Part shown: positions 1 to 64,000 of the stretch, piece after piece
How the letters are laid out: each line of letters begins with the position of its first letter
Numbering within the stretch: position 1 is the first letter of the stretch
Origin: an uncultured Acidobacteriota bacterium
GTDB lineage: Bacteria > Acidobacteriota > Thermoanaerobaculia > UBA5066 > Gp7-AA6
Reading direction: 5' to 3'
NCBI GenBank assembly: GCA_963764715.1
Contig: CAVXTP010000010.1
Span: 1-64,000, forward strand
DNA: 64,000 nucleotides
Made by a program: the position numbers and the translations under genes
Notes under the pieces: model-generated
What the model saw: the letters and a program-made list of their open reading frames with translations, nothing else
Database searches by the model: none
Told to the model about the DNA's origin: nothing

Positions 1-665
1 ACCTGGGGTACACGAGGGTCACGGCGCCCTTCGACGGCCGGCTCGGGCGCGCGGCAGGTCGATCCCGGGCAACCTGGTGGGGTCGTCCGGGCCCCACGGT
101 CCTCGCGACGATCGAGCAGCTCCACCCGATCTACGTGAACTTCGACCTGAACGAGCGCGACGCCCTGCAGCTGCGGGACGAGATGCGCCGGCTCAAGATC
201 GAGGTCGGCTCGAACATCGGGAAGGCGCCGGTCGAGGTGGGCCTGCAGAACGAGACGGGCTACCCGCACGTCGGCGTGCTCAATTTCGCCGACAACTCGC
301 TCTCTCACCTCGACGGGAACCATCGCGCTGCGCGGCATCTTGCGAGAACCGGGAGACGACGCTCTTTCCGGGCCTCTTCGCGCGCGTCCGGATCCCCCTC
401 GGCGATCCCGGCCGATGCTCACGCGATCCCGGCGAGCGCCGTCGGCAACGACCAGCAGGGCGACTTCGTCTTCGTCGTGACGCCGGCCGACCTCGTCGAG
501 CGGCGGTCCATCGTCAAGGGTCCCGTGACCGACGGCCGGCTCGCGGTCCGGAGCGGCCTGTCCGAAGCCGACCGGGTCGTCGTCAACGGCCTCCTCAACG
601 CGCGGGTGGGCGAGAAAGTCGCGCCCACCGAGGCTCCGCCAGCATCGAGCGCTTCCAAGCCGTGA
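1..665 (+). CDS. RND efflux periplasmic adaptor (MFP) subunit, 5'-truncated by window edge, with frameshifts
   Basis: Fragments LGYTRVTAPFDG, IYVNFDLNE, LFPGLFARVRIPLG, AIPASAVGNDQQGDFVFVV and GLSEADRVVVNGL are spread over different frames; lies directly upstream of RND permeases. Confidence 0.85.
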   Translation, partial: LGYTRVTAPFDGRLGRAAGRSRATWWGRPGPTVLATIEQLHPIYVNFDLNERDALQLRDEMRRLKIEVGSNIGKAPVEVGLQNETGYPHVGVLNFADNSLSHLDGNHRAARHLARTGRRRSFRASSRASGSPSAIPADAHAIPASAVGNDQQGDFVFVVTPADLVERRSIVKGPVTDGRLAVRSGLSEADRVVVNGLLNARVGEKVAPTEAPPASSASKP

Positions 666-700
666 ACGTCGCCACCATCCTGCCGCAGAAATCGTGATTA

Positions 701-856
701 CGTTCGCGGCGCGCGAAGTCTCCCGAAGTAACCGAGGGAGGAGGCGCGCGCCGCGGGAGCGAGCGCGGAGCGAGAGGCGTCAGGCGGGCGGTCGAGCGCC
801 GTCCGCGAGCCGCCCGCCGGTGGCGAAGCCAGACCTCAAGCGCAGCGCGAGCGACG
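701..856 (+). repeat. Structured intergenic repeat element, copy 1 of 3 (GA-rich strand = +)
   Basis: Reverse complement aligns by eye with 25353-25512 and the + strand aligns with 35492-35607; internal stems 705-715/745-755 and 783-791/810-818. Confidence 0.85.
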
Positions 857-858
857 TG

Positions 859-3800
859 ATGGCGAAGTTCTTCATCGAGCGTCCGGTTCTCGCGAACGTC
901 ATCGCGTTCGTGACGATCCTGCTGGGCGCCGTGGCGCTGGGGGTGCTGCCGGTGTCGCAGTACCCGCCGATCACGCCGCCGACCGTCCAGGTGACGACGA
1001 CGTATCCCGGGGCCTCCGCGAAGACGCTCGTCGGAACCGTTCGCTCCGATCGAGCAGCAGGTCAACGGCGTCGAGAAGATGCTCTACATGCAGTCCAACT
1101 GCACGTCCGACGGCCGTTACACGCTCACGGTGACCTTCCAGGTCGGCACGGACCTCGACTTCGCCCAGGTGCTGGTCCAGAACCGCGTGTCCGCGGCCAT
1201 GGCGCAGCTCCCCGGCCGCCGTCCAGCAGCAGGGCGTCGTGACGAAGAAGAAGGAGACGTCGCCCCTCCAGATCATCACGCTCTCGTCGAAGAACGAGCG
1301 ATTCGACGCGCTCTTCCTGTCGAATTTCGCGACGCTCCAGCTCTCGGACAAGCTCGCGCGGCTTCCGGGCGTCGGCGACATCGTCGTGCTTCGGGGTCGG
1401 CGAGTACAGCATGCGCGTCTGGCTCGACCCCGAGCAGATGCGGCAGCGCTCGCTCATGCCTTCGGACGTCGTGAGCGCGCTCCAGTCCCAGAACGCCTAC
1501 GTCGCCGCCGGCCAGGTCGGGATGCCTCCGACGCCGGCCGGCCAGGATTTCCAGATCACGGCCAACGTGCCATCCTCGCTCTCGGACGCCTCGGAGTTCG
1601 GCGAGATCATCCTGAAGACCGCGGCGAACGGCCAGGTCACCCGCATCCGCGACATCGGCCGGGTGGAGCTCGGCGCGCGCAGCTACAGCCAGGTCTACCG
1701 CATGGACGGCAAGCCTGCGGGCGGGATCGCGATCTACCAGCTCCCGGGCGCCAACGCCCTCGACACGGCAAAGGGAGTCCGCCGGCTGCTCGCCACCCTC
1801 GCGCCCGGCTTCCCGCAGGGACTGGAGTATTCGATTCCGTTCGACACGACGACGTTCGTGAAGGAGTCGGTGACGGAGGTTTACCACACGCTGTTCGAGG
1901 CGGGGTTGCTGGTGCTGGTGGTGATCGTGGTGTTTCTGCAGGACTGGCGGGCGACGCTGGTGCCGGCGACGACGGTGCCGGTGACGATCATCGGGGCGTT
2001 TGCGGGGATGGCGGCGATGGGTTTTTCGATCAACCTGCTGACGCTGTTCGCGGTGGTGCTGGCGATCGGGATCGTGGTGGACGACGCGATCGTGGTGGTG
2101 GAGGGGGTGTCGCAGCACGTGGAGCGCGGCCAGACGCCGAAGCAGGGCGCGATCGACGCGATGAAGGAGCTGTTCGGCCCGATCATCGGGATCACGCTGG
2201 TGCTGATGTCGGTGTTTCTGCCGCCGGCGTTCATGCCGGGGATCACGGGGCAGATGTACCGGCAGTTCGCGCTGGTGATCGCGGTGACGGCGTTGATTTC
2301 GGCGGTGAACGCGTTGACTTTGAAGCCGACGCAGTGCGCGTTGTGGCTGAGGGCGCGGGACCCGCAGGCGAAGAAGGCGGTGTTTTTCCGGTGGTTCAAC
2401 GCGGTGTACGAGCCGGTGGAGCGGCGGTACGTGCGGGTGATCCGGTTCATGGTGGAGCGCAGCGGTCGGATGGCGGCGGCGGCGCTGGTGCTGATCGGGC
2501 TGGTCGGGTGGGGCCTGACCCGCGTGCCCACCGGCTTCATCCCCACCGAGGACCAGGGCTACGTGATGATCGCCGTTCAGATGCCGGACGGCGCGTCGCT
2601 CGAGCGCACGCAGAACGTCATGGACCGGGTCTCGAAGATCGGCCTCGAGACCCCCGGCGCGGCGCACGCGATCGCGATCGGCACGGGCGGCCCCTCGCCG
2701 CTCGACGGCGACGTGTCGCTCGCCAACGCCGGCATCGTCTACCTGATGCTGAAGAACTGGAGCGAGCGCGGGAAGGCGCAGGACCTCGAAGCCGTGGTCG
2801 GGCACCTCCGCCGGGCGCTCGCCGGGGTGCAGGAGGCCCGCACCCGCGTCCTGCGTCCCGGCCCCGATCCAGGGCCTCGGCGCCTCGAACGGCTTCCAGA
2901 TGCAGGTCGAGCTGACCGACGGGAGCTACGACTTCGAGCGGCTGCAGCGCGTGACCGACGAGATCGTCCCGAGGCCGGCCGCGCGCCCGAGGTCGTCGGC
3001 GCCTTCACCGCCTTCCGCGCGTCGGTGCCGCAGGTGACCCTGCGGGTCGACAAGACCCAGGCGGCGACGCGCAGCGTCAACGTCGGCGACGTCTACCAGA
3101 CCGTGCAGATCTACCTGGGCTCGAGGCTTCGTGAACCTCTTCACGCGCTACGGCCACAACTACATGGTGTATCTCCAGGCCGACCCGCTCCGCCGGCTCA
3201 ACGCCGACGACGTCAAGAACCTCTACGTGCGCGGCTCCGGCGGCGGCATGGCTCCGGTGGGCGCGCTCGCCGAGATTCGTCGCCGCCCTCGGGACGTCGG
3301 TCGTCTCGCTCTACAACCTGTTCCCGGCGGCGACGGTCAACGGCCAGCCGGCCGACGGGTACAGCTCCGGGCAGGCCCTCGACGCGATGGAGAAGATCGC
3401 GAACCGGGTGCTTCCCCGCGGCATGAGCTTCGAGTGGACGGCCATGTCCTACCAGGAACGGCTGGTGGGCAATTCCACTTACTTCATCTTCGCCCTCTCG
3501 CTCCTGCTCGTCTACTTCGCCCTCGCGGGGGCAGTACGAGAGCTGGATCATCCCGGCGGCCGTCATCCTGGCCGTGCCCATGGCCCTGCTCGGCACGGCG
3601 GCGGCGCTGCTCGGCCTCGGCTTCGCCAACAACATCTACGTGCAGATCGGCCTGGTGCTGCTGATCGCGCTGTCGGCCAAGAACGCCATCCTCATCGTCG
3701 AGATGGCGCGGGAGGGCCGGGAGAAGGGCCGGAGCATCGAGGAGGCCACGGTGGACGCCTCGCGGGTGCGCTTCCGGCCGATCCTGATGACGTCGTTCAC

Positions 3801-3996
3801 GTTCATCCTCGGGGTGCTGCCGCTCGTCCTCGCCACCGGCGCCGGCGCGGCGGCCCGGCGCTCCCTCGGCGTCGCGGTCGCGGCCGGAATGCTCGCGTCG
3901 ACCGGGCTCGCCGTCCTCTTCGTGCCCTCGCTCTACGTCGTCCTGCAGCGCTGGATCGAGCGGAGGAAGCCGGCCCGTGAGGCTCCAGAAAAGTAG
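859..3996 (+). CDS. RND (AcrB/HAE1) efflux permease, paralogue 1, several frameshifts (probably sequencing errors)
   Basis: MAKFFIERPVLANV start, AIGIVVDDAIVVVE, KNAILIVE, RFRPILMTS; pieced together from ORFs 694-1242, 1079-1474, 1239, 1411-3426, 3131, 3387 and 3574-3996. Confidence 0.9.
1817..2563 (+). repeat. ~745 bp near-identical direct repeat of 5117-5863 (offset 3300 bp)
   Basis: Lines 1921-2460 and 5221-5760 read identically; only a few substitutions near the edges. Confidence 0.95.
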
Positions 3997-4124
3997 GGGC
4001 GGCCCTTGCGGCCGCCGGCGAATGCAATGGCCGGGAGGGCGGGGGCGGTCCGACCACCAGCGGACGACCCCCGGCAGAAGGAGACGACGGCCGCAGGCCG
4101 TCGGCAACCCAGCCCCGCCCCTAC
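3993..4124. repeat. Pair of inverted GTAG-family REP-like palindromes
   Basis: GTAGGGGCGGCCCTTGCGGCCGCC at 3993-4016 (+) and ...CAGCCCCGCCCCTAC ending at 4124 (-). Confidence 0.75.
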
Positions 4125-4150
4125 GACCGGGGATTTGACGGCGCATTCCC

Positions 4151-7100
4151 GTGCTGGCGAAGTTCTTCATCGAGCGGCCGGTTCTCGCGAACGTCATCGC
4201 GTTCGTGACGATGCTGCTGGGCGCGGTGGCGCTGGGGGTGCTGCCGGTGGCGCAGTACCCGCCGATCACGCCGCCGACCGTCCAGGTCACGGCGAGCTAT
4301 CCCGGGGGCCAATTCGCCAGATGGTCGCCGAGACGGTCGCCGCTGCCGATCGAGCAGCAGGTCAACGGCGTCGAGGGCATGCTCTACATGTCGTCGACCT
4401 CGACCAACGACGGCCGCTACACGCTGACCGTCACGTTCGAGCGTCGGCACGAACCTCGACATGGCCCAGGTGCTGGTGCAGAACCGCGTCGCCGCTGGCC
4501 CTGGCGCAGCTTCCCCAGGACGTGCAGCAGCAGGGCGTGGTGACCAAGAAGAAGTCGACGGCCATCCTCCAGATCGTCACGCTGACTTCGAAGAGCGGCA
4601 CCTACGACGCGCTCTACCTCTCGCAACTACGCGACGCTCCAGCTGCGCGACGAGCTGGCGCGCGTGCCGGGCGTGGGCGACGTCACGGTCTTCGGCATCG
4701 GCGCATTACAGCATGCGGGTCTGGCTCGACCCGGAGCAGATGCGGCAGCGGTCCCTGACGCCGAGCGACGTCGTCTCGGCGATCCAGGCGCAGAACGCCT
4801 AGGTCGCCGCCGGCCAGATCGGCGCGCCGCCGGTCCCGGCCGGAGAGTCCTTCCAGCTCACGATCGACGTCGGCGGCAACCTCTCCCGGGCGGAGGAGTT
4901 CGAGGACGTCATCGTCAAGAGCGCCGGCGGGCAGATCACCCGGGTCCGCGACGTCGGCCGGGTCGAGCTCGGCGCCCAGACCTACGACCAGTTCTTCAAG
5001 ATGGACGACCGCGTCGCCGGCGGGATCGCGATCTACCAGCTCCCCGGGCGCCAACGCCCTCGACACCGCCGCCCGGGTGCGGTCGAAGATGACGGAGCTC
5101 GCCCGGGACTTTCCCGAGGGACTGGAGTACTCGATTCCGTTCGACACGACGACGTTCGTGAAGGAGTCGGTGAGCGAGGTTTACCACACGCTGTTCGAGG
5201 CGGGCTTGCTGGTGCTGGTGGTGATCGTGGTGTTTCTGCAGGACTGGCGGGCGACGCTGGTGCCGGCGACGACGGTGCCGGTGACGATCATCGGGGCGTT
5301 TGCGGGGATGGCGGCGATGGGTTTTTCGATCAACCTGCTGACGCTGTTCGCGGTGGTGCTGGCGATCGGGATCGTGGTGGACGACGCGATCGTGGTGGTG
5401 GAGGGGGTGTCGCAGCACGTGGAGCGCGGCCAGACGCCGAAGCAGGGCGCGATCGACGCGATGAAGGAGCTGTTCGGCCCGATCATCGGGATCACGCTGG
5501 TGCTGATGTCGGTGTTTCTGCCGCCGGCGTTCATGCCGGGGATCACGGGGCAGATGTACCGGCAGTTCGCGCTGGTGATCGCGGTGACGGCGTTGATTTC
5601 GGCGGTGAACGCGTTGACTTTGAAGCCGACGCAGTGCGCGTTGTGGCTGAGGGCGCGGGACCCGCAGGCGAAGAAGGCGGTGTTTTTCCGGTGGTTCAAC
5701 GCGGTGTACGAGCCGGTGGAGCGGCGGTACGTGCGGGTGATCCGGTTCATGGTGGAGCGCAGCGGCCGGATGGCGGCGGCGGCGCTGGTGCTGATCGGGC
5801 TGGCCGGCTGGGGCCTGACCCGCGTGCCCACCGGCTTCATCCCCACCGAGGACCAGGGCTACGCCATGGTCACGGTCCAGCTTCCCGACGGGGCCTCGCT
5901 CGAGCGGACCGAGAAGGCCATGGACGAGCTCGCGCGGATCTGCCGGGAGAACCCGGCCCTCGAGCGGACGATCTCGATCGGGGGCCTGTCGCCGCTCGAC
6001 AGCAACGCGTCGCTCGCCAACGCCGGGATCATCTACCTGATGTTCAAGGACTGGAGCCGCCGCGGGAAGGGGGAGGACCTGCTCTCGATCTACGAGGACC
6101 TCTCGGCCCGCCTCGCGCGGTTCCAGGACGCGCGCACGATGGTGCTCGTGCCGCCCCCGATCCAGGGGCTCGGCCTCTCGGGCGGCTTCCAGATGCAGGT
6201 CGAGCTGACCGACGGGAGCGCGGACTACGTCCGGCTGCAGCAGGCGGCCGACGCCATCGTCGAGCGCGCGAAGGCGGACCCGGCGATCCGGATGGCGTTG
6301 ACGCCGCTGCGCGCCGAGGTCCCGCAGATCACGATCCACGTCGACAAGACGCAGGCCGAGAACCTGGGAGTCGACGTCGGCGACGTCTACGCCACGGTGC
6401 AGGCGTACCTGGGCTCGAGCTTCGTCAACCAGTTCACGCGCTTCGGCCACCAGTACATGGTCTACGCCCAGGCGGACGCGCCGTTCCGGCGCGAGACGGG
6501 CAGCCTCTCCGGCTACTACATCCGCGCGAGCGGGGGGCAGATGGTGCCCCTCGGCACCGTGGCGCGGCTGGAGAAGACGCGGGGGCCGGCCGTCGTCACG
6601 CTCTACGATCTGTATCCCTCCGCCACCATCAACGGCGCGGCCAACGCCGCGTTCAGCTCGGGCCAGGCGATGGAGACGATGGAACGGATCGCCCGCGAGA
6701 CGCTGCCGCCCGGGATGACGTACGAGTGGACGGCGATGTCGTACCAGGAAAAGCTCGTCGGGAGCTCGACGTACGTGATCTTCGCCCTCGGGATCCTGCT
6801 CGTCTATTTCGTCCTCGCCGGACAGTACGAGAGCTGGGTCACGCCGGCGGCCGTCATCCTGGCGGTGCCTCTCGCGCTGCTCGGCACGGTCGGCGCCCTG
6901 CTCGGCCTGCACGTGGCGAACAACCTCTACGTGCAGATCGGCCTGGTGCTGCTGATCGCGCTGTCGGCGAAGAACGCCATCCTGATCGTCGAGATGGCCC
7001 TCGAGGGCCGGGCGGCGGGACGAAGCCTCGTCGACGCCACCGTGGAGGCCTCGCAGGCGCGCTTTCGTCCGATCGTCATGACCTCGTTCACGTTCATTCT

Positions 7101-7320
7101 CGGGGTGCTGCCGCTGCTGCTCGCGCGGGGCGCCGGGGCGAGCGCCCGCCGCTCCCTCGGCCTGGCGGTCTCGACGGGCATGCTCGCCTCGACCTGCCTC
7201 GCCGTCCTGTTCGTTCCGGCGTTCTTCGTCGTGCTGCGGGGCTGGGCCGAGCGAAAGCGGCCGGCCGCGGGCGCCGCGCCGGTCCCCACGGACCCTTCCG
7301 CCGTCTCCGGTCAAGGATAG
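4151..7320 (+). CDS. RND (AcrB/HAE1) efflux permease, paralogue 2; 5' part has frameshifts and an in-frame TAG at 4800
   Basis: LAKFFIERPVLANV start; uninterrupted 747 aa C-terminal ORF 5077-7320 with VDDAIVVVE, KNAILIVE, RFRPIVMTS. Confidence 0.9.
5117..5863 (+). repeat. Second copy of the ~745 bp RND internal repeat
   Basis: Direct comparison with 1817-2563. Confidence 0.95.
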
Positions 7321-7368
7321 AATCCGCGACCAGCCTCGAACCGATTGGAAACGAAAGGAGCTTCGTCG

Positions 7369-8094
7369 ATGCGCGATTTCTCGACCGGAGCGAAGCGTCG
7401 TTCACTGCTCGCGGCCCTGGCGGCCGGGCTCGCCGGGACCCTCGCCGCCCAACAGGGCGGGATGATGAAGGAAGTCATCCAGACCAAGCTGGCGGCGATC
7501 AAGCAGTCGCAGGCCGCCAACCAGGCGCAGCTGCACAAGTATGCGTGGACGGAAACGACCCAGGTCGCCCTGAACGGCCAGGTGAAGAACACCAAGCAGA
7601 TGAGCTGCCGCTACGGGCCGGACGGCCAGGTCGCCAAGACGCCCGTCGGGCCGCCGCCCGAGCAGCAGAAGATGGGACCGCTGAAGCGCCGCATCGTCGA
7701 AGAGAAGAAAGAGGAGATGGGCGAGTACATGCAGTCCGCCCGGGCCGTCATCGGAATGTACGTTCCGCCGCAATCCCAGAAGATGGAGCAGGCCTTCCAG
7801 GCCGGCAACGTCAGCCTCGACCGGCCGGGATCCGGGGAGGCCGGGCTCGTCTTCCGGAACTACGCGAAGCCGAACGACTCGATGAACCTCGACTTCAACA
7901 TGGCGACGAAGAAGCTCGCGGCGCTGAACGTCAACTCGTACATCGACGACCCGTCGCAGCCGGTCAGCCTCGCGGTGCAGTTCGCGATGCTGCCGGACGG
8001 AACGAGCTATCCGGCCAACACCGTGCTGAACGCGCCGGCCAAGGCGATCCAGGTCACGGTCACGAACTCGAACTACCAGAAGATCGCGCCGTAA
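7369..8094 (+). CDS. Secreted hypothetical protein
   Basis: AAAGGAG SD at 7354-7360, signal-peptide-like N-terminus (KRRSLLAALAAGLAGTLAA), typical codon usage, TAGAAT at 7318-7323. Confidence 0.8.
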   Translation: MRDFSTGAKRRSLLAALAAGLAGTLAAQQGGMMKEVIQTKLAAIKQSQAANQAQLHKYAWTETTQVALNGQVKNTKQMSCRYGPDGQVAKTPVGPPPEQQKMGPLKRRIVEEKKEEMGEYMQSARAVIGMYVPPQSQKMEQAFQAGNVSLDRPGSGEAGLVFRNYAKPNDSMNLDFNMATKKLAALNVNSYIDDPSQPVSLAVQFAMLPDGTSYPANTVLNAPAKAIQVTVTNSNYQKIAP

Positions 8095-9385
8095 CTTCGG
8101 CGGGGCGCGCGGCGGCATCGGGGACCGCCGCGTGCCGCTCGCGCCGCGAGAGAATCGTCGCCGCGCTCATGTCGGCGGTGACGTTGACGAGAGTCTTGAA
8201 GATGTCGGGGATCGTGTCGACCGCGTTGAGCAGGAGCACGGCCTCGATCGGGATGCCCGCGGCCAGGTAGGCCGGGATGCTCCGGATGGTCCCCATGCTC
8301 GGGATCGGGGCGGTGCTGAAGCTCAGGATCAGCTCGATCGCGAGGAATGCGGCGAGCTGTGTCGCGCCGAGCGGCCGCTGGAAGACGTGGGCGAGAAAGA
8401 GCAGCTTCACGGGCCCGGAGATCGTCATGTTCAGCTTGAACGACGCGACCGCGAGCGGCAGGACGAAGCCGGTGGCCGACGCGGGAAATCCGAGGTGCTC
8501 ACGGCCGCCGGAAACCATCGCCGGCAGCGACGCCATCGAGGACCGCGTGCTGACCGCGACGACCTGGGCCGGCGCGGCCCCCCGGGCGAAACGGCGGAGC
8601 GAGACCCGGCCCGCGACGAGCGTGAGCGGGTAGAGCAGGAGCGTCACGAAGAGGAGGACCGAGGAGACCAGGACGATCCAGACGGCGACGACGCCGGTCA
8701 CGCGGACGCCGGCCCGGAACGCGAAGGCGGCGCAGAGCGAGAAGACGCCGAGGGGCAGCAGCCGGAGCAGGAAGCCGACGATCGTCATCATCGCGTCGGC
8801 GAGCGCCCGGAACAGCCGGCCCAGAAGCTCCCGGGACTCGGTCTCGAGCCTCCGGACGCCGAAGGCGAAGAGCACGGTGAAGAGCAGGATCGGGAGGATC
8901 TCCCCGTTCGACGCCGCCTGGAAGATGTTGGTCGGGACGAGCGACAGCAGCCAGCCGGCGAGCGAGGCGGGCGCTCCGGCGCCCCGGTCGGGCGCCGGGC
9001 CAGAGGGTCCCCGGGCGAGGAACGCCGAAGCGGTTGCGTCGTCGATGGGGTAGAGGGCGACCGCCGGCGCCGTGACGGCGAAGGCGATCAGTCCGGCCCC
9101 GAGGAGCATCGCGCCGAAGAGCGCCACGGTGCGCACGCCGAGCGAGCCGATCGAGCCCTCGCGCCGCGCGCCGACGATTGCGGCGAGCGTCAGCGTGATC
9201 ACCAGCGGAAACGCGGCCATGCGGAGGGCCGCCACCCACATCTGGCCGACGACCGCGACGGCCTCGGCGAGCCGCCCGACCCACGGAGCGTCCGACCCGT
9301 GGAGCGCGATCCCGAAGGCGAATCCGCCGACGAGCGCGGCGAGCGCCGCGACGGTGGGGGAAAGCGACTTCGCGGGGGCCTTCAT
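8060..9385 (-). CDS. Dicarboxylate/amino acid:cation symporter (DAACS/GltP family)
   Basis: LVPTNIFQA, AVSTRSSMASLP, FVLPLAVASFK, DIFKTLVNVTADM motifs; multiple TM helices; start placed at MKAPAK. Confidence 0.85.
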   Translation of the reverse strand: MKAPAKSLSPTVAALAALVGGFAFGIALHGSDAPWVGRLAEAVAVVGQMWVAALRMAAFPLVITLTLAAIVGARREGSIGSLGVRTVALFGAMLLGAGLIAFAVTAPAVALYPIDDATASAFLARGPSGPAPDRGAGAPASLAGWLLSLVPTNIFQAASNGEILPILLFTVLFAFGVRRLETESRELLGRLFRALADAMMTIVGFLLRLLPLGVFSLCAAFAFRAGVRVTGVVAVWIVLVSSVLLFVTLLLYPLTLVAGRVSLRRFARGAAPAQVVAVSTRSSMASLPAMVSGGREHLGFPASATGFVLPLAVASFKLNMTISGPVKLLFLAHVFQRPLGATQLAAFLAIELILSFSTAPIPSMGTIRSIPAYLAAGIPIEAVLLLNAVDTIPDIFKTLVNVTADMSAATILSRRERHAAVPDAAARPAEVTARSSGSSSS

Positions 9386-9393
9386 GCGTCTCT

Positions 9394-10623
9394 CTACGGA
9401 ATCAGGTTTCGCTCGACGGCCGGCCGCAGCCTTCGTGCGATGCGCCAGAGACCCCGCTTCGGGCGGAGCCAGTCGAGCGCCTGGATCATCGGTCTGATGA
9501 GACGGGATCTCCGGCGACAGACCGCGATCGCTTCGGCGATTTCCGTGCGGCCCGCCGCGCGGGCTCGGAGCTCGATGTCGCGATAAAGGCGTTGGTACGC
9601 CGGACCGCGGAGATAGACGTGTCGAACCCGATCGAGATCGACGGGTCGCGGAAAGACCGAGCACCGTGGCAGGGCGCCGATCACTTCCAGGTTCAGCATC
9701 GCGAGGTAGCACTTCCTGCAGTCGCAGCAATTTTCGGCGGACCCCGAAAGGAAGCACACTCGAAGGGACCGCATCGCGACGTCGGACCGTGACACGTATT
9801 CGGTCTTTTGGCTGCGCCGGATTCCGGCTCCGTCGTGAAGGAATCGCGTGGCGCTCGTCGACCAGAGGGGATCGGTCTCGGGATGCGACCCCCACGGCTT
9901 CACTGGCCCGCTCTCATGCGTGGCGGCGATGTAGATCGAGTGAAAGAGGGGCTCGAGTGCGAGGCCGACGGCAGCGAGCGCGCCGCCGTGAGAGACCTGC
10001 CCCCAGCGGGCTTTACGAAACCGGAGCGTCCGGAGGTTCGTCGTGACGGCCAGAAGTGGCTTGCCGAGCTCGCCGGCCGCCTGCGCGAGCCGGTCACGAA
10101 GCCGGTGAAACTCCTCCTCGGGAGCCTCGAGCGGAAGGTCGAATCCGCCGACCCACAGAAGCCGGTCGATCGTCGGGGAGGCGACGCGGTCCTGCGCTTC
10201 GGCGTTGCGGAGGACTGTATAGAAGGAATCGATGCCTCCCGAAAAGAATGCCGCCGTTTCCCTCGGGGCGGAGCCGGGACGAGACGGCGCGCGGGCGGTG
10301 TGGATCGAGATCGCGCGGAGCTCCGGATACCTCTTGCGGTACCACTCCGTCCAGGTCTTCACGATCCGCTCGGCCCCGTCCGCGAGCCTGGGATCGACCG
10401 GGACGCCGAGGCGAAGGTCCTCGCCGAGCGTGGCCGCGAGCGGCAGGAGGCAGGCGAGCCAGGGGTTTCCGGACAGGCTCAGGGACGCGGCGTGCTCCTC
10501 GCGGACTTCGAACCAGTAGGACTCCGGCGCCCCGGGCCGGTCGTCGTAGACGACGTCTCCGACGAGACGCACGTATCCCCTCGCGAGAGGAGATTCCTCG
10601 ATGCGAACGGAAATCAGTTCCAT
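9394..10623 (-). CDS. PP-loop (adenine nucleotide alpha-hydrolase) protein with QueC-like Cys4 motif, function unknown
   Basis: FFSGGIDS PP-loop and C-x8-C-x2-C-x2-C (VCFLSGSAENCCDCRKC). Confidence 0.75.
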   Translation of the reverse strand: MELISVRIEESPLARGYVRLVGDVVYDDRPGAPESYWFEVREEHAASLSLSGNPWLACLLPLAATLGEDLRLGVPVDPRLADGAERIVKTWTEWYRKRYPELRAISIHTARAPSRPGSAPRETAAFFSGGIDSFYTVLRNAEAQDRVASPTIDRLLWVGGFDLPLEAPEEEFHRLRDRLAQAAGELGKPLLAVTTNLRTLRFRKARWGQVSHGGALAAVGLALEPLFHSIYIAATHESGPVKPWGSHPETDPLWSTSATRFLHDGAGIRRSQKTEYVSRSDVAMRSLRVCFLSGSAENCCDCRKCYLAMLNLEVIGALPRCSVFPRPVDLDRVRHVYLRGPAYQRLYRDIELRARAAGRTEIAEAIAVCRRRSRLIRPMIQALDWLRPKRGLWRIARRLRPAVERNLIP

Positions 10624-10764
10624 GACGTCAAATGGCGCCGGTTTCTCCGTCAGACTGTGTGCATCAAGGATACGACGGTGGGGCGGCCCGGCGGAGGCGG
10701 ATTCGGCAGGCGGCGGACGGCGGACGGCCGCCGGGGTCCTGTTCGGAGACCGCCCGCCCCCGTT

Positions 10765-11094
10765 TCAGAGCGAGATGCTCGAGACCTCGACCGCCTGCGG
10801 GCCGGCCGCCGAGCAGGTGGCGTGGAGATTGACCATCTCGACGAGCAGCGCGAGCCGCTCGAGAAACGTCTCGACCACGGTCGCCCCGTCGCTCGCCCGG
10901 CAGGTGAAGGACACGAGGCCCTTGCGCTGGTCCAGCACGTAGCGCTTGAACAGCTCGGAGTCCTTCTGGACGTTCTGGAACGACTCGAGCCAGCGCTCGT
11001 CGACGGTTCCGGAAAGGCTGACCACGTGGCGCTGGAACAGGGGCCCCAGGATCTCTTCCCTCATGGCGGCTCGGTCCACGGCGACGTCGTACAT
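10765..11094 (-). CDS. Small hypothetical protein (109 aa)
   Basis: Good codon usage, globular composition, candidate sigma54 promoter upstream. Confidence 0.7.
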   Translation of the reverse strand: MYDVAVDRAAMREEILGPLFQRHVVSLSGTVDERWLESFQNVQKDSELFKRYVLDQRKGLVSFTCRASDGATVVETFLERLALLVEMVNLHATCSAAGPQAVEVSSISL

Positions 11095-11144
11095 GCTGAC
11101 TTCTCACACCCGGCCGAGCCGGGCGCCTCTCGCCACGTACAGTG

Positions 11145-11161
11145 AGCAAGGCGAACGCCAG
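11145..11161 (-). promoter_or_regulatory. Putative sigma54 (-24/-12) promoter
   Basis: Minus strand CTGGCGTTCGCCTTGCT matches TGGCAC-N5-TTGCW with exact GG/GC spacing, about 50 nt upstream of ATG 11094. Confidence 0.55.
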
Positions 11162-11297
11162 CGCCTAAGGCATTGAAAACACGTGGCTTCGTTTCGACCA
11201 AGGCAGTCCGACTGACGAGAAACGTCCGTCAGGCGGCTCGGATCGCCGCGGATTGTCACCGGTCGGGTCGATCGAAATGCCGGTGGGGTGCCCGCGA

Positions 11298-11774
11298 CTA
11301 CCTCTGGATCACGATCCAGCCGTCCTTCCGGTCGCCGGCCAGGATCTGGTCGTACTTGTACTCGAGGTCTCCCCACGCCCCGGGGTCGAGATCGGGATTG
11401 ATTGGACCCGAGAGGCACTGGCCCCCGCCGCACCCCCGGTCGAAGACCCAGTCATCCCCGTCCTCGTGCATCTGCTGGAAGGGCTTCTTGCCCTGCGCCT
11501 GCGGGGGCAGCTTTGCCTGCTTCTTCGGAAAGACGATCTTCAGCGACTGTCTTTCGTTCGAGAGCCAGATCATCTCCTTCGGGTCCGCCTTGGAGATGTA
11601 GACCCTGGGCTCGCTCAGGTGATCCGCGGCGGGACCGATGACCACGATGTGCTTCTTTCCCGGGGTTTCGGCGGCACGTCCGCCGCCCTTCTTCCCGGCG
11701 ACGAGCCATCCCAGGGCGAATCCGACCACGAGCGCGACGAGTATCGACCCCCACCGGGTGGTGCCGTTGGCCAT
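11298..11774 (-). CDS. Membrane-anchored/secreted hypothetical protein (158 aa)
   Basis: MANGTTRWGSILVALVVGFALGWLVAG hydrophobic N-terminus; GGAGG SD; starts 14 nt after the kinase stop. Confidence 0.75.
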   Translation of the reverse strand: MANGTTRWGSILVALVVGFALGWLVAGKKGGGRAAETPGKKHIVVIGPAADHLSEPRVYISKADPKEMIWLSNERQSLKIVFPKKQAKLPPQAQGKKPFQQMHEDGDDWVFDRGCGGGQCLSGPINPDLDPGAWGDLEYKYDQILAGDRKDGWIVIQR

Positions 11775-11788
11775 GACGACCTCCGCTT

Positions 11789-14362
11789 CTAGCTGCCCGC
11801 CGCCTTGTGCGGCGCGGCGACGATCGACTGAAATTCCGGAGTGTTTCGCAGGGAGGCGAACTCCGGCTGGCGTGCGATGACCTGGCGGCAGTAGCCGGCC
11901 GCGACGGCGCGGCGGAGCCAGTCGAGCGCCTCCGGCGGCTTCCCGCGAAGGGCGGCCACCGTGGCGGCGTCCGCGAGCACGTTGGGATGGCGGTCGTCGA
12001 GGGCGAGCGCCGCCTGCACCTCGCGTGCGCCCTCCTCGGCCTTGCCCGAGCGCGCGAGGGTCGCACCGAGCACGGAGTGCGCCGCGAGGTCGGTCGGATT
12101 GAGCCGGATCGCTTCGCGGGCGAGGACGACGGCCTTCTCGTAGGCGCGCAGGGCGTCGGGCTTCGAGGCGTTCTCGGAGAGCGCGTCGCCGTAGGAGGCC
12201 CAGACCTGGTAGTCGTTGGGGGCGCTGCGCGTCGCGATCTCGAGCGAAGCGACGGCCTCCCGCGGGTGCCCGGTCCACAGGAGCGCCAGTCCGAGGTTCG
12301 ACGCGGGGATCGGGTCGCCCGGGCGCAGGGAGAGGGCCTTGCGCAGCGCGTCGGCGGCCGCCGGAAAGTCGCAGGCCTGGGCCGCCACGCCGCCGAGGTT
12401 GCTCCAGGCACGGTAACTGTCGGGAGCGATCTCGGCGGCCCGCCGGAACATGGTCTCGGCGTCCGTCCATCGCCCGCGGTCGGCGCGGAGGGCGCCGAGC
12501 TGGTTGAACACCGCGAAGGACGGCTGCAGGGCGATGGCCCGGCGGAAGGCGTCCTCGGCCGTCGCGTCGTCGCCCGCCGCCTCGGCCGCGCGGCCGAGTC
12601 CGAGCAGCGCGTCGACCTTGTCGGGGTTCGCGGCGAGGGCGCGGCGAAATGCGTCACCGGCCTCCTTCGGGCGGCCGGTCAGCAGGAGCGTCTCGCCGAC
12701 GGTGATGTCCACTTCGGGCAGGCCCGGGTCGAGGCCGCGCGCGGCGTCGCTCGCGGCGATCGCCCGGTCCGCGAACGTCCGGTCCTTCGTGAAGTCGAAC
12801 ATCGCGAGGTTGGCGCGCGCGAGGGCCGCCTGGACGAGGGCCGAGTTGGGCCGTTCCTGCGCGAGGGACTGGAGGATCGAAAGGGCCCGCTCGACGCCGT
12901 CCCGGCGGTCGTAGCGCTGGAGGAGGCCGATCGCCTGGAGGTAGCGCTCCTGGAGGGCCGTCGTGTCGAGCCCGGACGGCGTCGGCGTCCGTCGGGCTCC
13001 CCGCCGCAGGCGCAGGTCCTGGACGACGCCGTCGGCGAGCCGGTCCTGCAGCGCGAAGATCTCCGACCCGTCGAGGGCGTTGGCGGCGAGCTGGCGTCCG
13101 TCGGCGTCGACGAGGCGGTAGATGATCCGGAACCGCTCGTTCTCGCGCTGGAGGCTCCCGGCGAGCAGCGTGTTCGCGCCGAGGCGTCGGGCCACGCGCG
13201 TGAAGCTCGGGTCGGCGTCGAGCTCCTCCGTCGTGGCGCGGGGCGTCACGACCTGCAGCCCGGGCACGTTGGCGAGGCGCGCGCTGACCGTTTCCGCCAT
13301 CGCGAGGCCCATGAGCTCCCCGTCGGGCGAGCCCGTCAGATTGCGGAAGGGAAGCACCGCGATCTGGCGCGTCCGGCCCGCGGCCGGCGTCCGGGGGCGG
13401 AGAGCGAAGTACGCTCCGACCCCGGCGGCGACGAGAAGAAGCGCCGCCGCGACGGTCCTCCACGGGAAGCGCCGCGGCGTCTCGCCGAGCACGGCGGCTC
13501 CGGAGAGTCCCGCGAGGGTCGCCTCGAGCTCGAGCCGCACGTCTCCGGCGTCGCGCACCCGCCGTCCCGGATCCTTCTCGAGGCAGCGGGCGAGCAGCTC
13601 GCGCACGCGCTGCGGCGTGCGGGGCGGAAGGGCCGACCAGTCCGGCTCCTTGTGGAGGATCGCGCCGACGACGTCCGGCACCGTTTCGCCGGTGAAGGCC
13701 CGGCGGCCGGTCAGCATCTCGTAGAGGATGCAGCCGAACGACCACACGTCGGTCCGCCGGTCGGTCTCCTTGCCGCGGGCCTGTTCGGGGCTCATGAACT
13801 CGGGCGTGCCGACGATCTCGCCGGGCGTCGACGTGTCGAGGACCACGGTCGGGGAGCGCGACATGTCCCCGGCGAACGGGATGGTCATCGCCTTGGCGAG
13901 CCCGAAGTCGAGGACCTTGACCTTGCCTTCCGGCGTGACCTTGATGTTGGCGGGCTTCAGGTCCCGGTGGAGGACGCCCTTCTCGTGCGCGAACTCGAGA
14001 GCCTCGGCGATCTGGGAGCCGATGCGGAGGGCGTCGGGGATCGCGAGAGGCCCGGTCGCGAGGCGCTGCGCCAGCGTTTCGCCCTCGACCAGCTCCATCA
14101 CGATGTAGCGGGTCGGCCCGTCCTCCTCGGCGCCGTAGATCGCCGCGATCGTCGCGTGGTTGACGGCCGCGAGCATCCGGGCCTCGCGCTCGAAACGCGC
14201 CACCCGGCCGGGGTCCCCGGCGGGCTCGTCGGGCAGAACCTTGATCGCGACGTCCCGGCCGAGCTTCCGGTCGCGGGCGCGGTAGACCACGCCCATCCCC
14301 CCCGCGCCGAGCATGTCGAGGATCTCGTAGGTGCCGAGACGGAAGCCGGGCTGGAGCGTCAT
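11789..14362 (-). CDS. Ser/Thr protein kinase (Hanks type) with TM helix, TolB_N-like domain and TPR repeats
   Basis: LGAGGMGVVY, VAIK, HRDLKPAN, DFGLAK, GTPEFMSPE; IAVLPFRNL; TPR-like C-terminus. Confidence 0.95.
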   Translation of the reverse strand: MTLQPGFRLGTYEILDMLGAGGMGVVYRARDRKLGRDVAIKVLPDEPAGDPGRVARFEREARMLAAVNHATIAAIYGAEEDGPTRYIVMELVEGETLAQRLATGPLAIPDALRIGSQIAEALEFAHEKGVLHRDLKPANIKVTPEGKVKVLDFGLAKAMTIPFAGDMSRSPTVVLDTSTPGEIVGTPEFMSPEQARGKETDRRTDVWSFGCILYEMLTGRRAFTGETVPDVVGAILHKEPDWSALPPRTPQRVRELLARCLEKDPGRRVRDAGDVRLELEATLAGLSGAAVLGETPRRFPWRTVAAALLLVAAGVGAYFALRPRTPAAGRTRQIAVLPFRNLTGSPDGELMGLAMAETVSARLANVPGLQVVTPRATTEELDADPSFTRVARRLGANTLLAGSLQRENERFRIIYRLVDADGRQLAANALDGSEIFALQDRLADGVVQDLRLRRGARRTPTPSGLDTTALQERYLQAIGLLQRYDRRDGVERALSILQSLAQERPNSALVQAALARANLAMFDFTKDRTFADRAIAASDAARGLDPGLPEVDITVGETLLLTGRPKEAGDAFRRALAANPDKVDALLGLGRAAEAAGDDATAEDAFRRAIALQPSFAVFNQLGALRADRGRWTDAETMFRRAAEIAPDSYRAWSNLGGVAAQACDFPAAADALRKALSLRPGDPIPASNLGLALLWTGHPREAVASLEIATRSAPNDYQVWASYGDALSENASKPDALRAYEKAVVLAREAIRLNPTDLAAHSVLGATLARSGKAEEGAREVQAALALDDRHPNVLADAATVAALRGKPPEALDWLRRAVAAGYCRQVIARQPEFASLRNTPEFQSIVAAPHKAAGS

Positions 14363-14406
14363 CCGGATCTCGGCGGATTCTATGTCCCTGCACGTACAAT
14401 GAACAC

Positions 14407-16446
14407 GTGAAAGCAGCCGGACGGGCTCTTCTGGCGGCCTGCGCCGCGCTTTCGCCGGGGCTCGCCCTGGCGGCCCCCGGCCCGCCGGGCCTCGTCGCGA
14501 CTGTCGAACAGTTCGACCATCTGGCGCTGGGGGACGCGCGTACGGTCGGGCCGCTGACCCTCGCCGCCGGACACTTCGAATGCCGCCTTGCGTCGGGCCA
14601 CGCCGCGCCGGTGCTCGCCGGGGATCAGGTCGTCGGCATCTTCTTCGAGGGCACCGGAGCGATGGAGTACGTCTCCGCCGACCCCCTGGAGGCGACGACG
14701 GTCGTCTTCAACGCGCGGAAGGGCTCGGACCTGAAGCCCGAGAAGACCGACAAAGGGGTCCGCCTGCGCGACAGCTTCACGCGTCTCCTGTGGCTCGCGC
14801 AGGGCCAGCCGCTTCCGCCGCTCGGCGACAAGCCGTACACGCCCCTGACCGCGGCGTTCGCGAGCCAGCGCGCGAAGTTCGCCACGGTCAACGGGCCGCC
14901 GCTTTCGCACGACTTCGCCGAACAGAGGCTCGACGCGCCGGAAGCGCCGCTCGTGTGGGCGCAGCTCGACGGCGGCGCCGACGACCTCGTCTACGTGCTC
15001 GACGGGACCGGCAACGCGTTCGAGTCGCTTTCGGTGCTCGTCTCGAGCGAGTCGGACGATCCCGAGATGCGGAAGTATCTCTTCGCCCATGCGCTCTCGG
15101 ATCAGCCGATCGGCCGCGACCCGCGCGACCCGCCGCGCCCCCGGGTCGTGCTCGCGGACGTGGACCTCGACCTGCGCGCCTCCGACGGGGACGACGCCTC
15201 GCTGACGGCGGTCGAGACCCTGGTGCCGGTGGGGCGCCCGCTGAAGGTTCTGCGCCTCGCGCTGCGCAGCCGGTTCTACACGTACTTCGGCAACAACCTC
15301 ACGACGCGCGACGAGCGGCTCCGGAAAGTGACGGACGAGTCGGGCCGCGAACTCGCGTTCGTGCACGGGGACCAGGAGGTGCTCGTCGAGCTCCGCGAGC
15401 CGGCGCCTCCCGACCGGCCGCTCAAGCTGCGGTTCGAGACGGACGGCAACTTCCTGGTCCGTCCGGGCGGGGACAGCTACTGGGAGCTCGGCACCACGGC
15501 GTGGTTCCCGCAGCCGTCGCTCGCCGGCCAGTTCTATACGCTGCACGCGGTCGTGCGCGTCAAGAAGCCGTTCGTTCCGTTCGCTCCCGGCACGACGGTG
15601 CGCCGCGCCGTCGAGGGCGACGAGAACGTGCTCGAGACCCGCGTCGACCGGCCGATCGCGTTTGCGACCGTGCTTGCCGGGCGTTACGGGATCGAGGAGG
15701 ACGTCCGCAACGGGGTGACGATCCGGGTGGCGACCTACGCGCTCAAGAACGACCGCGCCGTCAAGCAGCTCACGAACCTCTGCGAATCGATCATCAAGTA
15801 CTACCAGGAGTTCCTGGGGCCCTTCCCGTTTTCCGAGTTCAACATCATCGAGATCAACGATTTCGGATTCGGCCAGGCGCCGCCCGGCACGATGTTCATC
15901 ACCAAGGAGGCGTTCAACCCGTTCATCGGGGAAGACAACCAGTACTACTCCCAGGGAATCAACGAGCGGTTCGCCCACGAGATCGCCCACCAGTACTGGG
16001 GCACGGTCGTGAAGATGCCGAGCTGGGAGGAGCAGTGGCTGACCGAGTCGTTCGCCGAGTACTGCGCGGGGATCTTCCTCAAGACCTACAAGAACGAGGC
16101 CACCTTCCGGACGCTCGTGAAGCACTGGCGGACGTTCGCGACCTTCGGCACGGACCAGGTCCCGATCCCGCTCGCCAACCAGGCCTGGGTCGCCAACGAC
16201 GCGCGCACGCGGGCGTTTCTCCGCTACGGCCTGCTCTACAACAAGGGCCCGGCGCTTCTGTACGCGCTCCACAAGGAGCTCGGCGACGAGGCTTTCTTCA
16301 CGTTCCTGAAGTCGTACCAGAAATCCTTCGCCTGGAAGTTCGGCTCGACGAAGACCCTCGCCGGGCTGCTCCAGTACATGACGAAGAAGGACTACATGCC
16401 GTTCTTCGAGAAGTACTACTGGGGCATCGAGATGCCGAAGGACTGA
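14407..16446 (+). CDS. Secreted M1-family (gluzincin) metallopeptidase, paralogue 1
   Basis: Signal peptide; HEIAH-x18-E (HEIAHQYWG...WLTESFAEY); LYNKG. Confidence 0.88.
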   Translation: MKAAGRALLAACAALSPGLALAAPGPPGLVATVEQFDHLALGDARTVGPLTLAAGHFECRLASGHAAPVLAGDQVVGIFFEGTGAMEYVSADPLEATTVVFNARKGSDLKPEKTDKGVRLRDSFTRLLWLAQGQPLPPLGDKPYTPLTAAFASQRAKFATVNGPPLSHDFAEQRLDAPEAPLVWAQLDGGADDLVYVLDGTGNAFESLSVLVSSESDDPEMRKYLFAHALSDQPIGRDPRDPPRPRVVLADVDLDLRASDGDDASLTAVETLVPVGRPLKVLRLALRSRFYTYFGNNLTTRDERLRKVTDESGRELAFVHGDQEVLVELREPAPPDRPLKLRFETDGNFLVRPGGDSYWELGTTAWFPQPSLAGQFYTLHAVVRVKKPFVPFAPGTTVRRAVEGDENVLETRVDRPIAFATVLAGRYGIEEDVRNGVTIRVATYALKNDRAVKQLTNLCESIIKYYQEFLGPFPFSEFNIIEINDFGFGQAPPGTMFITKEAFNPFIGEDNQYYSQGINERFAHEIAHQYWGTVVKMPSWEEQWLTESFAEYCAGIFLKTYKNEATFRTLVKHWRTFATFGTDQVPIPLANQAWVANDARTRAFLRYGLLYNKGPALLYALHKELGDEAFFTFLKSYQKSFAWKFGSTKTLAGLLQYMTKKDYMPFFEKYYWGIEMPKD

Positions 16447-16451
16447 TCCCG

Positions 16452-18488
16452 GTGCTCCGGCGCGCGTCGCTCGCCTGGCTCGCGGCGGCGCTCGCGGGCG
16501 CCGTCCCGCTTCTCGCCGCGGGTCCCGCGGCGCTGCCCGGCCTCCTCGAGCGCTTCGACCGGCTGACGGTCGGTGAGGCCGTGACGGTGACGGCGCTTCG
16601 CCTCGCCGGCCCGCACGCCTCCTGCGAGCTCGGGGCGGGCCGGGCGGCCCGGGTGAAGGCGGGCGAGGAGGTTGTCGGGATCTTCTTCGAGGGCTCGGGC
16701 GCGTTCGAGTACCTGTCCGCCGATCCGATCGAGGCGCCCGTCATCGTGTTCGACGCGACGAAGGGCTCGCGGCTCAAGCCCGAGAAGACCGCCGCGGGGG
16801 TCCGCCTGCGCGACACGATCAAGCGGGTCCTGTGGCTCTCGCGCGGCCAGGCCCTGCCGGAGCTCGCCGGCGCGCCGGCGCCGCCGCTCGCGGACGCATT
16901 CCGGCGTGAGCGCGAGAAGTTCGGCCGGATGCACGCTCCGCCCCTCGCGCACGACTTCGCGATGCAGGCGCTCGACGCACCGGAGGCCCCGCTCCTCTGG
17001 GCCGAGATCGAGGGCGGCCGCGAGGACCTGCTCTACGTCTTCGACGGAACGGACGACCCGTCGGAGGGCCTCGCGTCACTCCAGGCGAGCGAGTCCAACG
17101 AGAAGGAGCTCCGCAAGTTCCTGTGGCTTTCGCCGCTCTCGCTCCAGCCGATCGGCCGCGACCCGCGCGATCCTCCGCCGGCCCGCTATTCCCTGACCGA
17201 CGTCGGCGTCGACCTGACGGCTTCCGCCGGCAACGACGCGAAGCTCGTGGTCGAAGAGACGCTCGTCCCGCGCGGTCGCCCGGCCGCCGTCTTCCGGTTC
17301 GATCTCGACAGCACCGAGTACGCCATGGCCGGCTCGAACCTCGAGGCCCGCTCGGAGCGGGTCCGGACCGTCACCGACGAGAAGGGCCGGGCGCTCGCCT
17401 TCGATCACCGGATGGACCAGCTCGTCGTGGAGCTCGCGGAGCCGGCGCCGGCCGAGAGGCCGGTGCGGCTGCGCTTCGAGATCGATGGCGACTTCCTCGT
17501 CCGGCCGCGCGGCGACAACTACTGGGAGCTCGGGATATGGCCGTGGTTTCCGCAGCCTTCTCTGGCGGGGCAGGAGTACACGTGGCGCTCCGTCGTGCGC
17601 GTCCCGAAGCCGTTCGTCCCATTCGCGCCGGGCTCGACCGTGCGGCGCGAGGAGGAGGACGGCCGGAACGTCCTCGAGACGCGCGTCGACCGTCCGATCC
17701 AGTTCGCCGTCGTCCTCGCCGGGCGGTACGACATGGAGGAGGAGGTCCGGGACGGCGTGACGATTCGGGTCGCGACGTACGCCCTCGACAATCCGCGCGG
17801 CCGCAAGCAGCTCACGAAGGTGGCGGCCGAGATCATCGCGTACTACCGGGAGTTCCTCGGGCCCTTCCCGTTCCCGGAGTTCAACATCCTCGAGATCAAC
17901 GACACCGGGTACGGCCAGGCGCCGCCCGGCACCATGTTCATCACCAAGGAGGCGTTCGATCCCCTCGTCGGCGACATGAGCCGGTTCGAGGCGCAGCTGA
18001 TCGCCAAGGTCTTCGCCCACGAGATCGCGCACCAGTACTGGGGCGTCGTCGTCCGGATCCCGAGCGCGGAAGAGCAGTGGCTGGCGGAGTCCTTCTCGGA
18101 GTACTGCGCCTTCCTGTTCGTGAAGGACCGGCGCAGCCCCGCCGTCGCCGACGGTCTCGTGAAGCGCTGGCGCCGCGGGGCCGACTTCGCGGACGACGCC
18201 GCGCCGATCCCGCTCGCCAACCGCGTCTGGGTCGCGGACGACGCCGTGCGCCGCGCCGAGATCCGCAAGGGGCTCCTTTACGACAAGGGGCCGATCCTCC
18301 TCGGTGCGCTGCACCGGGAGATGGGCGACGCGGCCTTCCGCGCGTTTCTCCGGTCGACCCAGAGCCAGCTCGCGTGGAAGTTCGGAACGACCCGGGAAAT
18401 CGTCAGGCTCCTGCAGGCCTCGGGTGCCCGCGACCCCATGCCTTTCTTCGAGAAGTACTACTGGGGCGTCGAGATGCCGAAGAACTGA
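16452..18488 (+). CDS. Secreted M1-family metallopeptidase, paralogue 2
   Basis: GTG start 5 nt after the previous stop, signal peptide, HEIAHQYWG...WLAESFSEY, LYDKG; collinear with paralogue 1. Confidence 0.88.
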   Translation: MLRRASLAWLAAALAGAVPLLAAGPAALPGLLERFDRLTVGEAVTVTALRLAGPHASCELGAGRAARVKAGEEVVGIFFEGSGAFEYLSADPIEAPVIVFDATKGSRLKPEKTAAGVRLRDTIKRVLWLSRGQALPELAGAPAPPLADAFRREREKFGRMHAPPLAHDFAMQALDAPEAPLLWAEIEGGREDLLYVFDGTDDPSEGLASLQASESNEKELRKFLWLSPLSLQPIGRDPRDPPPARYSLTDVGVDLTASAGNDAKLVVEETLVPRGRPAAVFRFDLDSTEYAMAGSNLEARSERVRTVTDEKGRALAFDHRMDQLVVELAEPAPAERPVRLRFEIDGDFLVRPRGDNYWELGIWPWFPQPSLAGQEYTWRSVVRVPKPFVPFAPGSTVRREEEDGRNVLETRVDRPIQFAVVLAGRYDMEEEVRDGVTIRVATYALDNPRGRKQLTKVAAEIIAYYREFLGPFPFPEFNILEINDTGYGQAPPGTMFITKEAFDPLVGDMSRFEAQLIAKVFAHEIAHQYWGVVVRIPSAEEQWLAESFSEYCAFLFVKDRRSPAVADGLVKRWRRGADFADDAAPIPLANRVWVADDAVRRAEIRKGLLYDKGPILLGALHREMGDAAFRAFLRSTQSQLAWKFGTTREIVRLLQASGARDPMPFFEKYYWGVEMPKN

Positions 18489-18509
18489 CCGCCGGGCCGG
18501 GCCTAGCCA

Positions 18510-21500
18510 TCACATCTTGAAGGTCTTCACCAGAAAGACCGCCATTTGCGCGCGGGTGTTGGGGTTGTCGGGGCAGTAGTTCCCTCCTCCGCAGCCTCCG
18601 GTGATTTGCTCGGCCGCGAGCTGCTCGATCCAGTCGGCGAAGAGGGAAGGACACGAAACGTCGGCGAAGACCCCGGCGCAGGGCGGCGGCACATACGCTG
18701 ATCCATGCTCGGCCTTCAGGAGAAACACCGCCATCTGCGCCCGCGTCACGGGACTGGAAGGGCAGTAGTTGCCGCTCCCGCATCCCGCCGTGATCCCCTC
18801 GGCCGCGAGCTGCTCGATCCAGTCGGCGAACATGCCCGGACAGGAGACGTCACTGAACACGCCGGCGCAGGGCGGGGGAACGTAAGCCGAGCCGTGCCTC
18901 GACTTCAGAAGGAAGACCGCCATTTGGGCCCGCGTGACCGCGGCCTGTGGGCAGTAGCCGCCCGCGCCGCAACCCGCCGTGATGCCGTTGCGGACGATCT
19001 TTTCGACATAGTCGTGGAACGGTTCGGTCTGGGGCACGTCGAGGAAGTCGGCAAAGAAGGCGTTTACACGCGTCGCGGTTGCGGTACCGATGCCGTCGGG
19101 GACCGTCACCGAGACGTCGTTCAGAGTGCCCGGGGAAAGCGGTGGCGTGAAGAGATGGAGAAACGTCGAATCGGGGACGGTGACGTTGGTGGCGGCCACC
19201 CCGCCGATGGTCACCGTCACGCCTGGCGCGAACCCGCCGCCGAGAACGGTCAGCGCGACGCCGACCTCGCCGATGCCGGAGCTCGGCGCAACCTCGTTGA
19301 CCGCGATCTGCGCGTTGCTCAGCCGGAAGATGACGCCGTGACCTCCGAAGGGTCCCCGCCCTGCCGTGCCATATACCAGACCGTCCGCAGCCTGAATGAG
19401 ACCGGCCGTCGGGTTGGCGCCGCTGATTCCACTAAACGAGTGGATAAGTGTGAAGTTCTGCCCGTTGTAGTCCATTCGGAACACGGTTCCCAGGCCATGG
19501 ACCCCGCCCTGGTAAGTCGTGCCGTACAACCACTGATCCGTCGTCGCGACCAAAGGGCCGAACGGGCTGTCCCCGTCAGTGCCATCGAACGTGTGGATTA
19601 CCTGAAGATCATCGGTGTCCGTAGAAGTCTTGAAAACACCTCCCTTGGAGGACGTGTAGCCGTGCAACAGAGTCCCAAATAGATCGCCGTCAGCAACGAC
19701 GAGCTTGCTCGACACGGCCTCCCCTTCGTCGTTCCAGGCGAAGTAATGAAGTCGCGTGACAACTCCGGTGACGTCCATCTCGAAGAGATTCGAATAATTA
19801 AAAGCATCGGCTATGCCGTAAAACCGGTCGCCCGCCTGGATTAGAGGACCTGGATAGACGAGGCCGCTATCCAAGAAGTTGCAGAGATACGTGAGATTAC
19901 CGGCGCCATCCAATCGGAAGGCTGTGCCGCTATAGCCCCCGCCGGAGTTGGTTGTCCCGTAGAGAAAGCCGTCGGTCGCCTGGATGAGTTCGTCTGTCGG
20001 CCCATAACCTTCATCTCCCCCTGCGTACCCTGGGAAGCGGTACAGGGTGGTGATCTCGCCAACGGCATCCATGCGGAAGAGAGACCCTCCCCCATAGACG
20101 CTCGAGCCAGTCGCCGCTGTCGGCCCATAGAAGTTTCCGTCGGTCGCTTGAATGACTCGTCCCGGGTAGGCGCCGTCCGTTCCGTCGAACGAGTGCAGGG
20201 TGATCATCTCCCCGGCTGGGAAACCGAGTCTGAACGCCGTGCCCAAGTCGCTCCAGCCACCCCTGTAGGTAGTGCCATAGAAGCTCCCATCGGTCGCCTG
20301 AGTGAGAGCGACCTTGGGATCAGCTCCGTCGATGCAGCGAAAGGTGTGTATCGTGCTGAAAGCGCCGGCGGAATCCAGCCGAAACAGGGTGCCCGGGTTT
20401 ACGACAGTCGACCACGTAAAGGCGTAAGTGGCGTCGGTCGTGCCGTAGAAACGTCCATCGGCAGACTGGACGAGAGCCGTCAAGGGATACTGGCCGTCGT
20501 ACGCTTCCGCAGACGGGGGTAGTGTTCTCCCGTTAAAGCTGTGCAGTACGACCAGGCTGCCGGATGGGTCTAGCTGGTAAACCATCCCACCACTCTCATT
20601 AAATTGAGGACCACCGTAGGATGTGGTGCCGTAGAAGCGAAGGTCTGTCGCCTGGACGAGTTCGGCGTGAGGTCTGCCCCCCTCCCACATATCAAAGTCG
20701 TAGACCGTAGTCAGGACGCCCGACGCGTCGAGCTTATAGACAGTGCCGAAATTGGTAGCGCCCCCTTCGCTCGATGTGCCATAGAGACTCCCGTCGGTGG
20801 CCTGTATCAGTCCGGCGTACGGCCTCGCGCCATCTGACCCGCCGAAAACGTGGATCGTGACGAGGCTATTCGTAGCGACGTCGACTCGGAAGACGGTGCC
20901 CAGATTGTTCGTGCCTCCCTCAAGCGTCGTGCCATAAAGATACCCATCTGTGGTCTGAAGGAGTCGACCCGCCGGATGCGCGCCATCGGTGTATCGATCG
21001 AAGTCGTGAAGCTTTGTGAATGTTCCGTCAGAAGCAATCTTGAACAGGGTCCCAACGTTGCCCTGCCCTCCCGTGGTTGTCGTGCCATAGAGGATCCCAT
21101 CGCTCGCCTGGATGAGTGCAGATCGCGGGTCGGTGCCGTCCAGCTGGGTGAAGCTGTACAGCCGCTTGACGGCGCCTGAGCCGTTCATCCGGAAAACCGT
21201 GCCCATGTCGTTACTACCGCCACGGGTTGTCGTTCCGTAGAGATTCCCGTCGGCGGCCTGGACGAGGGCGGCCGCCGGGTTGGCCCCATCCGCGTAGGCG
21301 AAGCTGTGAACGGTCGTCATGCCGCCCGAGGGATCGGTCCGGAAGATGGTCCCGATACCGCTGGAGCCGCCCCAATAGGACGTCCCATACAGGTACCCGT
21401 CGCTTGCCAGGATCAAACCGCTCTGACTTGCCAGATCAAGATCAGGCGCTGATGGCTGGCAGGAATTTCGAAAAGCGTGAACAAGCTCGTAGTGGGTCTG

Positions 21501-21590
21501 CGCCGCCACCGCGGCGCAAATGAAGAGTCCGATACCGACAGCGGCCGACACACGTCGGCCGAACGAGGCGATCCGAGTTTCGGTGAGCAT
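18510..21590 (-). CDS. Large secreted surface protein: tandem beta-propeller-type repeats (choice-of-anchor/GloVer-like), IPT/TIG domain and SLH-like C-terminal repeats
   Basis: Repeats like DGAxPxAxLxQAxDGxLYGTTxxGG; PSSG...GG IPT-like segment; FxDV...ITAGCG..YCP...TRAQMAVFL x3. Confidence 0.85.
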   Translation of the reverse strand: MLTETRIASFGRRVSAAVGIGLFICAAVAAQTHYELVHAFRNSCQPSAPDLDLASQSGLILASDGYLYGTSYWGGSSGIGTIFRTDPSGGMTTVHSFAYADGANPAAALVQAADGNLYGTTTRGGSNDMGTVFRMNGSGAVKRLYSFTQLDGTDPRSALIQASDGILYGTTTTGGQGNVGTLFKIASDGTFTKLHDFDRYTDGAHPAGRLLQTTDGYLYGTTLEGGTNNLGTVFRVDVATNSLVTIHVFGGSDGARPYAGLIQATDGSLYGTSSEGGATNFGTVYKLDASGVLTTVYDFDMWEGGRPHAELVQATDLRFYGTTSYGGPQFNESGGMVYQLDPSGSLVVLHSFNGRTLPPSAEAYDGQYPLTALVQSADGRFYGTTDATYAFTWSTVVNPGTLFRLDSAGAFSTIHTFRCIDGADPKVALTQATDGSFYGTTYRGGWSDLGTAFRLGFPAGEMITLHSFDGTDGAYPGRVIQATDGNFYGPTAATGSSVYGGGSLFRMDAVGEITTLYRFPGYAGGDEGYGPTDELIQATDGFLYGTTNSGGGYSGTAFRLDGAGNLTYLCNFLDSGLVYPGPLIQAGDRFYGIADAFNYSNLFEMDVTGVVTRLHYFAWNDEGEAVSSKLVVADGDLFGTLLHGYTSSKGGVFKTSTDTDDLQVIHTFDGTDGDSPFGPLVATTDQWLYGTTYQGGVHGLGTVFRMDYNGQNFTLIHSFSGISGANPTAGLIQAADGLVYGTAGRGPFGGHGVIFRLSNAQIAVNEVAPSSGIGEVGVALTVLGGGFAPGVTVTIGGVAATNVTVPDSTFLHLFTPPLSPGTLNDVSVTVPDGIGTATATRVNAFFADFLDVPQTEPFHDYVEKIVRNGITAGCGAGGYCPQAAVTRAQMAVFLLKSRHGSAYVPPPCAGVFSDVSCPGMFADWIEQLAAEGITAGCGSGNYCPSSPVTRAQMAVFLLKAEHGSAYVPPPCAGVFADVSCPSLFADWIEQLAAEQITGGCGGGNYCPDNPNTRAQMAVFLVKTFKM

Positions 21591-21725
21591 GACCCTCAAC
21601 CTTCCTGTCCCCGACAGACTGGTGGCCTGGGGAGGGCGATTCGATGGTTTCGCCTTCCGGCGGCCGTGTCTTGATGCAGATGCATCGCACTTGCAGGGAT
21701 GCGAGAATTGGCCGGTGGCTTTCTT

Positions 21726-21810
21726 GCGAGAGTGGCGGAACTGGCAGACGCGCGGGACTTAGGATCCCGTGGGGCAACCCTTGAGGGTTCGAGTCCCTCC
21801 TCTCGCACCA
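21726..21810 (+). tRNA. tRNA-Leu (anticodon TAG)
   Basis: Acceptor stem GCGAGAG/CTCTCGC, anticodon arm CGGGA-CTTAGGA-TCCCG, long variable arm, GGTTCGAGTCC T-arm, encoded CCA. Confidence 0.97.
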
Positions 21811-21819
21811 CACAAATAC

Positions 21820-23346
21820 ATGAATCTCCTCCTTCCTCTTCTCCTCCTCGCCGCGGCCTCGCCGGTCGACGCGTCGCCGGCGGCCGTCGATCCCTCGATT
21901 TTCCGGACGACGGCGGCGGGGGCGCGCGTTTCGTTCCTGGTCCTCCTGCGCGAGCCGGCGGACCTATCGGGAGTGGCCTCGATCGCGGACCGGACCGAGC
22001 GGCGCCGGTTCGTTTACGAGGCGCTGCGTTCCCGGGCGGAGGCGTCCCAGGCCCCGCTCCTCGAGCGTCTGCGGCGACTTGGCGTCCGACATCGCTCCCA
22101 CTACCTCGTCAACATGATCGAGATCGAGGCGGACGAATCGACGGCCCGCGCGCTCGCCCGGGATCCCGCGGTGCTGAAGCTCGCGGCGAACGGGCGGACG
22201 GAGCTCTCCCGCCTGCCGCCGCCGGAATTCCTCGAGCGCCGCACGGCCCCGCCGCCCGAAATCGAGCCGAACCTCGCGCTGATCGGCGCGCCCTCGGCGT
22301 GGGACCGCGGCATCACCGGACAGGGCATCGTCATCGGCATCGCGGACACGGGCGTCGACTGGAGCCATCCCGCGCTCGTCCGCCAGTACCGCGGCTGGGA
22401 CGGCTCGGCCGCCTCGCACGCATACAACTGGCACGACGCGGTCCACGAGAACACCTACACGAACTTCTGCGGGATCGATTCGCCGGCGCCGTGCGACGAC
22501 CAGGGCCATGGAACCGCGGTCGCGGGCCTCGCCGTGGGCGACGACGGCGGAGCGAACCGCGTTGGCGTGGCGCCCGGGGCCCGCTGGATCGGCTGCCGCA
22601 ACATGGACATCGGCGTCGGAACTCCGGCGCGCTACGTCGAGTGCTTCGAGTACTTCCTCGCGCCGACCGACGCGGACGGGGAGAACCCGCGGCCGGAGCT
22701 CGGCGCCGACGTCGTCAACAACTCCTGGACCTGCCAGCCGGCGGAAGGCTGCACGGACCCCGAGGTTCTCCGGGGAGCGGTCGAGGGCCTGCGCGCCGCC
22801 GGCGTGGCCGCCAGCTTCGCCGCGGGAAACACAGGCCCGACCTGCGGATCGCTCGCCGACCCGCCGGCGATCTACGACGCGGCGATCACGGTGGGCGCGA
22901 CGGACCTCGCCGACACGATCGCGAGCTTCAGCGCCCGCGGACCGGTGACGCGCGATTCCTCCGGCCGCATCAAGCCCGACCTCTGCGCCCCCGGCGTCAA
23001 CGTGCGGACGAGCTCGGCCCTCCTCGGGCCCGAGATCTACCAGTATTTCGGCGGGACTTCGGGCGCTTCGCCGCACGTCGCGGGCGCGATCGCCCTGTTG
23101 TGGTCCGCGGTCCCGTCGCTCGCTGGCGACGTGGACGGCACGGAGGCCGTGGTCGAGGCGACGGCCTTGCCGCTCGAATCGGCGATCGATTGCGACGGCA
23201 TCCCCGGCCGGGCCATTCCCAACCCGGTGTTCGGCTGGGGAAGGCTCGACGTCGCCGCCGCGCTCGAAACGCTGCCCGTCCGCGGCCTTCCCGCGCCGCC
23301 GCCCGGCCCGCGCTCCGGAGCCCGGGCCCTTCCGCCGCGGCCCTGA
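21820..23346 (+). CDS. Secreted S8 (subtilisin-like, bacillopeptidase F-like) serine peptidase
   Basis: Signal peptide; catalytic IADTG, GHGT, GTSGASPHVAG. Confidence 0.92.
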   Translation: MNLLLPLLLLAAASPVDASPAAVDPSIFRTTAAGARVSFLVLLREPADLSGVASIADRTERRRFVYEALRSRAEASQAPLLERLRRLGVRHRSHYLVNMIEIEADESTARALARDPAVLKLAANGRTELSRLPPPEFLERRTAPPPEIEPNLALIGAPSAWDRGITGQGIVIGIADTGVDWSHPALVRQYRGWDGSAASHAYNWHDAVHENTYTNFCGIDSPAPCDDQGHGTAVAGLAVGDDGGANRVGVAPGARWIGCRNMDIGVGTPARYVECFEYFLAPTDADGENPRPELGADVVNNSWTCQPAEGCTDPEVLRGAVEGLRAAGVAASFAAGNTGPTCGSLADPPAIYDAAITVGATDLADTIASFSARGPVTRDSSGRIKPDLCAPGVNVRTSSALLGPEIYQYFGGTSGASPHVAGAIALLWSAVPSLAGDVDGTEAVVEATALPLESAIDCDGIPGRAIPNPVFGWGRLDVAAALETLPVRGLPAPPPGPRSGARALPPRP

Positions 23347-23381
23347 CGGCACCAGGCCCCCGGAGATAAGATCCCGCCCCT

Positions 23382-24695
23382 ATGCCGATTCTGTCCACCA
23401 AAGAAGAGTCCCCCACCCGAACGGTCCTCGAGATCGAGATCCCGGCCGAGGACGTCGAGAAGGCCTTTACGGCCATCCGCCGCGCCTACGCCCGCAAGGC
23501 CGCGCTCCCGGGCTTCCGCAAGGGGAAGGCGCCCGAGGACGTCGTGGCCAAGCGATTCGCCGACGAGATCAAGGGCGATGTCCTCGAGCACCTTCTGCCG
23601 GACGCGGTCGCCTCGGCGATCGAGGAGAAGAAGCTCTCGATCCTCGGACGGCCGCACGTCGACGACCTCTCCTGGGAGCCCCCCGGCCCGATCCGGTTCC
23701 TCGCGCGGCTCGACCTGAAGCCGTCCGTCGATCCCGGCGAGTACCGCGGCGTCCCGGTCGAGGACCAGCCGGTCGAGCCGACGGAGGAGGAGGTCGGCAA
23801 GGTCATCGACCGCATCCGCGAGGCGCACGCCGAGTTCCACCCCATCGAGGGACGCGCCGCCGCTCCCGGCGACTTCGCCGTGGCCGACATCGCGGGCTCG
23901 TTCGTCGAGATCCTCGCTCCGGGCCAGGATCCCCGGACCTTCCGCGACGAGAAGGTGACCCTCGAGGTCGGGCACCCCGACTCCATGCCCGAGATCAACG
24001 ACGCCCTCCGGGGCGCCCTCCCGGGGGACACGCGTTCGTTCCGGAAGTCCTTCGCCGACGATTTCCCGAACGACGAGTTCCGCGGGAAGACCGTCGACTA
24101 CCAGGTGACGCTCGCCGCCCTCAAGGAGAAGAGGCTGCCGGCCGTGGACGACGAGTTCGCGGGGGCGGTGTCGGAGGGCGGCACGGTCGAGTCGCTCCGG
24201 GAGAAGGTCCGGGCGCGCCTGCGCCACGAGCGCGAGACCGACCGCCGGCGCAAGTTCCGGCGGGCGATCCTGGACAACCTGCTCGCCAAGCGGGACATCC
24301 CGGCGCCGGAGGTCCTGGTGGAGTCGGAGACGACCTCGGCGCTGCGCGACTACGCCCGGTACCTGGCCGCGAGCGGCGTCGACGCCGAGAAGGAGGACTG
24401 GGCGAAGCTCCGCGAGGAGGCGCGGCCGGGCGCGGAGCGCCGGGTCAAGGAATACCTGCTCCTCGACGCGATCGCGGAGCGCGAGAAGATCGAAGTGTCG
24501 GAAACGGAGCTCGAGGCCGAATTCAAGCGGGCGGCCGCGGAGCGGGGCGTCGAGCCGGCGGTGCTGCGCGAGCAGATGACGAAGGCCGGCGGCCTCGACG
24601 CGCTCCGCGACGAGATGAGGCTCGGCCGGGTGGTGGACCTCTTGATCGCCGGCGCGAAGGTGCTACCCTCGGGAATGCCGGTGGAAGTGAAATAG
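23382..24695 (+). CDS. tig: Trigger factor
   Basis: PGFRKGKAP ribosome-binding signature; position before clpP. Confidence 0.96.
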   Translation: MPILSTKEESPTRTVLEIEIPAEDVEKAFTAIRRAYARKAALPGFRKGKAPEDVVAKRFADEIKGDVLEHLLPDAVASAIEEKKLSILGRPHVDDLSWEPPGPIRFLARLDLKPSVDPGEYRGVPVEDQPVEPTEEEVGKVIDRIREAHAEFHPIEGRAAAPGDFAVADIAGSFVEILAPGQDPRTFRDEKVTLEVGHPDSMPEINDALRGALPGDTRSFRKSFADDFPNDEFRGKTVDYQVTLAALKEKRLPAVDDEFAGAVSEGGTVESLREKVRARLRHERETDRRRKFRRAILDNLLAKRDIPAPEVLVESETTSALRDYARYLAASGVDAEKEDWAKLREEARPGAERRVKEYLLLDAIAEREKIEVSETELEAEFKRAAAERGVEPAVLREQMTKAGGLDALRDEMRLGRVVDLLIAGAKVLPSGMPVEVK

Positions 24696-24704
24696 GTTTT
24701 CCGG

Positions 24705-25352
24705 ATGACCACGATGGACGACGAGCACGAGGGAGGCGGCATGGTTCTGGTTCCCATGGTGATCGAGCAGACGAGCCGGGGCGAGCGGGCGTACGACATC
24801 TACTCCCGGCTCCTCAAGGACAACATCATCTTCCTCGGCCAGCCGGTCGACGACACGATCGCCAACCTGATCATCGCGCAGATGCTCTTCCTCGAGTCCG
24901 AGAACGCCGAGAAGGACATCGCCTTCTACATCAACTCCCCGGGCGGCTCGATCACGGCCGGCATGGCGATCTACGACACCATGCAGTACGTCAAGAACGA
25001 CGTGTCCACGATCTGCGTCGGCCAGGCGGCGTCGATGGCGGCGGTGCTCATGGCGGCCGGCGCGGCCGGCAAGCGCTACTCGCTGCCGAACTCGCGTTTC
25101 CTGATCCACCAGCCTCTCGCCTACGGCATGCAGGGCCAGGCCACGGACATCGAGATCCACGCGAAGGACCTGCTCAAGATGCGGGAGCGCATCAACCAGA
25201 TCCTGGCGCTGCACACGGGCCAGCCGGTGGAAAAGGTCGGGAAGGACACCGACCGCGATTACATCCTCGAGGCCGAGGACGCCAAGAAGTACGGCCTCGT
25301 CGACGCGATCTACCACCGGAGAGACGACGTCGCGCTCAAGGCAGCCGGGTAA
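24705..25352 (+). CDS. clpP: ATP-dependent Clp protease proteolytic subunit (start may be 24741, which has a GGAGG SD)
   Basis: [40 protein letters not shown]. Confidence 0.98.
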
Positions 25353-25512
25353 CCGTCGCTCGCCTCGCATTCCGGGGTCTGCTTCGCACCGGCGAGCGGC
25401 TCGCCGGGATGCCGGCTCGACCGCTCGCCTGACCCCTCCATGCGGGCTCGCTCCCGCGGCGCGAGCCTCCTCCCTCCCTTCGGTCGGGAGACTTCTCGCG
25501 CCGCGAGCGGAT
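25353..25512 (-). repeat. Structured intergenic repeat element, copy 2 of 3 (GA-rich strand = -)
   Basis: Homologous to 701-856 and 35492-35607; stems 25391-25399/25421-25429 and 25455-25465/25495-25505. Confidence 0.85.
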
Positions 25513-25695
25513 GAGCCAGCGGGGCGCTGGAAACGAGGTCGCGGCTCGGGGAGCTGGTCCAAGAATCGCATCTGACTCATCGGGCGTACGTCACGTTGGC
25601 GGCGGTTGGTGAAGGGCGGCCGCGGGGAAGTGGAATCCCCTTGACGGCCGGGACGTTAACCCCGTCGGGTATGCTAGATTTTGGACGCGGATCGG

Positions 25696-25725
25696 TTGAC
25701 GGGGAGGGAACCCCGACCCTAGAAT
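25696..25725 (+). promoter_or_regulatory. Putative sigma70 promoter of clpX
   Basis: TTGACG-N18-TAGAAT, followed by GGAGG SD and ATG 25749. Confidence 0.6.
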
Positions 25726-25748
25726 GGTCGCATCCCTCCGGAGGCTGA

Positions 25749-26993
<1,245 letters not shown>

Positions 26994-27053
26994 GGCCGGC
27001 CGCCCCGTTTCGTCCCGCGCCTCGATTCGGAACCCAAAAGGACACACCGACCA

Positions 27054-29453
<2,400 letters not shown>

Positions 29454-29600
29454 GGCCTCGACCGAAAGGGTCTGTTTTGATCTAGAATCGCTGCCTCGGG
29501 CCCCGACCGGGCTCGCCCCCGGCCCCGCGCCCCCCGAATCCGCTCCCGTGAACTTCGCGGCGGTCCCCGCCGATATTCAACACAGCAAGAGGACAGACAG

Positions 29601-30956
29601 ATGGCCAGAAGAAAAGGCACCAACGAGTCCGACGTCGAGACGCTCGAAGCGCCTCCGGAAGGGCTGCCGGATACGACCGGCGAGGAGGTCGCCGTCGAGC
29701 CCGGAGACACCCTGGACATCCGGGCGCTCCACGAGATCAAGATCCCGCAGCTGCTGAAAATCGCCAAGGACCTCGAGGTCGAGAACGCGACCGGGATGCG
29801 CAAGCAGGACCTGATCTTCAAGATCCTGCAGGCGCAGACCGAGAAGAAGGGACTCATCTTCTCGGAGGGGGTCCTCGAGTGCCTTCCCGACGGCTTCGGG
29901 TTCCTGCGCGCCCCCGAGTACAACTACCTGCCTGGGCCGGACGACATCTACGTCTCGCCCTCGCAGATCCGCAAGTTCGACCTGCGCACCGGCGACACGG
30001 TCTCCGGCCAGATCCGCCCGCCGAAGGAAGGGGAGCGCTACTTCGCCCTGATCAAGGTCGAGGCGGTCAACTTCGAGCACCCCGACGTCGCGCGCGAGAA
30101 GATCTTCTTCGACAACCTGACGCCCCTGTACCCGGAGGGCCGGATCCGGCTCGAGACGTCCAACATGACGTCCCGCGTGCTCGACCTCGTGGCTCCCGTG
30201 GGCAAGGGCCAGCGCGGGTTGATCGTCGCGGCGCCCCGCACCGGCAAGACGATGGTCCTGCAGGCGCTCGCCAACTCCATCTCGACGAACCACCCCGAGA
30301 TCACGCTCATCGTCCTCCTGATCGACGAGCGACCCGAGGAGGTCACGGACATGCAGCGCTCCGTCAAGGGTGAGGTGATCTCCTCGACCTTCGACGAGCC
30401 GGCCGCCCGCCACGTGCAGGTCGCGGAGATGGTCATCGAGAAGGCCAAGCGCCTCGTCGAGCACAAGCGCGACGTCGTGATCCTGCTCGACTCGATTACG
30501 CGCCTCGCCCGCGCCTACAACGCGATCGTTCCGCCCTCGGGCAAGGTCCTGTCGGGCGGCGTCGACTCCAACGCCCTGCAGCGGCCCAAGCGCTTCTTCG
30601 GCGCCGCGCGCAACGTCGAGGAGGGCGGCTCGCTCACCATCATGGCGACCGCGCTCATCGACACCGGATCCCGCATGGACGACGTCATCTTCGAGGAGTT
30701 CAAGGGCACCGGCAACATGGAAGTCCACCTCGACCGCAAGCTCGTCGACAAGCGCGTCTTCCCGGCGATCGACATCAACAAGTCGGGCACGCGCAAGGAG
30801 GAGCTCCTCATGGACAAGCAGGAGCTCAACCGCGTGTGGGTGCTGCGGAAGGTCCTCAACCCGCTCTCGACCGTCGAGGCCATGGAGCTGCTGACCGAGA
30901 AGCTCGAGAAGACCAAGACGAACGCGGAATTCCTGAGCCTGATGCAGCAGGGGTGA
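29601..30956 (+). CDS. rho: Transcription termination factor Rho
   Basis: [35 protein letters not shown]. Confidence 0.98.
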
Positions 30957-31747
30957 CCGCGCCGGCCGTGCGCATCTCCGTCGTCGACTTCCTGAACGCC
31001 CGGCCGCTGACGTGGGGCCTGCTCCACGATCCGCCGCCGGGCGTCTCCGTCTCCCGGGACGTTCCCGCCGTCTGCGCCGCGAAGCTCGCCTCGGGGGAGG
31101 TCGATGTGGGCCTGATCCCCTCGATCGAATACCAGCGGATCCCGGGGCTCAAGGTCGTGCCGGGCCTCGGCATCGCGGCCTCGTCCGAGGTGAGATCGGT
31201 CCTCCTCGTCTCCGACGTCTCGCGCGAGAAGATCGGCTCGGTCGCGCTCGATCCGGCGTCGCGGACCTCCGCCGCGCTCACACGGATTCTCTTGAAACGT
31301 GTGTATGGGCTGGAGCCCAGGTATCAGGAGGCAGGGGACAGGCGACAGGAGCCCACGGACGCCCGGCTCATCATCGGAGACCCCGCCCTGAAGACGCGCC
31401 TCAACGGCCACGTCGTCCTGGACCTGGCTTCCGAGTGGCGAGCCTTTTCGGGCCATCCTTTCGTATTTGCTTTCTGGGCGGCGCTCCCGGCGGCCGCCAC
31501 GCCGGAGCTCGCGGCCCTCCTCCGGCGCTCCTACGAGGCCGGCCTCGCGCATTTCGATGGCATGGTGCGGGAGGAGTCGGCGGCGTCCGGCCTCGCCGCC
31601 CCCGTCGTCGAGGACTATCTGCGCCACGCTCTCCACTTCGAGCTCGACCGGGGGGACCACGAAGGTCTCGAGCTCTTCTACCGCCTCGCCGCCGAGGACG
31701 GGCTCATCCCGGCCGCGCGGCCGCTCGAGTTCACGCCGGCGCTTTGA
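30953..31747 (+). CDS. mqnA: Chorismate dehydratase (futalosine pathway)
   Basis: [35 protein letters not shown]; GTGA overlap with the rho stop. Confidence 0.9.
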
Positions 31748-31850
31748 GCTCTTCGCCGAGAGCTTCGCCCGCGCCTCCCCATCCCTGATGCAAACGGCCC
31801 TTGTGTGGCCGGGGCAGGTGGGGAAAGGTGGCTGAAGTCGACATTCAGCC

Positions 31851-34214
31851 GTGATCGAGCAGAGGTTCGGGCACTACCGCGTGGTCGAGAGGATCGGCGC
31901 CGGGGGGATGGGAGAGGTGTACCGGGCGCACGACGAGCAGCTCGGCCGGGACGTGGCGATCAAGGTGCTGCCGGCGGAGGCGCTGGGGGATTCCGCGGCG
32001 CGGTTGAGGCTGCTTCGGGAGGCGCGGTCGGTGGCGGCGCTCAACCATCCCAACGTGTGCACGATTCACGAGGTGGGCGAGGCCGACGGCCAGGCGTACA
32101 TCGCCATGGAGCTGGTCGAGGGTAAGCCGCTGGACCTGTTGATCCCGGCCGAGGGTCTGCCGGCCGAGCGGGTGCTCGACTACGGCCTGCAGATCGCGGA
32201 GGCGGTGGCGCACGCGCACGAGCGGGGGATCGTGCATCGCGATCTCAAGCCCTCGAACGCGCTGGTGACGCCGCAGGGTCGGGTGAAAGTCCTGGACTTC
32301 GGGCTGGCCAAACAGGTGGTCGGGCAGGATGTCGGGGAGGCGAGCACGGCGTCGCACGGGACGCTGACGCAGCCGGGCGCGGTGGTGGGGACGCTGCCGT
32401 ACATGGCGCCCGAGCAGTTGCGGGGAGAGACGGCCGACGCGCGAAGCGACGTCTGGTCTCTGGGCGTGGTGCTGTACGAGATGGCGGCGGGAGCGAGGCC
32501 GTTTCGGGGACAGACGGGGTTCGAGGTGAGCTCGGCGATCCTGAAGGAGTCGCCGGCGCCGCTGCCCGGGGAGCTTGGCGTCGTCGTCACGCGCTGTCTG
32601 GAGAAGGAGCCGGGCAAGCGCTTCCAGCGTGCAGGGGAGGTGCAGGCGGCGCTGAAGGTCGTCGAGAGCGGCGCGGCGATGGCGCCCCGGCCGGTCTCGC
32701 GCAGGAGGCTCCCGGGTGGCCGGCTGGTGGCGGCCGGCGGGGCGTTGCTTGCAGTCCTCGCTCTCCTGGTCGGGCTCGACGTGGCCGGCTTGCGGCGGCG
32801 GATGGCGGGAGGGCTCAGAGCCCCGGCCGGGCCGATCAAGCTGGCGGTGTTGCCGTTTGCGAACCCTTCCGGCGACCCGCAGCAGGAGTACTTCAGCGAC
32901 GGGCTGACCGAGGAGATGATCACGCAACTCGGGCGTCTGCACCCGGAGCGGCTCGGCGTCATCGCCCGGACCTCGGCCATGCGCTACAAGAAGAGTGACA
33001 AGCCGGTCGACCAGATCGGCCGGGAGCTCGGCGTGGACTACGTCCTGGAGGGCAGCGCGCGGCGGGAGGCCGGCCGGGTGCGGATCACGGCCGAGCTCAT
33101 CCAGGTGCGGGACCAGACACAACTCTGGGCCGAGAGCTACGAGCGCGACCTGGCCGGGATCCTGGCCCTCCAGAGCGAGGTGGCGAAAAAAGTGGCCGGC
33201 GCCCTGGCGCTGAAGCTGCTGCCGGCCGAGCAGACTCGTCTGGCGAATGCCCGCACCGTCGACGCCGAAGCCTACGACGCGTACCTCCAGGGCCTCCACC
33301 ACTGGTACAAGCTGACGCCGGGCGAGCTCGAGACCGCACTGCGGTACTTCGACCTGGCGCTGGTGAAGGATCCGAGTTACGCGCTTCCGTACGCGGGGAT
33401 TGCGTTGGTCTGGGCCGGTCGACAGCAGATGGGGTACACGCCTCCCGGCGAGGCCACGCCGAAGGCGAGGGCGGCGGCGCTGAAGGCGGTGGAGCTAGAT
33501 GACACGGTTGCAGAAACCCATTACGCACTGGCGGTTGTCAGAACGTGGAGCGAGTGGGACTGGGCCGGTGCGGAGATGGAGTTCAAGCGCGCCATCGAGC
33601 GGAACCCCAGCTTTCCAGACGCGCGCGCTTACTACTCGCATCTCTTGATGAACCTGCGGCGTCCGGATGAAGCGATGCTGCAAATGAAACGCGCCCTCGA
33701 GCTGGATCCGTTCAAAGCCCTCTTTCGCACCTTGTACGGAGTCGACCTCATGTACGTGCGTCGGTACGATGATGCCGTCGCGCAGGCACGCGCCGCGCTG
33801 CGAACGGCACCAGACGATGCCATCGCCAACGCCTTGCTCTGGTGGGCATTCAGCGTGAAGGGGATGCACAAAGAGGCTCTGACGGCAGCCAGGGCGTACA
33901 TGAAGCTTGTGTATGACGACCCTGGTGTCGAGGAAGCCATCGAACGGGGTTACACGGAGGCGGGTTACCGGGGAGCCATGAGGCGCGCGGCCGAGGCCCT
34001 GGTGGCGCACTTTCACAAGACCTACGCGAGCCCTTTCGACATCGCAAGCCTGTATGTGGAAGCCGGGGAAAAAGCGCGGGCGGTCGAATGGCTCGAGAAA
34101 TGCCTCGAGGTGCGCGATCCCAACATGCCCTACATTGGATGGCCGATGTTCGACAGCCTGCGCTCGGAGCCGCGTTACCACGACCTGTTGCGCCGGATGA
34201 AGCTTCCGGGATGA
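31851..34214 (+). CDS. Ser/Thr protein kinase with TM helix, TolB_N-like domain and TPR repeats
   Basis: [31 protein letters not shown]...[13 protein letters not shown]-like tail. Confidence 0.95.
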
Positions 34215-34257
34215 ACGGGCCTCCGAGCGGCCCGACCGTCGTTGTTAGAATGCCGTC

Positions 34258-35433
34258 GTGACCGGTGGCCGGACCTCGGAAATGCTGGATCGCGCGCTCG
34301 CGGGCGAGCGCCTCTCTCCCGTGGACGCCGTGGCGCTGCTCGAGGAGGGCAACCTTCTCGCGCTCGGGGCGGCAGCCAACGAGATCCGCAACCGCCAGAA
34401 CGACCCCTCGATCGCGACCTACATCGTCGACCGGAACATCAACTACACCAACGTCTGCGTCTACCGGTGTCAGTTCTGCGCGTTCTACCGGCCGTCGGCC
34501 GAGCACCCCGAGGCCTACGTGCTCTCGCACGAGCAGATCGGCGAGAAGATCCAGGAGACGCTCGACCTCGGCGGGACGGGCGTCCTGCTCCAGGGCGGCG
34601 TCCACGCGGACCTTCCGTTCTCGTTCTACGAGGACATGTTCCGCTACATCCGGTCGACCTTCCCGACGATCCACCTCCACGCGCTCTCGGCGCCCGAGGT
34701 CTACTTCCTGCAGAAGATCACGAAGTGGCCGATGCGGGACGTCATCGCGAGGCTGAAGGACGCCGGGCTCCAGTCGATCCCGGGAGGTGGCGCCGAGATC
34801 CTCGAGGACTCGGTCCGGAAGCGCATCTGGTCGCTCACCAAGGCCCCGACGGAGAAGTGGGTCGACGTCCACGAGACGGCCCACGGCCTCGGCATGCGGA
34901 CGACGGCCACGATGATGTTCGGAGTGGGGGAGACCTACGCTCAGCGCGTCGAGCACATGCAGGTCGTGCGCGACCTTCAGGACCGGACGGGAGGCTTCAC
35001 GGCGTGGATCCCGTGGACGTTCCAGAAGGAGAACACGGAGCTCGATGGAAAGGTGGACGAGGCCGGCGGCTTCGAGTATCTGAAGACGCTTGCTGTCTCG
35101 CGCCTCTTCCTCGACAACGTCCGGCACGTCCAGGGCTCCTGGGTCACGCAGGGCCCGAAGATCGGCCAGGTCTCTCTGTCGTTCGGCGGCGACGACCTCG
35201 GCTCGATCATGATCGAAGAGAACGTCGTCTACGCCGCCGGCGCCCGGAACCGGATGACCCAGGACGAGATGCGCCGGATCATCTCGGACGCCGGCTACAC
35301 GCCCGTCCAGCGCCGCACCCTCTACGACGCCTGCAAAGACCCCTGCTGCACCGCCCCCATCCCGCAGCCGAAACCGCGCGCGGGTCTACCCGTCCACGGC
35401 TCCGACCTCGACTCTTCTCTCGCCTCGGCCTGA
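34258..35433 (+). CDS. mqnC: Cyclic dehypoxanthinyl futalosine synthase (radical SAM)
   Basis: DRNINYTNVCVYRCQFCAF, SIPGGGAEIL, QGSWVTQG, GSIMIEENVV. Confidence 0.9.
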   Translation: MTGGRTSEMLDRALAGERLSPVDAVALLEEGNLLALGAAANEIRNRQNDPSIATYIVDRNINYTNVCVYRCQFCAFYRPSAEHPEAYVLSHEQIGEKIQETLDLGGTGVLLQGGVHADLPFSFYEDMFRYIRSTFPTIHLHALSAPEVYFLQKITKWPMRDVIARLKDAGLQSIPGGGAEILEDSVRKRIWSLTKAPTEKWVDVHETAHGLGMRTTATMMFGVGETYAQRVEHMQVVRDLQDRTGGFTAWIPWTFQKENTELDGKVDEAGGFEYLKTLAVSRLFLDNVRHVQGSWVTQGPKIGQVSLSFGGDDLGSIMIEENVVYAAGARNRMTQDEMRRIISDAGYTPVQRRTLYDACKDPCCTAPIPQPKPRAGLPVHGSDLDSSLASA

Positions 35434-35445
35434 CGGACATCCCGA

Positions 35446-35470
35446 GGGCGGCCACAAGGGCCGCCCCTAC
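35446..35470 (-). repeat. GTAG-family REP-like palindrome
   Basis: Minus strand GTAGGGGCGGCCCTTGTGGCCGCCC. Confidence 0.8.
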
Positions 35471-35491
35471 ATCCCGGAGCGCCGTCCCTGC

Positions 35492-35607
35492 ATCATCCGC
35501 CGCGGGAGCGGGAGCGTGGCGAGGGGTCAGGCTCGCGGTCGAGCCCACAGGCGAGCCGCGAGCCGGTGCGCCGAAGGCGCAGACCCTGAGGTAGCTCCCG
35601 CGACGGT
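35492..35607 (+). repeat. Structured intergenic repeat element, copy 3 of 3 (shorter variant lacking one hairpin)
   Basis: GAGGGGTCAGGCTCGCGGTCGAGC...GCGAGCCGCGAGCCGGTGCGCCGAAGGCGCAGACCC aligns to the other copies; closing stem 35497-35509/35594-35606. Confidence 0.82.
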
Positions 35608-36891
35608 CTAGTAGTACGGCTCGAACGCCCAGAACACCGTTTCCGACAGGCGCTTGGTCAGGCCGCGGTGCTTCCACTCCGCGTAGGTGATCTGGTCGCA
35701 GCGGGCGCGATCCTTCTGGAACATCGCCTCCACCTTCCGGGCGAAGTCCTTGTCGTAGAAGGCGAGGCTTTCCTCGGCGTTCTTGCTCATCGAGCGAGCG
35801 CTGAAGTTGATCGAGCCGATCGTGGAGTAGATCCCGTCGACGACCATCGTCTTGTTGTGCAGCATCGTCGGCTCGTACTCCCAGATGTGCACGCCCGCCT
35901 CGAGCAGCTCGCCGTAGTGGCTCCAGGACGCCTGGCGCACCATCGGCAGGTCGATGTTCCGGCCCGGAACCATGATCTGGACGTCGACGCCCCGTTTCGC
36001 GGCGTCGACGAGGGCCTGGCGCACCTGCGTGTCCGGCAGGAAGTAGGCGTTCTGGATGTAGATGCTGCGGGTCGCGCTCTCGATCGCGACGTAATAGAGC
36101 ATCTTCGACAGGGACGTCGCGTCGCCGAGGGACGCCTTGACCGCCTGGGCGAGCGTCGAGCCGGCGGGCTCGATGGCGGGGTAGTAGGTCGGGCCGGTGA
36201 GGATCTCGCCGGTCGTGAAGGTCCAGTCCTCGCTGAAGATCGCCTGCATCTGCGCGACGACCGGGCCTTCGACGCGGACCTGCGTGTCGCGCCACTCATT
36301 CGTGTTCCGGGCGTCCCCGAGCCAGCGTTCGTCGATGCCGAGACCGCCCGTGTACGCGATGCGGCCGTCGACCACCAGGATCTTGCGGTGCGTGCGCCGT
36401 CCGATCTTGTGGATCGAGAGGGGGTGCACCGGGCGGTACTTGCGCGCCACGACGCCCGCGTCGTCGAACTCCTTCTTGAGCTCCTTGAACTTGCTCCCCC
36501 AGGCGTCCACGAGGAGGCGCACCTCGACGCCGTTGTGCGCCGCCGCGATGAGCGCGTCCGCGATCAACCGGCCGGCCCGGTCGGGCTGGAAGATGTAGGT
36601 CTCGAGATTGACGGTCTTCTTCGCCTGGCGGATGTCCCGGACCATGGCCGGGAAGATTTCGTCCCCGTTCTCGAGCAGCGTGGCGGAGTTGCCCCCGACC
36701 ATCGGGCTGCCGAGGGCCTCGGCGGAGCGCCGGAAGGCGGGGTCGGTGACCTTGAGGCCGCGGTCGAGCTCGTAGTCCTGCCGCTTCTCGCGGCCCGTGA
36801 TCACCGTCGTGATCGAGCAGGCCGAGCTGCCGGAGAGGGCCAGGATCAGGGCGAGCGCGCGGACGAGCCGCCCGTGCAGGGGTCTTCGCAT
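35608..36891 (-). CDS. Phospholipase D / cardiolipin synthase family protein, probable lipoprotein
   Basis: Two HKD motifs (HRKILVVDG, HNKTMVVDG); lipobox-like SSAC after a hydrophobic stretch. Confidence 0.9.
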   Translation of the reverse strand: MRRPLHGRLVRALALILALSGSSACSITTVITGREKRQDYELDRGLKVTDPAFRRSAEALGSPMVGGNSATLLENGDEIFPAMVRDIRQAKKTVNLETYIFQPDRAGRLIADALIAAAHNGVEVRLLVDAWGSKFKELKKEFDDAGVVARKYRPVHPLSIHKIGRRTHRKILVVDGRIAYTGGLGIDERWLGDARNTNEWRDTQVRVEGPVVAQMQAIFSEDWTFTTGEILTGPTYYPAIEPAGSTLAQAVKASLGDATSLSKMLYYVAIESATRSIYIQNAYFLPDTQVRQALVDAAKRGVDVQIMVPGRNIDLPMVRQASWSHYGELLEAGVHIWEYEPTMLHNKTMVVDGIYSTIGSINFSARSMSKNAEESLAFYDKDFARKVEAMFQKDRARCDQITYAEWKHRGLTKRLSETVFWAFEPYY

Positions 36892-36930
36892 CGAAGACCT
36901 CTCAGTTCAAGAAGCGTGCCCGAAGCCGGG

Positions 36931-37971
36931 TCAGGGTCGGGAGGAGGCCGACGGTGCCGTCCGGTGGAGGCCGCCCTGGCGGTCGCGCTCCCAGCAGGAG
37001 CCGGCCCAGAGTCCGAGGATGAAGAGCACCACGCCGCCGATCGCGCGGAGCATCACGCGGGTCCGGCGGTGCTTCCAGGGTGGCTCCGTGCGGAACTGAA
37101 CCCGCTCGGCGGCCTTGGAGATCCGTTCGGCCTGCCAGGCCCGCAGGTCGAGGAGAAGGTCCCGGGCGGACTGGTAGCGGTCGGCCGGGTCCTTCTCCAG
37201 CGCCCGGAAGACGAACGACCGCAGCGCGTCGGGGATCTTCTCGGTCTCCGCGTGGCTCGTGGGGTCGTCCCGCAGCACGGCTCCCAGGGTCTCGACCGGA
37301 GTCTCGCGGACGAAGGCCCGCCGGCCCGTGAGCATCTCGTAGAAGGTCGCGCCGAGCGAAAAGATGTCGGTGCGCGCGTCGATGGGCTTGCCGCGGACCT
37401 GCTCCGGGGACATGTAGCCGGCCGTGCCGACGAGGAACTGGGAGCTCGTGTGGGTGCTTCGCGGCCCCGCGATGCCCGGCGTGCGCGCCGGCTGCTCGAT
37501 GCGCGCGATGCCGAAGTCGAGGATCTTGGCCCGGCCCTCGTTGGTCAGGAAGATGTTGTCCGGCTTGATGTCGCGGTGGATGATCCCCCGCAGGTGCGCC
37601 GCCGCGAGCCCGTCGGCGACCTGCGCCGCGATGTCGACCGCCTTCTCCGGGGCGATCGGGCCGCTCCGGAGGCGCTCCGCGAGGGACTCGCCCTGGAGGA
37701 GCTCGGTGACGGCCCACGGGATCGCGCGGAACGAGCCCGTGTCGTGGATCGCCATGATGTTGGGGTGGTTGAGCGCCGCGACGGCCCGCGTTTCCCGGTC
37801 GAAGCGGGCGAGGCTGTCGGCGTCGTGCGCGGCCGCGTCGGGCAGCATCTTCAGCGCGACCTCGCGGCTGAGGCGGTTGTCCCGGGCCCGGTAGACCTCC
37901 CCCATCCCGCCCCGCGCCAGCGGCGCCAGGATCTCGTAGGGCCCGATCTGTTCTCCGGTCTCCAGGGACAT
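36931..37971 (-). CDS. Ser/Thr protein kinase with C-terminal TM helix
   Basis: ARGGMGEVY, HRDIKPDN, DFGIAR, GTAGYMSPE. Confidence 0.93.
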   Translation of the reverse strand: MSLETGEQIGPYEILAPLARGGMGEVYRARDNRLSREVALKMLPDAAAHDADSLARFDRETRAVAALNHPNIMAIHDTGSFRAIPWAVTELLQGESLAERLRSGPIAPEKAVDIAAQVADGLAAAHLRGIIHRDIKPDNIFLTNEGRAKILDFGIARIEQPARTPGIAGPRSTHTSSQFLVGTAGYMSPEQVRGKPIDARTDIFSLGATFYEMLTGRRAFVRETPVETLGAVLRDDPTSHAETEKIPDALRSFVFRALEKDPADRYQSARDLLLDLRAWQAERISKAAERVQFRTEPPWKHRRTRVMLRAIGGVVLFILGLWAGSCWERDRQGGLHRTAPSASSRP

Positions 37972-38012
37972 TGGCATAAGGATATCCGGGTCTCGGCTAC
38001 ACTGGCGGAGGA

Positions 38013-38507
38013 ATGGAGATCTGGCTCCTGCGGCACGCCTCCGCGGAGGACCACGCCGACTCCGGGAAGGACGCCGACCGGACCCTGACGGAGGACGGCC
38101 ACAAGCGCGCGCGCGAGGTCGCCCGCGGGCTCGCCGAGCTCGAGCCGGGCATCGAAATGGTCCTGACCTCGCCCTACGTGCGGGCCCGCCAGACCGCGGA
38201 GCCGGCGGCGCGCGCGCTGCACCTCCAGGACAGGCTCCGCGAGACGCAGGCGCTCGAGCCTTCGAGCGAGCCGGAGGAGATCCTCGAGGAGGTCCGGGCG
38301 GAGAAGGTCGAGGCGATTCTGCTCGTGGGCCACGAGCCCCACCTCGGAGCCCTCCTCGGGCGTCTCGTGGCGGGCCGGCCGGGCCTCGAGATCCCCATGC
38401 GCAAGGCTGCCGTCGCCCGCGTGAGCTGGTCGGGCTCGGGGGCCGGGACGCTGCGCGCGCTCCTGCCCTCGAAGGTCCTCGCCCGGATCGGCGCGGGGAA
38501 GAGCTGA
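38013..38507 (+). CDS. sixA: Phosphohistidine phosphatase SixA
   Basis: LLRHA, DRTLT, TSPYVRARQTA, LVGHEP. Confidence 0.88.
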   Translation: MEIWLLRHASAEDHADSGKDADRTLTEDGHKRAREVARGLAELEPGIEMVLTSPYVRARQTAEPAARALHLQDRLRETQALEPSSEPEEILEEVRAEKVEAILLVGHEPHLGALLGRLVAGRPGLEIPMRKAAVARVSWSGSGAGTLRALLPSKVLARIGAGKS

Positions 38508-38520
38508 GGCCGACGAAAGA

Positions 38521-38545
38521 GTAGGGGCGGCCCTGGCGGCCGCCC
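38521..38545 (+). repeat. GTAG-family REP-like palindrome
   Basis: GTAGGGGCGGCCCTGGCGGCCGCCC; degenerate partner at about 38572-38596. Confidence 0.78.
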
Positions 38546-38657
38546 GTCCCAGCGCGGACACGACGGGGGCCGGGAGAGCGCCCTCGCGGCCGCCCGTATC
38601 CGGTATCATCCGCATCCGTTTCGTCGTCGCCGGAATGTCGCTCGAAGGAGGAACCGC

Positions 38658-39299
38658 ATGGGCAAGCTCGGGCTCGGGTGTCTCGCGATCCTCGTCATCC
38701 TCGTCGTCATCCTCGGCATTTCGTTCGCCGGGACCTACAACAAGCTCGTGACCAAGGGCCAGGACGTCGACCGCTCCTGGTCGGAAGTCGAGAACCAGTA
38801 CCAGCGGCGCGCCGACCTCATCCCGAACCTCGTCTCGACCGTCCAGGGCGCGGCGAACTTCGAGAAGGAAACCCTGACGGCGGTGACCGAAGCGCGGGCC
38901 TCGGTCGGCCGCGCGACCATCACGCCGGGCAAGGCGCCGGCCGACGCCGAGACGCTCGCCCGCTTCCAGCAGGCGCAGGACCAGCTCGGCTCCGCGCTCC
39001 AGCGGCTCCTCGTCGTGTCGGAGCGCTATCCGGAGCTCAAGGCCAACCAGAACTTCCGCGACCTCCAGGCGCAGCTCGAGGGCACCGAGAACCGGATCAC
39101 GGTCGCCCGCCAGCGGTTCAACGAGTCGGCCCAGGACTACAACACCGTCCTGAAGAAGTTCCCGACCAACCTGATCGCCGGCTTCCTCGGGTTCAAGGAG
39201 AAGCCGTACTTCAAGGCGATCACGCCGGGGGCGGAGCAGGCGCCCAAGGTGCAGTTCGACTTCAACAAGCCGGCGCCGACCGCGGTGCCGGCGCAGTAG
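38658..39299 (+). CDS. lemA: LemA family protein
   Basis: QRRADLIPNLV, ERYPELKAN, LEGTENRI; AAGGAGG SD. Confidence 0.95.
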   Translation: MGKLGLGCLAILVILVVILGISFAGTYNKLVTKGQDVDRSWSEVENQYQRRADLIPNLVSTVQGAANFEKETLTAVTEARASVGRATITPGKAPADAETLARFQQAQDQLGSALQRLLVVSERYPELKANQNFRDLQAQLEGTENRITVARQRFNESAQDYNTVLKKFPTNLIAGFLGFKEKPYFKAITPGAEQAPKVQFDFNKPAPTAVPAQ

Positions 39300-39304
39300 G
39301 GAAT

Positions 39305-39339
39305 CCGTAAGCCGTAAGCCGTAAGCAGTAAGCAGTAAG
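39305..39339. repeat. Heptamer tandem array (CMGTAAG)x5
   Basis: ccgtaag ccgtaag ccgtaag cagtaag cagtaag. Confidence 0.9.
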
Positions 39340-39342
39340 CCG

Positions 39343-40149
39343 GTGACAGTCTCAGGCCGGGGGGCGCGGCGGGCAATTGCTCTGGCGGCGCTGGCCGTTC
39401 TCGTCGCCGGGATCGCGCTCGCCGACCGCTACGACGAGCAGATCCCGGAGAAGCCGCAGCGGTACGTCACCGACCGTGCCGGGGTCTTCGGCCCCGGCGA
39501 GGCCGAGGCCCTGAACGCGAAGCTCGAGCAGTTCGAGCGCGACACCTCCAACCAGCTGCTCGTGTGGGTCGACCGGAAGCTCCCCGAGGGCTTCACGCTC
39601 GAGGACTTCACCGTCCGGGCCGGGCAGAAGTGGGGCGCGGGGCAGAAGAAAGAAGACAACGGCGCCATCCTCTTCGTCTTCACGGAGGACCGGAAGGTCC
39701 GCATCGAGGTCGGCTACGGGCTCGAAGGCGCGATCCCCGATGCGATCGCGAAGCGGATCATCGAGGAAGAGATCGTGCCCCGCTTCCGCGAGGGCAACTA
39801 CCCGCGGGGGATCGAAGCGGGCGCGGAGGGGATGATGGCGGCGGCCAGGGGCGAATATCGCGGGACCGGCCGCACCGTGGACGAGGGGCGCCGGGGCCGC
39901 CAGGGCCAGCTCTCGGGCTGCGCGGTCGCGGCGATCTTCTTCGGCGTTTTCATCCTGCTCCCGATCCTCAACCGGACCCGGCGCGGTTTCCGCACGCACG
40001 GCGGCCGGGGCTGGTGGACGGGCGGCGGAGGCTGGGGCGGGGGCTGGGGAGGCGGAGGCTTCGGCGGGGGAGGCTTCGGCGGGGGCGGAGGCGGCTTCTC
40101 GGGCGGAGGCGGCTCCTTCGGCGGCGGCGGCGCCTCGGGGAACTGGTAG
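39343..40149 (+). CDS. TPM domain protein (YgcG-like) with Gly-rich tail
   Basis: VTDRAG, RIEVGYGLEGAIPD, GGGGSFGGGGASGNW. Confidence 0.92.
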   Translation: MTVSGRGARRAIALAALAVLVAGIALADRYDEQIPEKPQRYVTDRAGVFGPGEAEALNAKLEQFERDTSNQLLVWVDRKLPEGFTLEDFTVRAGQKWGAGQKKEDNGAILFVFTEDRKVRIEVGYGLEGAIPDAIAKRIIEEEIVPRFREGNYPRGIEAGAEGMMAAARGEYRGTGRTVDEGRRGRQGQLSGCAVAAIFFGVFILLPILNRTRRGFRTHGGRGWWTGGGGWGGGWGGGGFGGGGFGGGGGGFSGGGGSFGGGGASGNW

Positions 40150-40155
40150 GTCGGC

Positions 40156-40584
40156 ATGGCGCGCCATTTTTCGGATTTCGACTCGGACCGCATCGTGCAG
40201 GCGATCGCCTCGGCCGAGGGACGGACCTCCGCCGAGATCCGCGTCCACGTGACCCGCCGCGTGCCGAAGGACCTCGAGGAGCGCGCCCTGCGGCGCTTCC
40301 ATCTGCTGGGCATGACGAAGACCGCCGAGCGAAACGGCGTGCTGATCTACATCGCTCCGCGCGCGCGGAAGTTCCGCGTGCTCGGAGACGTCGCGATCCA
40401 CGAGAAGGCCGGCCAGGACTTCTGGACTGGGGTCGCCGGCGCGCTCGAAGAGCGATTCCGCAAGGGCGAGTTCACCGAAGGGGTCCTCGACGCCATCGGG
40501 CGCGTGGCGGAGAAGCTGGCGAGGCACTTTCCCCGCCGCCCGGACGACCGCGACGAGTTGCCGAACACGCTCGACGTAGACTGA
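40156..40584 (+). CDS. TPM domain protein
   Basis: AEGRTSAEIRVH, RNGVLIY, HFP...DELPN; usual lemA-TPM-TPM cluster. Confidence 0.9.
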   Translation: MARHFSDFDSDRIVQAIASAEGRTSAEIRVHVTRRVPKDLEERALRRFHLLGMTKTAERNGVLIYIAPRARKFRVLGDVAIHEKAGQDFWTGVAGALEERFRKGEFTEGVLDAIGRVAEKLARHFPRRPDDRDELPNTLDVD

Positions 40585-40617
40585 GATTTCTCGCTAAGTC
40601 GTTGATCCTGTGAGGGG

Positions 40618-40645
40618 TTGACATTGGCCGGGAAACCTTTATGAT
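40618..40645 (+). promoter_or_regulatory. Putative sigma70 promoter of rplU-rpmA
   Basis: TTGACA-N16-TATGAT, 10 nt upstream of ATG 40656. Confidence 0.7.
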
Positions 40646-40655
40646 TCGCCGCTCT

Positions 40656-40982
40656 ATGTACGCCATCGTCCGCACCGGCGGGAAACAGCTGAAGGTCGCC
40701 GCCGGCGACGTCGTCCGGATCGAAAAGCCGGCCGCCGACAAGATCTCCAAGGGGGAGAAGCTCGTGCTTTCCGGGACGAGCGTCATTCTCGTTTCGGGTG
40801 ACGAAGGCGTCCGGACCGGCGCCGCCGCCCTCAAGGGCGTGACCGTGCAGGCCAAGGTCCTCGGGACCGTGCGCACCCGCAAAGTCCTGGTCTTCAAGAA
40901 GAAGCGGACCAAGCAGTACCGCCGCACGAAGGGTCATCGCCAGACGATGCTCGAAGTGCGGATCGAAGCGATCGAAGGCTGA
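40656..40982 (+). CDS. rplU: 50S ribosomal protein L21
   Basis: MYAIVRTGGKQ...KGHRQ. Confidence 0.97.
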   Translation: MYAIVRTGGKQLKVAAGDVVRIEKPAADKISKGEKLVLSGTSVILVSGDEGVRTGAAALKGVTVQAKVLGTVRTRKVLVFKKKRTKQYRRTKGHRQTMLEVRIEAIEG

Positions 40983-40996
40983 GCAGGTAACTTCAC

Positions 40997-41254
40997 ATGG
41001 CACACAAAAAAGGACAGGGCTCTTCCCGCAACGGCCGCGACTCCAACTCCCAGCGCCTGGGAGTGAAGGCGTTCGGCGGCCAGAACGTTCCCGGCGGGAC
41101 CATCCTCGTGCGCCAGCGCGGGACCAAGTTCTTCCCGGGCGTCAACGTCGGCCGCGGCAAGGACGACACCCTCTTCGCCAAGATCTCGGGCATCGTGCGG
41201 TTCCACGACAAGGGCCGCCTCGGCCGCCGCATCTCGATCGAGCCGGCCGCGTAG
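40997..41254 (+). CDS. rpmA: 50S ribosomal protein L27
   Basis: [16 protein letters not shown]. Confidence 0.98.
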
Positions 41255-41328
41255 CAGTCCGCAAGTCCTGCGGGCTTCGAGTCGCATACGAAAAGCGACA
41301 ACCCGCAAGCAGCTTGCGCGCTTCGACG

Positions 41329-41418
41329 GGGGTCAGGTCTTCGATTTTCGGAGTTCTGGTTCTTGCGCGGCGTTATGGTGAGATCGTTGGAACTCCGAAA
41401 ATTCGAACACCTGACCCC
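41329..41418. repeat. 90 bp element with ~28 bp imperfect terminal inverted repeats (GGGGTCAG family)
   Basis: GGGGTCAGGTCTTCGATTTTCGGAGTTC ... GAACTCCGAAAATTCGAACACCTGACCCC. Confidence 0.85.
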
Positions 41419-41454
41419 GGGCTCGGCCCAACCGGCTGATTCCAGACACCGCTG

Positions 41455-42489
41455 ATGTTCATCGACACCGCCGAGATCTTCGTCAAGGCCGGCGACGGCG
41501 GCAACGGCTGCATCGCCTTCCGGCGCGAGAAGTTCGTCGCCAAGGGCGGGCCCAACGGCGGCGACGGCGGGCATGGCGGGTCGGTCTGGGCCGTCGCCGA
41601 CCCGGCGTACAACACGCTCTACCACCTGCGCCACCAGAGCCACTACCGCGCAGAGCGCGGAGAGCACGGCATGGGCTCGAATTGCCACGGCAAGACCGGG
41701 GCGGACGTCGAGGTCCACCTGCCGCTCGGCTCCGTCGTGACCGACAAGGAGAGCGGCGAGCTCGTCGCCGATCTCGTGACGGCGGGGGAGCGGGTCCTCC
41801 TCGTCAAGGGCGGCAACGGCGGGTGGGGCAACCAGCACTTCGCGACCCCGACGCGCCAGGCGCCGCGCTTCGCCAAGCCGGGGCTGCCCGGCGAGGAGCG
41901 GCATCTGGCGATCGAGCTCAAGCTCCTCGCCGACGTCGCGATCATCGGCTTTCCCAACGCCGGCAAGTCCACGCTCATCTCGGCGATCTCGGCCGCGAAG
42001 CCGAAGATCGCCGACTACCCGTTCACCACGCTCGTGCCGCACCTCGGCGTCGTGACGTCGCACGACGCGCGCACGCTCGTCGTGGCCGACATCCCGGGGT
42101 TGATCGAGGGCGCCCACCACGGCGCGGGTCTCGGGCTCCAGTTCCTGAAGCACGTCGAGCGCTGCCGGCTCCTGTGCCATCTCGTCGACGCCTCCGGTTC
42201 GGGCGACGCCGAGGCGGACGTCGCGACGATCGAGGGCGAGCTCGCGGAGTTCTCGAAGGAAGTCTCCGAACGCCCGCGCGTGATCGTCGCCTCCAAGGTC
42301 GACGCGGTGTCGGATCCGGAGCGCCTGGCGTCGATCCGCCGGGCCGCCGGGCGACGGGGTCTCCCGTTCTTCGAGATCTCGGCCGCCACGCACGCGGGGC
42401 TCCCGGAGCTCGTCGCGCACCTGTTCCACCAGGTCACCCGGCCCGTCGAGCCGAAAGTCGAGCCTCCGCCCGCCCCCGCGGCGCCGTAG
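41455..42489 (+). CDS. obgE: GTPase Obg/CgtA
   Basis: [36 protein letters not shown]. Confidence 0.97.
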
Positions 42490-42499
42490 ACTCCCGCTG

Positions 42500-43105
42500 A
42501 TGCGCATGGGAATCTTTGGCGGAACCTTCGACCCGGTCCACAACGGCCACGTCCTCCCGGTCGAAGCGGCCGCGATGAAGTTCCAGCTCCGCCGCGTGAT
42601 CTACGTCCCGGCGCGCCTCTCGCCCCACAAGCACGCAGCCCCGACCGATCCGCGGCACCGCGTCGCGATGCTCGCGCTGGCGATCCAGAACCGGCCGGAC
42701 TGGACGATCGACCTCGAAGAGCTCGACCGCGAGCCGCCCTCGTACACCATCGACACGCTCGCTTCGATCCAGGCCCGCCATCCCGGCGACGAGCTCTGGC
42801 TCCTCATGGGCACGGACCTCCTCGCCGGTTTCGACCGGTGGAGGCAGCCCGAAGACATCCTGAAGATCGCGCGAATCGCGGCCTTTCACCGGGAGCCCTA
42901 CGTCGGGGAACGGCTCGAGATCCCGAAAGTCGCGGGCCTCGCGGATCGACTGTCCGTTTTCGACGCCGGATCGGTTAGAATCTCTGCGACGGCGATTCGG
43001 AACGATCTCGCGGCCGGACAGGGCCTCGGGGGGCGGGTTCCGGGGCCGGTCGCGGAGTACATCACGAAGCACGGTCTCTACAAGCCGGGGACGCTCGAAC
43101 GTTGA
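42500..43105 (+). CDS. nadD: Nicotinate-nucleotide adenylyltransferase
   Basis: GGTFDPVHNGH, SYTIDTL, ISATAIR. Confidence 0.95.
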   Translation: MRMGIFGGTFDPVHNGHVLPVEAAAMKFQLRRVIYVPARLSPHKHAAPTDPRHRVAMLALAIQNRPDWTIDLEELDREPPSYTIDTLASIQARHPGDELWLLMGTDLLAGFDRWRQPEDILKIARIAAFHREPYVGERLEIPKVAGLADRLSVFDAGSVRISATAIRNDLAAGQGLGGRVPGPVAEYITKHGLYKPGTLER

Positions 43106-43485
43106 AACCCGGCTTTTCGGCCCAGGACAAAGTCCGGGAAGGTCTCACCGCGGCTCTCGACCGCAAAGCCGCCGCCGTCCTCGTCTTCAACCTCACGGAG
43201 CTCACGACGATGGCGGAGTACTTCGTGCTGTCCACGGCGAGCTCGGACCGCCAGGCCCGCGCCATCGCCGACGCCATCGCCGAGAAGCTCGGCCCGGCGA
43301 GCTCGGTCGAGGGCCTCGCCGCCGCGCACTGGATCCTGATGGATTACGGCGACGTCGTCTTCCACGTGTTCCAGGAGGAGGCGCGCAAGTTCTACGCGCT
43401 CGAGCGCCTCTGGGGCGACGCGCCCGACGAGACCGGTGTCTTCGGACGGAGGCTCGAAGCCGCCGACGGGAGCTCGCGGATTTGA
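43102..43485 (+). CDS. rsfS: Ribosome silencing factor (Iojap)
   Basis: WILMDYGDVVFHVF, FYALERLW. Confidence 0.93.
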   Translation: MKPGFSAQDKVREGLTAALDRKAAAVLVFNLTELTTMAEYFVLSTASSDRQARAIADAIAEKLGPASSVEGLAAAHWILMDYGDVVFHVFQEEARKFYALERLWGDAPDETGVFGRRLEAADGSSRI

Positions 43486-43538
43486 GGCGGCCCCTCGACG
43501 GGGCCGAACGAGTTTAACGGTCGCGCTCGCGGCATCCC

Positions 43539-44510
43539 ATGGCCGAAAAAAGATCGAATTCTCTCCGGTCGCACTTCCGAACGCGCAACCGGCCGCTCGC
43601 GCGCGAGATCGAGGCCGTCGAGCGGGCCGCCGACCTGCCGTCCACGATCCTGATCCTCGGGGAGAGCGGGACGGGCAAAGACCGCCTCGCCCGCGCCATC
43701 CACGACGTCTCGAACCGCGGCGGAAGCCCCTTCGTGCGCGTCGACGCGGCCAATCTCTCCGACGAGCTCTTCGAGAGCGAGCTCTTCGGCCACGAACGGG
43801 GGGCCTTCACCGGGGCCATCGCGGCCAAGAAGGGCCTGCTCGAGGTGGCGGAAGGGGGCACGGTCTACCTCGACGAGGTGTCGTCCCTGTCGCCCGCCGC
43901 GCAGGCCAAGTTCCTGCGCGTCCTCCAGGAGAAGAACTTCCGGCGCCTCGCGGGCGTGACGACGCACCCCTTCCGCGCGCGGCTCATCGTGTCCTCGCGA
44001 CGGGACCTCGCGTCGCTCGTCGAGCGGGGCGGGTTCCGCGACGACCTCTTCTATCGAATCGACGTCGTCTCGATCCGCCTCCCGAGGCTCGCCGAGCGGC
44101 CCGAGGACGTCCTGCCGCTCGCGCGGGAGTTTCTCCGGCGCGCCGCGCGCGCCTACGACCGGCCGGCGCGCCGCTTCACGAAGGAGGCCGAGTCCACGCT
44201 CGCGCGTCATGCGTGGCCCGGCAACGTCCGCGAGCTGCTCCACGCGGTCGAGAAAGCCGTTCTCACCGCGGATTCAACGGACATCGGACCGCAGGACCTT
44301 CCGACCGGGGCGCTCGGCGCGCCGGAGTCGCTCCTCTCGGCCGGGGTCGAGCAGCGCTGGACGCTCCGCGAGCTCTCGGACGCCTACATCGAGGAAACGC
44401 TCCGGCGGGCCGGCGGGAATCGCTCTCTGGCGGCGAAGCGGCTCGGGGTGTCGCGCAAGTTCCTGTGGGAACGCGAGAAAAAACGGCCCTCGAAACCGGC
44501 TGTTAAGTGA
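43539..44510 (+). CDS. Sigma54-dependent enhancer-binding protein (AAA+ and HTH only)
   Basis: GESGTGKD, ESELFGHERGAFTGA, YLDEV, FRDDLFYR, WPGNVREL, Fis-type HTH. Confidence 0.92.
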   Translation: MAEKRSNSLRSHFRTRNRPLAREIEAVERAADLPSTILILGESGTGKDRLARAIHDVSNRGGSPFVRVDAANLSDELFESELFGHERGAFTGAIAAKKGLLEVAEGGTVYLDEVSSLSPAAQAKFLRVLQEKNFRRLAGVTTHPFRARLIVSSRRDLASLVERGGFRDDLFYRIDVVSIRLPRLAERPEDVLPLAREFLRRAARAYDRPARRFTKEAESTLARHAWPGNVRELLHAVEKAVLTADSTDIGPQDLPTGALGAPESLLSAGVEQRWTLRELSDAYIEETLRRAGGNRSLAAKRLGVSRKFLWEREKKRPSKPAVK

Positions 44511-44611
44511 CGGATTTCGCTCGACTTCCTGACGGAATCGGTTATCATCGCGGATCCAAAATGCTGCCCCTTCGGACAGGGAGAGGGGGCCCGAGAAAAG
44601 GAGTATCAGGA

Positions 44612-45001
44612 ATGCCTTCGACAGCGGCCAAGGCCGTCCGGATGAGCAAGAAGGACATGGAGAAATACCGGCGCCTTCTCGAGGACAAGAAGGCGAGCCT
44701 TTCGTCGGACCTCGCCAAGACCCGGAGCGCCGAGGAAGAGACCGGAGACGAAGCCACCCAGGACATCGCCGACAAGGCCGTGTCCTCGTACACCCGCGAG
44801 TTCCTGTATTCGCTGACCGACGGCGAGCGCTCGACGCTGCTCCAGATCGACGACGCGCTCGGCCGGATCGACGACGCCACGTACGGACTCTGCATCAACT
44901 GCGGCCAGCCCATGGCCGAGAAGCGCCTCACGGCGGTTCCCTGGGCTCCCTACTGCGTCGACTGCCAGGAGCTCGCCGAGAAGGGGATGCTCCCCAACTA
45001 A
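44612..45001 (+). CDS. dksA: DksA/TraR family C4-zinc-finger protein
   Basis: DIADKA (DxxDxA), YGLCINC...CVDCQ; AAGGAG SD. Confidence 0.88.
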   Translation: MPSTAAKAVRMSKKDMEKYRRLLEDKKASLSSDLAKTRSAEEETGDEATQDIADKAVSSYTREFLYSLTDGERSTLLQIDDALGRIDDATYGLCINCGQPMAEKRLTAVPWAPYCVDCQELAEKGMLPN

Positions 45002-45026
45002 GCCCGCAAAGTTCCTTTGCTCGTGG

Positions 45027-45059
45027 GGCCCCGCCGGTGACGCCGGCGGGGCCTTTTTT
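45027..45059 (+). terminator. Intrinsic terminator after dksA
   Basis: GGCCCCGCCGG-TGACG-CCGGCGGGGCC followed by T6. Confidence 0.88.
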
Positions 45060-45128
45060 CGTGGGGTGGGAGAGATCCGATGCATTTCCATCACGTTTCC
45101 GCACCCCGAATCCGTAACAGTAAGGAAG

Positions 45129-47084
45129 ATGGCGATCACCATGCCTGCGGTCTGGCTCTGGCTGATCTCGGGAGCGCTTCTTGTGTTCCCGTCGAGGCCT
45201 AACTCCGAGACGGCCGCGCGCGAGCCGGTCGAGACGCGCTCTTGGATGCTCGCCGGCCCGTACTCGGCCTACGTGGCCCGGATCGCAGTCGATCCGCGGA
45301 ATGCCGACGTCGTCTACATGGCGGCCGACTATGAGTTGTTCCAGAGCGAGGACGGAGGTCAGTCGTGGCAGCCCAACCGCGCCGTCTCGTACGTGCCCAG
45401 CGTTACTCTCGACCCCTCCCGCCCCGACGTCGTCTTCGTCGCAGGCAACGGCGTGCGTCGGTCCGACGACGGCGGCCGGACGTGGGCGGTCATGAACGCC
45501 GGGCTCGCGAGCCTCGACACCGACGAGATCGCGGTCGCGCCCTCCCGACCGGACACGGTGTACTGCCACACGAGCCTCGACGTCTACCGAAGTCTGAGCC
45601 GCGGACAGACATGGCTCCGCCTGGACGGTCCCTGGCCCGGTGGCGCGTCGATCTCGTGGTTGCGGGTGGACCCTCGATTCGCGGATACGGTCTACGTCGG
45701 AGTGACCGAGGGCCTGGCGTATAGGACGCGGGACGGCGGCCGTCACTGGGCGCCCATCGGGCTCGGACTATCGTCACCCGTGGCACCCATCGCGGTGGAC
45801 CCGACCGACTCGCGGATCCTCTATTCCGGCGGCTTCAAGAGCATGGATGGGGGGTACCTGTGGGGCCCGATGTTCACGCAGGGTTGGGAGGCCGCCGTGG
45901 ACCCGAGCGAGCCGTCGACGCTGTATCTCGCCGGAGACGAAGGCGTCTCGAAGAGCACCGACGCCGGACGCCGCTGGACGTTCCACGGCGAGGGCTTCCC
46001 GCCGGCGGTCTTCGTTCAGACCCTTGCGGTCGCTCCCGGGAGCACGTCGATTCTCTACGCCGGGACCAGCGGAGACGGCGTGTACCGAAGCGACGACGGA
46101 GGCGTGACGTGGAGTCCGAGATGCCGGGGTCTGACGCCCGTCGCCGTCGGGTCGGTGGCGGTGAGCACGACTTCCGCCTCGACGAGCATCTACGCCGGAA
46201 CCAGCTTCGAAGAGCACGGCAAACTCTACGGGGACTCCGGCCCGACCGGGAGTTGGATCGACGTGGGGCCGCGGGAAGGACGGGCTCTTCTCCCGGACGT
46301 GACGGTCGCCCTCGATCCACGGGCTCCGGCCACCCTGTACGTGGCCGAGGGACGCTGCTACGACAGGCTGGGGCTGTGCGACGGCGGGCTGTTTCGCAGC
46401 CTCGATGCCGGCCTTCACTGGACCCGTCTCCGGGACGAGTCCACGATCGGCGTGTTCCTCGATCCCCGAAATCCGGCGATCCTCTACGCCATCGTCCAGC
46501 AGTATCTTGCCAACCCGGCCGGGTTGCCTCCCTTCCTGCACGCGCAGCACGGCGTGACCAGCGCGGACGGCGGCGCGACGTGGAGCGACGTGAACCTTCC
46601 TTCACCGACCGTACTTGCATTCGAAGCGGCGGGCGCCGGCATCTTCGCCGGGACGGCTGCCGATGGGGTCTTCCGCTCCACGGACGGCGGTGCGAGCTGG
46701 GCGCCTTTCTCCATCGGGCTGCCCGCATCGGCGATCCGGGCGCTGGCTGTGAACCCTCGAGCCGGCTCGACCGTGTTTGCCTCGACGGATGTCGGAGTGT
46801 TCCGCAGTACCGACTCGGGCTCGTCGTGGGAAGCGACCGACCTCGCGATTCCCGCGTGGTGCCTGGTCTTCGACGCGAGCCCGAGCCCGTTCCTCTATGC
46901 CGGGACCTCGGACGGCGTCCGGCGGAGCGGGGATGGTTTGCGCTGGCGCCCGGTGGGCGGGGGTCTCGGCGAAGTGCGCGGCCTGGCGATCGATCCGACG
47001 GGCCGCCGGATCTGGGCGGCGACCGCGAGCGGACTTTTCGTATGGGACACGCCTCGGGGGCCAACGCACACCGTCGCGCGCTAG
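45129..47084 (+). CDS. Secreted BNR/Asp-box (VPS10/sialidase-like) beta-propeller protein
   Basis: Many SxDGGxxW Asp-box repeats; signal peptide. Confidence 0.85.
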   Translation: MAITMPAVWLWLISGALLVFPSRPNSETAAREPVETRSWMLAGPYSAYVARIAVDPRNADVVYMAADYELFQSEDGGQSWQPNRAVSYVPSVTLDPSRPDVVFVAGNGVRRSDDGGRTWAVMNAGLASLDTDEIAVAPSRPDTVYCHTSLDVYRSLSRGQTWLRLDGPWPGGASISWLRVDPRFADTVYVGVTEGLAYRTRDGGRHWAPIGLGLSSPVAPIAVDPTDSRILYSGGFKSMDGGYLWGPMFTQGWEAAVDPSEPSTLYLAGDEGVSKSTDAGRRWTFHGEGFPPAVFVQTLAVAPGSTSILYAGTSGDGVYRSDDGGVTWSPRCRGLTPVAVGSVAVSTTSASTSIYAGTSFEEHGKLYGDSGPTGSWIDVGPREGRALLPDVTVALDPRAPATLYVAEGRCYDRLGLCDGGLFRSLDAGLHWTRLRDESTIGVFLDPRNPAILYAIVQQYLANPAGLPPFLHAQHGVTSADGGATWSDVNLPSPTVLAFEAAGAGIFAGTAADGVFRSTDGGASWAPFSIGLPASAIRALAVNPRAGSTVFASTDVGVFRSTDSGSSWEATDLAIPAWCLVFDASPSPFLYAGTSDGVRRSGDGLRWRPVGGGLGEVRGLAIDPTGRRIWAATASGLFVWDTPRGPTHTVAR

Positions 47085-47108
47085 GCGCCCGGCGTTAGAC
47101 TCCGCCTC

Positions 47109-48464
47109 GTGACCAAGGCGGTCTTTTCCGACAAAGCCGTGCCCGGTTTCGCCGACGCGCCCGCGGCGATCCTCGTGACCGGGGACGTCGAGTTCTTCGT
47201 CGAGGAGGCCGCCGGGAGGGCGCGGGAGATCCTGGCAGGGAAAGACGACGCGGAGGTCCTGCGCTTCGAGGACGACGCGCCGGTCGAATCCGTCTCGGAC
47301 GCGCTGCTGAACCGCTCGCTCTTCTCGCCGCGGCGGATCGTCGAGCTCGACATTTCGCGGCTCCTCGGCACGGAGGCGCCGGGGCGGCTCCTCGTCAAGG
47401 CGCTCGAGGCCTGGGAGGCCGGCAAGCGGCGCGAGGCCTTCAAGCAGGCCCGGGCGCTGCTCGCGGCGCTCGACCTGACGCTCGAGGCTCCCGAGGAGAC
47501 GGCCGAGGCCGCGGCGCGCAAGGTCCGCCGGAAGGACGAGGCGCCGCTTCTCGCCGAGATCCTCAAGGAGCTGCCGGACGAGAAGGGCGGGGGAGCGGCG
47601 GTGCTTCGCTCGGCGCTGCGGTCGCTGCTGGCGCGCGACGAGAACGACGGGACCGTGGCGCTCCTGACGGCCGTGGCTCCGCCGGCCGGCGTCGACCTCG
47701 TCAAGGAGATCGCGGAGCGGGGACTCGTGCTCGAGACCTCGGTCGGCGACGACGCCGAGCCGGCGCTCCGGCGGCTGGCGGCGGCGCGCGCGAAGGAACG
47801 CGAGGTCGTCCTCGATCCGGCGGCGGTCGAGCGCCTCCTCGTCCGCACGGACTCGCGGGCGGCGGCCTTCGCCCTGGAGCTCGAGAAGCTCCTCGAGTGG
47901 GCGGGCAAGGGCGGGCGCATCCGGGCCGCGGACATCGAGTCGAACGTCGAGGACGAGTCCTCCGAGGACGTCTACGGGCTCTTCGACGCCCTCGGCCGTC
48001 GCGACGCCGGGGACGTCCTGGCGAGGCTCGAGAGGCTGCTCGACGGCCGCGACGTGCGCGCCGGCGACCGCGAGTTCCGCAAGATCGAGGACATCTGGCC
48101 CGTCCAGCTCCTCGGGATGCTCGCGGGCGAGATCCGGCGGATGCTGCTGATCCGGGCGCGGCTCGACGAAGGGGGGACGACGGGGTTCGAGGCCTCGATG
48201 TCCTACCAGACCTTCCAGGCCCGCGTCCTGCCGCGCCTCATGGCCCCCGCGGCGCCGTTCGGCCGGTCGCCCTTCGAGTCGGCCCAGGGCGGGGCGCACC
48301 CATTCGGCCTCTACAAGTCGGCCCAGCGCTCCGCGAAGTACACGACGCGGCAGCTCGCGCGGGCGCTCGCGCGCGCCGCCGACGTCGATACGGCGCTCAA
48401 GAACTCCGCTCCGCCCCTCGAGCTGCTGTCGAGTTACCTGGGCGAGCTCGTCGCGGGAGCCTAG
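47109..48464 (+). CDS. holA: DNA polymerase III delta subunit-like protein, extended
   Basis: SLFSPRRIV, ELEKL, VYGLFDAL, ADVDTALK motifs of HolA; longer than usual. Confidence 0.7.
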   Translation: MTKAVFSDKAVPGFADAPAAILVTGDVEFFVEEAAGRAREILAGKDDAEVLRFEDDAPVESVSDALLNRSLFSPRRIVELDISRLLGTEAPGRLLVKALEAWEAGKRREAFKQARALLAALDLTLEAPEETAEAAARKVRRKDEAPLLAEILKELPDEKGGGAAVLRSALRSLLARDENDGTVALLTAVAPPAGVDLVKEIAERGLVLETSVGDDAEPALRRLAAARAKEREVVLDPAAVERLLVRTDSRAAAFALELEKLLEWAGKGGRIRAADIESNVEDESSEDVYGLFDALGRRDAGDVLARLERLLDGRDVRAGDREFRKIEDIWPVQLLGMLAGEIRRMLLIRARLDEGGTTGFEASMSYQTFQARVLPRLMAPAAPFGRSPFESAQGGAHPFGLYKSAQRSAKYTTRQLARALARAADVDTALKNSAPPLELLSSYLGELVAGA

Positions 48465-48571
48465 GATGTGGGGTCAGACAGACCCCCTAAAACGCGGGGG
48501 GCGGCCGCCACGGTGGGCGCCGCCCTGTCTTTTTGGAAGGTCTCGATGTCTAACCTAATATACGGAGCAAC

Positions 48572-49342
48572 ATGGCCGACAGTTTCAGCATTGATCTTTC
48601 TCCCCGAACTGCCCTGATCACAGGGGGTTCCCGCGGGATCGGCCGGGCGACGGCGGTGCTGCTCGCCCGGGCGGGCGCCCGCGTGGCCGTCAACTACGTC
48701 CGCGACGAGGCCGCGGCCAACGGTCTCGTGCGCGAGATCCGGGCTTCGGGCGGCGAGGCCATGGCGCTCGCCGGCGACGTGGCCCAGGCCGATCAGGCCC
48801 GCCAGCTCGTCCGCGACGTGGTGGCCGCCTGGGGGCGCCTCGACATCATCGTGTTGAACGCCGGCATCTGGGAGGAGGACGTATCGGGGCGGGGCGACGT
48901 CGAGGTCTGGGACCGGACGTACGCGATCAACCTCCGCGGCGCCTTCCTCGTGACCGACGCGGCGACGCCGCACCTCGAGAAGCACGGCGGCTCGATCGTC
49001 TTCGTCTCCTCGACGGCCGGCCAGCGCGGCGAGGCGCGTCACTCGGCCTACGCGGCGTCGAAGGGCGCGCTGATTTCGTACACCAAGTCGCTCGCGGCCG
49101 AGCTCGGCCCGCGCGGGATCCGGGTCAACTGCGTCGCCCCCGGCTGGGTGGACACCGACATGTCGGCCGGGACGCTCGCCAACCCGATCGCCCGGTCCGA
49201 CATCGAGAAGACGATCCCGATCGGGCGCATCGCCTCCGCGGCCGACATCGCCGGCCCGATCCTCTTCCTCGTCTCGGACCTCGCCCGGCACCTCCAGGGC
49301 GAGATCGTGAACGTCAACGGCGGGAGCGTTCTCGTTGGATAG
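48572..49342 (+). CDS. SDR family oxidoreductase (FabG-like)
   Basis: TGGSRGIG, LNAG, YAASK, VNCVAPG. Confidence 0.93.
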   Translation: MADSFSIDLSPRTALITGGSRGIGRATAVLLARAGARVAVNYVRDEAAANGLVREIRASGGEAMALAGDVAQADQARQLVRDVVAAWGRLDIIVLNAGIWEEDVSGRGDVEVWDRTYAINLRGAFLVTDAATPHLEKHGGSIVFVSSTAGQRGEARHSAYAASKGALISYTKSLAAELGPRGIRVNCVAPGWVDTDMSAGTLANPIARSDIEKTIPIGRIASAADIAGPILFLVSDLARHLQGEIVNVNGGSVLVG

Positions 49343-49357
49343 GGGGCGGCTCCGGTC

Positions 49358-49407
49358 GTAGGGGCGGGGCTCGTCCCCGCCCGGGCGGCCGCACGGGCCG
49401 CCTCTAC
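49358..49407. repeat. Back-to-back inverted GTAG REP doublet
   Basis: GTAGGGGCGGGGCTCGTCCCCGCCC immediately followed by GGGCGGCCGCACGGGCCGCCTCTAC. Confidence 0.8.
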
Positions 49408-49426
49408 GCGCGTGAGGCGAGAGCCG

Positions 49427-52400
49427 ATGGAGAAGCTCGACCGGAAGGACCTGCGGTTCCTCGCCGCGTGCCTCCTCGTCATCGCGGCCGGGGCGGCGAT
49501 CACGACGGCCCTGTTCCCGCGCGCCTTTCCCGAGGCCTCGATCGAGTTCAAGGTCAACCGGGGCGAGGCGCGCAAGCTCGCCGAGGCCTTCCTCGCCGAG
49601 CGCGGAGCGAAGCTCGCCGGAACACGCTTCGCCGGGCAGTTCGACGTCGACGAGACGGCCAAGACGTACCTCGAGCGCGAGCTGGGGCTCGAGAACGCCG
49701 GGCGGCTGTATGGCAGAGAAGCCAAGATCTGGCTCTGGCGGATGCGCTGGTTCCGCTCCGGCGTCACCGAGGAGGAGCGCGCGGCCTTCTCGCCGCTCGG
49801 GGACCTCATCGGCTTCCGGTCGGTTCTGAAGGAGGACGCCCGGGGAGCGCGGCTCTCCCGCGAGGAGGCCCGCGCCCTGGCGCTGCGGTTCCTCGCGACG
49901 CGGGGCCTCCCCGAGACGAGCCTGCAGGCGATCGAGGCGACCCCCGTCTCGCGGCCGAACCGGACCGACTGGAATTTCGTCGACGAGAAGGCGGGAGTGA
50001 AGCTCGCCGATGCGACCATCCGCTACGCGACGACGGTCTCGGGCGACCGGGTCACGGCCTTCCGCGAGTTCGTTCACGTCCCGGAGGGCTGGGTCCGGGA
50101 GTACGACCGCCTGCGCGCGAAGAACAACGCCGCGGGCCAGGTCGCGACGGCCGGCCTCATCGCGACCGTCCTCGCGATGCTCGGCGTCCTCGTAGGCAAG
50201 ATCGCCCGCAAGGACGTGCCGTGGCGCCTCGTCGCGGCGTTCGGCGGGATCGGATTCGTGCTGTCGCTGCTGTCGGTCGCCAACGACCTTCCGCTGACGA
50301 TCTTCGGTTACGACACGGCGAGCTCGCTTCAGTCCTACATGACGAGCCAGATCGTCCTCGGCCTGCTCGGGGCGATTGGCACGGGCGCCGGGATCGCGCT
50401 CGTCGTGGCCGCGGCCGAACCCATCTACCGCGAGCGCTTCCCGGAAAAGATCTCGCTCGCGGGCGCGTTCTCGGCGCGCGGCATCCAGACGAAGGGATTC
50501 CTGAAGAGCGTCCTCCTGGGCTACGCGCTGGCCGCCTTCTTCTTCGCCTACCAGGCCGTTTTCTACGTCGTGGCCGGGCACTTCGGGGCCTGGGCGCCGG
50601 CCGACGTTCCGTACAGCGACATGCTGAACACGGCGCTTCCGTGGGCGACGGTGCTCCTGATCGGCTTCCTGCCGGCGGTGACCGAAGAGGGCATCAGCCG
50701 GATGTTCTCGATCTCGTTTCTCGACAAGCTCGGGGCCGGCCGCTTCGTCGCGGTGGTCGTGCCGGCGTTCATCTGGGGGTTCGGGCACTCGACGTATCCG
50801 AACCAGCCCTTCTACATCCGGGGCCTCGAGGTGGGATTCGCCGGCGTCCTGATCGGGTTCCTGATGCTGCGCTTCGGCGTCGTGCCGCTGCTCGTCTGGC
50901 ACTTCACGGTCGACGCGATCTACACGGCGCTCCTGCTGCTGCGCTCGGGCAACGCGTACTACGTCGTCTCGGGGGCGATCGCCTCGGGGATCCTGCTGCT
51001 TCCCCTGCTCGTGTCCCTGCTGCTGCGCGCCCGGAGGGGCGGATTCCTGCCCGCGGCCGGCCTGTCGAACGGGGACCTCGGCTTCGTCCCCGCGCCGGCG
51101 CCGTCCGCCGCCGCGGCGCCGCCGCCGCCCCTCCCGGTCCGGTCGCTCTCCCGCAGGGCGCTCGCTACGATGGGTGTGCTGGCCCTTCTTCTCGGGTCGT
51201 CGCTCGTGATCCCCGGCGACCGCACGGAGGCCGACGCCGAGGACGCGACGGGCCGGGCCGCGGCCGAGGCGATCGCCCGGCGCTTTCTCGAGGTCAACGG
51301 CGCCGACCCCTCGGACTGGCGGAGCGTCACGTACACCGGCACGGGCTTTTCCGACGACGAGGCCGTCCGGGCGGCCAAGCCCCAGGACGAGGGCGGCATC
51401 CCCGCCTTCTCGAGCGAGGCGGCGAAGTACGTCATCGAGAAGGGCGGGCCCGAGGCCTTCCGGCGACTGTCGCAGCGCGAGCTTCCGCTGGCGTACTGGG
51501 TCGTTCGCTACTTCCAGCCCGAGAAGAAGGAGGAGTGGAAGGTCCTCGTCGACGCCCGCCGGTCGCGCGTCGTGGCGTTCGTCCATCCGATCGCCGAGGA
51601 CGCCGCCGCGACGGGCCCCCCGCCGGCCGAGGTTGCGCAGCGTCGGGCCCTCGACGCGGCCGGAAAGCTCGGCTACCCGGCGTCGGCGTATGCGGTCCTG
51701 AACGTCGGCACCGAAGCCCGGCCGCAGCGGGTGGACACCACGGTGGTGCTCGAGGCCAACCCCGGCGGGATCGGCGACGCCCGCCCCCGGCTGACCGCCG
51801 TCTTCCACGGCCGGCAGCTCGCGGCCTTCCTTCCGACGATTCACGTCCCCGAGGATTTCCTGCGGGAACAGCGAAGCCGGTCGACCGGCGACTGGCTGCT
51901 CCTCGCGGTCCGCATCGTCGCGATGGGAGCCCTCGTCGGCGTCGCGATCATCCTCTTCCTGCGGCGCGTCCGGCAGCCCGAGTTCCGGTGGGCGGAGGCG
52001 CGGCGGCCGCTCGTCTGGACGGCCCTGATCGCCGCGGCCGGTCTCGCCAACGCTTTGCCCGCGGTCTTTCGCCGCTACACGACCGAGACGCCCATGTCGC
52101 TCTTCCAGGTCGGCGTCGCCATCTCGATGACGGCGGGCCTCGCCGTGACGCTGCTCGGGGCCCTCGTCGGGTTCGTGCTCATCTCGGGCGCGCGGCCCGG
52201 ATGGGCGCAGGCGCTGCGGCGCGGGGGGACGCCCAAGGGCGCCGTGGTCCGCGCCGCGGTCGCGGCGGCCGGCCTGCTGGGCCTGAGCCGCTGGACGCAC
52301 GTGATCTCCTCCCGGGTGCCCTCCCTCTACGAGCCGGACCCGACGCTGCCGGACAGCCTCGGCTACGCGCTTCCCCCGCTGGAGGTCCTCTGGGCGGCGG

Positions 52401-52846
52401 CGCGGGGAACGTTCCTGATCGCCGTCGTCGCGGCGGTCGTCGCCCTCGCGCTGCGGACCGATTTCTTCCGCACGACGGCGGGAAGGATCCTCGGCGCGGT
52501 GGCGGTGCTCCTCGCCCTGCTGCCTTCGAGCCTCCATTCGCCGTCCGTGCTCGCCACCGATCTGCTGCCCTCGGTCCTCTTCGCCGCGTGGCTCGCGGCG
52601 TCGGCGGCCCTGCTCCTCCGGGACCACGCGGCGGCCTGGGCCCTGTTCGGGATCTTCACCGTCGGGGGCCGGGAGGTCCTGGCGCTCCTCTCGCAGCCGG
52701 CCTCCGTCGACCAGATGGCCGGGTGGGCGGCGGCGGCGCTGCTCGCGGCGGGGGCGGCGGTGCTGCTGGCGGGGCGTCGCGGAAGCGGGCGGCCGCAAGG
52801 GCCGCCCCTACACGCCGAGGCGGAGCTCCCGCCAACTCCGGAGTAG
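49427..52846 (+). CDS. Large multi-domain CPBP (type II CAAX/Abi) intramembrane glutamic endopeptidase
   Basis: EEGISR, WGFGH, WHFTVD CPBP motifs; many TM helices; two soluble extracytoplasmic regions. Confidence 0.82.
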   Translation: MEKLDRKDLRFLAACLLVIAAGAAITTALFPRAFPEASIEFKVNRGEARKLAEAFLAERGAKLAGTRFAGQFDVDETAKTYLERELGLENAGRLYGREAKIWLWRMRWFRSGVTEEERAAFSPLGDLIGFRSVLKEDARGARLSREEARALALRFLATRGLPETSLQAIEATPVSRPNRTDWNFVDEKAGVKLADATIRYATTVSGDRVTAFREFVHVPEGWVREYDRLRAKNNAAGQVATAGLIATVLAMLGVLVGKIARKDVPWRLVAAFGGIGFVLSLLSVANDLPLTIFGYDTASSLQSYMTSQIVLGLLGAIGTGAGIALVVAAAEPIYRERFPEKISLAGAFSARGIQTKGFLKSVLLGYALAAFFFAYQAVFYVVAGHFGAWAPADVPYSDMLNTALPWATVLLIGFLPAVTEEGISRMFSISFLDKLGAGRFVAVVVPAFIWGFGHSTYPNQPFYIRGLEVGFAGVLIGFLMLRFGVVPLLVWHFTVDAIYTALLLLRSGNAYYVVSGAIASGILLLPLLVSLLLRARRGGFLPAAGLSNGDLGFVPAPAPSAAAAPPPPLPVRSLSRRALATMGVLALLLGSSLVIPGDRTEADAEDATGRAAAEAIARRFLEVNGADPSDWRSVTYTGTGFSDDEAVRAAKPQDEGGIPAFSSEAAKYVIEKGGPEAFRRLSQRELPLAYWVVRYFQPEKKEEWKVLVDARRSRVVAFVHPIAEDAAATGPPPAEVAQRRALDAAGKLGYPASAYAVLNVGTEARPQRVDTTVVLEANPGGIGDARPRLTAVFHGRQLAAFLPTIHVPEDFLREQRSRSTGDWLLLAVRIVAMGALVGVAIILFLRRVRQPEFRWAEARRPLVWTALIAAAGLANALPAVFRRYTTETPMSLFQVGVAISMTAGLAVTLLGALVGFVLISGARPGWAQALRRGGTPKGAVVRAAVAAAGLLGLSRWTHVISSRVPSLYEPDPTLPDSLGYALPPLEVLWAAARGTFLIAVVAAVVALALRTDFFRTTAGRILGAVAVLLALLPSSLHSPSVLATDLLPSVLFAAWLAASAALLLRDHAAAWALFGIFTVGGREVLALLSQPASVDQMAGWAAAALLAAGAAVLLAGRRGSGRPQGPPLHAEAELPPTPE

Positions 52847-52867
52847 GGGCGGGGCCCGACCCCGCCC
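52787..52867. repeat. Two divergent GTAG REPs overlapping the 3' end of the CPBP gene
   Basis: GGGCGGCCGCAAGGGCCGCCCCTAC (52787-52811) and GTAGGGGCGGGGCCCGACCCCGCCC (52843-52867). Confidence 0.8.
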
Positions 52868-52870
52868 GCG

Positions 52871-53680
52871 TCACGACCCCGTCGAGTGGTATCGCTTGAC
52901 GCCCACGTTCCACGCGACGAGGGCGATCGAGACGGTGGCGGCGGCGACGAGAGGGACGGCCCAGAACTCCCGGACGAACTCGGGACGCCGCAGGAACCGG
53001 AGCGTCGGAAAGAACGTGGCGAACGCGAACGGGATCACGAACGACAGGACGAACCGGATCCACGCGTCGTAGATCGTGAGCGGATAGCGTCCGAACTGCA
53101 TCAGGTTGAAGATCGGCGGCACGATCCCGATGCGGTCCTCGATCCAGAAGGACGTCGCCGAGAGGCCCACGAAGATCGCGAGATAGATCGCCGACGCGAA
53201 GGCGGCCCACACGAAGAAGAGGACGAAGTCGAGGGGCGAGAACGAGAGGTGCAGGCGGCGCGAGGCCCAGACCACCGCGGCGAGCCCCGTCACCGTCTCC
53301 TGCAGCGACTCGAGGCGGAACGCCTCGAAGAGGACCTGGAAGACCGACGACACCGGGCGCACGAGCACCCGGTCGAACCGCCCCTCGATGAGGTACCGGT
53401 CCGGGAACTGGTAGAGGTTCCAGGACAGCACGTTGAAGATGCCGAGCGGGATCAGCGAAAAGCCGTAGAGGAAGACCATCTCCTCGAAGGTCCAGCCTTT
53501 GACCGCCGGCACGCGCGAGAACACGATCAGGAGGAAGCCGAAGGAGGCCGCGGTCCCCAGAAACGACGCGAAGACGCTCGAGAAGAAGTCGAGGCGGTAC
53601 TCGAGCCTGGCCTTCGCGTACTGCGAGAAGTAGAGGCCGAACAGCCGGCCGTGCCGGGCGAGGGTCGAGGCGGCGCTCAT
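52871..53680 (-). CDS. ABC-2 family transporter permease (DUF990-like)
   Basis: LEYRLDF, GRFDRVLVRP, FGRYPLTIY, RYHSTGS. Confidence 0.9.
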   Translation of the reverse strand: MSAASTLARHGRLFGLYFSQYAKARLEYRLDFFSSVFASFLGTAASFGFLLIVFSRVPAVKGWTFEEMVFLYGFSLIPLGIFNVLSWNLYQFPDRYLIEGRFDRVLVRPVSSVFQVLFEAFRLESLQETVTGLAAVVWASRRLHLSFSPLDFVLFFVWAAFASAIYLAIFVGLSATSFWIEDRIGIVPPIFNLMQFGRYPLTIYDAWIRFVLSFVIPFAFATFFPTLRFLRRPEFVREFWAVPLVAAATVSIALVAWNVGVKRYHSTGS

Positions 53681-54498
53681 CCGCCCTGGATCGTGATGCG
53701 CCGCCGCGAGCGCCGCCAGGCCCACTGGCCGAGGGCGAGCAGGGCGAGCGTCCAGCCGGCCTGCAGCGCGAGCAGCCGCACGGCCTCGAGCCCCGCGGCC
53801 TGCCCGAGGTAGAGCGTCGCGGGCGTGAAATTGATGTGCGGGAAGGGCGACCAGATCAGGATCGTCCGCAGCGGCTCCGGGAAGAGCGTCGTCGGGATCA
53901 GGAGGCCCGAAAGCAGCTCGAACACGAGGTACTTCGCGCGGAGGATGCCGAGGATCGACTTCGACCGGATCGCGACCAGTCCCACGAGGAAGTTGAGCGC
54001 CGCGACGAGGAAGAACGAGAGGATCGCCGAGACGAAGAAGAACGTTCCGGCGGCGACCGAAGAGGGCGGTTGAACCGGGAAGATGAGCGCGAGCACGACG
54101 GAGATCGGAATCGTGAAGAGCACGGCGCGGAAGGCCGACTGGCCGGCGGCGTCCGCGATCATGACGGTCTGGAAGTCGACCGGCCGGATGAGACTCATCG
54201 CCAGGCGCCCCTCCTGGACCTGGGTCGCGAGGTCCCGGTCGATCTCGTTGAAGTAGAACGACCGGATCGCCCAGCCCACGGCGACGTAGGTGATCATCTG
54301 CTGCAGGGTGAGGCCCGCGACCCGGTCCGCGTGCCGGAAGACGGCGCGCCAGATGAAGAAGTACACCGCGACGTTGAAGAGGTACGTCAGGACGCCGACG
54401 TAGTAGCGCGCCCGGTAGGCGAGCATGTTCATGAAGCCGATGCGGGCGAAGGGGAGGGCGGCGCGCCAGGTCCCGGCGGCCGCGGTCGCCGCGCTCAC
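53677..54498 (-). CDS. ABC-2 family transporter permease (DUF990-like)
   Basis: LAYRA, QMITY, LIRPVD, LLSGLLIP, ITIQGG terminus. Confidence 0.9.
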   Translation of the reverse strand: MSAATAAAGTWRAALPFARIGFMNMLAYRARYYVGVLTYLFNVAVYFFIWRAVFRHADRVAGLTLQQMITYVAVGWAIRSFYFNEIDRDLATQVQEGRLAMSLIRPVDFQTVMIADAAGQSAFRAVLFTIPISVVLALIFPVQPPSSVAAGTFFFVSAILSFFLVAALNFLVGLVAIRSKSILGILRAKYLVFELLSGLLIPTTLFPEPLRTILIWSPFPHINFTPATLYLGQAAGLEAVRLLALQAGWTLALLALGQWAWRRSRRRITIQGG

Positions 54499-55491
54499 GA
54501 GATGCCCTCCTGGTAGATGCGCTTGACGACCTCCTCGACCTCCGGCTCCTCGATCTTGAGGTCCGAAACCTCGAAGCGGTTGACGATGTCCTTGACGGCG
54601 GTCGCCGGCGCGACGACGCGCCGGTCGAGATCGAGCCGGTAACGCAGCGTCCCGACCTCGCGGATCGGGGTGCCGTCGAAGGTCAGCTCGGAGGGCGCCG
54701 GCGCGTGCTTGACGTCGAAGACGATCGAGGTCACCGGGAGGATCCGGTCGCGCAGCTCGTCGAGGGCCCCGTCGAAGAGGAGCCGCCCGTGGTCGATGAC
54801 GATGACCCGCTTGCAGAGCGTCTCGATGTCGGCGAGATCGTGCGTCGTCAGCAGGACGGTCGTGCCGTCGTGGCCGTTGATCTCCTGCAGGAACTCCCGG
54901 ACGTTGGCCTTGGCGACCACGTCGAGGCCGATCGTCGGCTCGTCGAGAAAGAGGAGCGGCGGCCGGTGGAGGAGCGAGGCGGCGAGGTCGCAGCGCATGC
55001 GCTCGCCGAGCGAGAGCTTGCGGACGGGCTGGCTGGAGATAGGCCTTGAGGCCGAGGACCTTGTCGAAGAGGTCCATCCGCTCGCGGTACTGCGGCTCGG
55101 TCAGGCCGTAGATCTCCTTGAGCAGCCGGAAGGACTCGACGACGGCGATGTCCCACCAGAGCTGCGTGCGTTGTCCGAAGACGACGCCGATCGTCGCGAC
55201 GTAACGGGTCCGCTCCCGGTGCGGCACGAAGCCGTTGCACAGGATCTCGCCCGAGGTCGGCGTCAGGATGCCGGTGAGCATCTTGATCGTCGTCGACTTG
55301 CCGGCGCCGTTGGCGCCGATGTAGCCGACCATCTCGCCGGGCGCGATCTCGAAGTTGACGTCCGCGACCGCCGAGAGCTCCGTCGCGGTGCGCCGGACCA
55401 GCGACTTGAGGGCGGCGGCGAGGCCCTCCTCGCGCCGGAACGACTTGAAGACCTTGGTCAGGCGCGAGACCCGGACGATCGGCTCGGTCAT
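54495..55491 (-). CDS. ABC transporter ATP-binding protein (one frameshift near 55030)
   Basis: GANGAGKST in one frame; LSLGERMRC and LFLDEPTIGLD in another. Confidence 0.9.
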
Positions 55492-56342
55492 CGCTTCGAG
55501 AGCTCCAGGGCGCGGGCGTAGATCTCGCGCGCCGGCCGGCCCGACCGGCGCGCGATCTCGCGGGAGAGCGCCTTGAGCGCCGCGCCGCCCGCGAGGGCCT
55601 CGCGGATCCGCGCGTCGAGTCGTCGTCCGGCGCGACGGCGGCGGCCTCGCCGCCGTGTCCCTCGACGACGACGGTGATCTCGCCGCGGCCGGTTCCGCGC
55701 GCCGCGATCGCCGCCGCGAGCTCGGGAAGCGTGCCGCGCAGGACCTCCTCGTGCAGCTTCGTGAGCTCCCGGGCGACGCAGGCGCGGCGGGGACCGAGCG
55801 CTTCGGCGGCCGCCGCCAGGGACTCGCGCAGGCGGTGCGGCGCCTCGAACCAGACGAGCGTCTCGGCGCGCCCGGCGAGGGCCTCGAGGAAGCGCCGCCG
55901 CTCGCCCTCCCGGGCCGGCAGGAAGCCCAGGAAGACGTGGGGGACGGCCGGCAGGCCCGAGACCGCCAGCGCCGCGGCCGGGGCGGAGGGGCCGGGCACG
56001 ACCTCGATGCGGTGTCCGGCCGCCGCGGCCGCCGCGACGAGCCGTTCGCCCGGGTCCGAGAGCGCCGGCATGCCGGCGTCGGACACGAGCGCGACGGTCT
56101 CGCCGCGGGAAAGCCGCTCGAGCAGCTCCTCGACGCGGCCGGCCTCGCGCGGGCGCGGGGCAGGCGACGCGCCGCGCGGAGATGCCGAAGCGCGCCGCGA
56201 GCTTCGCGGTCACGCGGGTGTCCTCGCAGAAGAGGACGTCGGACTCGGCGAGGGCGCGCCGGGCGCGCGGGGAGAGGTCCTCGAGATTCCCGATGGGCGT
56301 TCCGACGACGAGGAGCCTCCCGGGTTTTTCGAACTCGCTCAC
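55488..56342 (-). CDS. rsmI: 16S rRNA (cytidine1402-2'-O)-methyltransferase, with frameshifts near 56160 and 55620
   Basis: VGTPIGNLEDLS, CEDTRVT, VSDAGMPALSDPG, FEAPHR, ARELTKLHEE. Confidence 0.9.
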   Translation of the reverse strand: MSEFEKPGRLLVVGTPIGNLEDLSPRARRALAESDVLFCEDTRVTAKLAARFGISARRVACPAPARGRPRRGAARAAFPRRDRRARVRRRHAGALGPGRTARRGGRGGRTPHRGRARPLRPGRGAGGLGPAGRPPRLPGLPAGPGGRAAALPRGPRRARRDARLVRGAAPPARVPGGGRRSARSPPRLRRPGAHEAARGGPARHASRARGGDRGARNRPRRDHRRRRGTRRRGRRRRAGRRLDARIREALAGGAALKALSREIARRSGRPAREIYARALELSKR

Positions 56343-56386
56343 GGAGAGACGGAAAATAGCATGGAGCGTCCCGGTATCATGGCGCC

Positions 56387-57101
56387 GTGCGCCCGCTGGC
56401 CCGGACTCGCCGCCGTGACGATCGCCGCCGCCGCGTCGCTCTCGGGCGAGTTCGTCGACCGGATCGCGGCGACGGTCAACGACACGGCGATCCCCGAGAG
56501 CGAGGTGCGCAAGGCCATGCTCGTCTCGGCCCTCCAGCCCGGGCCCGGCGAGAGCCCGGAGGCGTTCCGCAGCCGGGTCCTCGACGCCCTGATCGACCAG
56601 CAGCTCGAGTACCAGGACGCGTCGCGGTTCGGCCCCTCGCCGCCGGACGCCGCGCAGCTTTCCGAAGCGATGAAGAAGCTCCAGGATCGCCTCCGGGCGG
56701 AAGGACGGGACCCCGCGGCCGAGTTCGCCCGCGCGGGCCTGACCGAGGAGGACGTCGCGTCCTCGCTCGAGCGTCAGCTCGTCATCCAGCGCTACCTCCG
56801 CGAGCGGTTCGCCCCGATCGCGTACGCCGACGAAGAGCAGGCCCGCGCCGAGTATTCGACGCACTACGTGCCCGCGCAGGAGGCGGCGAAGCAGCCGGTG
56901 GAGCCCTACGACAAGGTCGCCGACGAGATGCGGCGGCGGGCGTCGGCGCGGGCGTTCGACGACCAGGTGTCCCGCTGGATGAAGGAGCTCCGCCAGAAGG
57001 CGCGCATCGGCATCTACCGGATCCCGCCGCAGCTTCCGGCGGGGCGCACGCCCGTGCTCGTGTCGACGGCGCCGCCCGCCGCCCGGACTCCCGCGCCTTG
57101 A
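56387..57101 (+). CDS. SurA N-terminal-like periplasmic chaperone domain protein (one frameshift near 56400)
   Basis: VDRIAATVND, VLDALIDQQL, WMKELRQKARI; removing one C near 56400 joins GTG 56387 to a signal peptide MRPLAGLAAVTIAAAASLSG. Confidence 0.75.
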
Positions 57102-58837
57102 ACGTCTTCGTCGCGCTGCTGGCGGCGCTCGTCGCCGGGGCGGCGCCCGCGGGACCGCCGAGCGCGGAGCTGCGCGGGGTCGCGGTGCCGATGCGGGACG
57201 GCGTGAAGCTCGCGGCCGACGTGCTGCGGCCGAAGGCCGAGGGACGCTTCCCGACGCTCGTGTACCGAACGCCCTACGACCGGAAGCGCGCGTCGGAGGA
57301 CGAGGTCGCGAAGGCCGCGCTCGACGCCGGCTACGCGGTCGTGCGCGTCGACGTGCGCGGCCGCTACGACTCGGAGGGCGTCTTCACGCCGTACCGCAAC
57401 GAGGGCGCCGACGGGTACGACACGATCGAGTGGGCGGCGGCGCAGGCCTGGTCGACCGGGGAGGTCGGGACCTACGGTCTCTCGTACCCGGGGGCCGTGC
57501 AGTGGCTCGCGGCGGTCGAATCGCCTCCGCACCTGAAGGCGATGGTTCCCGCGATGACCTTCTCGACGCCGCGCAACTTCTTCTACGCCGGCGGCGCGTG
57601 GGACCTGTCGTGGCTGCCCTGGATCTGGAACAACATCGCCCCGGACGCGCGGGTCCGGGGAAGCCTTCCCGGCCCGCGGACGGGCCGCGAGGCGCGCGCC
57701 GAGTGGAAGCGCCTGCAGCGCGAGCTGCCGTACCGGCTGCCGGTGACCAACGTCCCGGAGCTCCGCGGGCCGGCTCCGTATTACTTCGACTGGCTGGCGC
57801 ATCGACCCGGGGAGTCGTGGTGGGACTGGAGCGAGATCCGAGGGCGCTACGGGCGGGTGGGCGCGGCCGTCCTCAACATCTCGGGCTGGCACGACGAGAC
57901 CTACGGCCCCGAAGGGGCGATGACCAACTTCCAGGGTCTCCTCGAGGCCCGCCGCGGCGAGGCCGATCCCCGCACGCAGGTGATCCTCGGGCCCTGGGTC
58001 CACGGCGGCGAGGGGGAGGACCGCTCGGGAGACCGCGTCTTCGGCCCGCAGGCGCGGCTCGAGTATGCCCGGGAGATCGTGCGATTCATGGACCGTTACG
58101 TCCGCGGCCTCGCCAACGGCGTCGATCGCGCGCCGCGCGTGCGCGCGTTCGTCATGGGGGAGAACGTCTGGCGGACCGGCAACGCGCTGCCGCTCGAGGG
58201 AACGACGCCGGTGTCGCTCTACCTGGCGGGCGGAGGAAAGCTCCTGCGCGAAGCGCCGCCGGGCGCCGACGGCGGCTCGAGCGGCTTCGTCTCGGACCCG
58301 GCCCATCCCGTCGTCGACCCCTACGCCGACGCCGCCGGGGCGCACGACTACCGCTTCCTCGCCGGGCGGCCCGACACGCTGGTGTTCGAGACCGAGCCGC
58401 TCGCCGAGCCGCTCCGCGTGGTCGGGGCGATCGGGACGGAGATCCACCTCTCGGCCGACGCCCCGGACGCGGACCTCTGGGTCAAGCTCGAGGACGTCGG
58501 GCCGGACGGAACGGCCTGGAACCTGTCGAGCCCCGGCACGGACGTCCTGCGGGTGAGCGAGCGCGACGGCGGGGCCGGGGGGAAGCCCCTGGCGGCGGGC
58601 GAGATCGCCGTCCTGCGCCTGCCGAACCTGCGCACCGGGAACCTCTTCGCGAAAGGCCACCGCGTGCGCGTCGTGCTCTGCGGCAGCTTCATGCCCCACT
58701 TCTCGCGCAACCTGCAGAGCGGAGAATCCGAGATGCGCTCCGCCGAGTCCCGCAAGGCGTCGATCCGCATCCACCACGACGCGGCGCACCCCTCCCGGAT
58801 CATCCTCCCCGTCGTGGGGTCAGCCCTGAGCAACTGA
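57098..58837 (+). CDS. CocE/NonD family hydrolase, secreted
   Basis: VPMRDGVKLAAD, RTPY, DVRGR..SEG, GLSYPG nucleophile, GPWVH. Confidence 0.93.
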   Translation: MNVFVALLAALVAGAAPAGPPSAELRGVAVPMRDGVKLAADVLRPKAEGRFPTLVYRTPYDRKRASEDEVAKAALDAGYAVVRVDVRGRYDSEGVFTPYRNEGADGYDTIEWAAAQAWSTGEVGTYGLSYPGAVQWLAAVESPPHLKAMVPAMTFSTPRNFFYAGGAWDLSWLPWIWNNIAPDARVRGSLPGPRTGREARAEWKRLQRELPYRLPVTNVPELRGPAPYYFDWLAHRPGESWWDWSEIRGRYGRVGAAVLNISGWHDETYGPEGAMTNFQGLLEARRGEADPRTQVILGPWVHGGEGEDRSGDRVFGPQARLEYAREIVRFMDRYVRGLANGVDRAPRVRAFVMGENVWRTGNALPLEGTTPVSLYLAGGGKLLREAPPGADGGSSGFVSDPAHPVVDPYADAAGAHDYRFLAGRPDTLVFETEPLAEPLRVVGAIGTEIHLSADAPDADLWVKLEDVGPDGTAWNLSSPGTDVLRVSERDGGAGGKPLAAGEIAVLRLPNLRTGNLFAKGHRVRVVLCGSFMPHFSRNLQSGESEMRSAESRKASIRIHHDAAHPSRIILPVVGSALSN

Positions 58838-58887
58838 ACTTTGGGGGTCAGCCCTGAATATCTGAATTTTGGGGTCAGACCTGAACT
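58815..58887. repeat. Three tandem GGGGTCAG-family repeats (~27 bp unit)
   Basis: GGGGTCAGCCCTG-N5-CTGAAYTT x2 plus a partial third copy. Confidence 0.88.
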
Positions 58888-58927
58888 GCGGAGGTGACGG
58901 GCTCGTGGTGAGGAGACGCGGAAGGCC

Positions 58928-59881
58928 GTGAGAGTCGCGGTTTTCGGGACGGGCGGGGCCGGCGGGAGATTCGGCGCGGATCTCGCGCGGGCCGGGGAGG
59001 ACGTCGCCCTGATTGCGCGCGGAACACACCTGGCCGCCATCCGTGAGCACGGTCTCCTCGTCGAGACCGACGACGGTGAGTTCCGTGTGCGGCCGGCCGT
59101 TGCCACGGATGCCCCGGCAGAGGTCGGGCCCGTCGACGTCGTGCTTCTCGGCGTCAAGACCTGGCAGGTCGAGGAGGCCGCCCGGGCCATGCGGCCGCTC
59201 CTCGGGCCCGAGACCTTCGTCGTTCCGCTCCAGAACGGCGTCGAGGCGGCGGGCCAGCTCGCGGGAGTCCTGGGCGCCGATCGCGTCGTGGGCGGCCTCT
59301 GCGCGACGTTTTCCTGGATCGTTGCGCCGGGACGGATCCGGAGCCTCGGCCAGGTCCACTCCTTGCGGTTCGGAGAGCTCGACCGGCGGCCGAGCCCGCG
59401 GACCGAGGCGCTGCGCGCCGCCTTCGAGCGCGCCGGGGTGCGCGCGACGATCCCGCCGGACATCGAAGTGTCCCTCTGGGAGAAGTTCCTGATCGTCGTC
59501 TCGTTCGGAGGGGTCGGCGCCGTCACGCGGGTCCCGGTCGGCGTCACCCGGGCGACGCCGGAGACGCGGCGCCTGATCGAGCGCGGGATGGAGGAAATCT
59601 TCGCCGTGGGCCGGGCGCGGGGCGTCGCGCTGCCGGACGAGGCGGCCGACAAGGGAATGGCCTTCGTCGACTCGCTCGATCCGTCCGGGACGACCTCCCT
59701 GCAGCGCGACATCGCGGAAGGGCGCCCGTCCGAGCTCGAGGCCTGGAACGGCGCCGTCGCGCGCCTGGGCCGCGCGGCGGGCGTCCCGACGCCCGTCCAC
59801 GAGTTTCTCTACGCGAGCCTCCTGCCGCTGGAGCGGAAGGCCCGCGACTCTGTCCGGCAAAGTTCAGAAATGCAGGGCTGA
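58928..59881 (+). CDS. panE: 2-dehydropantoate 2-reductase (ketopantoate reductase)
   Basis: GTGGAG, VKT, LQNG, LWEKF, SLQRD...SELE..NG. Confidence 0.9.
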   Translation: MRVAVFGTGGAGGRFGADLARAGEDVALIARGTHLAAIREHGLLVETDDGEFRVRPAVATDAPAEVGPVDVVLLGVKTWQVEEAARAMRPLLGPETFVVPLQNGVEAAGQLAGVLGADRVVGGLCATFSWIVAPGRIRSLGQVHSLRFGELDRRPSPRTEALRAAFERAGVRATIPPDIEVSLWEKFLIVVSFGGVGAVTRVPVGVTRATPETRRLIERGMEEIFAVGRARGVALPDEAADKGMAFVDSLDPSGTTSLQRDIAEGRPSELEAWNGAVARLGRAAGVPTPVHEFLYASLLPLERKARDSVRQSSEMQG

Positions 59882-59888
59882 CCCCAAA
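59859..59888 (-). repeat. Inverted copy of the GGGGTCAG repeat at the panE 3' end
   Basis: Minus strand TTTGGGGTCAGCCCTGCATTTCTGAACTTT. Confidence 0.88.
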
Positions 59889-59900
59889 AAGGAGGAGATC

Positions 59901-60389
59901 GTGAAGATTCGCATCGGGTGGTGCCTCGGGATCCTCGCCGTTTCGAGCCTGCCGCTCTTCGGGCAGGCGGCCGGAAAACCCGCTTCGAGCAACAGGCAGG
60001 TCGCCGACGAAGTCATCGCGCTGACACGGGCGCACTGGGCGGCAGAGATGAAAAAGGACGCCGCGGCCTGGGGCAGGAACGTGGCCGACGACTACACCGT
60101 GTTCGAAGGCGCCTACCCGACGCGCATCGACGGGAAGGCCACGATGCAGCACGTGGTGGACGGCAACTTCTCCGGGACCGATACGCTCATCACGGCCGAG
60201 ATGGCCAACGAGAAGGTGCAGGTCTACGGCGACGTCGCGATCCTTTCCTACAACTACATCGCCTCGGTGAAGAACAAGGACGGGAAGGTGTCGCCGGCCA
60301 TGGCGAAGTCGACCCGGGTCTACGTCCGGCAGGGCGGGCAATGGATGCTGGTCCACGCCAACTTCGCCCCCGTGACCTCGCCCAACTGA
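59901..60389 (+). CDS. Secreted NTF2-like (DUF4440/SnoaL) protein
   Basis: Signal peptide, VQVYGDVAI, TRVYVRQGGQWMLVHANF; AAGGAGG SD. Confidence 0.85.
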   Translation: MKIRIGWCLGILAVSSLPLFGQAAGKPASSNRQVADEVIALTRAHWAAEMKKDAAAWGRNVADDYTVFEGAYPTRIDGKATMQHVVDGNFSGTDTLITAEMANEKVQVYGDVAILSYNYIASVKNKDGKVSPAMAKSTRVYVRQGGQWMLVHANFAPVTSPN

Positions 60390-60439
60390 CGATTCTTCGC
60401 CTCAACGGAGTCAGGCCCCTCACCGTGCGTTCGCGACGG

Positions 60440-60778
60440 TTACCCCGGCGGCCAGGTGAGGGCGCGCCCGCCGAGGAGGTGGAAGTGCAGGTGGAACACG
60501 GTCTGCCCCGCCCCCTCGCCGTTGTTGGCGACGAGGCGGTAGTGCTCGAGCTTCAGCTCGCGCGCGATCGCCGCCGCCCGGGCGACCACCTCTCCGATGA
60601 GGAGCTCGTCCCCCGGACCAGCTTCGGCCAGCCGGCCGATGTGCCTGCGCGGGATGACGAGGACGTGCGTCGGGGCCTTCGGCGCGACGTCGTGGAAGGC
60701 GTACACGTGGTCGTCGGCGAAGACCTTCTTCGACGGGATCTCGCCCGCCGCGATCTTGCAGAAGAGGCAGTCGGTCAC
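60440..60778 (-). CDS. Histidine triad (HIT) nucleotide-binding protein
   Basis: DCLFCKI, GQTVFHLHFHLLGG. Confidence 0.95.
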   Translation of the reverse strand: MTDCLFCKIAAGEIPSKKVFADDHVYAFHDVAPKAPTHVLVIPRRHIGRLAEAGPGDELLIGEVVARAAAIARELKLEHYRLVANNGEGAGQTVFHLHFHLLGGRALTWPPG

Positions 60779-62025
60779 TTCACCCTCCTCACTCTGGCGC
60801 CCAGGCCCACGAGCTTCTCCTCCATCTTCGCGTAGCCCCGGTCGAGGTGGTAGACGCGGTCGATCGTGGTCTCGCCTTCGGCCGTCAGCGCGGCGATCGC
60901 GAGGGCCGCCGAGGCCCGCAGGTCGCTCGCCATCACGGTGGCGCCGGTCAGCCGGGAGGGTCCCTCGACGACCGCCCAGCGGCCCTCGAGGCGGATCCGG
61001 GCGCCCATTCGGACGAGCTCGGCGACGTGCTGGAAGCGGTTCTCGAAGATCGTCTCGGTGATCGTGGCGACGCCGTCCATCGACGTCGCCAGGGCCATCC
61101 ACTGCGCCTGGAGGTCGGTCGGGAAGCCCGGGTAGGGCGCCGTGGCGACGTCGTGGGACACGAGCCGGCCCTCCGCGCGCACCCGCACCGTGTCGCCGAT
61201 GGTGTCGAGGCGCGCGCCGGTCACGGCGAGCCGGGCGGTCAGCGCCGAGAGGTGCTCGGGCGCGCAGCCTCGGACCGCGACGTCCCCGCGCGTGGCGGCC
61301 GCGGCGATAACGTAGGTCCCGGCCTCGATGCGGTCCGGGATGATCGGGTGCTCGACGCCGTGGAGGCTCTCCACACCCTCGACGACGATGGTCTCGCCGC
61401 CCGCCCCGGTGATGCGCGCGCCCATCGCGTTGAGCATGACGGCGAGGTTCGTGACCTCCGGCTCGCGCGCCGCGTTGACGAGCCGCGTCGTCCCGCGCGC
61501 CAGCACGGCCGCGAGCATGACGTTCTCGGTTCCGGTGACGGTGACCGTGTCGAACACGATGTCGGTCCCCGTCAGCCGCCCGGCCCGGGCCTCGACGTAG
61601 CCATGCTCGAGGCTGACCTCGGCGCCGAGCTTCTCGAAGGCCTTGAGATGCTGGTCGATCGGACGCACGCCGATCGCGCAGCCGCCCGGCAGCGATACCC
61701 GGACGGCGCCGGACCGGGCGAGAAGCGGGCCGAGCACGAGCACGGAGGCGCGCATCGTCTTGACGAGGTCGTAGGGCGCGTCGGCCGAGCCGATGGACGG
61801 CACCTCGATCGCCACGCCGCCGGGCTGCGCCTCGATCTTCGCTCCCGTGTGCTGGAGCAGCCGCCGCATCGTCCGGATGTCCGCGACGTCGGGCAGGTTC
61901 GTCAGGCGCACGGGCTCGGACGTCAGGAGGGCCGCGGCCAGGCACGGCAGGGCCGCGTTCTTGGCCCCGGAGATCTCGACCTCGCCCGCGAGGCGCACGG
62001 GCCCCTCGATTACGAACTTGTCCAC
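60775..62025 (-). CDS. murA: UDP-N-acetylglucosamine 1-carboxyvinyltransferase
   Basis: SGAKNAALP, LPGGCAIG, PGFPTDLQ, DLRA, HLDRGY. Confidence 0.97.
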   Translation of the reverse strand: MDKFVIEGPVRLAGEVEISGAKNAALPCLAAALLTSEPVRLTNLPDVADIRTMRRLLQHTGAKIEAQPGGVAIEVPSIGSADAPYDLVKTMRASVLVLGPLLARSGAVRVSLPGGCAIGVRPIDQHLKAFEKLGAEVSLEHGYVEARAGRLTGTDIVFDTVTVTGTENVMLAAVLARGTTRLVNAAREPEVTNLAVMLNAMGARITGAGGETIVVEGVESLHGVEHPIIPDRIEAGTYVIAAAATRGDVAVRGCAPEHLSALTARLAVTGARLDTIGDTVRVRAEGRLVSHDVATAPYPGFPTDLQAQWMALATSMDGVATITETIFENRFQHVAELVRMGARIRLEGRWAVVEGPSRLTGATVMASDLRASAALAIAALTAEGETTIDRVYHLDRGYAKMEEKLVGLGARVRRVK

Positions 62026-62897
62026 GGCTTGCGGATTCTACTGACCCTTTCGGAGGCCGACTCCAGCCGCGCGATGCAGATGCGCGGAATCCCCTCGAGG
62101 TCGGGCTCGATCCGCACGAACCTCCAGACGGGCCGGGCCAGGATTTCCGAGCGGACGGCCTCCGCCTGGCCGAAGCCGATCTCGAAGACGATGACGCCCC
62201 CGGGCTCGAGGTATCCCCCCGCCGTGGCGAGGAGCTGGCGGATGGCGGTCATGCCGTCGTCCCCGGCGAAGAGGGCCCGGCGGGGATCGTGGTCGCGGAC
62301 GGTGGGCGGCAGGTTGGGCGATTCGCCGAGCGCGAGGTACGGCGGATTGGAGAGGATCAGGTCGAAGCGGGCGCCCCCGAGGGCGGAGAGCCAGTCGGAG
62401 GCGAGGAGCGACAGGCGCGGCAGGACGCCGTGCCGGGCGGCGTTCTGGCGGGCCAGCGCGAGGGCGTCGAGCGAGATGTCGAGCGCGACCGCATTCGCCT
62501 CGGGCCGCTCCAGGAGGTACGTGATGGCGATGATGCCGCTCCCGGTGCCGGCGTCGAGGACGCGGCGCGCTCCGCCGGCCTCGCGCAGGGCCTGCTCGAC
62601 CAGGATCTCGGTCTCCGGCCGCGGCACGAGGGCCCGGCCGTCCACCCGGAACGGCCGGCCGTAGAAGTCCCACTCGCCGATGAGGTGCTGGACCGGAACG
62701 CCCGTGAGCCGCCGCTCCCAGAGGGCGAAGAAGCGGTCCTGGACCTGGGGATCGACCTCGAGCCGCGGGTCGAGCGCGAGGGGCGGCGCGCCGCCCAGGG
62801 CGTGGCCGAGCAGCAGCCGCGCGTCCCAGGCGGTGGCGTCGGAGCTCGTCGCCGCGGCGCGGTCGGCGGCGTGCTGGAGGAGCTCGCGGGTGGTCAT
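62010..62897 (-). CDS. prmC: Release factor glutamine methyltransferase
   Basis: LVPRPETE, DAGTGSG, SNPPY; follows prfA. Confidence 0.95.
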   Translation of the reverse strand: MTTRELLQHAADRAAATSSDATAWDARLLLGHALGGAPPLALDPRLEVDPQVQDRFFALWERRLTGVPVQHLIGEWDFYGRPFRVDGRALVPRPETEILVEQALREAGGARRVLDAGTGSGIIAITYLLERPEANAVALDISLDALALARQNAARHGVLPRLSLLASDWLSALGGARFDLILSNPPYLALGESPNLPPTVRDHDPRRALFAGDDGMTAIRQLLATAGGYLEPGGVIVFEIGFGQAEAVRSEILARPVWRFVRIEPDLEGIPRICIARLESASERVSRIRKPWTSS

Positions 62898-62900
62898 GGA

Positions 62901-62966
62901 CGGGAGGCAGGAGGCAGGAGGCGGGAGGCAGGAGCCGAGCCTGCCGTCTGCCGCCTGCTTCCTCCG
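62901..62966. repeat. Heptamer array (CRGGAGG)x5 followed by an inverted pyrimidine-rich heptamer run
   Basis: cgggagg caggagg caggagg cgggagg caggagc ... cctgccg tctgccg cctgctt. Confidence 0.8.
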
Positions 62967-62976
62967 GCCTGATTCC

Positions 62977-64000
62977 TCACGCCTTCGCCAGCTCGTCCTT
63001 GAGCCGCTCGGCCTGGAGCTGGGCGGAGATGGGCTCGACGAGCTCGTCGAGGTTCCCGTCGAGGACGTCCTGGAGGCGGTGGGTCGTGAACCCGATGCGG
63101 TGGTCGGTGATGCGGGACTGCGGGAAGTTGTACGTCCGGATCTTCTCGGACCGGTCGCCCGAGCCCACCATCTTCTTGCGCTCGGCGGCGATCGCGCCGA
63201 CCTGCTTCTCCTGCTCGGCCTCGAGGAGCCGGGCCTTGAGCACCCGCATGGCCTTGGCCTTGTTCTTGATCTGGCTGCGCTCGTCCTGGCACTGGACGAC
63301 GAGCCCGGTCGGCAGGTGGGTGAGCCGGACGGCCGAGTAGGTCGTGTTGACGCCCTGGCCCCCCGGGCCCGAGGCGCAGAACCGGTCGACGCGGATGTCC
63401 TTCTCCTCGACCTTGACCTCGACGTCCTCGGCCTCGGGAAGGACGGCGACCGTGGCCGCGGACGTGTGGATGCGGCCCGAGCTCTCGGTCGCCGGAACGC
63501 GCTGCACGCGGTGGACGCCGCCCTCGTACTTGAGCCGGGAGTAGGCGCCGTCGCCCTCGATGATCGCCGTGATGGTCTTGATGCCGCCGATGCCGGTGTC
63601 GTCGCGGTCGACGATCTCGACCTTCCAGCGCCGGCGCTCGGCGTACCGCTGGTACATGCGGAAGAGCGCGGCCGCGAAGAGGGCGGCCTCGTCCCCGCCG
63701 GTGCCGGCCCGGATCTCGAGGAAGACGTTGCGCGAGTCGTTCGGGTCCTTGGGCAGGAGGAGGACCTTCAGGGCCTCCTCGGCGGCGGCGAGCCGCTCGG
63801 TCAGCGAGGCCCGCTCGGCCGACGCCATCTGGTAGAGCTCGTCGCCCGGCGGCAGGGACTCGGTCAGCTCGCGCGCGCCGTCGAGCTCCCGCTGGAGCTG
63901 GCGGTGCTCCTCCATCTTCCGGATGATCGGCTCGAGCTCGGTCAGCGTCTTCTGGGCGTCCCGGACCGCGCGGTGGTCCTGCACGAAGGCCGGGTCCGCC
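62977..64000 (-). CDS. prfA: Peptide chain release factor 1 (5' end outside window)
   Basis: QRVPATE (PxT motif), [17 protein letters not shown]. Confidence 0.97.

Follow-up and report, generated by a model that had tools for sequence, protein, structure and literature searches.

REP repeats and integron attC sites are the described systems closest to the repeat family analysed here. For the GTAG- and CGTC-tagged palindromes, the REP types used for comparison, Di Nocera et al. 2013 (PMC3733652) report that the repeats lie no more than 20 bp from the 3′ ends of ORFs, and describe the CGTC type without a dedicated transposase. The genome under study, from an uncultured Acidobacteriota bacterium (G000), itself carries both kinds of system. 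One is a classical GTAG-REP family, accompanied by a 172-aa Y1 gene that REPs flank. The other is a large chromosomal integron (C15:201–225.7 kb and C17:0.6–8.9 kb) with about 42 attC sites of ~76 nt; the cassette ORFs run antisense to the bottom strand of these sites, 30 of the 36 that were called lying on the minus strand.

The window, meaning the whole 64,000-nucleotide stretch analysed, contains three segments that the initial annotation had described as alignable. Alignment confirmed this, and the segments are members of one ~160-nt repeat family, named E160 here. Their likeness is far above chance. Iterated nhmmer searches of the 4.36-Mb genome settle at 39 copies, with E values of 1e-17 to 1e-34. 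A covariance-model search of the genome, which the initial annotation had proposed, recovered the identical set of 39 copies with model R1. E160 is an unnamed family without an Rfam match, as had been suspected: Rfam gave 0 matches at gathering score across the window, and none related at E ≤ 1 for 11 copies. In 40 of 41 same-genus genomes there are between 0 and 67 copies each, and variant forms are present in a sister family. All E160 matches fall in Thermoanaerobaculia/Acidobacteriota records, with true matches at 47 of 49 loci so titled vs 0 of 31 loci of other phyla. The host group is one group of soil Acidobacteria.

Copy 1 is a full unit in sense orientation (703–856, plus strand; R1 122.4 bits), comprising hairpin 1 (703–757) and domain 2, the three-way junction (759–856). 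It lies between the TGA stop of an upstream ORF (663–665) and the ATG start of an AcrB-family gene (859–861). Copy 2, a full unit on the minus strand (25353–25507; nhmmer and R1), begins with its 3′ end, GCGACGG on the minus strand, immediately past the TAA stop (25350–25352) of the gene for ClpP (PF00574), and its GA-rich strand is antisense to clpP. Copy 3 (35497–35606, plus strand; R1 101.2 bits) retains domain 2 and, of hairpin 1, only a remnant of its 3′ arm, ending 1 nt short of the stop of a PLD-family gene (PF13091; CTA at 35608–35610, minus strand). Just upstream of copy 3 is a GTAG-type REP hairpin (35446–35470, plus strand), ending ...GCCGCCCCTAC; by eye, such a REP occurs ~40–60 nt upstream of the 5′ end in about 15 of the 39 copies. 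The stems, hairpins and flanking genes of the initial annotation were all found in place: the 9-bp stems (783/810, 25391/25421, 35530/35556), the 11-bp stem with its C-G to A-T swap (705/745 vs 25455/25495) that is missing in copy 3, the small hairpins with a GAA loop, the CGAG-opposite-CGAG pairs, the clpP and PLD-family stops and the RND (AcrB-family) start. Its statement that no cognate enzyme lies within the window also stands. A further site, TTCGCGACGG plus TTA (60430–60442, plus strand), is a probable E160 deletion remnant, in which the first bases of E160 are joined to its last; the TTA supplies the TAA stop of a minus-strand ORF (60440–61945). The 10-mer alone is frequent in coding DNA, and the remnant reading therefore rests on the orthologous comparison, in which the corresponding site of G025 has a full copy (L355 vs G000 C10:60389–60464).

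The GA-rich strand of E160 folds into two domains with 54 named pairs. One is a long imperfect hairpin of roughly 55 nt, which contains tandem G.A pairs and is capped by a GNA triloop; the other, a three-way junction of roughly 100 nt, has an extrahelical T, a CGAG/CGAG box and an arm with a GNA loop. Over 36 aligned copies, 92.3% of the 1909 cells of the named structure are paired, compared with 82.7% in shuffles and 34–48% with slid partners. Both sides of a pair are altered in compensation at 28 of 54 pairs, against an average of 15.0 in shuffles, and none of 500 shuffles attains the observed value on any of five pairing measures; the shuffle control overstates significance because the copies are related, a fault from which the slid-partner control is free. 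In all 36 copies, with RNA and with DNA parameters, the GA-rich strand folds at the lower energy, and both strands lie well below shuffles (z of −7.35 for the GA strand and −5.37 for the CT strand, RNA parameters). Covariation and this consistent stability difference support the selected, strand-asymmetric structure that the initial annotation had put forward. Non-Watson–Crick cells across the named pairs comprise 288 G.A, 124 G.T, 37 A.C and 1 C.T; by eye, sporadic departures are about as often G.T as A.C, which points to recent mutations without strand preference. The copies conserve the fold and long invariant stem sequences, while two or three base pairs of each main stem vary freely with pairing retained, and the invariant stretches and junction bases are maintained throughout the genus and into the sister family. 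Invariant stems combined with freely varying yet paired positions are what one would expect if a protein reads the site as a folded single strand. Orthologous copies show both disruptive and compensatory changes, and gene conversion of whole arms could preserve pairing without selection on each copy. On the mRNA-sense strand, 73% of the unpaired positions are pyrimidines.

Of 113 copies, 46 have their 3′ end ≤5 nt from a convergent gene's stop codon, whereas the 5′ end adjoins a co-directional stop in only 2 and a divergent start in 3. At gene 3′ ends the polarity is fixed, with the GA strand antisense to the gene, and it is unchanged where the E160 3′ end adjoins the 3′ ends of tRNA-Gln (twice) and tmRNA. 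Sense-orientation copies exist too, namely copy 1 and an insertion between clpP and clpX in G003. In 63 of 112 copies a TTA, CTA or TCA trinucleotide lies no more than 6 nt from the 3′ end, and 48 of these 63 close a frame with coding-type codon-position GC, the gene calls coming from a crude caller based on that measure. The terminal bases GCGACGG are most often followed by TTA, which becomes the TAA stop of the gene. Our own tally of stops at the 48 junctions is TAA 25, TAG 15 and TGA 8; genome-wide (n = 2950), the counts are TAA 234 (7.9%), TAG 987 and TGA 1729. Seven comparisons of occupied with unoccupied sites, the reference site having no E160 copy or remnant next to the stop, gave TAA on the occupied allele in five and TGA in two, with mostly TAG on the other alleles. 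The stop trinucleotide is retained even at the internal junctions of a tandem E160 array.

The initial annotation had suggested comparing occupied with empty clpP–clpX sites. This spacer is polymorphic: of the 27 other genomes compared, 23 lack E160 here, two have a variant orthologous copy, and G003 has an independent insertion in the opposite orientation without a clear target-site duplication (TSD). The ClpP C-terminus (...LKAAG*) is identical in G000 and 26 of the 27 other genomes (LKAAV in L210), and the clpP stops in those 27 are TAG in 23, TGA in 3 and TAA in 1. The copy 1 site is occupied only in G000, G023, G017 and G025; 17 other genomes recovered at this junction have no E160 there, and several carry other repeat families. 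Presence or absence differs between species, with species-specific gains and further polymorphic sites, and tandem arrays and probable deletion remnants are present. Modules are also shuffled: 10 hairpin-1 tips and 12 junction-arm tips occur in 24 combinations among 36 copies, and orthologous copies show whole-module differences. No TSDs were seen in occupied/empty pairs, E160 has no long terminal inverted repeats (TIRs), and neither an autonomous parent nor a solo-module pair was found in the genome. Judged by eye from the alignment of the G000 copies, no near-identical dispersed copies were seen except the C19/C20 pair, which shares flanks, and we therefore see no sign of recent transposition. 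Sites that are occupied in one genome and empty at the orthologous position of another, together with independent insertions and arrays, show E160 to behave as dynamic DNA, in line with the initial annotation.

We read E160 as a lineage-specific, non-coding, modular, interspersed DNA repeat family of the REP/BIME/attC kind that depends on its fold, and give this reading a probability of about 50%. Copies would arise through rare insertion of a folded single strand, possibly catalysed in trans by a structure-specific recombinase, and may afterwards become more alike and exchange modules through gene conversion and unequal crossing-over. E160 might instead work as RNA, as a CT-strand 3′-UTR structure (terminator, 3′-end protector or processing site) or a GA-strand antisense small RNA, which we consider rather unlikely. 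A fixed-polarity seat right behind stops and tRNA or tmRNA ends is expected of a 3′-end RNA element, and both strands fold far better than shuffles; however, read-through transcripts of the abutted gene would carry the less stable strand in 36 of 36 copies, its non-Watson–Crick positions would become C.U and C.A, and the loops obey G-N-A on the opposite, GA strand. A recognised U-N-C loop motif is not known to us. Some copies have the motif GCGGCAC in common 13–15 nt upstream, but by eye the motif fits a sigma-54 −12 element in few copies only, and no T-run follows the structure. The pyrimidine-rich unpaired positions of the mRNA-sense strand also suit an RNA. REPs have been proposed as 3′-UTR structures of this sort, and PMC3733652 reports them to act as RNA. 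Sense-orientation copies and the lack of an Rfam family speak against it, as does the spread of copy number within a single genus (0–67 between species), which would be strange for an RNA that the cell needs.

The scarcity of near-identical dispersed copies, the module differences and combinations, the persistence of copies in genomes without any Y1 gene and the disruptive changes in orthologues would also suit an old, immobile, functionless repeat, with pairing kept passively by gene conversion and intrastrand repair between copies, and position reflecting tolerated DNA. This is improbable: tolerance alone would not yield a junction at offset 0–2 from the stop in one polarity, nor are the G.A and G.T positions ‘repaired’ into Watson–Crick pairs, and the opposite-orientation insertion at clpP–clpX, the species-specific gains and the stem and junction bases held across the genus and sister family also argue against it. 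Least probable is a miniature inverted-repeat element (MITE) mobilised by a DDE transposase. The ~160 bp size, the intergenic spread and a weak complementarity of the ends (5′ ...CCGT(T)CGCG vs 3′ CGCGACGG) fit, but the complementarity spans 5–9 nt with an indel, compensating changes between the ends are inconsistent across copies by eye, occupied/empty pairs lack duplications and no full-length parent is in the genome.

For the proposed insertion of a folded strand, the candidate enzymes in the lineage are the integron integrase and Y1 (RAYT/TIRYT) transposases, and no linkage of E160 to either was found in the data. The HUH/Y1 nuclease, the first candidate of the initial annotation, gained no direct support. 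A search for a nuclease or recombinase gene flanked by E160 found no Y1 gene so flanked and no element-flanked transposase; PF01797 has no match in G019, G021 and G027 (95–97% complete), which hold 30, 3 and 40 copies; and leading and lagging strands show no bias (13 vs 15). E160 copy number does not follow long Y1 genes, the means being 27.9 in 23 genomes with and 20.5 in 13 without them (own arithmetic). Nor does the integron integrase track copy number: 14 of the 17 f2-family genomes, whose E160 matches are weak and partial at most, carry it, as do G031 with 0 copies and G021 with 3. The second candidate, an attC-type recombinase, did gain a genuine lead: the large resident integron, the shared motif grammar, the polarity and the TAA donation speak for it, and the absence of attC core sites against it.

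Among known systems, IS200/IS605-derived PATEs and TIRYT-associated TIR repeats resemble E160 in lacking a TSD, in having subterminal secondary structure, in acting strand-specifically and in a short conserved flank confined to one side. Three Y1 genes of 320–336 aa are present in the genome, each within its own 31–57-nt inverted repeats containing GGGGTCAG; GGGGTCAGG is present in 12 of 39 E160 copies, and the 8-mer GGGGTCAG is not over-represented genome-wide (272 seen vs 363 expected from composition). Unlike these elements, E160 ends are borne by no Y1 gene, lagging-strand bias is absent and the conserved flank alternates among three trinucleotides; PF07282 has 0 matches in the genome, and no E160 parent with tnpA or tnpB was found.

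In E160 and the resident attC sites alike, the meaningful form is a folded single strand, and the attC bottom strand and the E160 GA strand show the same items in the same order: GGGTCAG, a CGAGC...GCGAG tandem-G.A box next to an extrahelical T, and a CGA-(CC/GC)-GAA-(GG/GC)-GAG minihairpin with an identical covarying closing pair. Both lie immediately behind an ORF with this strand antisense, and the ORF-proximal end G-TTA gives the ORF its TAA (four cassette examples). In a search space of 6.9 kb, 31 of the 39 copies have a match of hairpin 1, GA strand, to the attC model R2 at E ≤ 0.1 and 10–23 bits, scores which are near noise at whole-genome scale; a genome-wide R2 search did not list E160 copies, and an attC nhmmer profile found none. 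Local alignment of the consensus sequences scored 42 for the GA strand (shuffles 28.3 ± 4.9; 3 of 500 reach it) and 22 for the CT strand (shuffles 23.5). E160 differs from attC in lacking the inverted RYYYAAC/GTTRRRY core pair, in being branched and about twice as long, and in being scattered at ordinary genes (clpP, PLD-family, tRNA-Gln, tmRNA) rather than in arrays beside intI.

With REP/BIME/REPIN repeats, E160 shares high copy number, intergenic and lineage-specific occurrence, a location shortly past the 3′ ends of ORFs in the gaps that separate convergent or co-directional genes, termini able to supply a stop codon, G.T stem pairs, head-to-head pairs, clusters and the absence of TSDs. 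One E160 end reads CGTC on the gene-sense strand and, as reported for the CGTC REPs, a dedicated transposase was not found. E160 departs from REPs in being a branched, two-domain unit of 155–165 nt rather than a 20–40-nt hairpin, in its strict polarity relative to the gene, in its richness in tandem G.A pairs and GNA triloops, and in donating TAA rather than TAG and flanking no Y1 gene. E160 looks like a new kind of repeat related to the known REP and integron attC families.

All three segments described in the initial annotation are present in the window, at 703-856 (+), 25353-25507 (-) and 35497-35606 (+), and can be aligned with one another. They belong to a larger family of folded repeats of about 160 nt, here called E160. 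Counted genome-wide by iterated nhmmer searches run to convergence, the family comprises 39 copies of ~155-165 nt (E values from 1e-17 to 1e-34) in the genome of the window, G000 (4.36 Mb, draft, about 70% G+C), in which the window corresponds to C10:1-64000, and these are scattered across 18 of its 26 contigs. A covariance model, R1, built from 36 of the copies recovered the identical 39. Two copies (C19:23317-23495 and C20:15500-15678), one of which lies at a contig end, are almost identical together with their flanks and are probably a single locus assembled twice, so that the true count may be 38. As all copies are related, none of the counts given here represents independent events.

BLAST detected E160 in all 36 same-genus genomes, more weakly in all seven genomes of the sister family f3 (a tally that includes the unpublished G042), and as weak, partial matches only in 12 of the 17 genomes of another family, f2. 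R1, applied at E ≤ 1e-6, detected the element in 40 of 41 same-genus genomes, with 0 to at least 67 copies per genome. An exact-pattern scan of a species collection matched many phyla, and nhmmer was used to sort out the true E160 loci; it confirmed 47 of 49 loci titled Acidobacteriota or Thermoanaerobaculia and none of the 31 from other phyla. The initial annotation had recognized no named family, and Rfam 15 held no relative of E160: at the gathering score the window matched a tRNA only, and 11 E160 copies at E ≤ 1 gave two weak matches, both unrelated. No 160-nt branched unit with such a grammar, strict polarity and TAA donation was found in Rfam or, by description rather than by sequence, in the full-text literature searched. 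The supplementary REP and TIR (terminal inverted repeat) lists of PMC3733652, which include Acidobacteria, may hold related families. Intergenic structured repeats behind ORFs, part of them supplying the stop codon, are already known (PMC3733652).

RNAalifold predicted 36 base pairs for E160, with compensatory changes in 18, and extension by hand raised this to 54 Watson-Crick or wobble pairs, with six G.A positions in addition. On the GA-rich strand (the GA strand, which ends ...GCGACGG), domain 1 is a hairpin with a 14-bp outer stem, the inner three pairs of which are variable, followed by A.G, G.A and T.G, 5 bp, G.A and A.G, 2 bp and a GAA loop. The outer stem of domain 2, where G.A and Watson-Crick pairs swap among copies, closes a three-way junction with the invariant single bases A, GGT and A. 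In one arm of this junction, a 9-bp stem in which 2-3 pairs vary freely leads via a bulged T, one C-G pair and tandem G.A/A.G pairs to a short tip that is variable. The other arm, a 5-6-bp hairpin, is capped by a GAA, GCA or GGA loop. We rejected a hammerhead-like or kink-turn-like reading, as the bulge is 1 nt, a C-G pair separates it from the G.A pairs, and no ribozyme model matched. An outer helix CCGT/ACGG closing the whole element was likewise discarded on reading the copies, since its ends change without consistent compensation. The 5' sequence logo fades gradually, leaving the 5' limit of E160 fuzzy.

The covariation claimed from three copies holds on 36. Among 1909 cells, 92.3% were paired, compared with 82.7% after shuffling and 34-48% with slid partners. 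Changes on both sides occurred in 28 of the 54 pairs (shuffle mean 15.0) and in 167 cells (46.5 in shuffles), and none of 500 shuffles reached any of these measures. The variation clusters in a few pairs, such as columns 99:132 and 100:131 with three or four pair types each, and the neighboring stem positions are 95-100% invariant. This distribution points to sequence-specific reading of most of E160, with the variable spots needing pairing alone.

The strand-specific structure proposed in the initial annotation was also evident, as in each of the 36 copies the GA strand had a lower minimum free energy than the opposite strand, whether RNA or DNA parameters were applied. The mean folding energies of the GA strand and its complement, the CT strand, were -106.4 and -95.2 kcal/mol with RNA parameters, and -60.8 and -56.8 with DNA parameters; both strands lay far below their shuffles (z between -5.4 and -7.4). 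On the GA strand, the named pairs included 288 G.A, 124 G.T, 37 A.C and one C.T. Most of this asymmetry resides at positions common to all copies and is thus inherited, not re-evolved; by reading of the pair table, sporadic departures to G.T and to A.C are of similar number. The unpaired columns are 73% purine, and the loops follow the pattern G-N-A closed by C-G, with N variable. This pattern fits the sheared G.A triloop, a motif best known from DNA minihairpins.

Genes were called crudely, as open frames with coding-type codon-position GC, around 113 copies (39 of G000 and 74 of other genomes). In 46 of these, an opposite-strand gene has its stop codon no more than 5 nt from the E160 3' end, and in four more the distance is 6-30 nt; the GA strand is therefore antisense to the preceding gene. 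At the 5' end, a co-directional stop adjoins in two and a divergent start in three of the 113. A TTA, CTA or TCA trinucleotide occurs within 6 nt of the 3' end in 63 of 112 copies, mostly at offset 0-1; 48 of the 63 end a frame with coding-type GC, and the other 15 are not stops. E160 follows RNA genes in this polarity too, namely tRNA-Gln at two loci and a tmRNA gene, whose 3' ends it adjoins; from flanks read by eye, it also stands that way right after the T-run of terminator-like hairpins. The tmRNA adjoined by an E160 copy (L163:5904-6415, in another Acidobacteriota genome) encodes the tag peptide ANNSNFALAA.

The stops at the 48 junctions were TAA in 25, TAG in 15 and TGA in 8, whereas among 2950 confident frames of G000 TAA accounts for 234 (7.9%), TAG for 987 and TGA for 1729. 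When occupied sites were compared with sites lacking a copy or remnant at that stop, the occupied allele had TAA in five of seven cases and TGA in two, the latter against TAG in the empty allele. The clpP gene ends with TAA in G000; among 27 other genomes it ends with TAG in 23, TGA in three and TAA in one, and the ClpP C-terminus (...LKAAG*) is identical in G000 and 26 of the 27, with LKAAV in L210. At a convergent gene pair at C10:233 kb, the stop is TAA in the occupied G000 and G023, and TAG in three and TAA in one of the empty genomes. Three more occupied/empty pairs show a change from TAG or TGA to TAA. Moreover, a tandem array in the related genome G006 retains TTA, CTA or TCA at internal junctions devoid of a gene end. 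To judge from these observations, the stop codon seems to travel with E160: the element would end ...GCGACGGTTA, and its TTA would replace or overlap the host stop on landing and drift later. One transition suffices to turn TTA into CTA or TCA with a stop retained, and G000 itself uses mostly TGA and TAG. Alternatively, a short A/T-rich target could account for the junction, because at two non-stop sites the TAT triplet beside E160 is also present in the empty allele.

The comparison of occupied and empty sites suggested in the initial annotation, with clpP-clpX as its example, revealed presence/absence differences. The clpP-clpX spacer is free of E160 in 23 of the 27 other genomes. Orthologous copies that differ in the third nearest the gene occur there in G025 and G023, the latter with an additional domain 2; an independent copy in G003 sits ~70 nt downstream in the opposite orientation, with no clear duplication. 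The site of the first window copy is occupied in one four-species clade only, and its orthologues differ by whole modules, namely the hairpin-1 type (G023, G025) and the junction arms (G017, G025). We read these swaps as probable gene conversion from other copies. Across 36 copies, 10 hairpin-1 tips and 12 junction-arm tips appear in 24 combinations. A CGTGAT sequence at both ends of the first copy was considered as a target-site duplication (TSD), and was not borne out in the orthologues of G017, G023 and G025 or at other sites. The AcrB-family transporter gene beginning at 859 in the window and extending to about 3980 matches its Pfam model over no more than residues 1-61 in the starting frame and continues in other frames (ORFs 1239-2915, 1411-3426, 3131-3664 and 3387-3980); it is either a pseudogene or affected by assembly indels.

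Head-to-tail arrays were found in two relatives: four 175-nt units in G019 and a longer series of units, each half of hairpin 1 plus domain 2, in G006. Short terminal duplications occur at the E160 3' end, and G040, of the sister family, has about 85 model matches in two rearranged architectures made from the same modules. At two places in G000, window 60430-42 and C22:60.3 kb, a probable deletion has left the last E160 bases with TTA as a working stop; the 10-mer of the remnant is common in coding DNA and is hence useless alone as a genome-wide marker. On reading the G000 copies by eye, we saw no near-identical dispersed copies except the C19/C20 pair with its common flanks, and a search of G000 yielded neither an autonomous parent nor separated modules, but a few partial copies beside the full ones.

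Several other repeats were encountered. Palindromic GGGGTCAGGTCTTCATTTTTC... repeats of ~110 nt (G000 C17:36361, C15:160013, C12:12981 and C1:30120) have a center that reads TTCGCGACGG, the same ten bases as the E160 start fused to the E160 end. At C12 ~137,210-137,300 of G000, a run of GGCAGGA-type heptamers directly follows an ORF ending ...YYKGKQAINT*, which we take to be rpmF; G023 has E160 at this place. In other species of the genus, the orthologous spacers that separate adaptor and transporter genes (L229-L242) harbor at least two other repeat families, one built on CCCCTCACCCC...GGGAGAGGG and another on TGTCATCCCGAGC...GGGATCCCT.

Five matches to Y1_Tnp (PF01797) were identified in G000, corresponding to one 172-aa gene, three genes of 320-336 aa and one fragment. 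The 172-aa gene (C17:16419-16937) resembles a RAYT, the Y1 transposase kind tied to REPs, and is flanked by classical GTAG REPs. The core 10-mer of that family, CGCCCCTACG, occurs ~200 times in G000, often as inverted pairs (in the window at 3993, 4116, 35462, 38521, 49358, 52803 and 52843); it is separate from E160, and many of its members give the preceding gene a TAG stop. The long genes (C6:495300-496274, C4:28583-29593 and C7:33483-34445) match Y1_Tnp and, weakly, DnaA-C, and each is bracketed by its own inverted repeats holding GGGGTCAG, the arrangement termed "TIRYT" in PMC3733652. These end repeats have themselves spread as three further dispersed families; in the window, repeats of this type lie at 41329/41418, 58816-58871 and 59885, the latter ones flanking an ordinary ketopantoate reductase gene (58928-59881).

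An HUH (Y1/RAYT-like) nuclease had been put forward as the enzyme acting on the element. We found no Y1 gene flanked by E160: no copy lies within 3 kb of any of the five G000 matches, and nhmmer gave no significant E160 match in 17 Y1 loci. Nor did copy number among genomes depend on these enzymes, tracking neither the long Y1 genes nor RAYT, and three near-complete genomes with 3-40 copies have no Y1 family member. Searches for other enzymes returned no TnpB domain (PF07282) in the genomes searched, no reverse transcriptase (PF00078) in five genomes and no Y2 transposase (PF04986) in five genomes, the last a weak answer as the control genomes also lacked a match.

G000 carries a chromosomal integron (C15:201,000-225,692, a contig end, and C17:600-10,600). 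It comprises about 42 canonical 76-nt attC sites, GCCTAAC...GTTAGGC, whose terminal motifs are invariant in 20 of 20 resident sites. Four more attC-like sites lie at C22:42-47 kb. The integrase gene (C17:9551-10538) runs in the direction of the cassettes and, in this assembly, is divided among three frames; at least two G000 genes, intI and the AcrB-family gene of the window, look frame-broken. Integron integrase (TIGR02249) is encoded by full-length genes in G006 and G040 and exceeds the curated cut-off in 41 of 61 genomes of the order. Since cassette ORFs were called on the minus strand in 30 of 36 cases, the printed plus strand corresponds to the bottom strand of attC, which is known to be the recombined one (PMC2727003, PMC5027507).

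The initial annotation had also proposed an attC-type recombinase. In favor of this, the attC bottom strand and the E160 GA strand share, in the same order, GGGTCAG, a CGAGC...GCGAG tandem-G.A box beside an extrahelical T, and a minihairpin, CGA-(CC or GC)-GAA-(GG or GC)-GAG, whose covarying closing pair is common to both. Both also have the same polarity to the preceding ORF and give TAA from a G-TTA end (four cassette examples for attC). Local alignment of the attC consensus with the GA strand scored 42, against 28.3 ± 4.9 for shuffles (3 of 500 reached 42), and the CT strand gave nothing. A covariance model of the resident attC sites, R2, matched hairpin 1 on the GA strand over its full length in 31 of 39 copies (10-23 bits, E ≤ 0.1 within 6.9 kb), which amounts to close to one observation as the copies are homologous. 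Against the proposal, the attC core sites are absent from E160, and the presence of the integrase does not track E160 among the genomes compared. An attC nhmmer profile run on G000 matched no E160 copy, and the copies were absent among the matches listed for the attC model over the whole genome.

Taken together, E160 combines a conserved, covarying, strand-asymmetric fold and a polar, nucleotide-precise gene-end junction with gain, loss, arrays and shuffling. We infer, with a probability of about 0.5, that a recombinase acting in trans reads E160 as a single strand, making the element a fold-dependent DNA site. Insertion would be rare and behind gene ends, and the copies would then be kept alike and re-assorted by gene conversion and unequal crossing-over. 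For its reader, an integron integrase, a Y1 enzyme and another, unknown enzyme carry roughly equal weights, each at low confidence. A role as RNA seems unlikely: a 3'-end RNA module would be expected to lie behind genes as E160 does, yet the read-through strand of the adjoined gene is the poorer folder. In the RNA-run contig sets X15, X16, X17 and X20, strandless contigs from many organisms cover only the conserved coding parts of clpP and clpX, with almost no depth over the element, and thus favor neither the DNA nor the RNA reading. Of two transcriptional readings, a sigma-54-type promoter in the upstream GCGGCAC motif was dropped as its -12 GC fits few copies only (by reading), and a Rho-loading C-rich reading of the mRNA-sense strand as this strand, with 43% C and 33% G, is highly structured and atypical.

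That E160 is a purely passive relic we regard as very unlikely, and a MITE mobilized by a DDE enzyme as scarcely credible; both fit the observations more poorly than either the fold-dependent DNA site or an RNA role. A more specific origin, quite unlikely on present evidence, would make E160 an offshoot of the integron attC lineage: a folded-strand site resembling attC and devoid of an ORF, which would spread beyond the integron and land in attC polarity, with TAA, behind the stops of ordinary genes. If true, it would offer a natural route for a resident gene to gain an attC-like 3' partner, possibly the initial step by which new integron cassettes are made, thereby bearing on cassette birth. 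We know of no accepted mechanism for that process; a group IIC-attC intron proposal was reportedly made by Leon and Roy in 2009 (cited in PMC8946536). If instead the RNA reading is right, E160 would be a portable 3'-end module of new shape.

Small structured repeats rank among the least understood pieces of bacterial genomes and, to our knowledge, neither enzyme nor mode of spread is known for most such families, CGTC-tagged REPs included. E160 offers rich handles on this problem, including a large branched covarying fold, a clear strand signature and a nucleotide-precise, polar stop-codon junction with a seeming TAA contribution. Dozens of related genomes together supply hundreds of copies and numerous occupied/empty pairs, and the element coexists with four Y1 transposase genes and a large chromosomal integron of like attC grammar.

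Among known systems, REPs and REPINs resemble E160 in their many intergenic copies near ORF 3' ends. However, they are short single palindromes of 20-40 nt, one end of which bears an unpaired GTAG or CGTC tag, and they are accompanied by a single-copy Y1 (RAYT) gene that the repeats themselves flank, whereas E160 has 155-165 nt, two domains, 54 named pairs, a CGTC reading at the gene-proximal end only and no such gene. Non-autonomous elements of the IS200/IS605 type likewise lack a TSD; they have a fixed 4-5-nt target 5' of the left end and a tnpA parent with the same ends, while E160 is flanked by TAA, TAG or TGA, or by TAT at two non-stop sites, and has no parent. That type also shows an orientation bias toward the lagging-strand template, whereas E160 in G000, oriented by local GC skew, splits into 13 versus 15 copies, no replication-strand bias in what is a weak test on 26 contigs. 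DDE-type MITEs possess TIRs of at least 10 nt and a TSD, and E160 has neither. An attC site folds into one imperfect hairpin of ~57-141 nt that has extrahelical bases, leaves its central spacer unpaired and varies in its terminal structure. Hairpin 1 of E160 taken alone aligns with the attC model from end to end, and domain 2 has an extrahelical T, but E160 as a whole is branched, with a length of about 160 nt. The inverted attC core sites R'' (RYYYAAC) and R' (GTTRRRY) pair as the R box, whereas in E160 the 3' end is G-TTA in a minority of copies and the 5' consensus, C-(A/T)-T-C-C-G-Y, does not pair as a 7-bp R box. Furthermore, attC sites stand behind cassette ORFs in arrays next to intI, while E160 is dispersed, with no copy in the C15 or C17 arrays. 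As the likeness is only modest in numbers, we treat attC as the closest structural relative of E160 and not as the family containing it.
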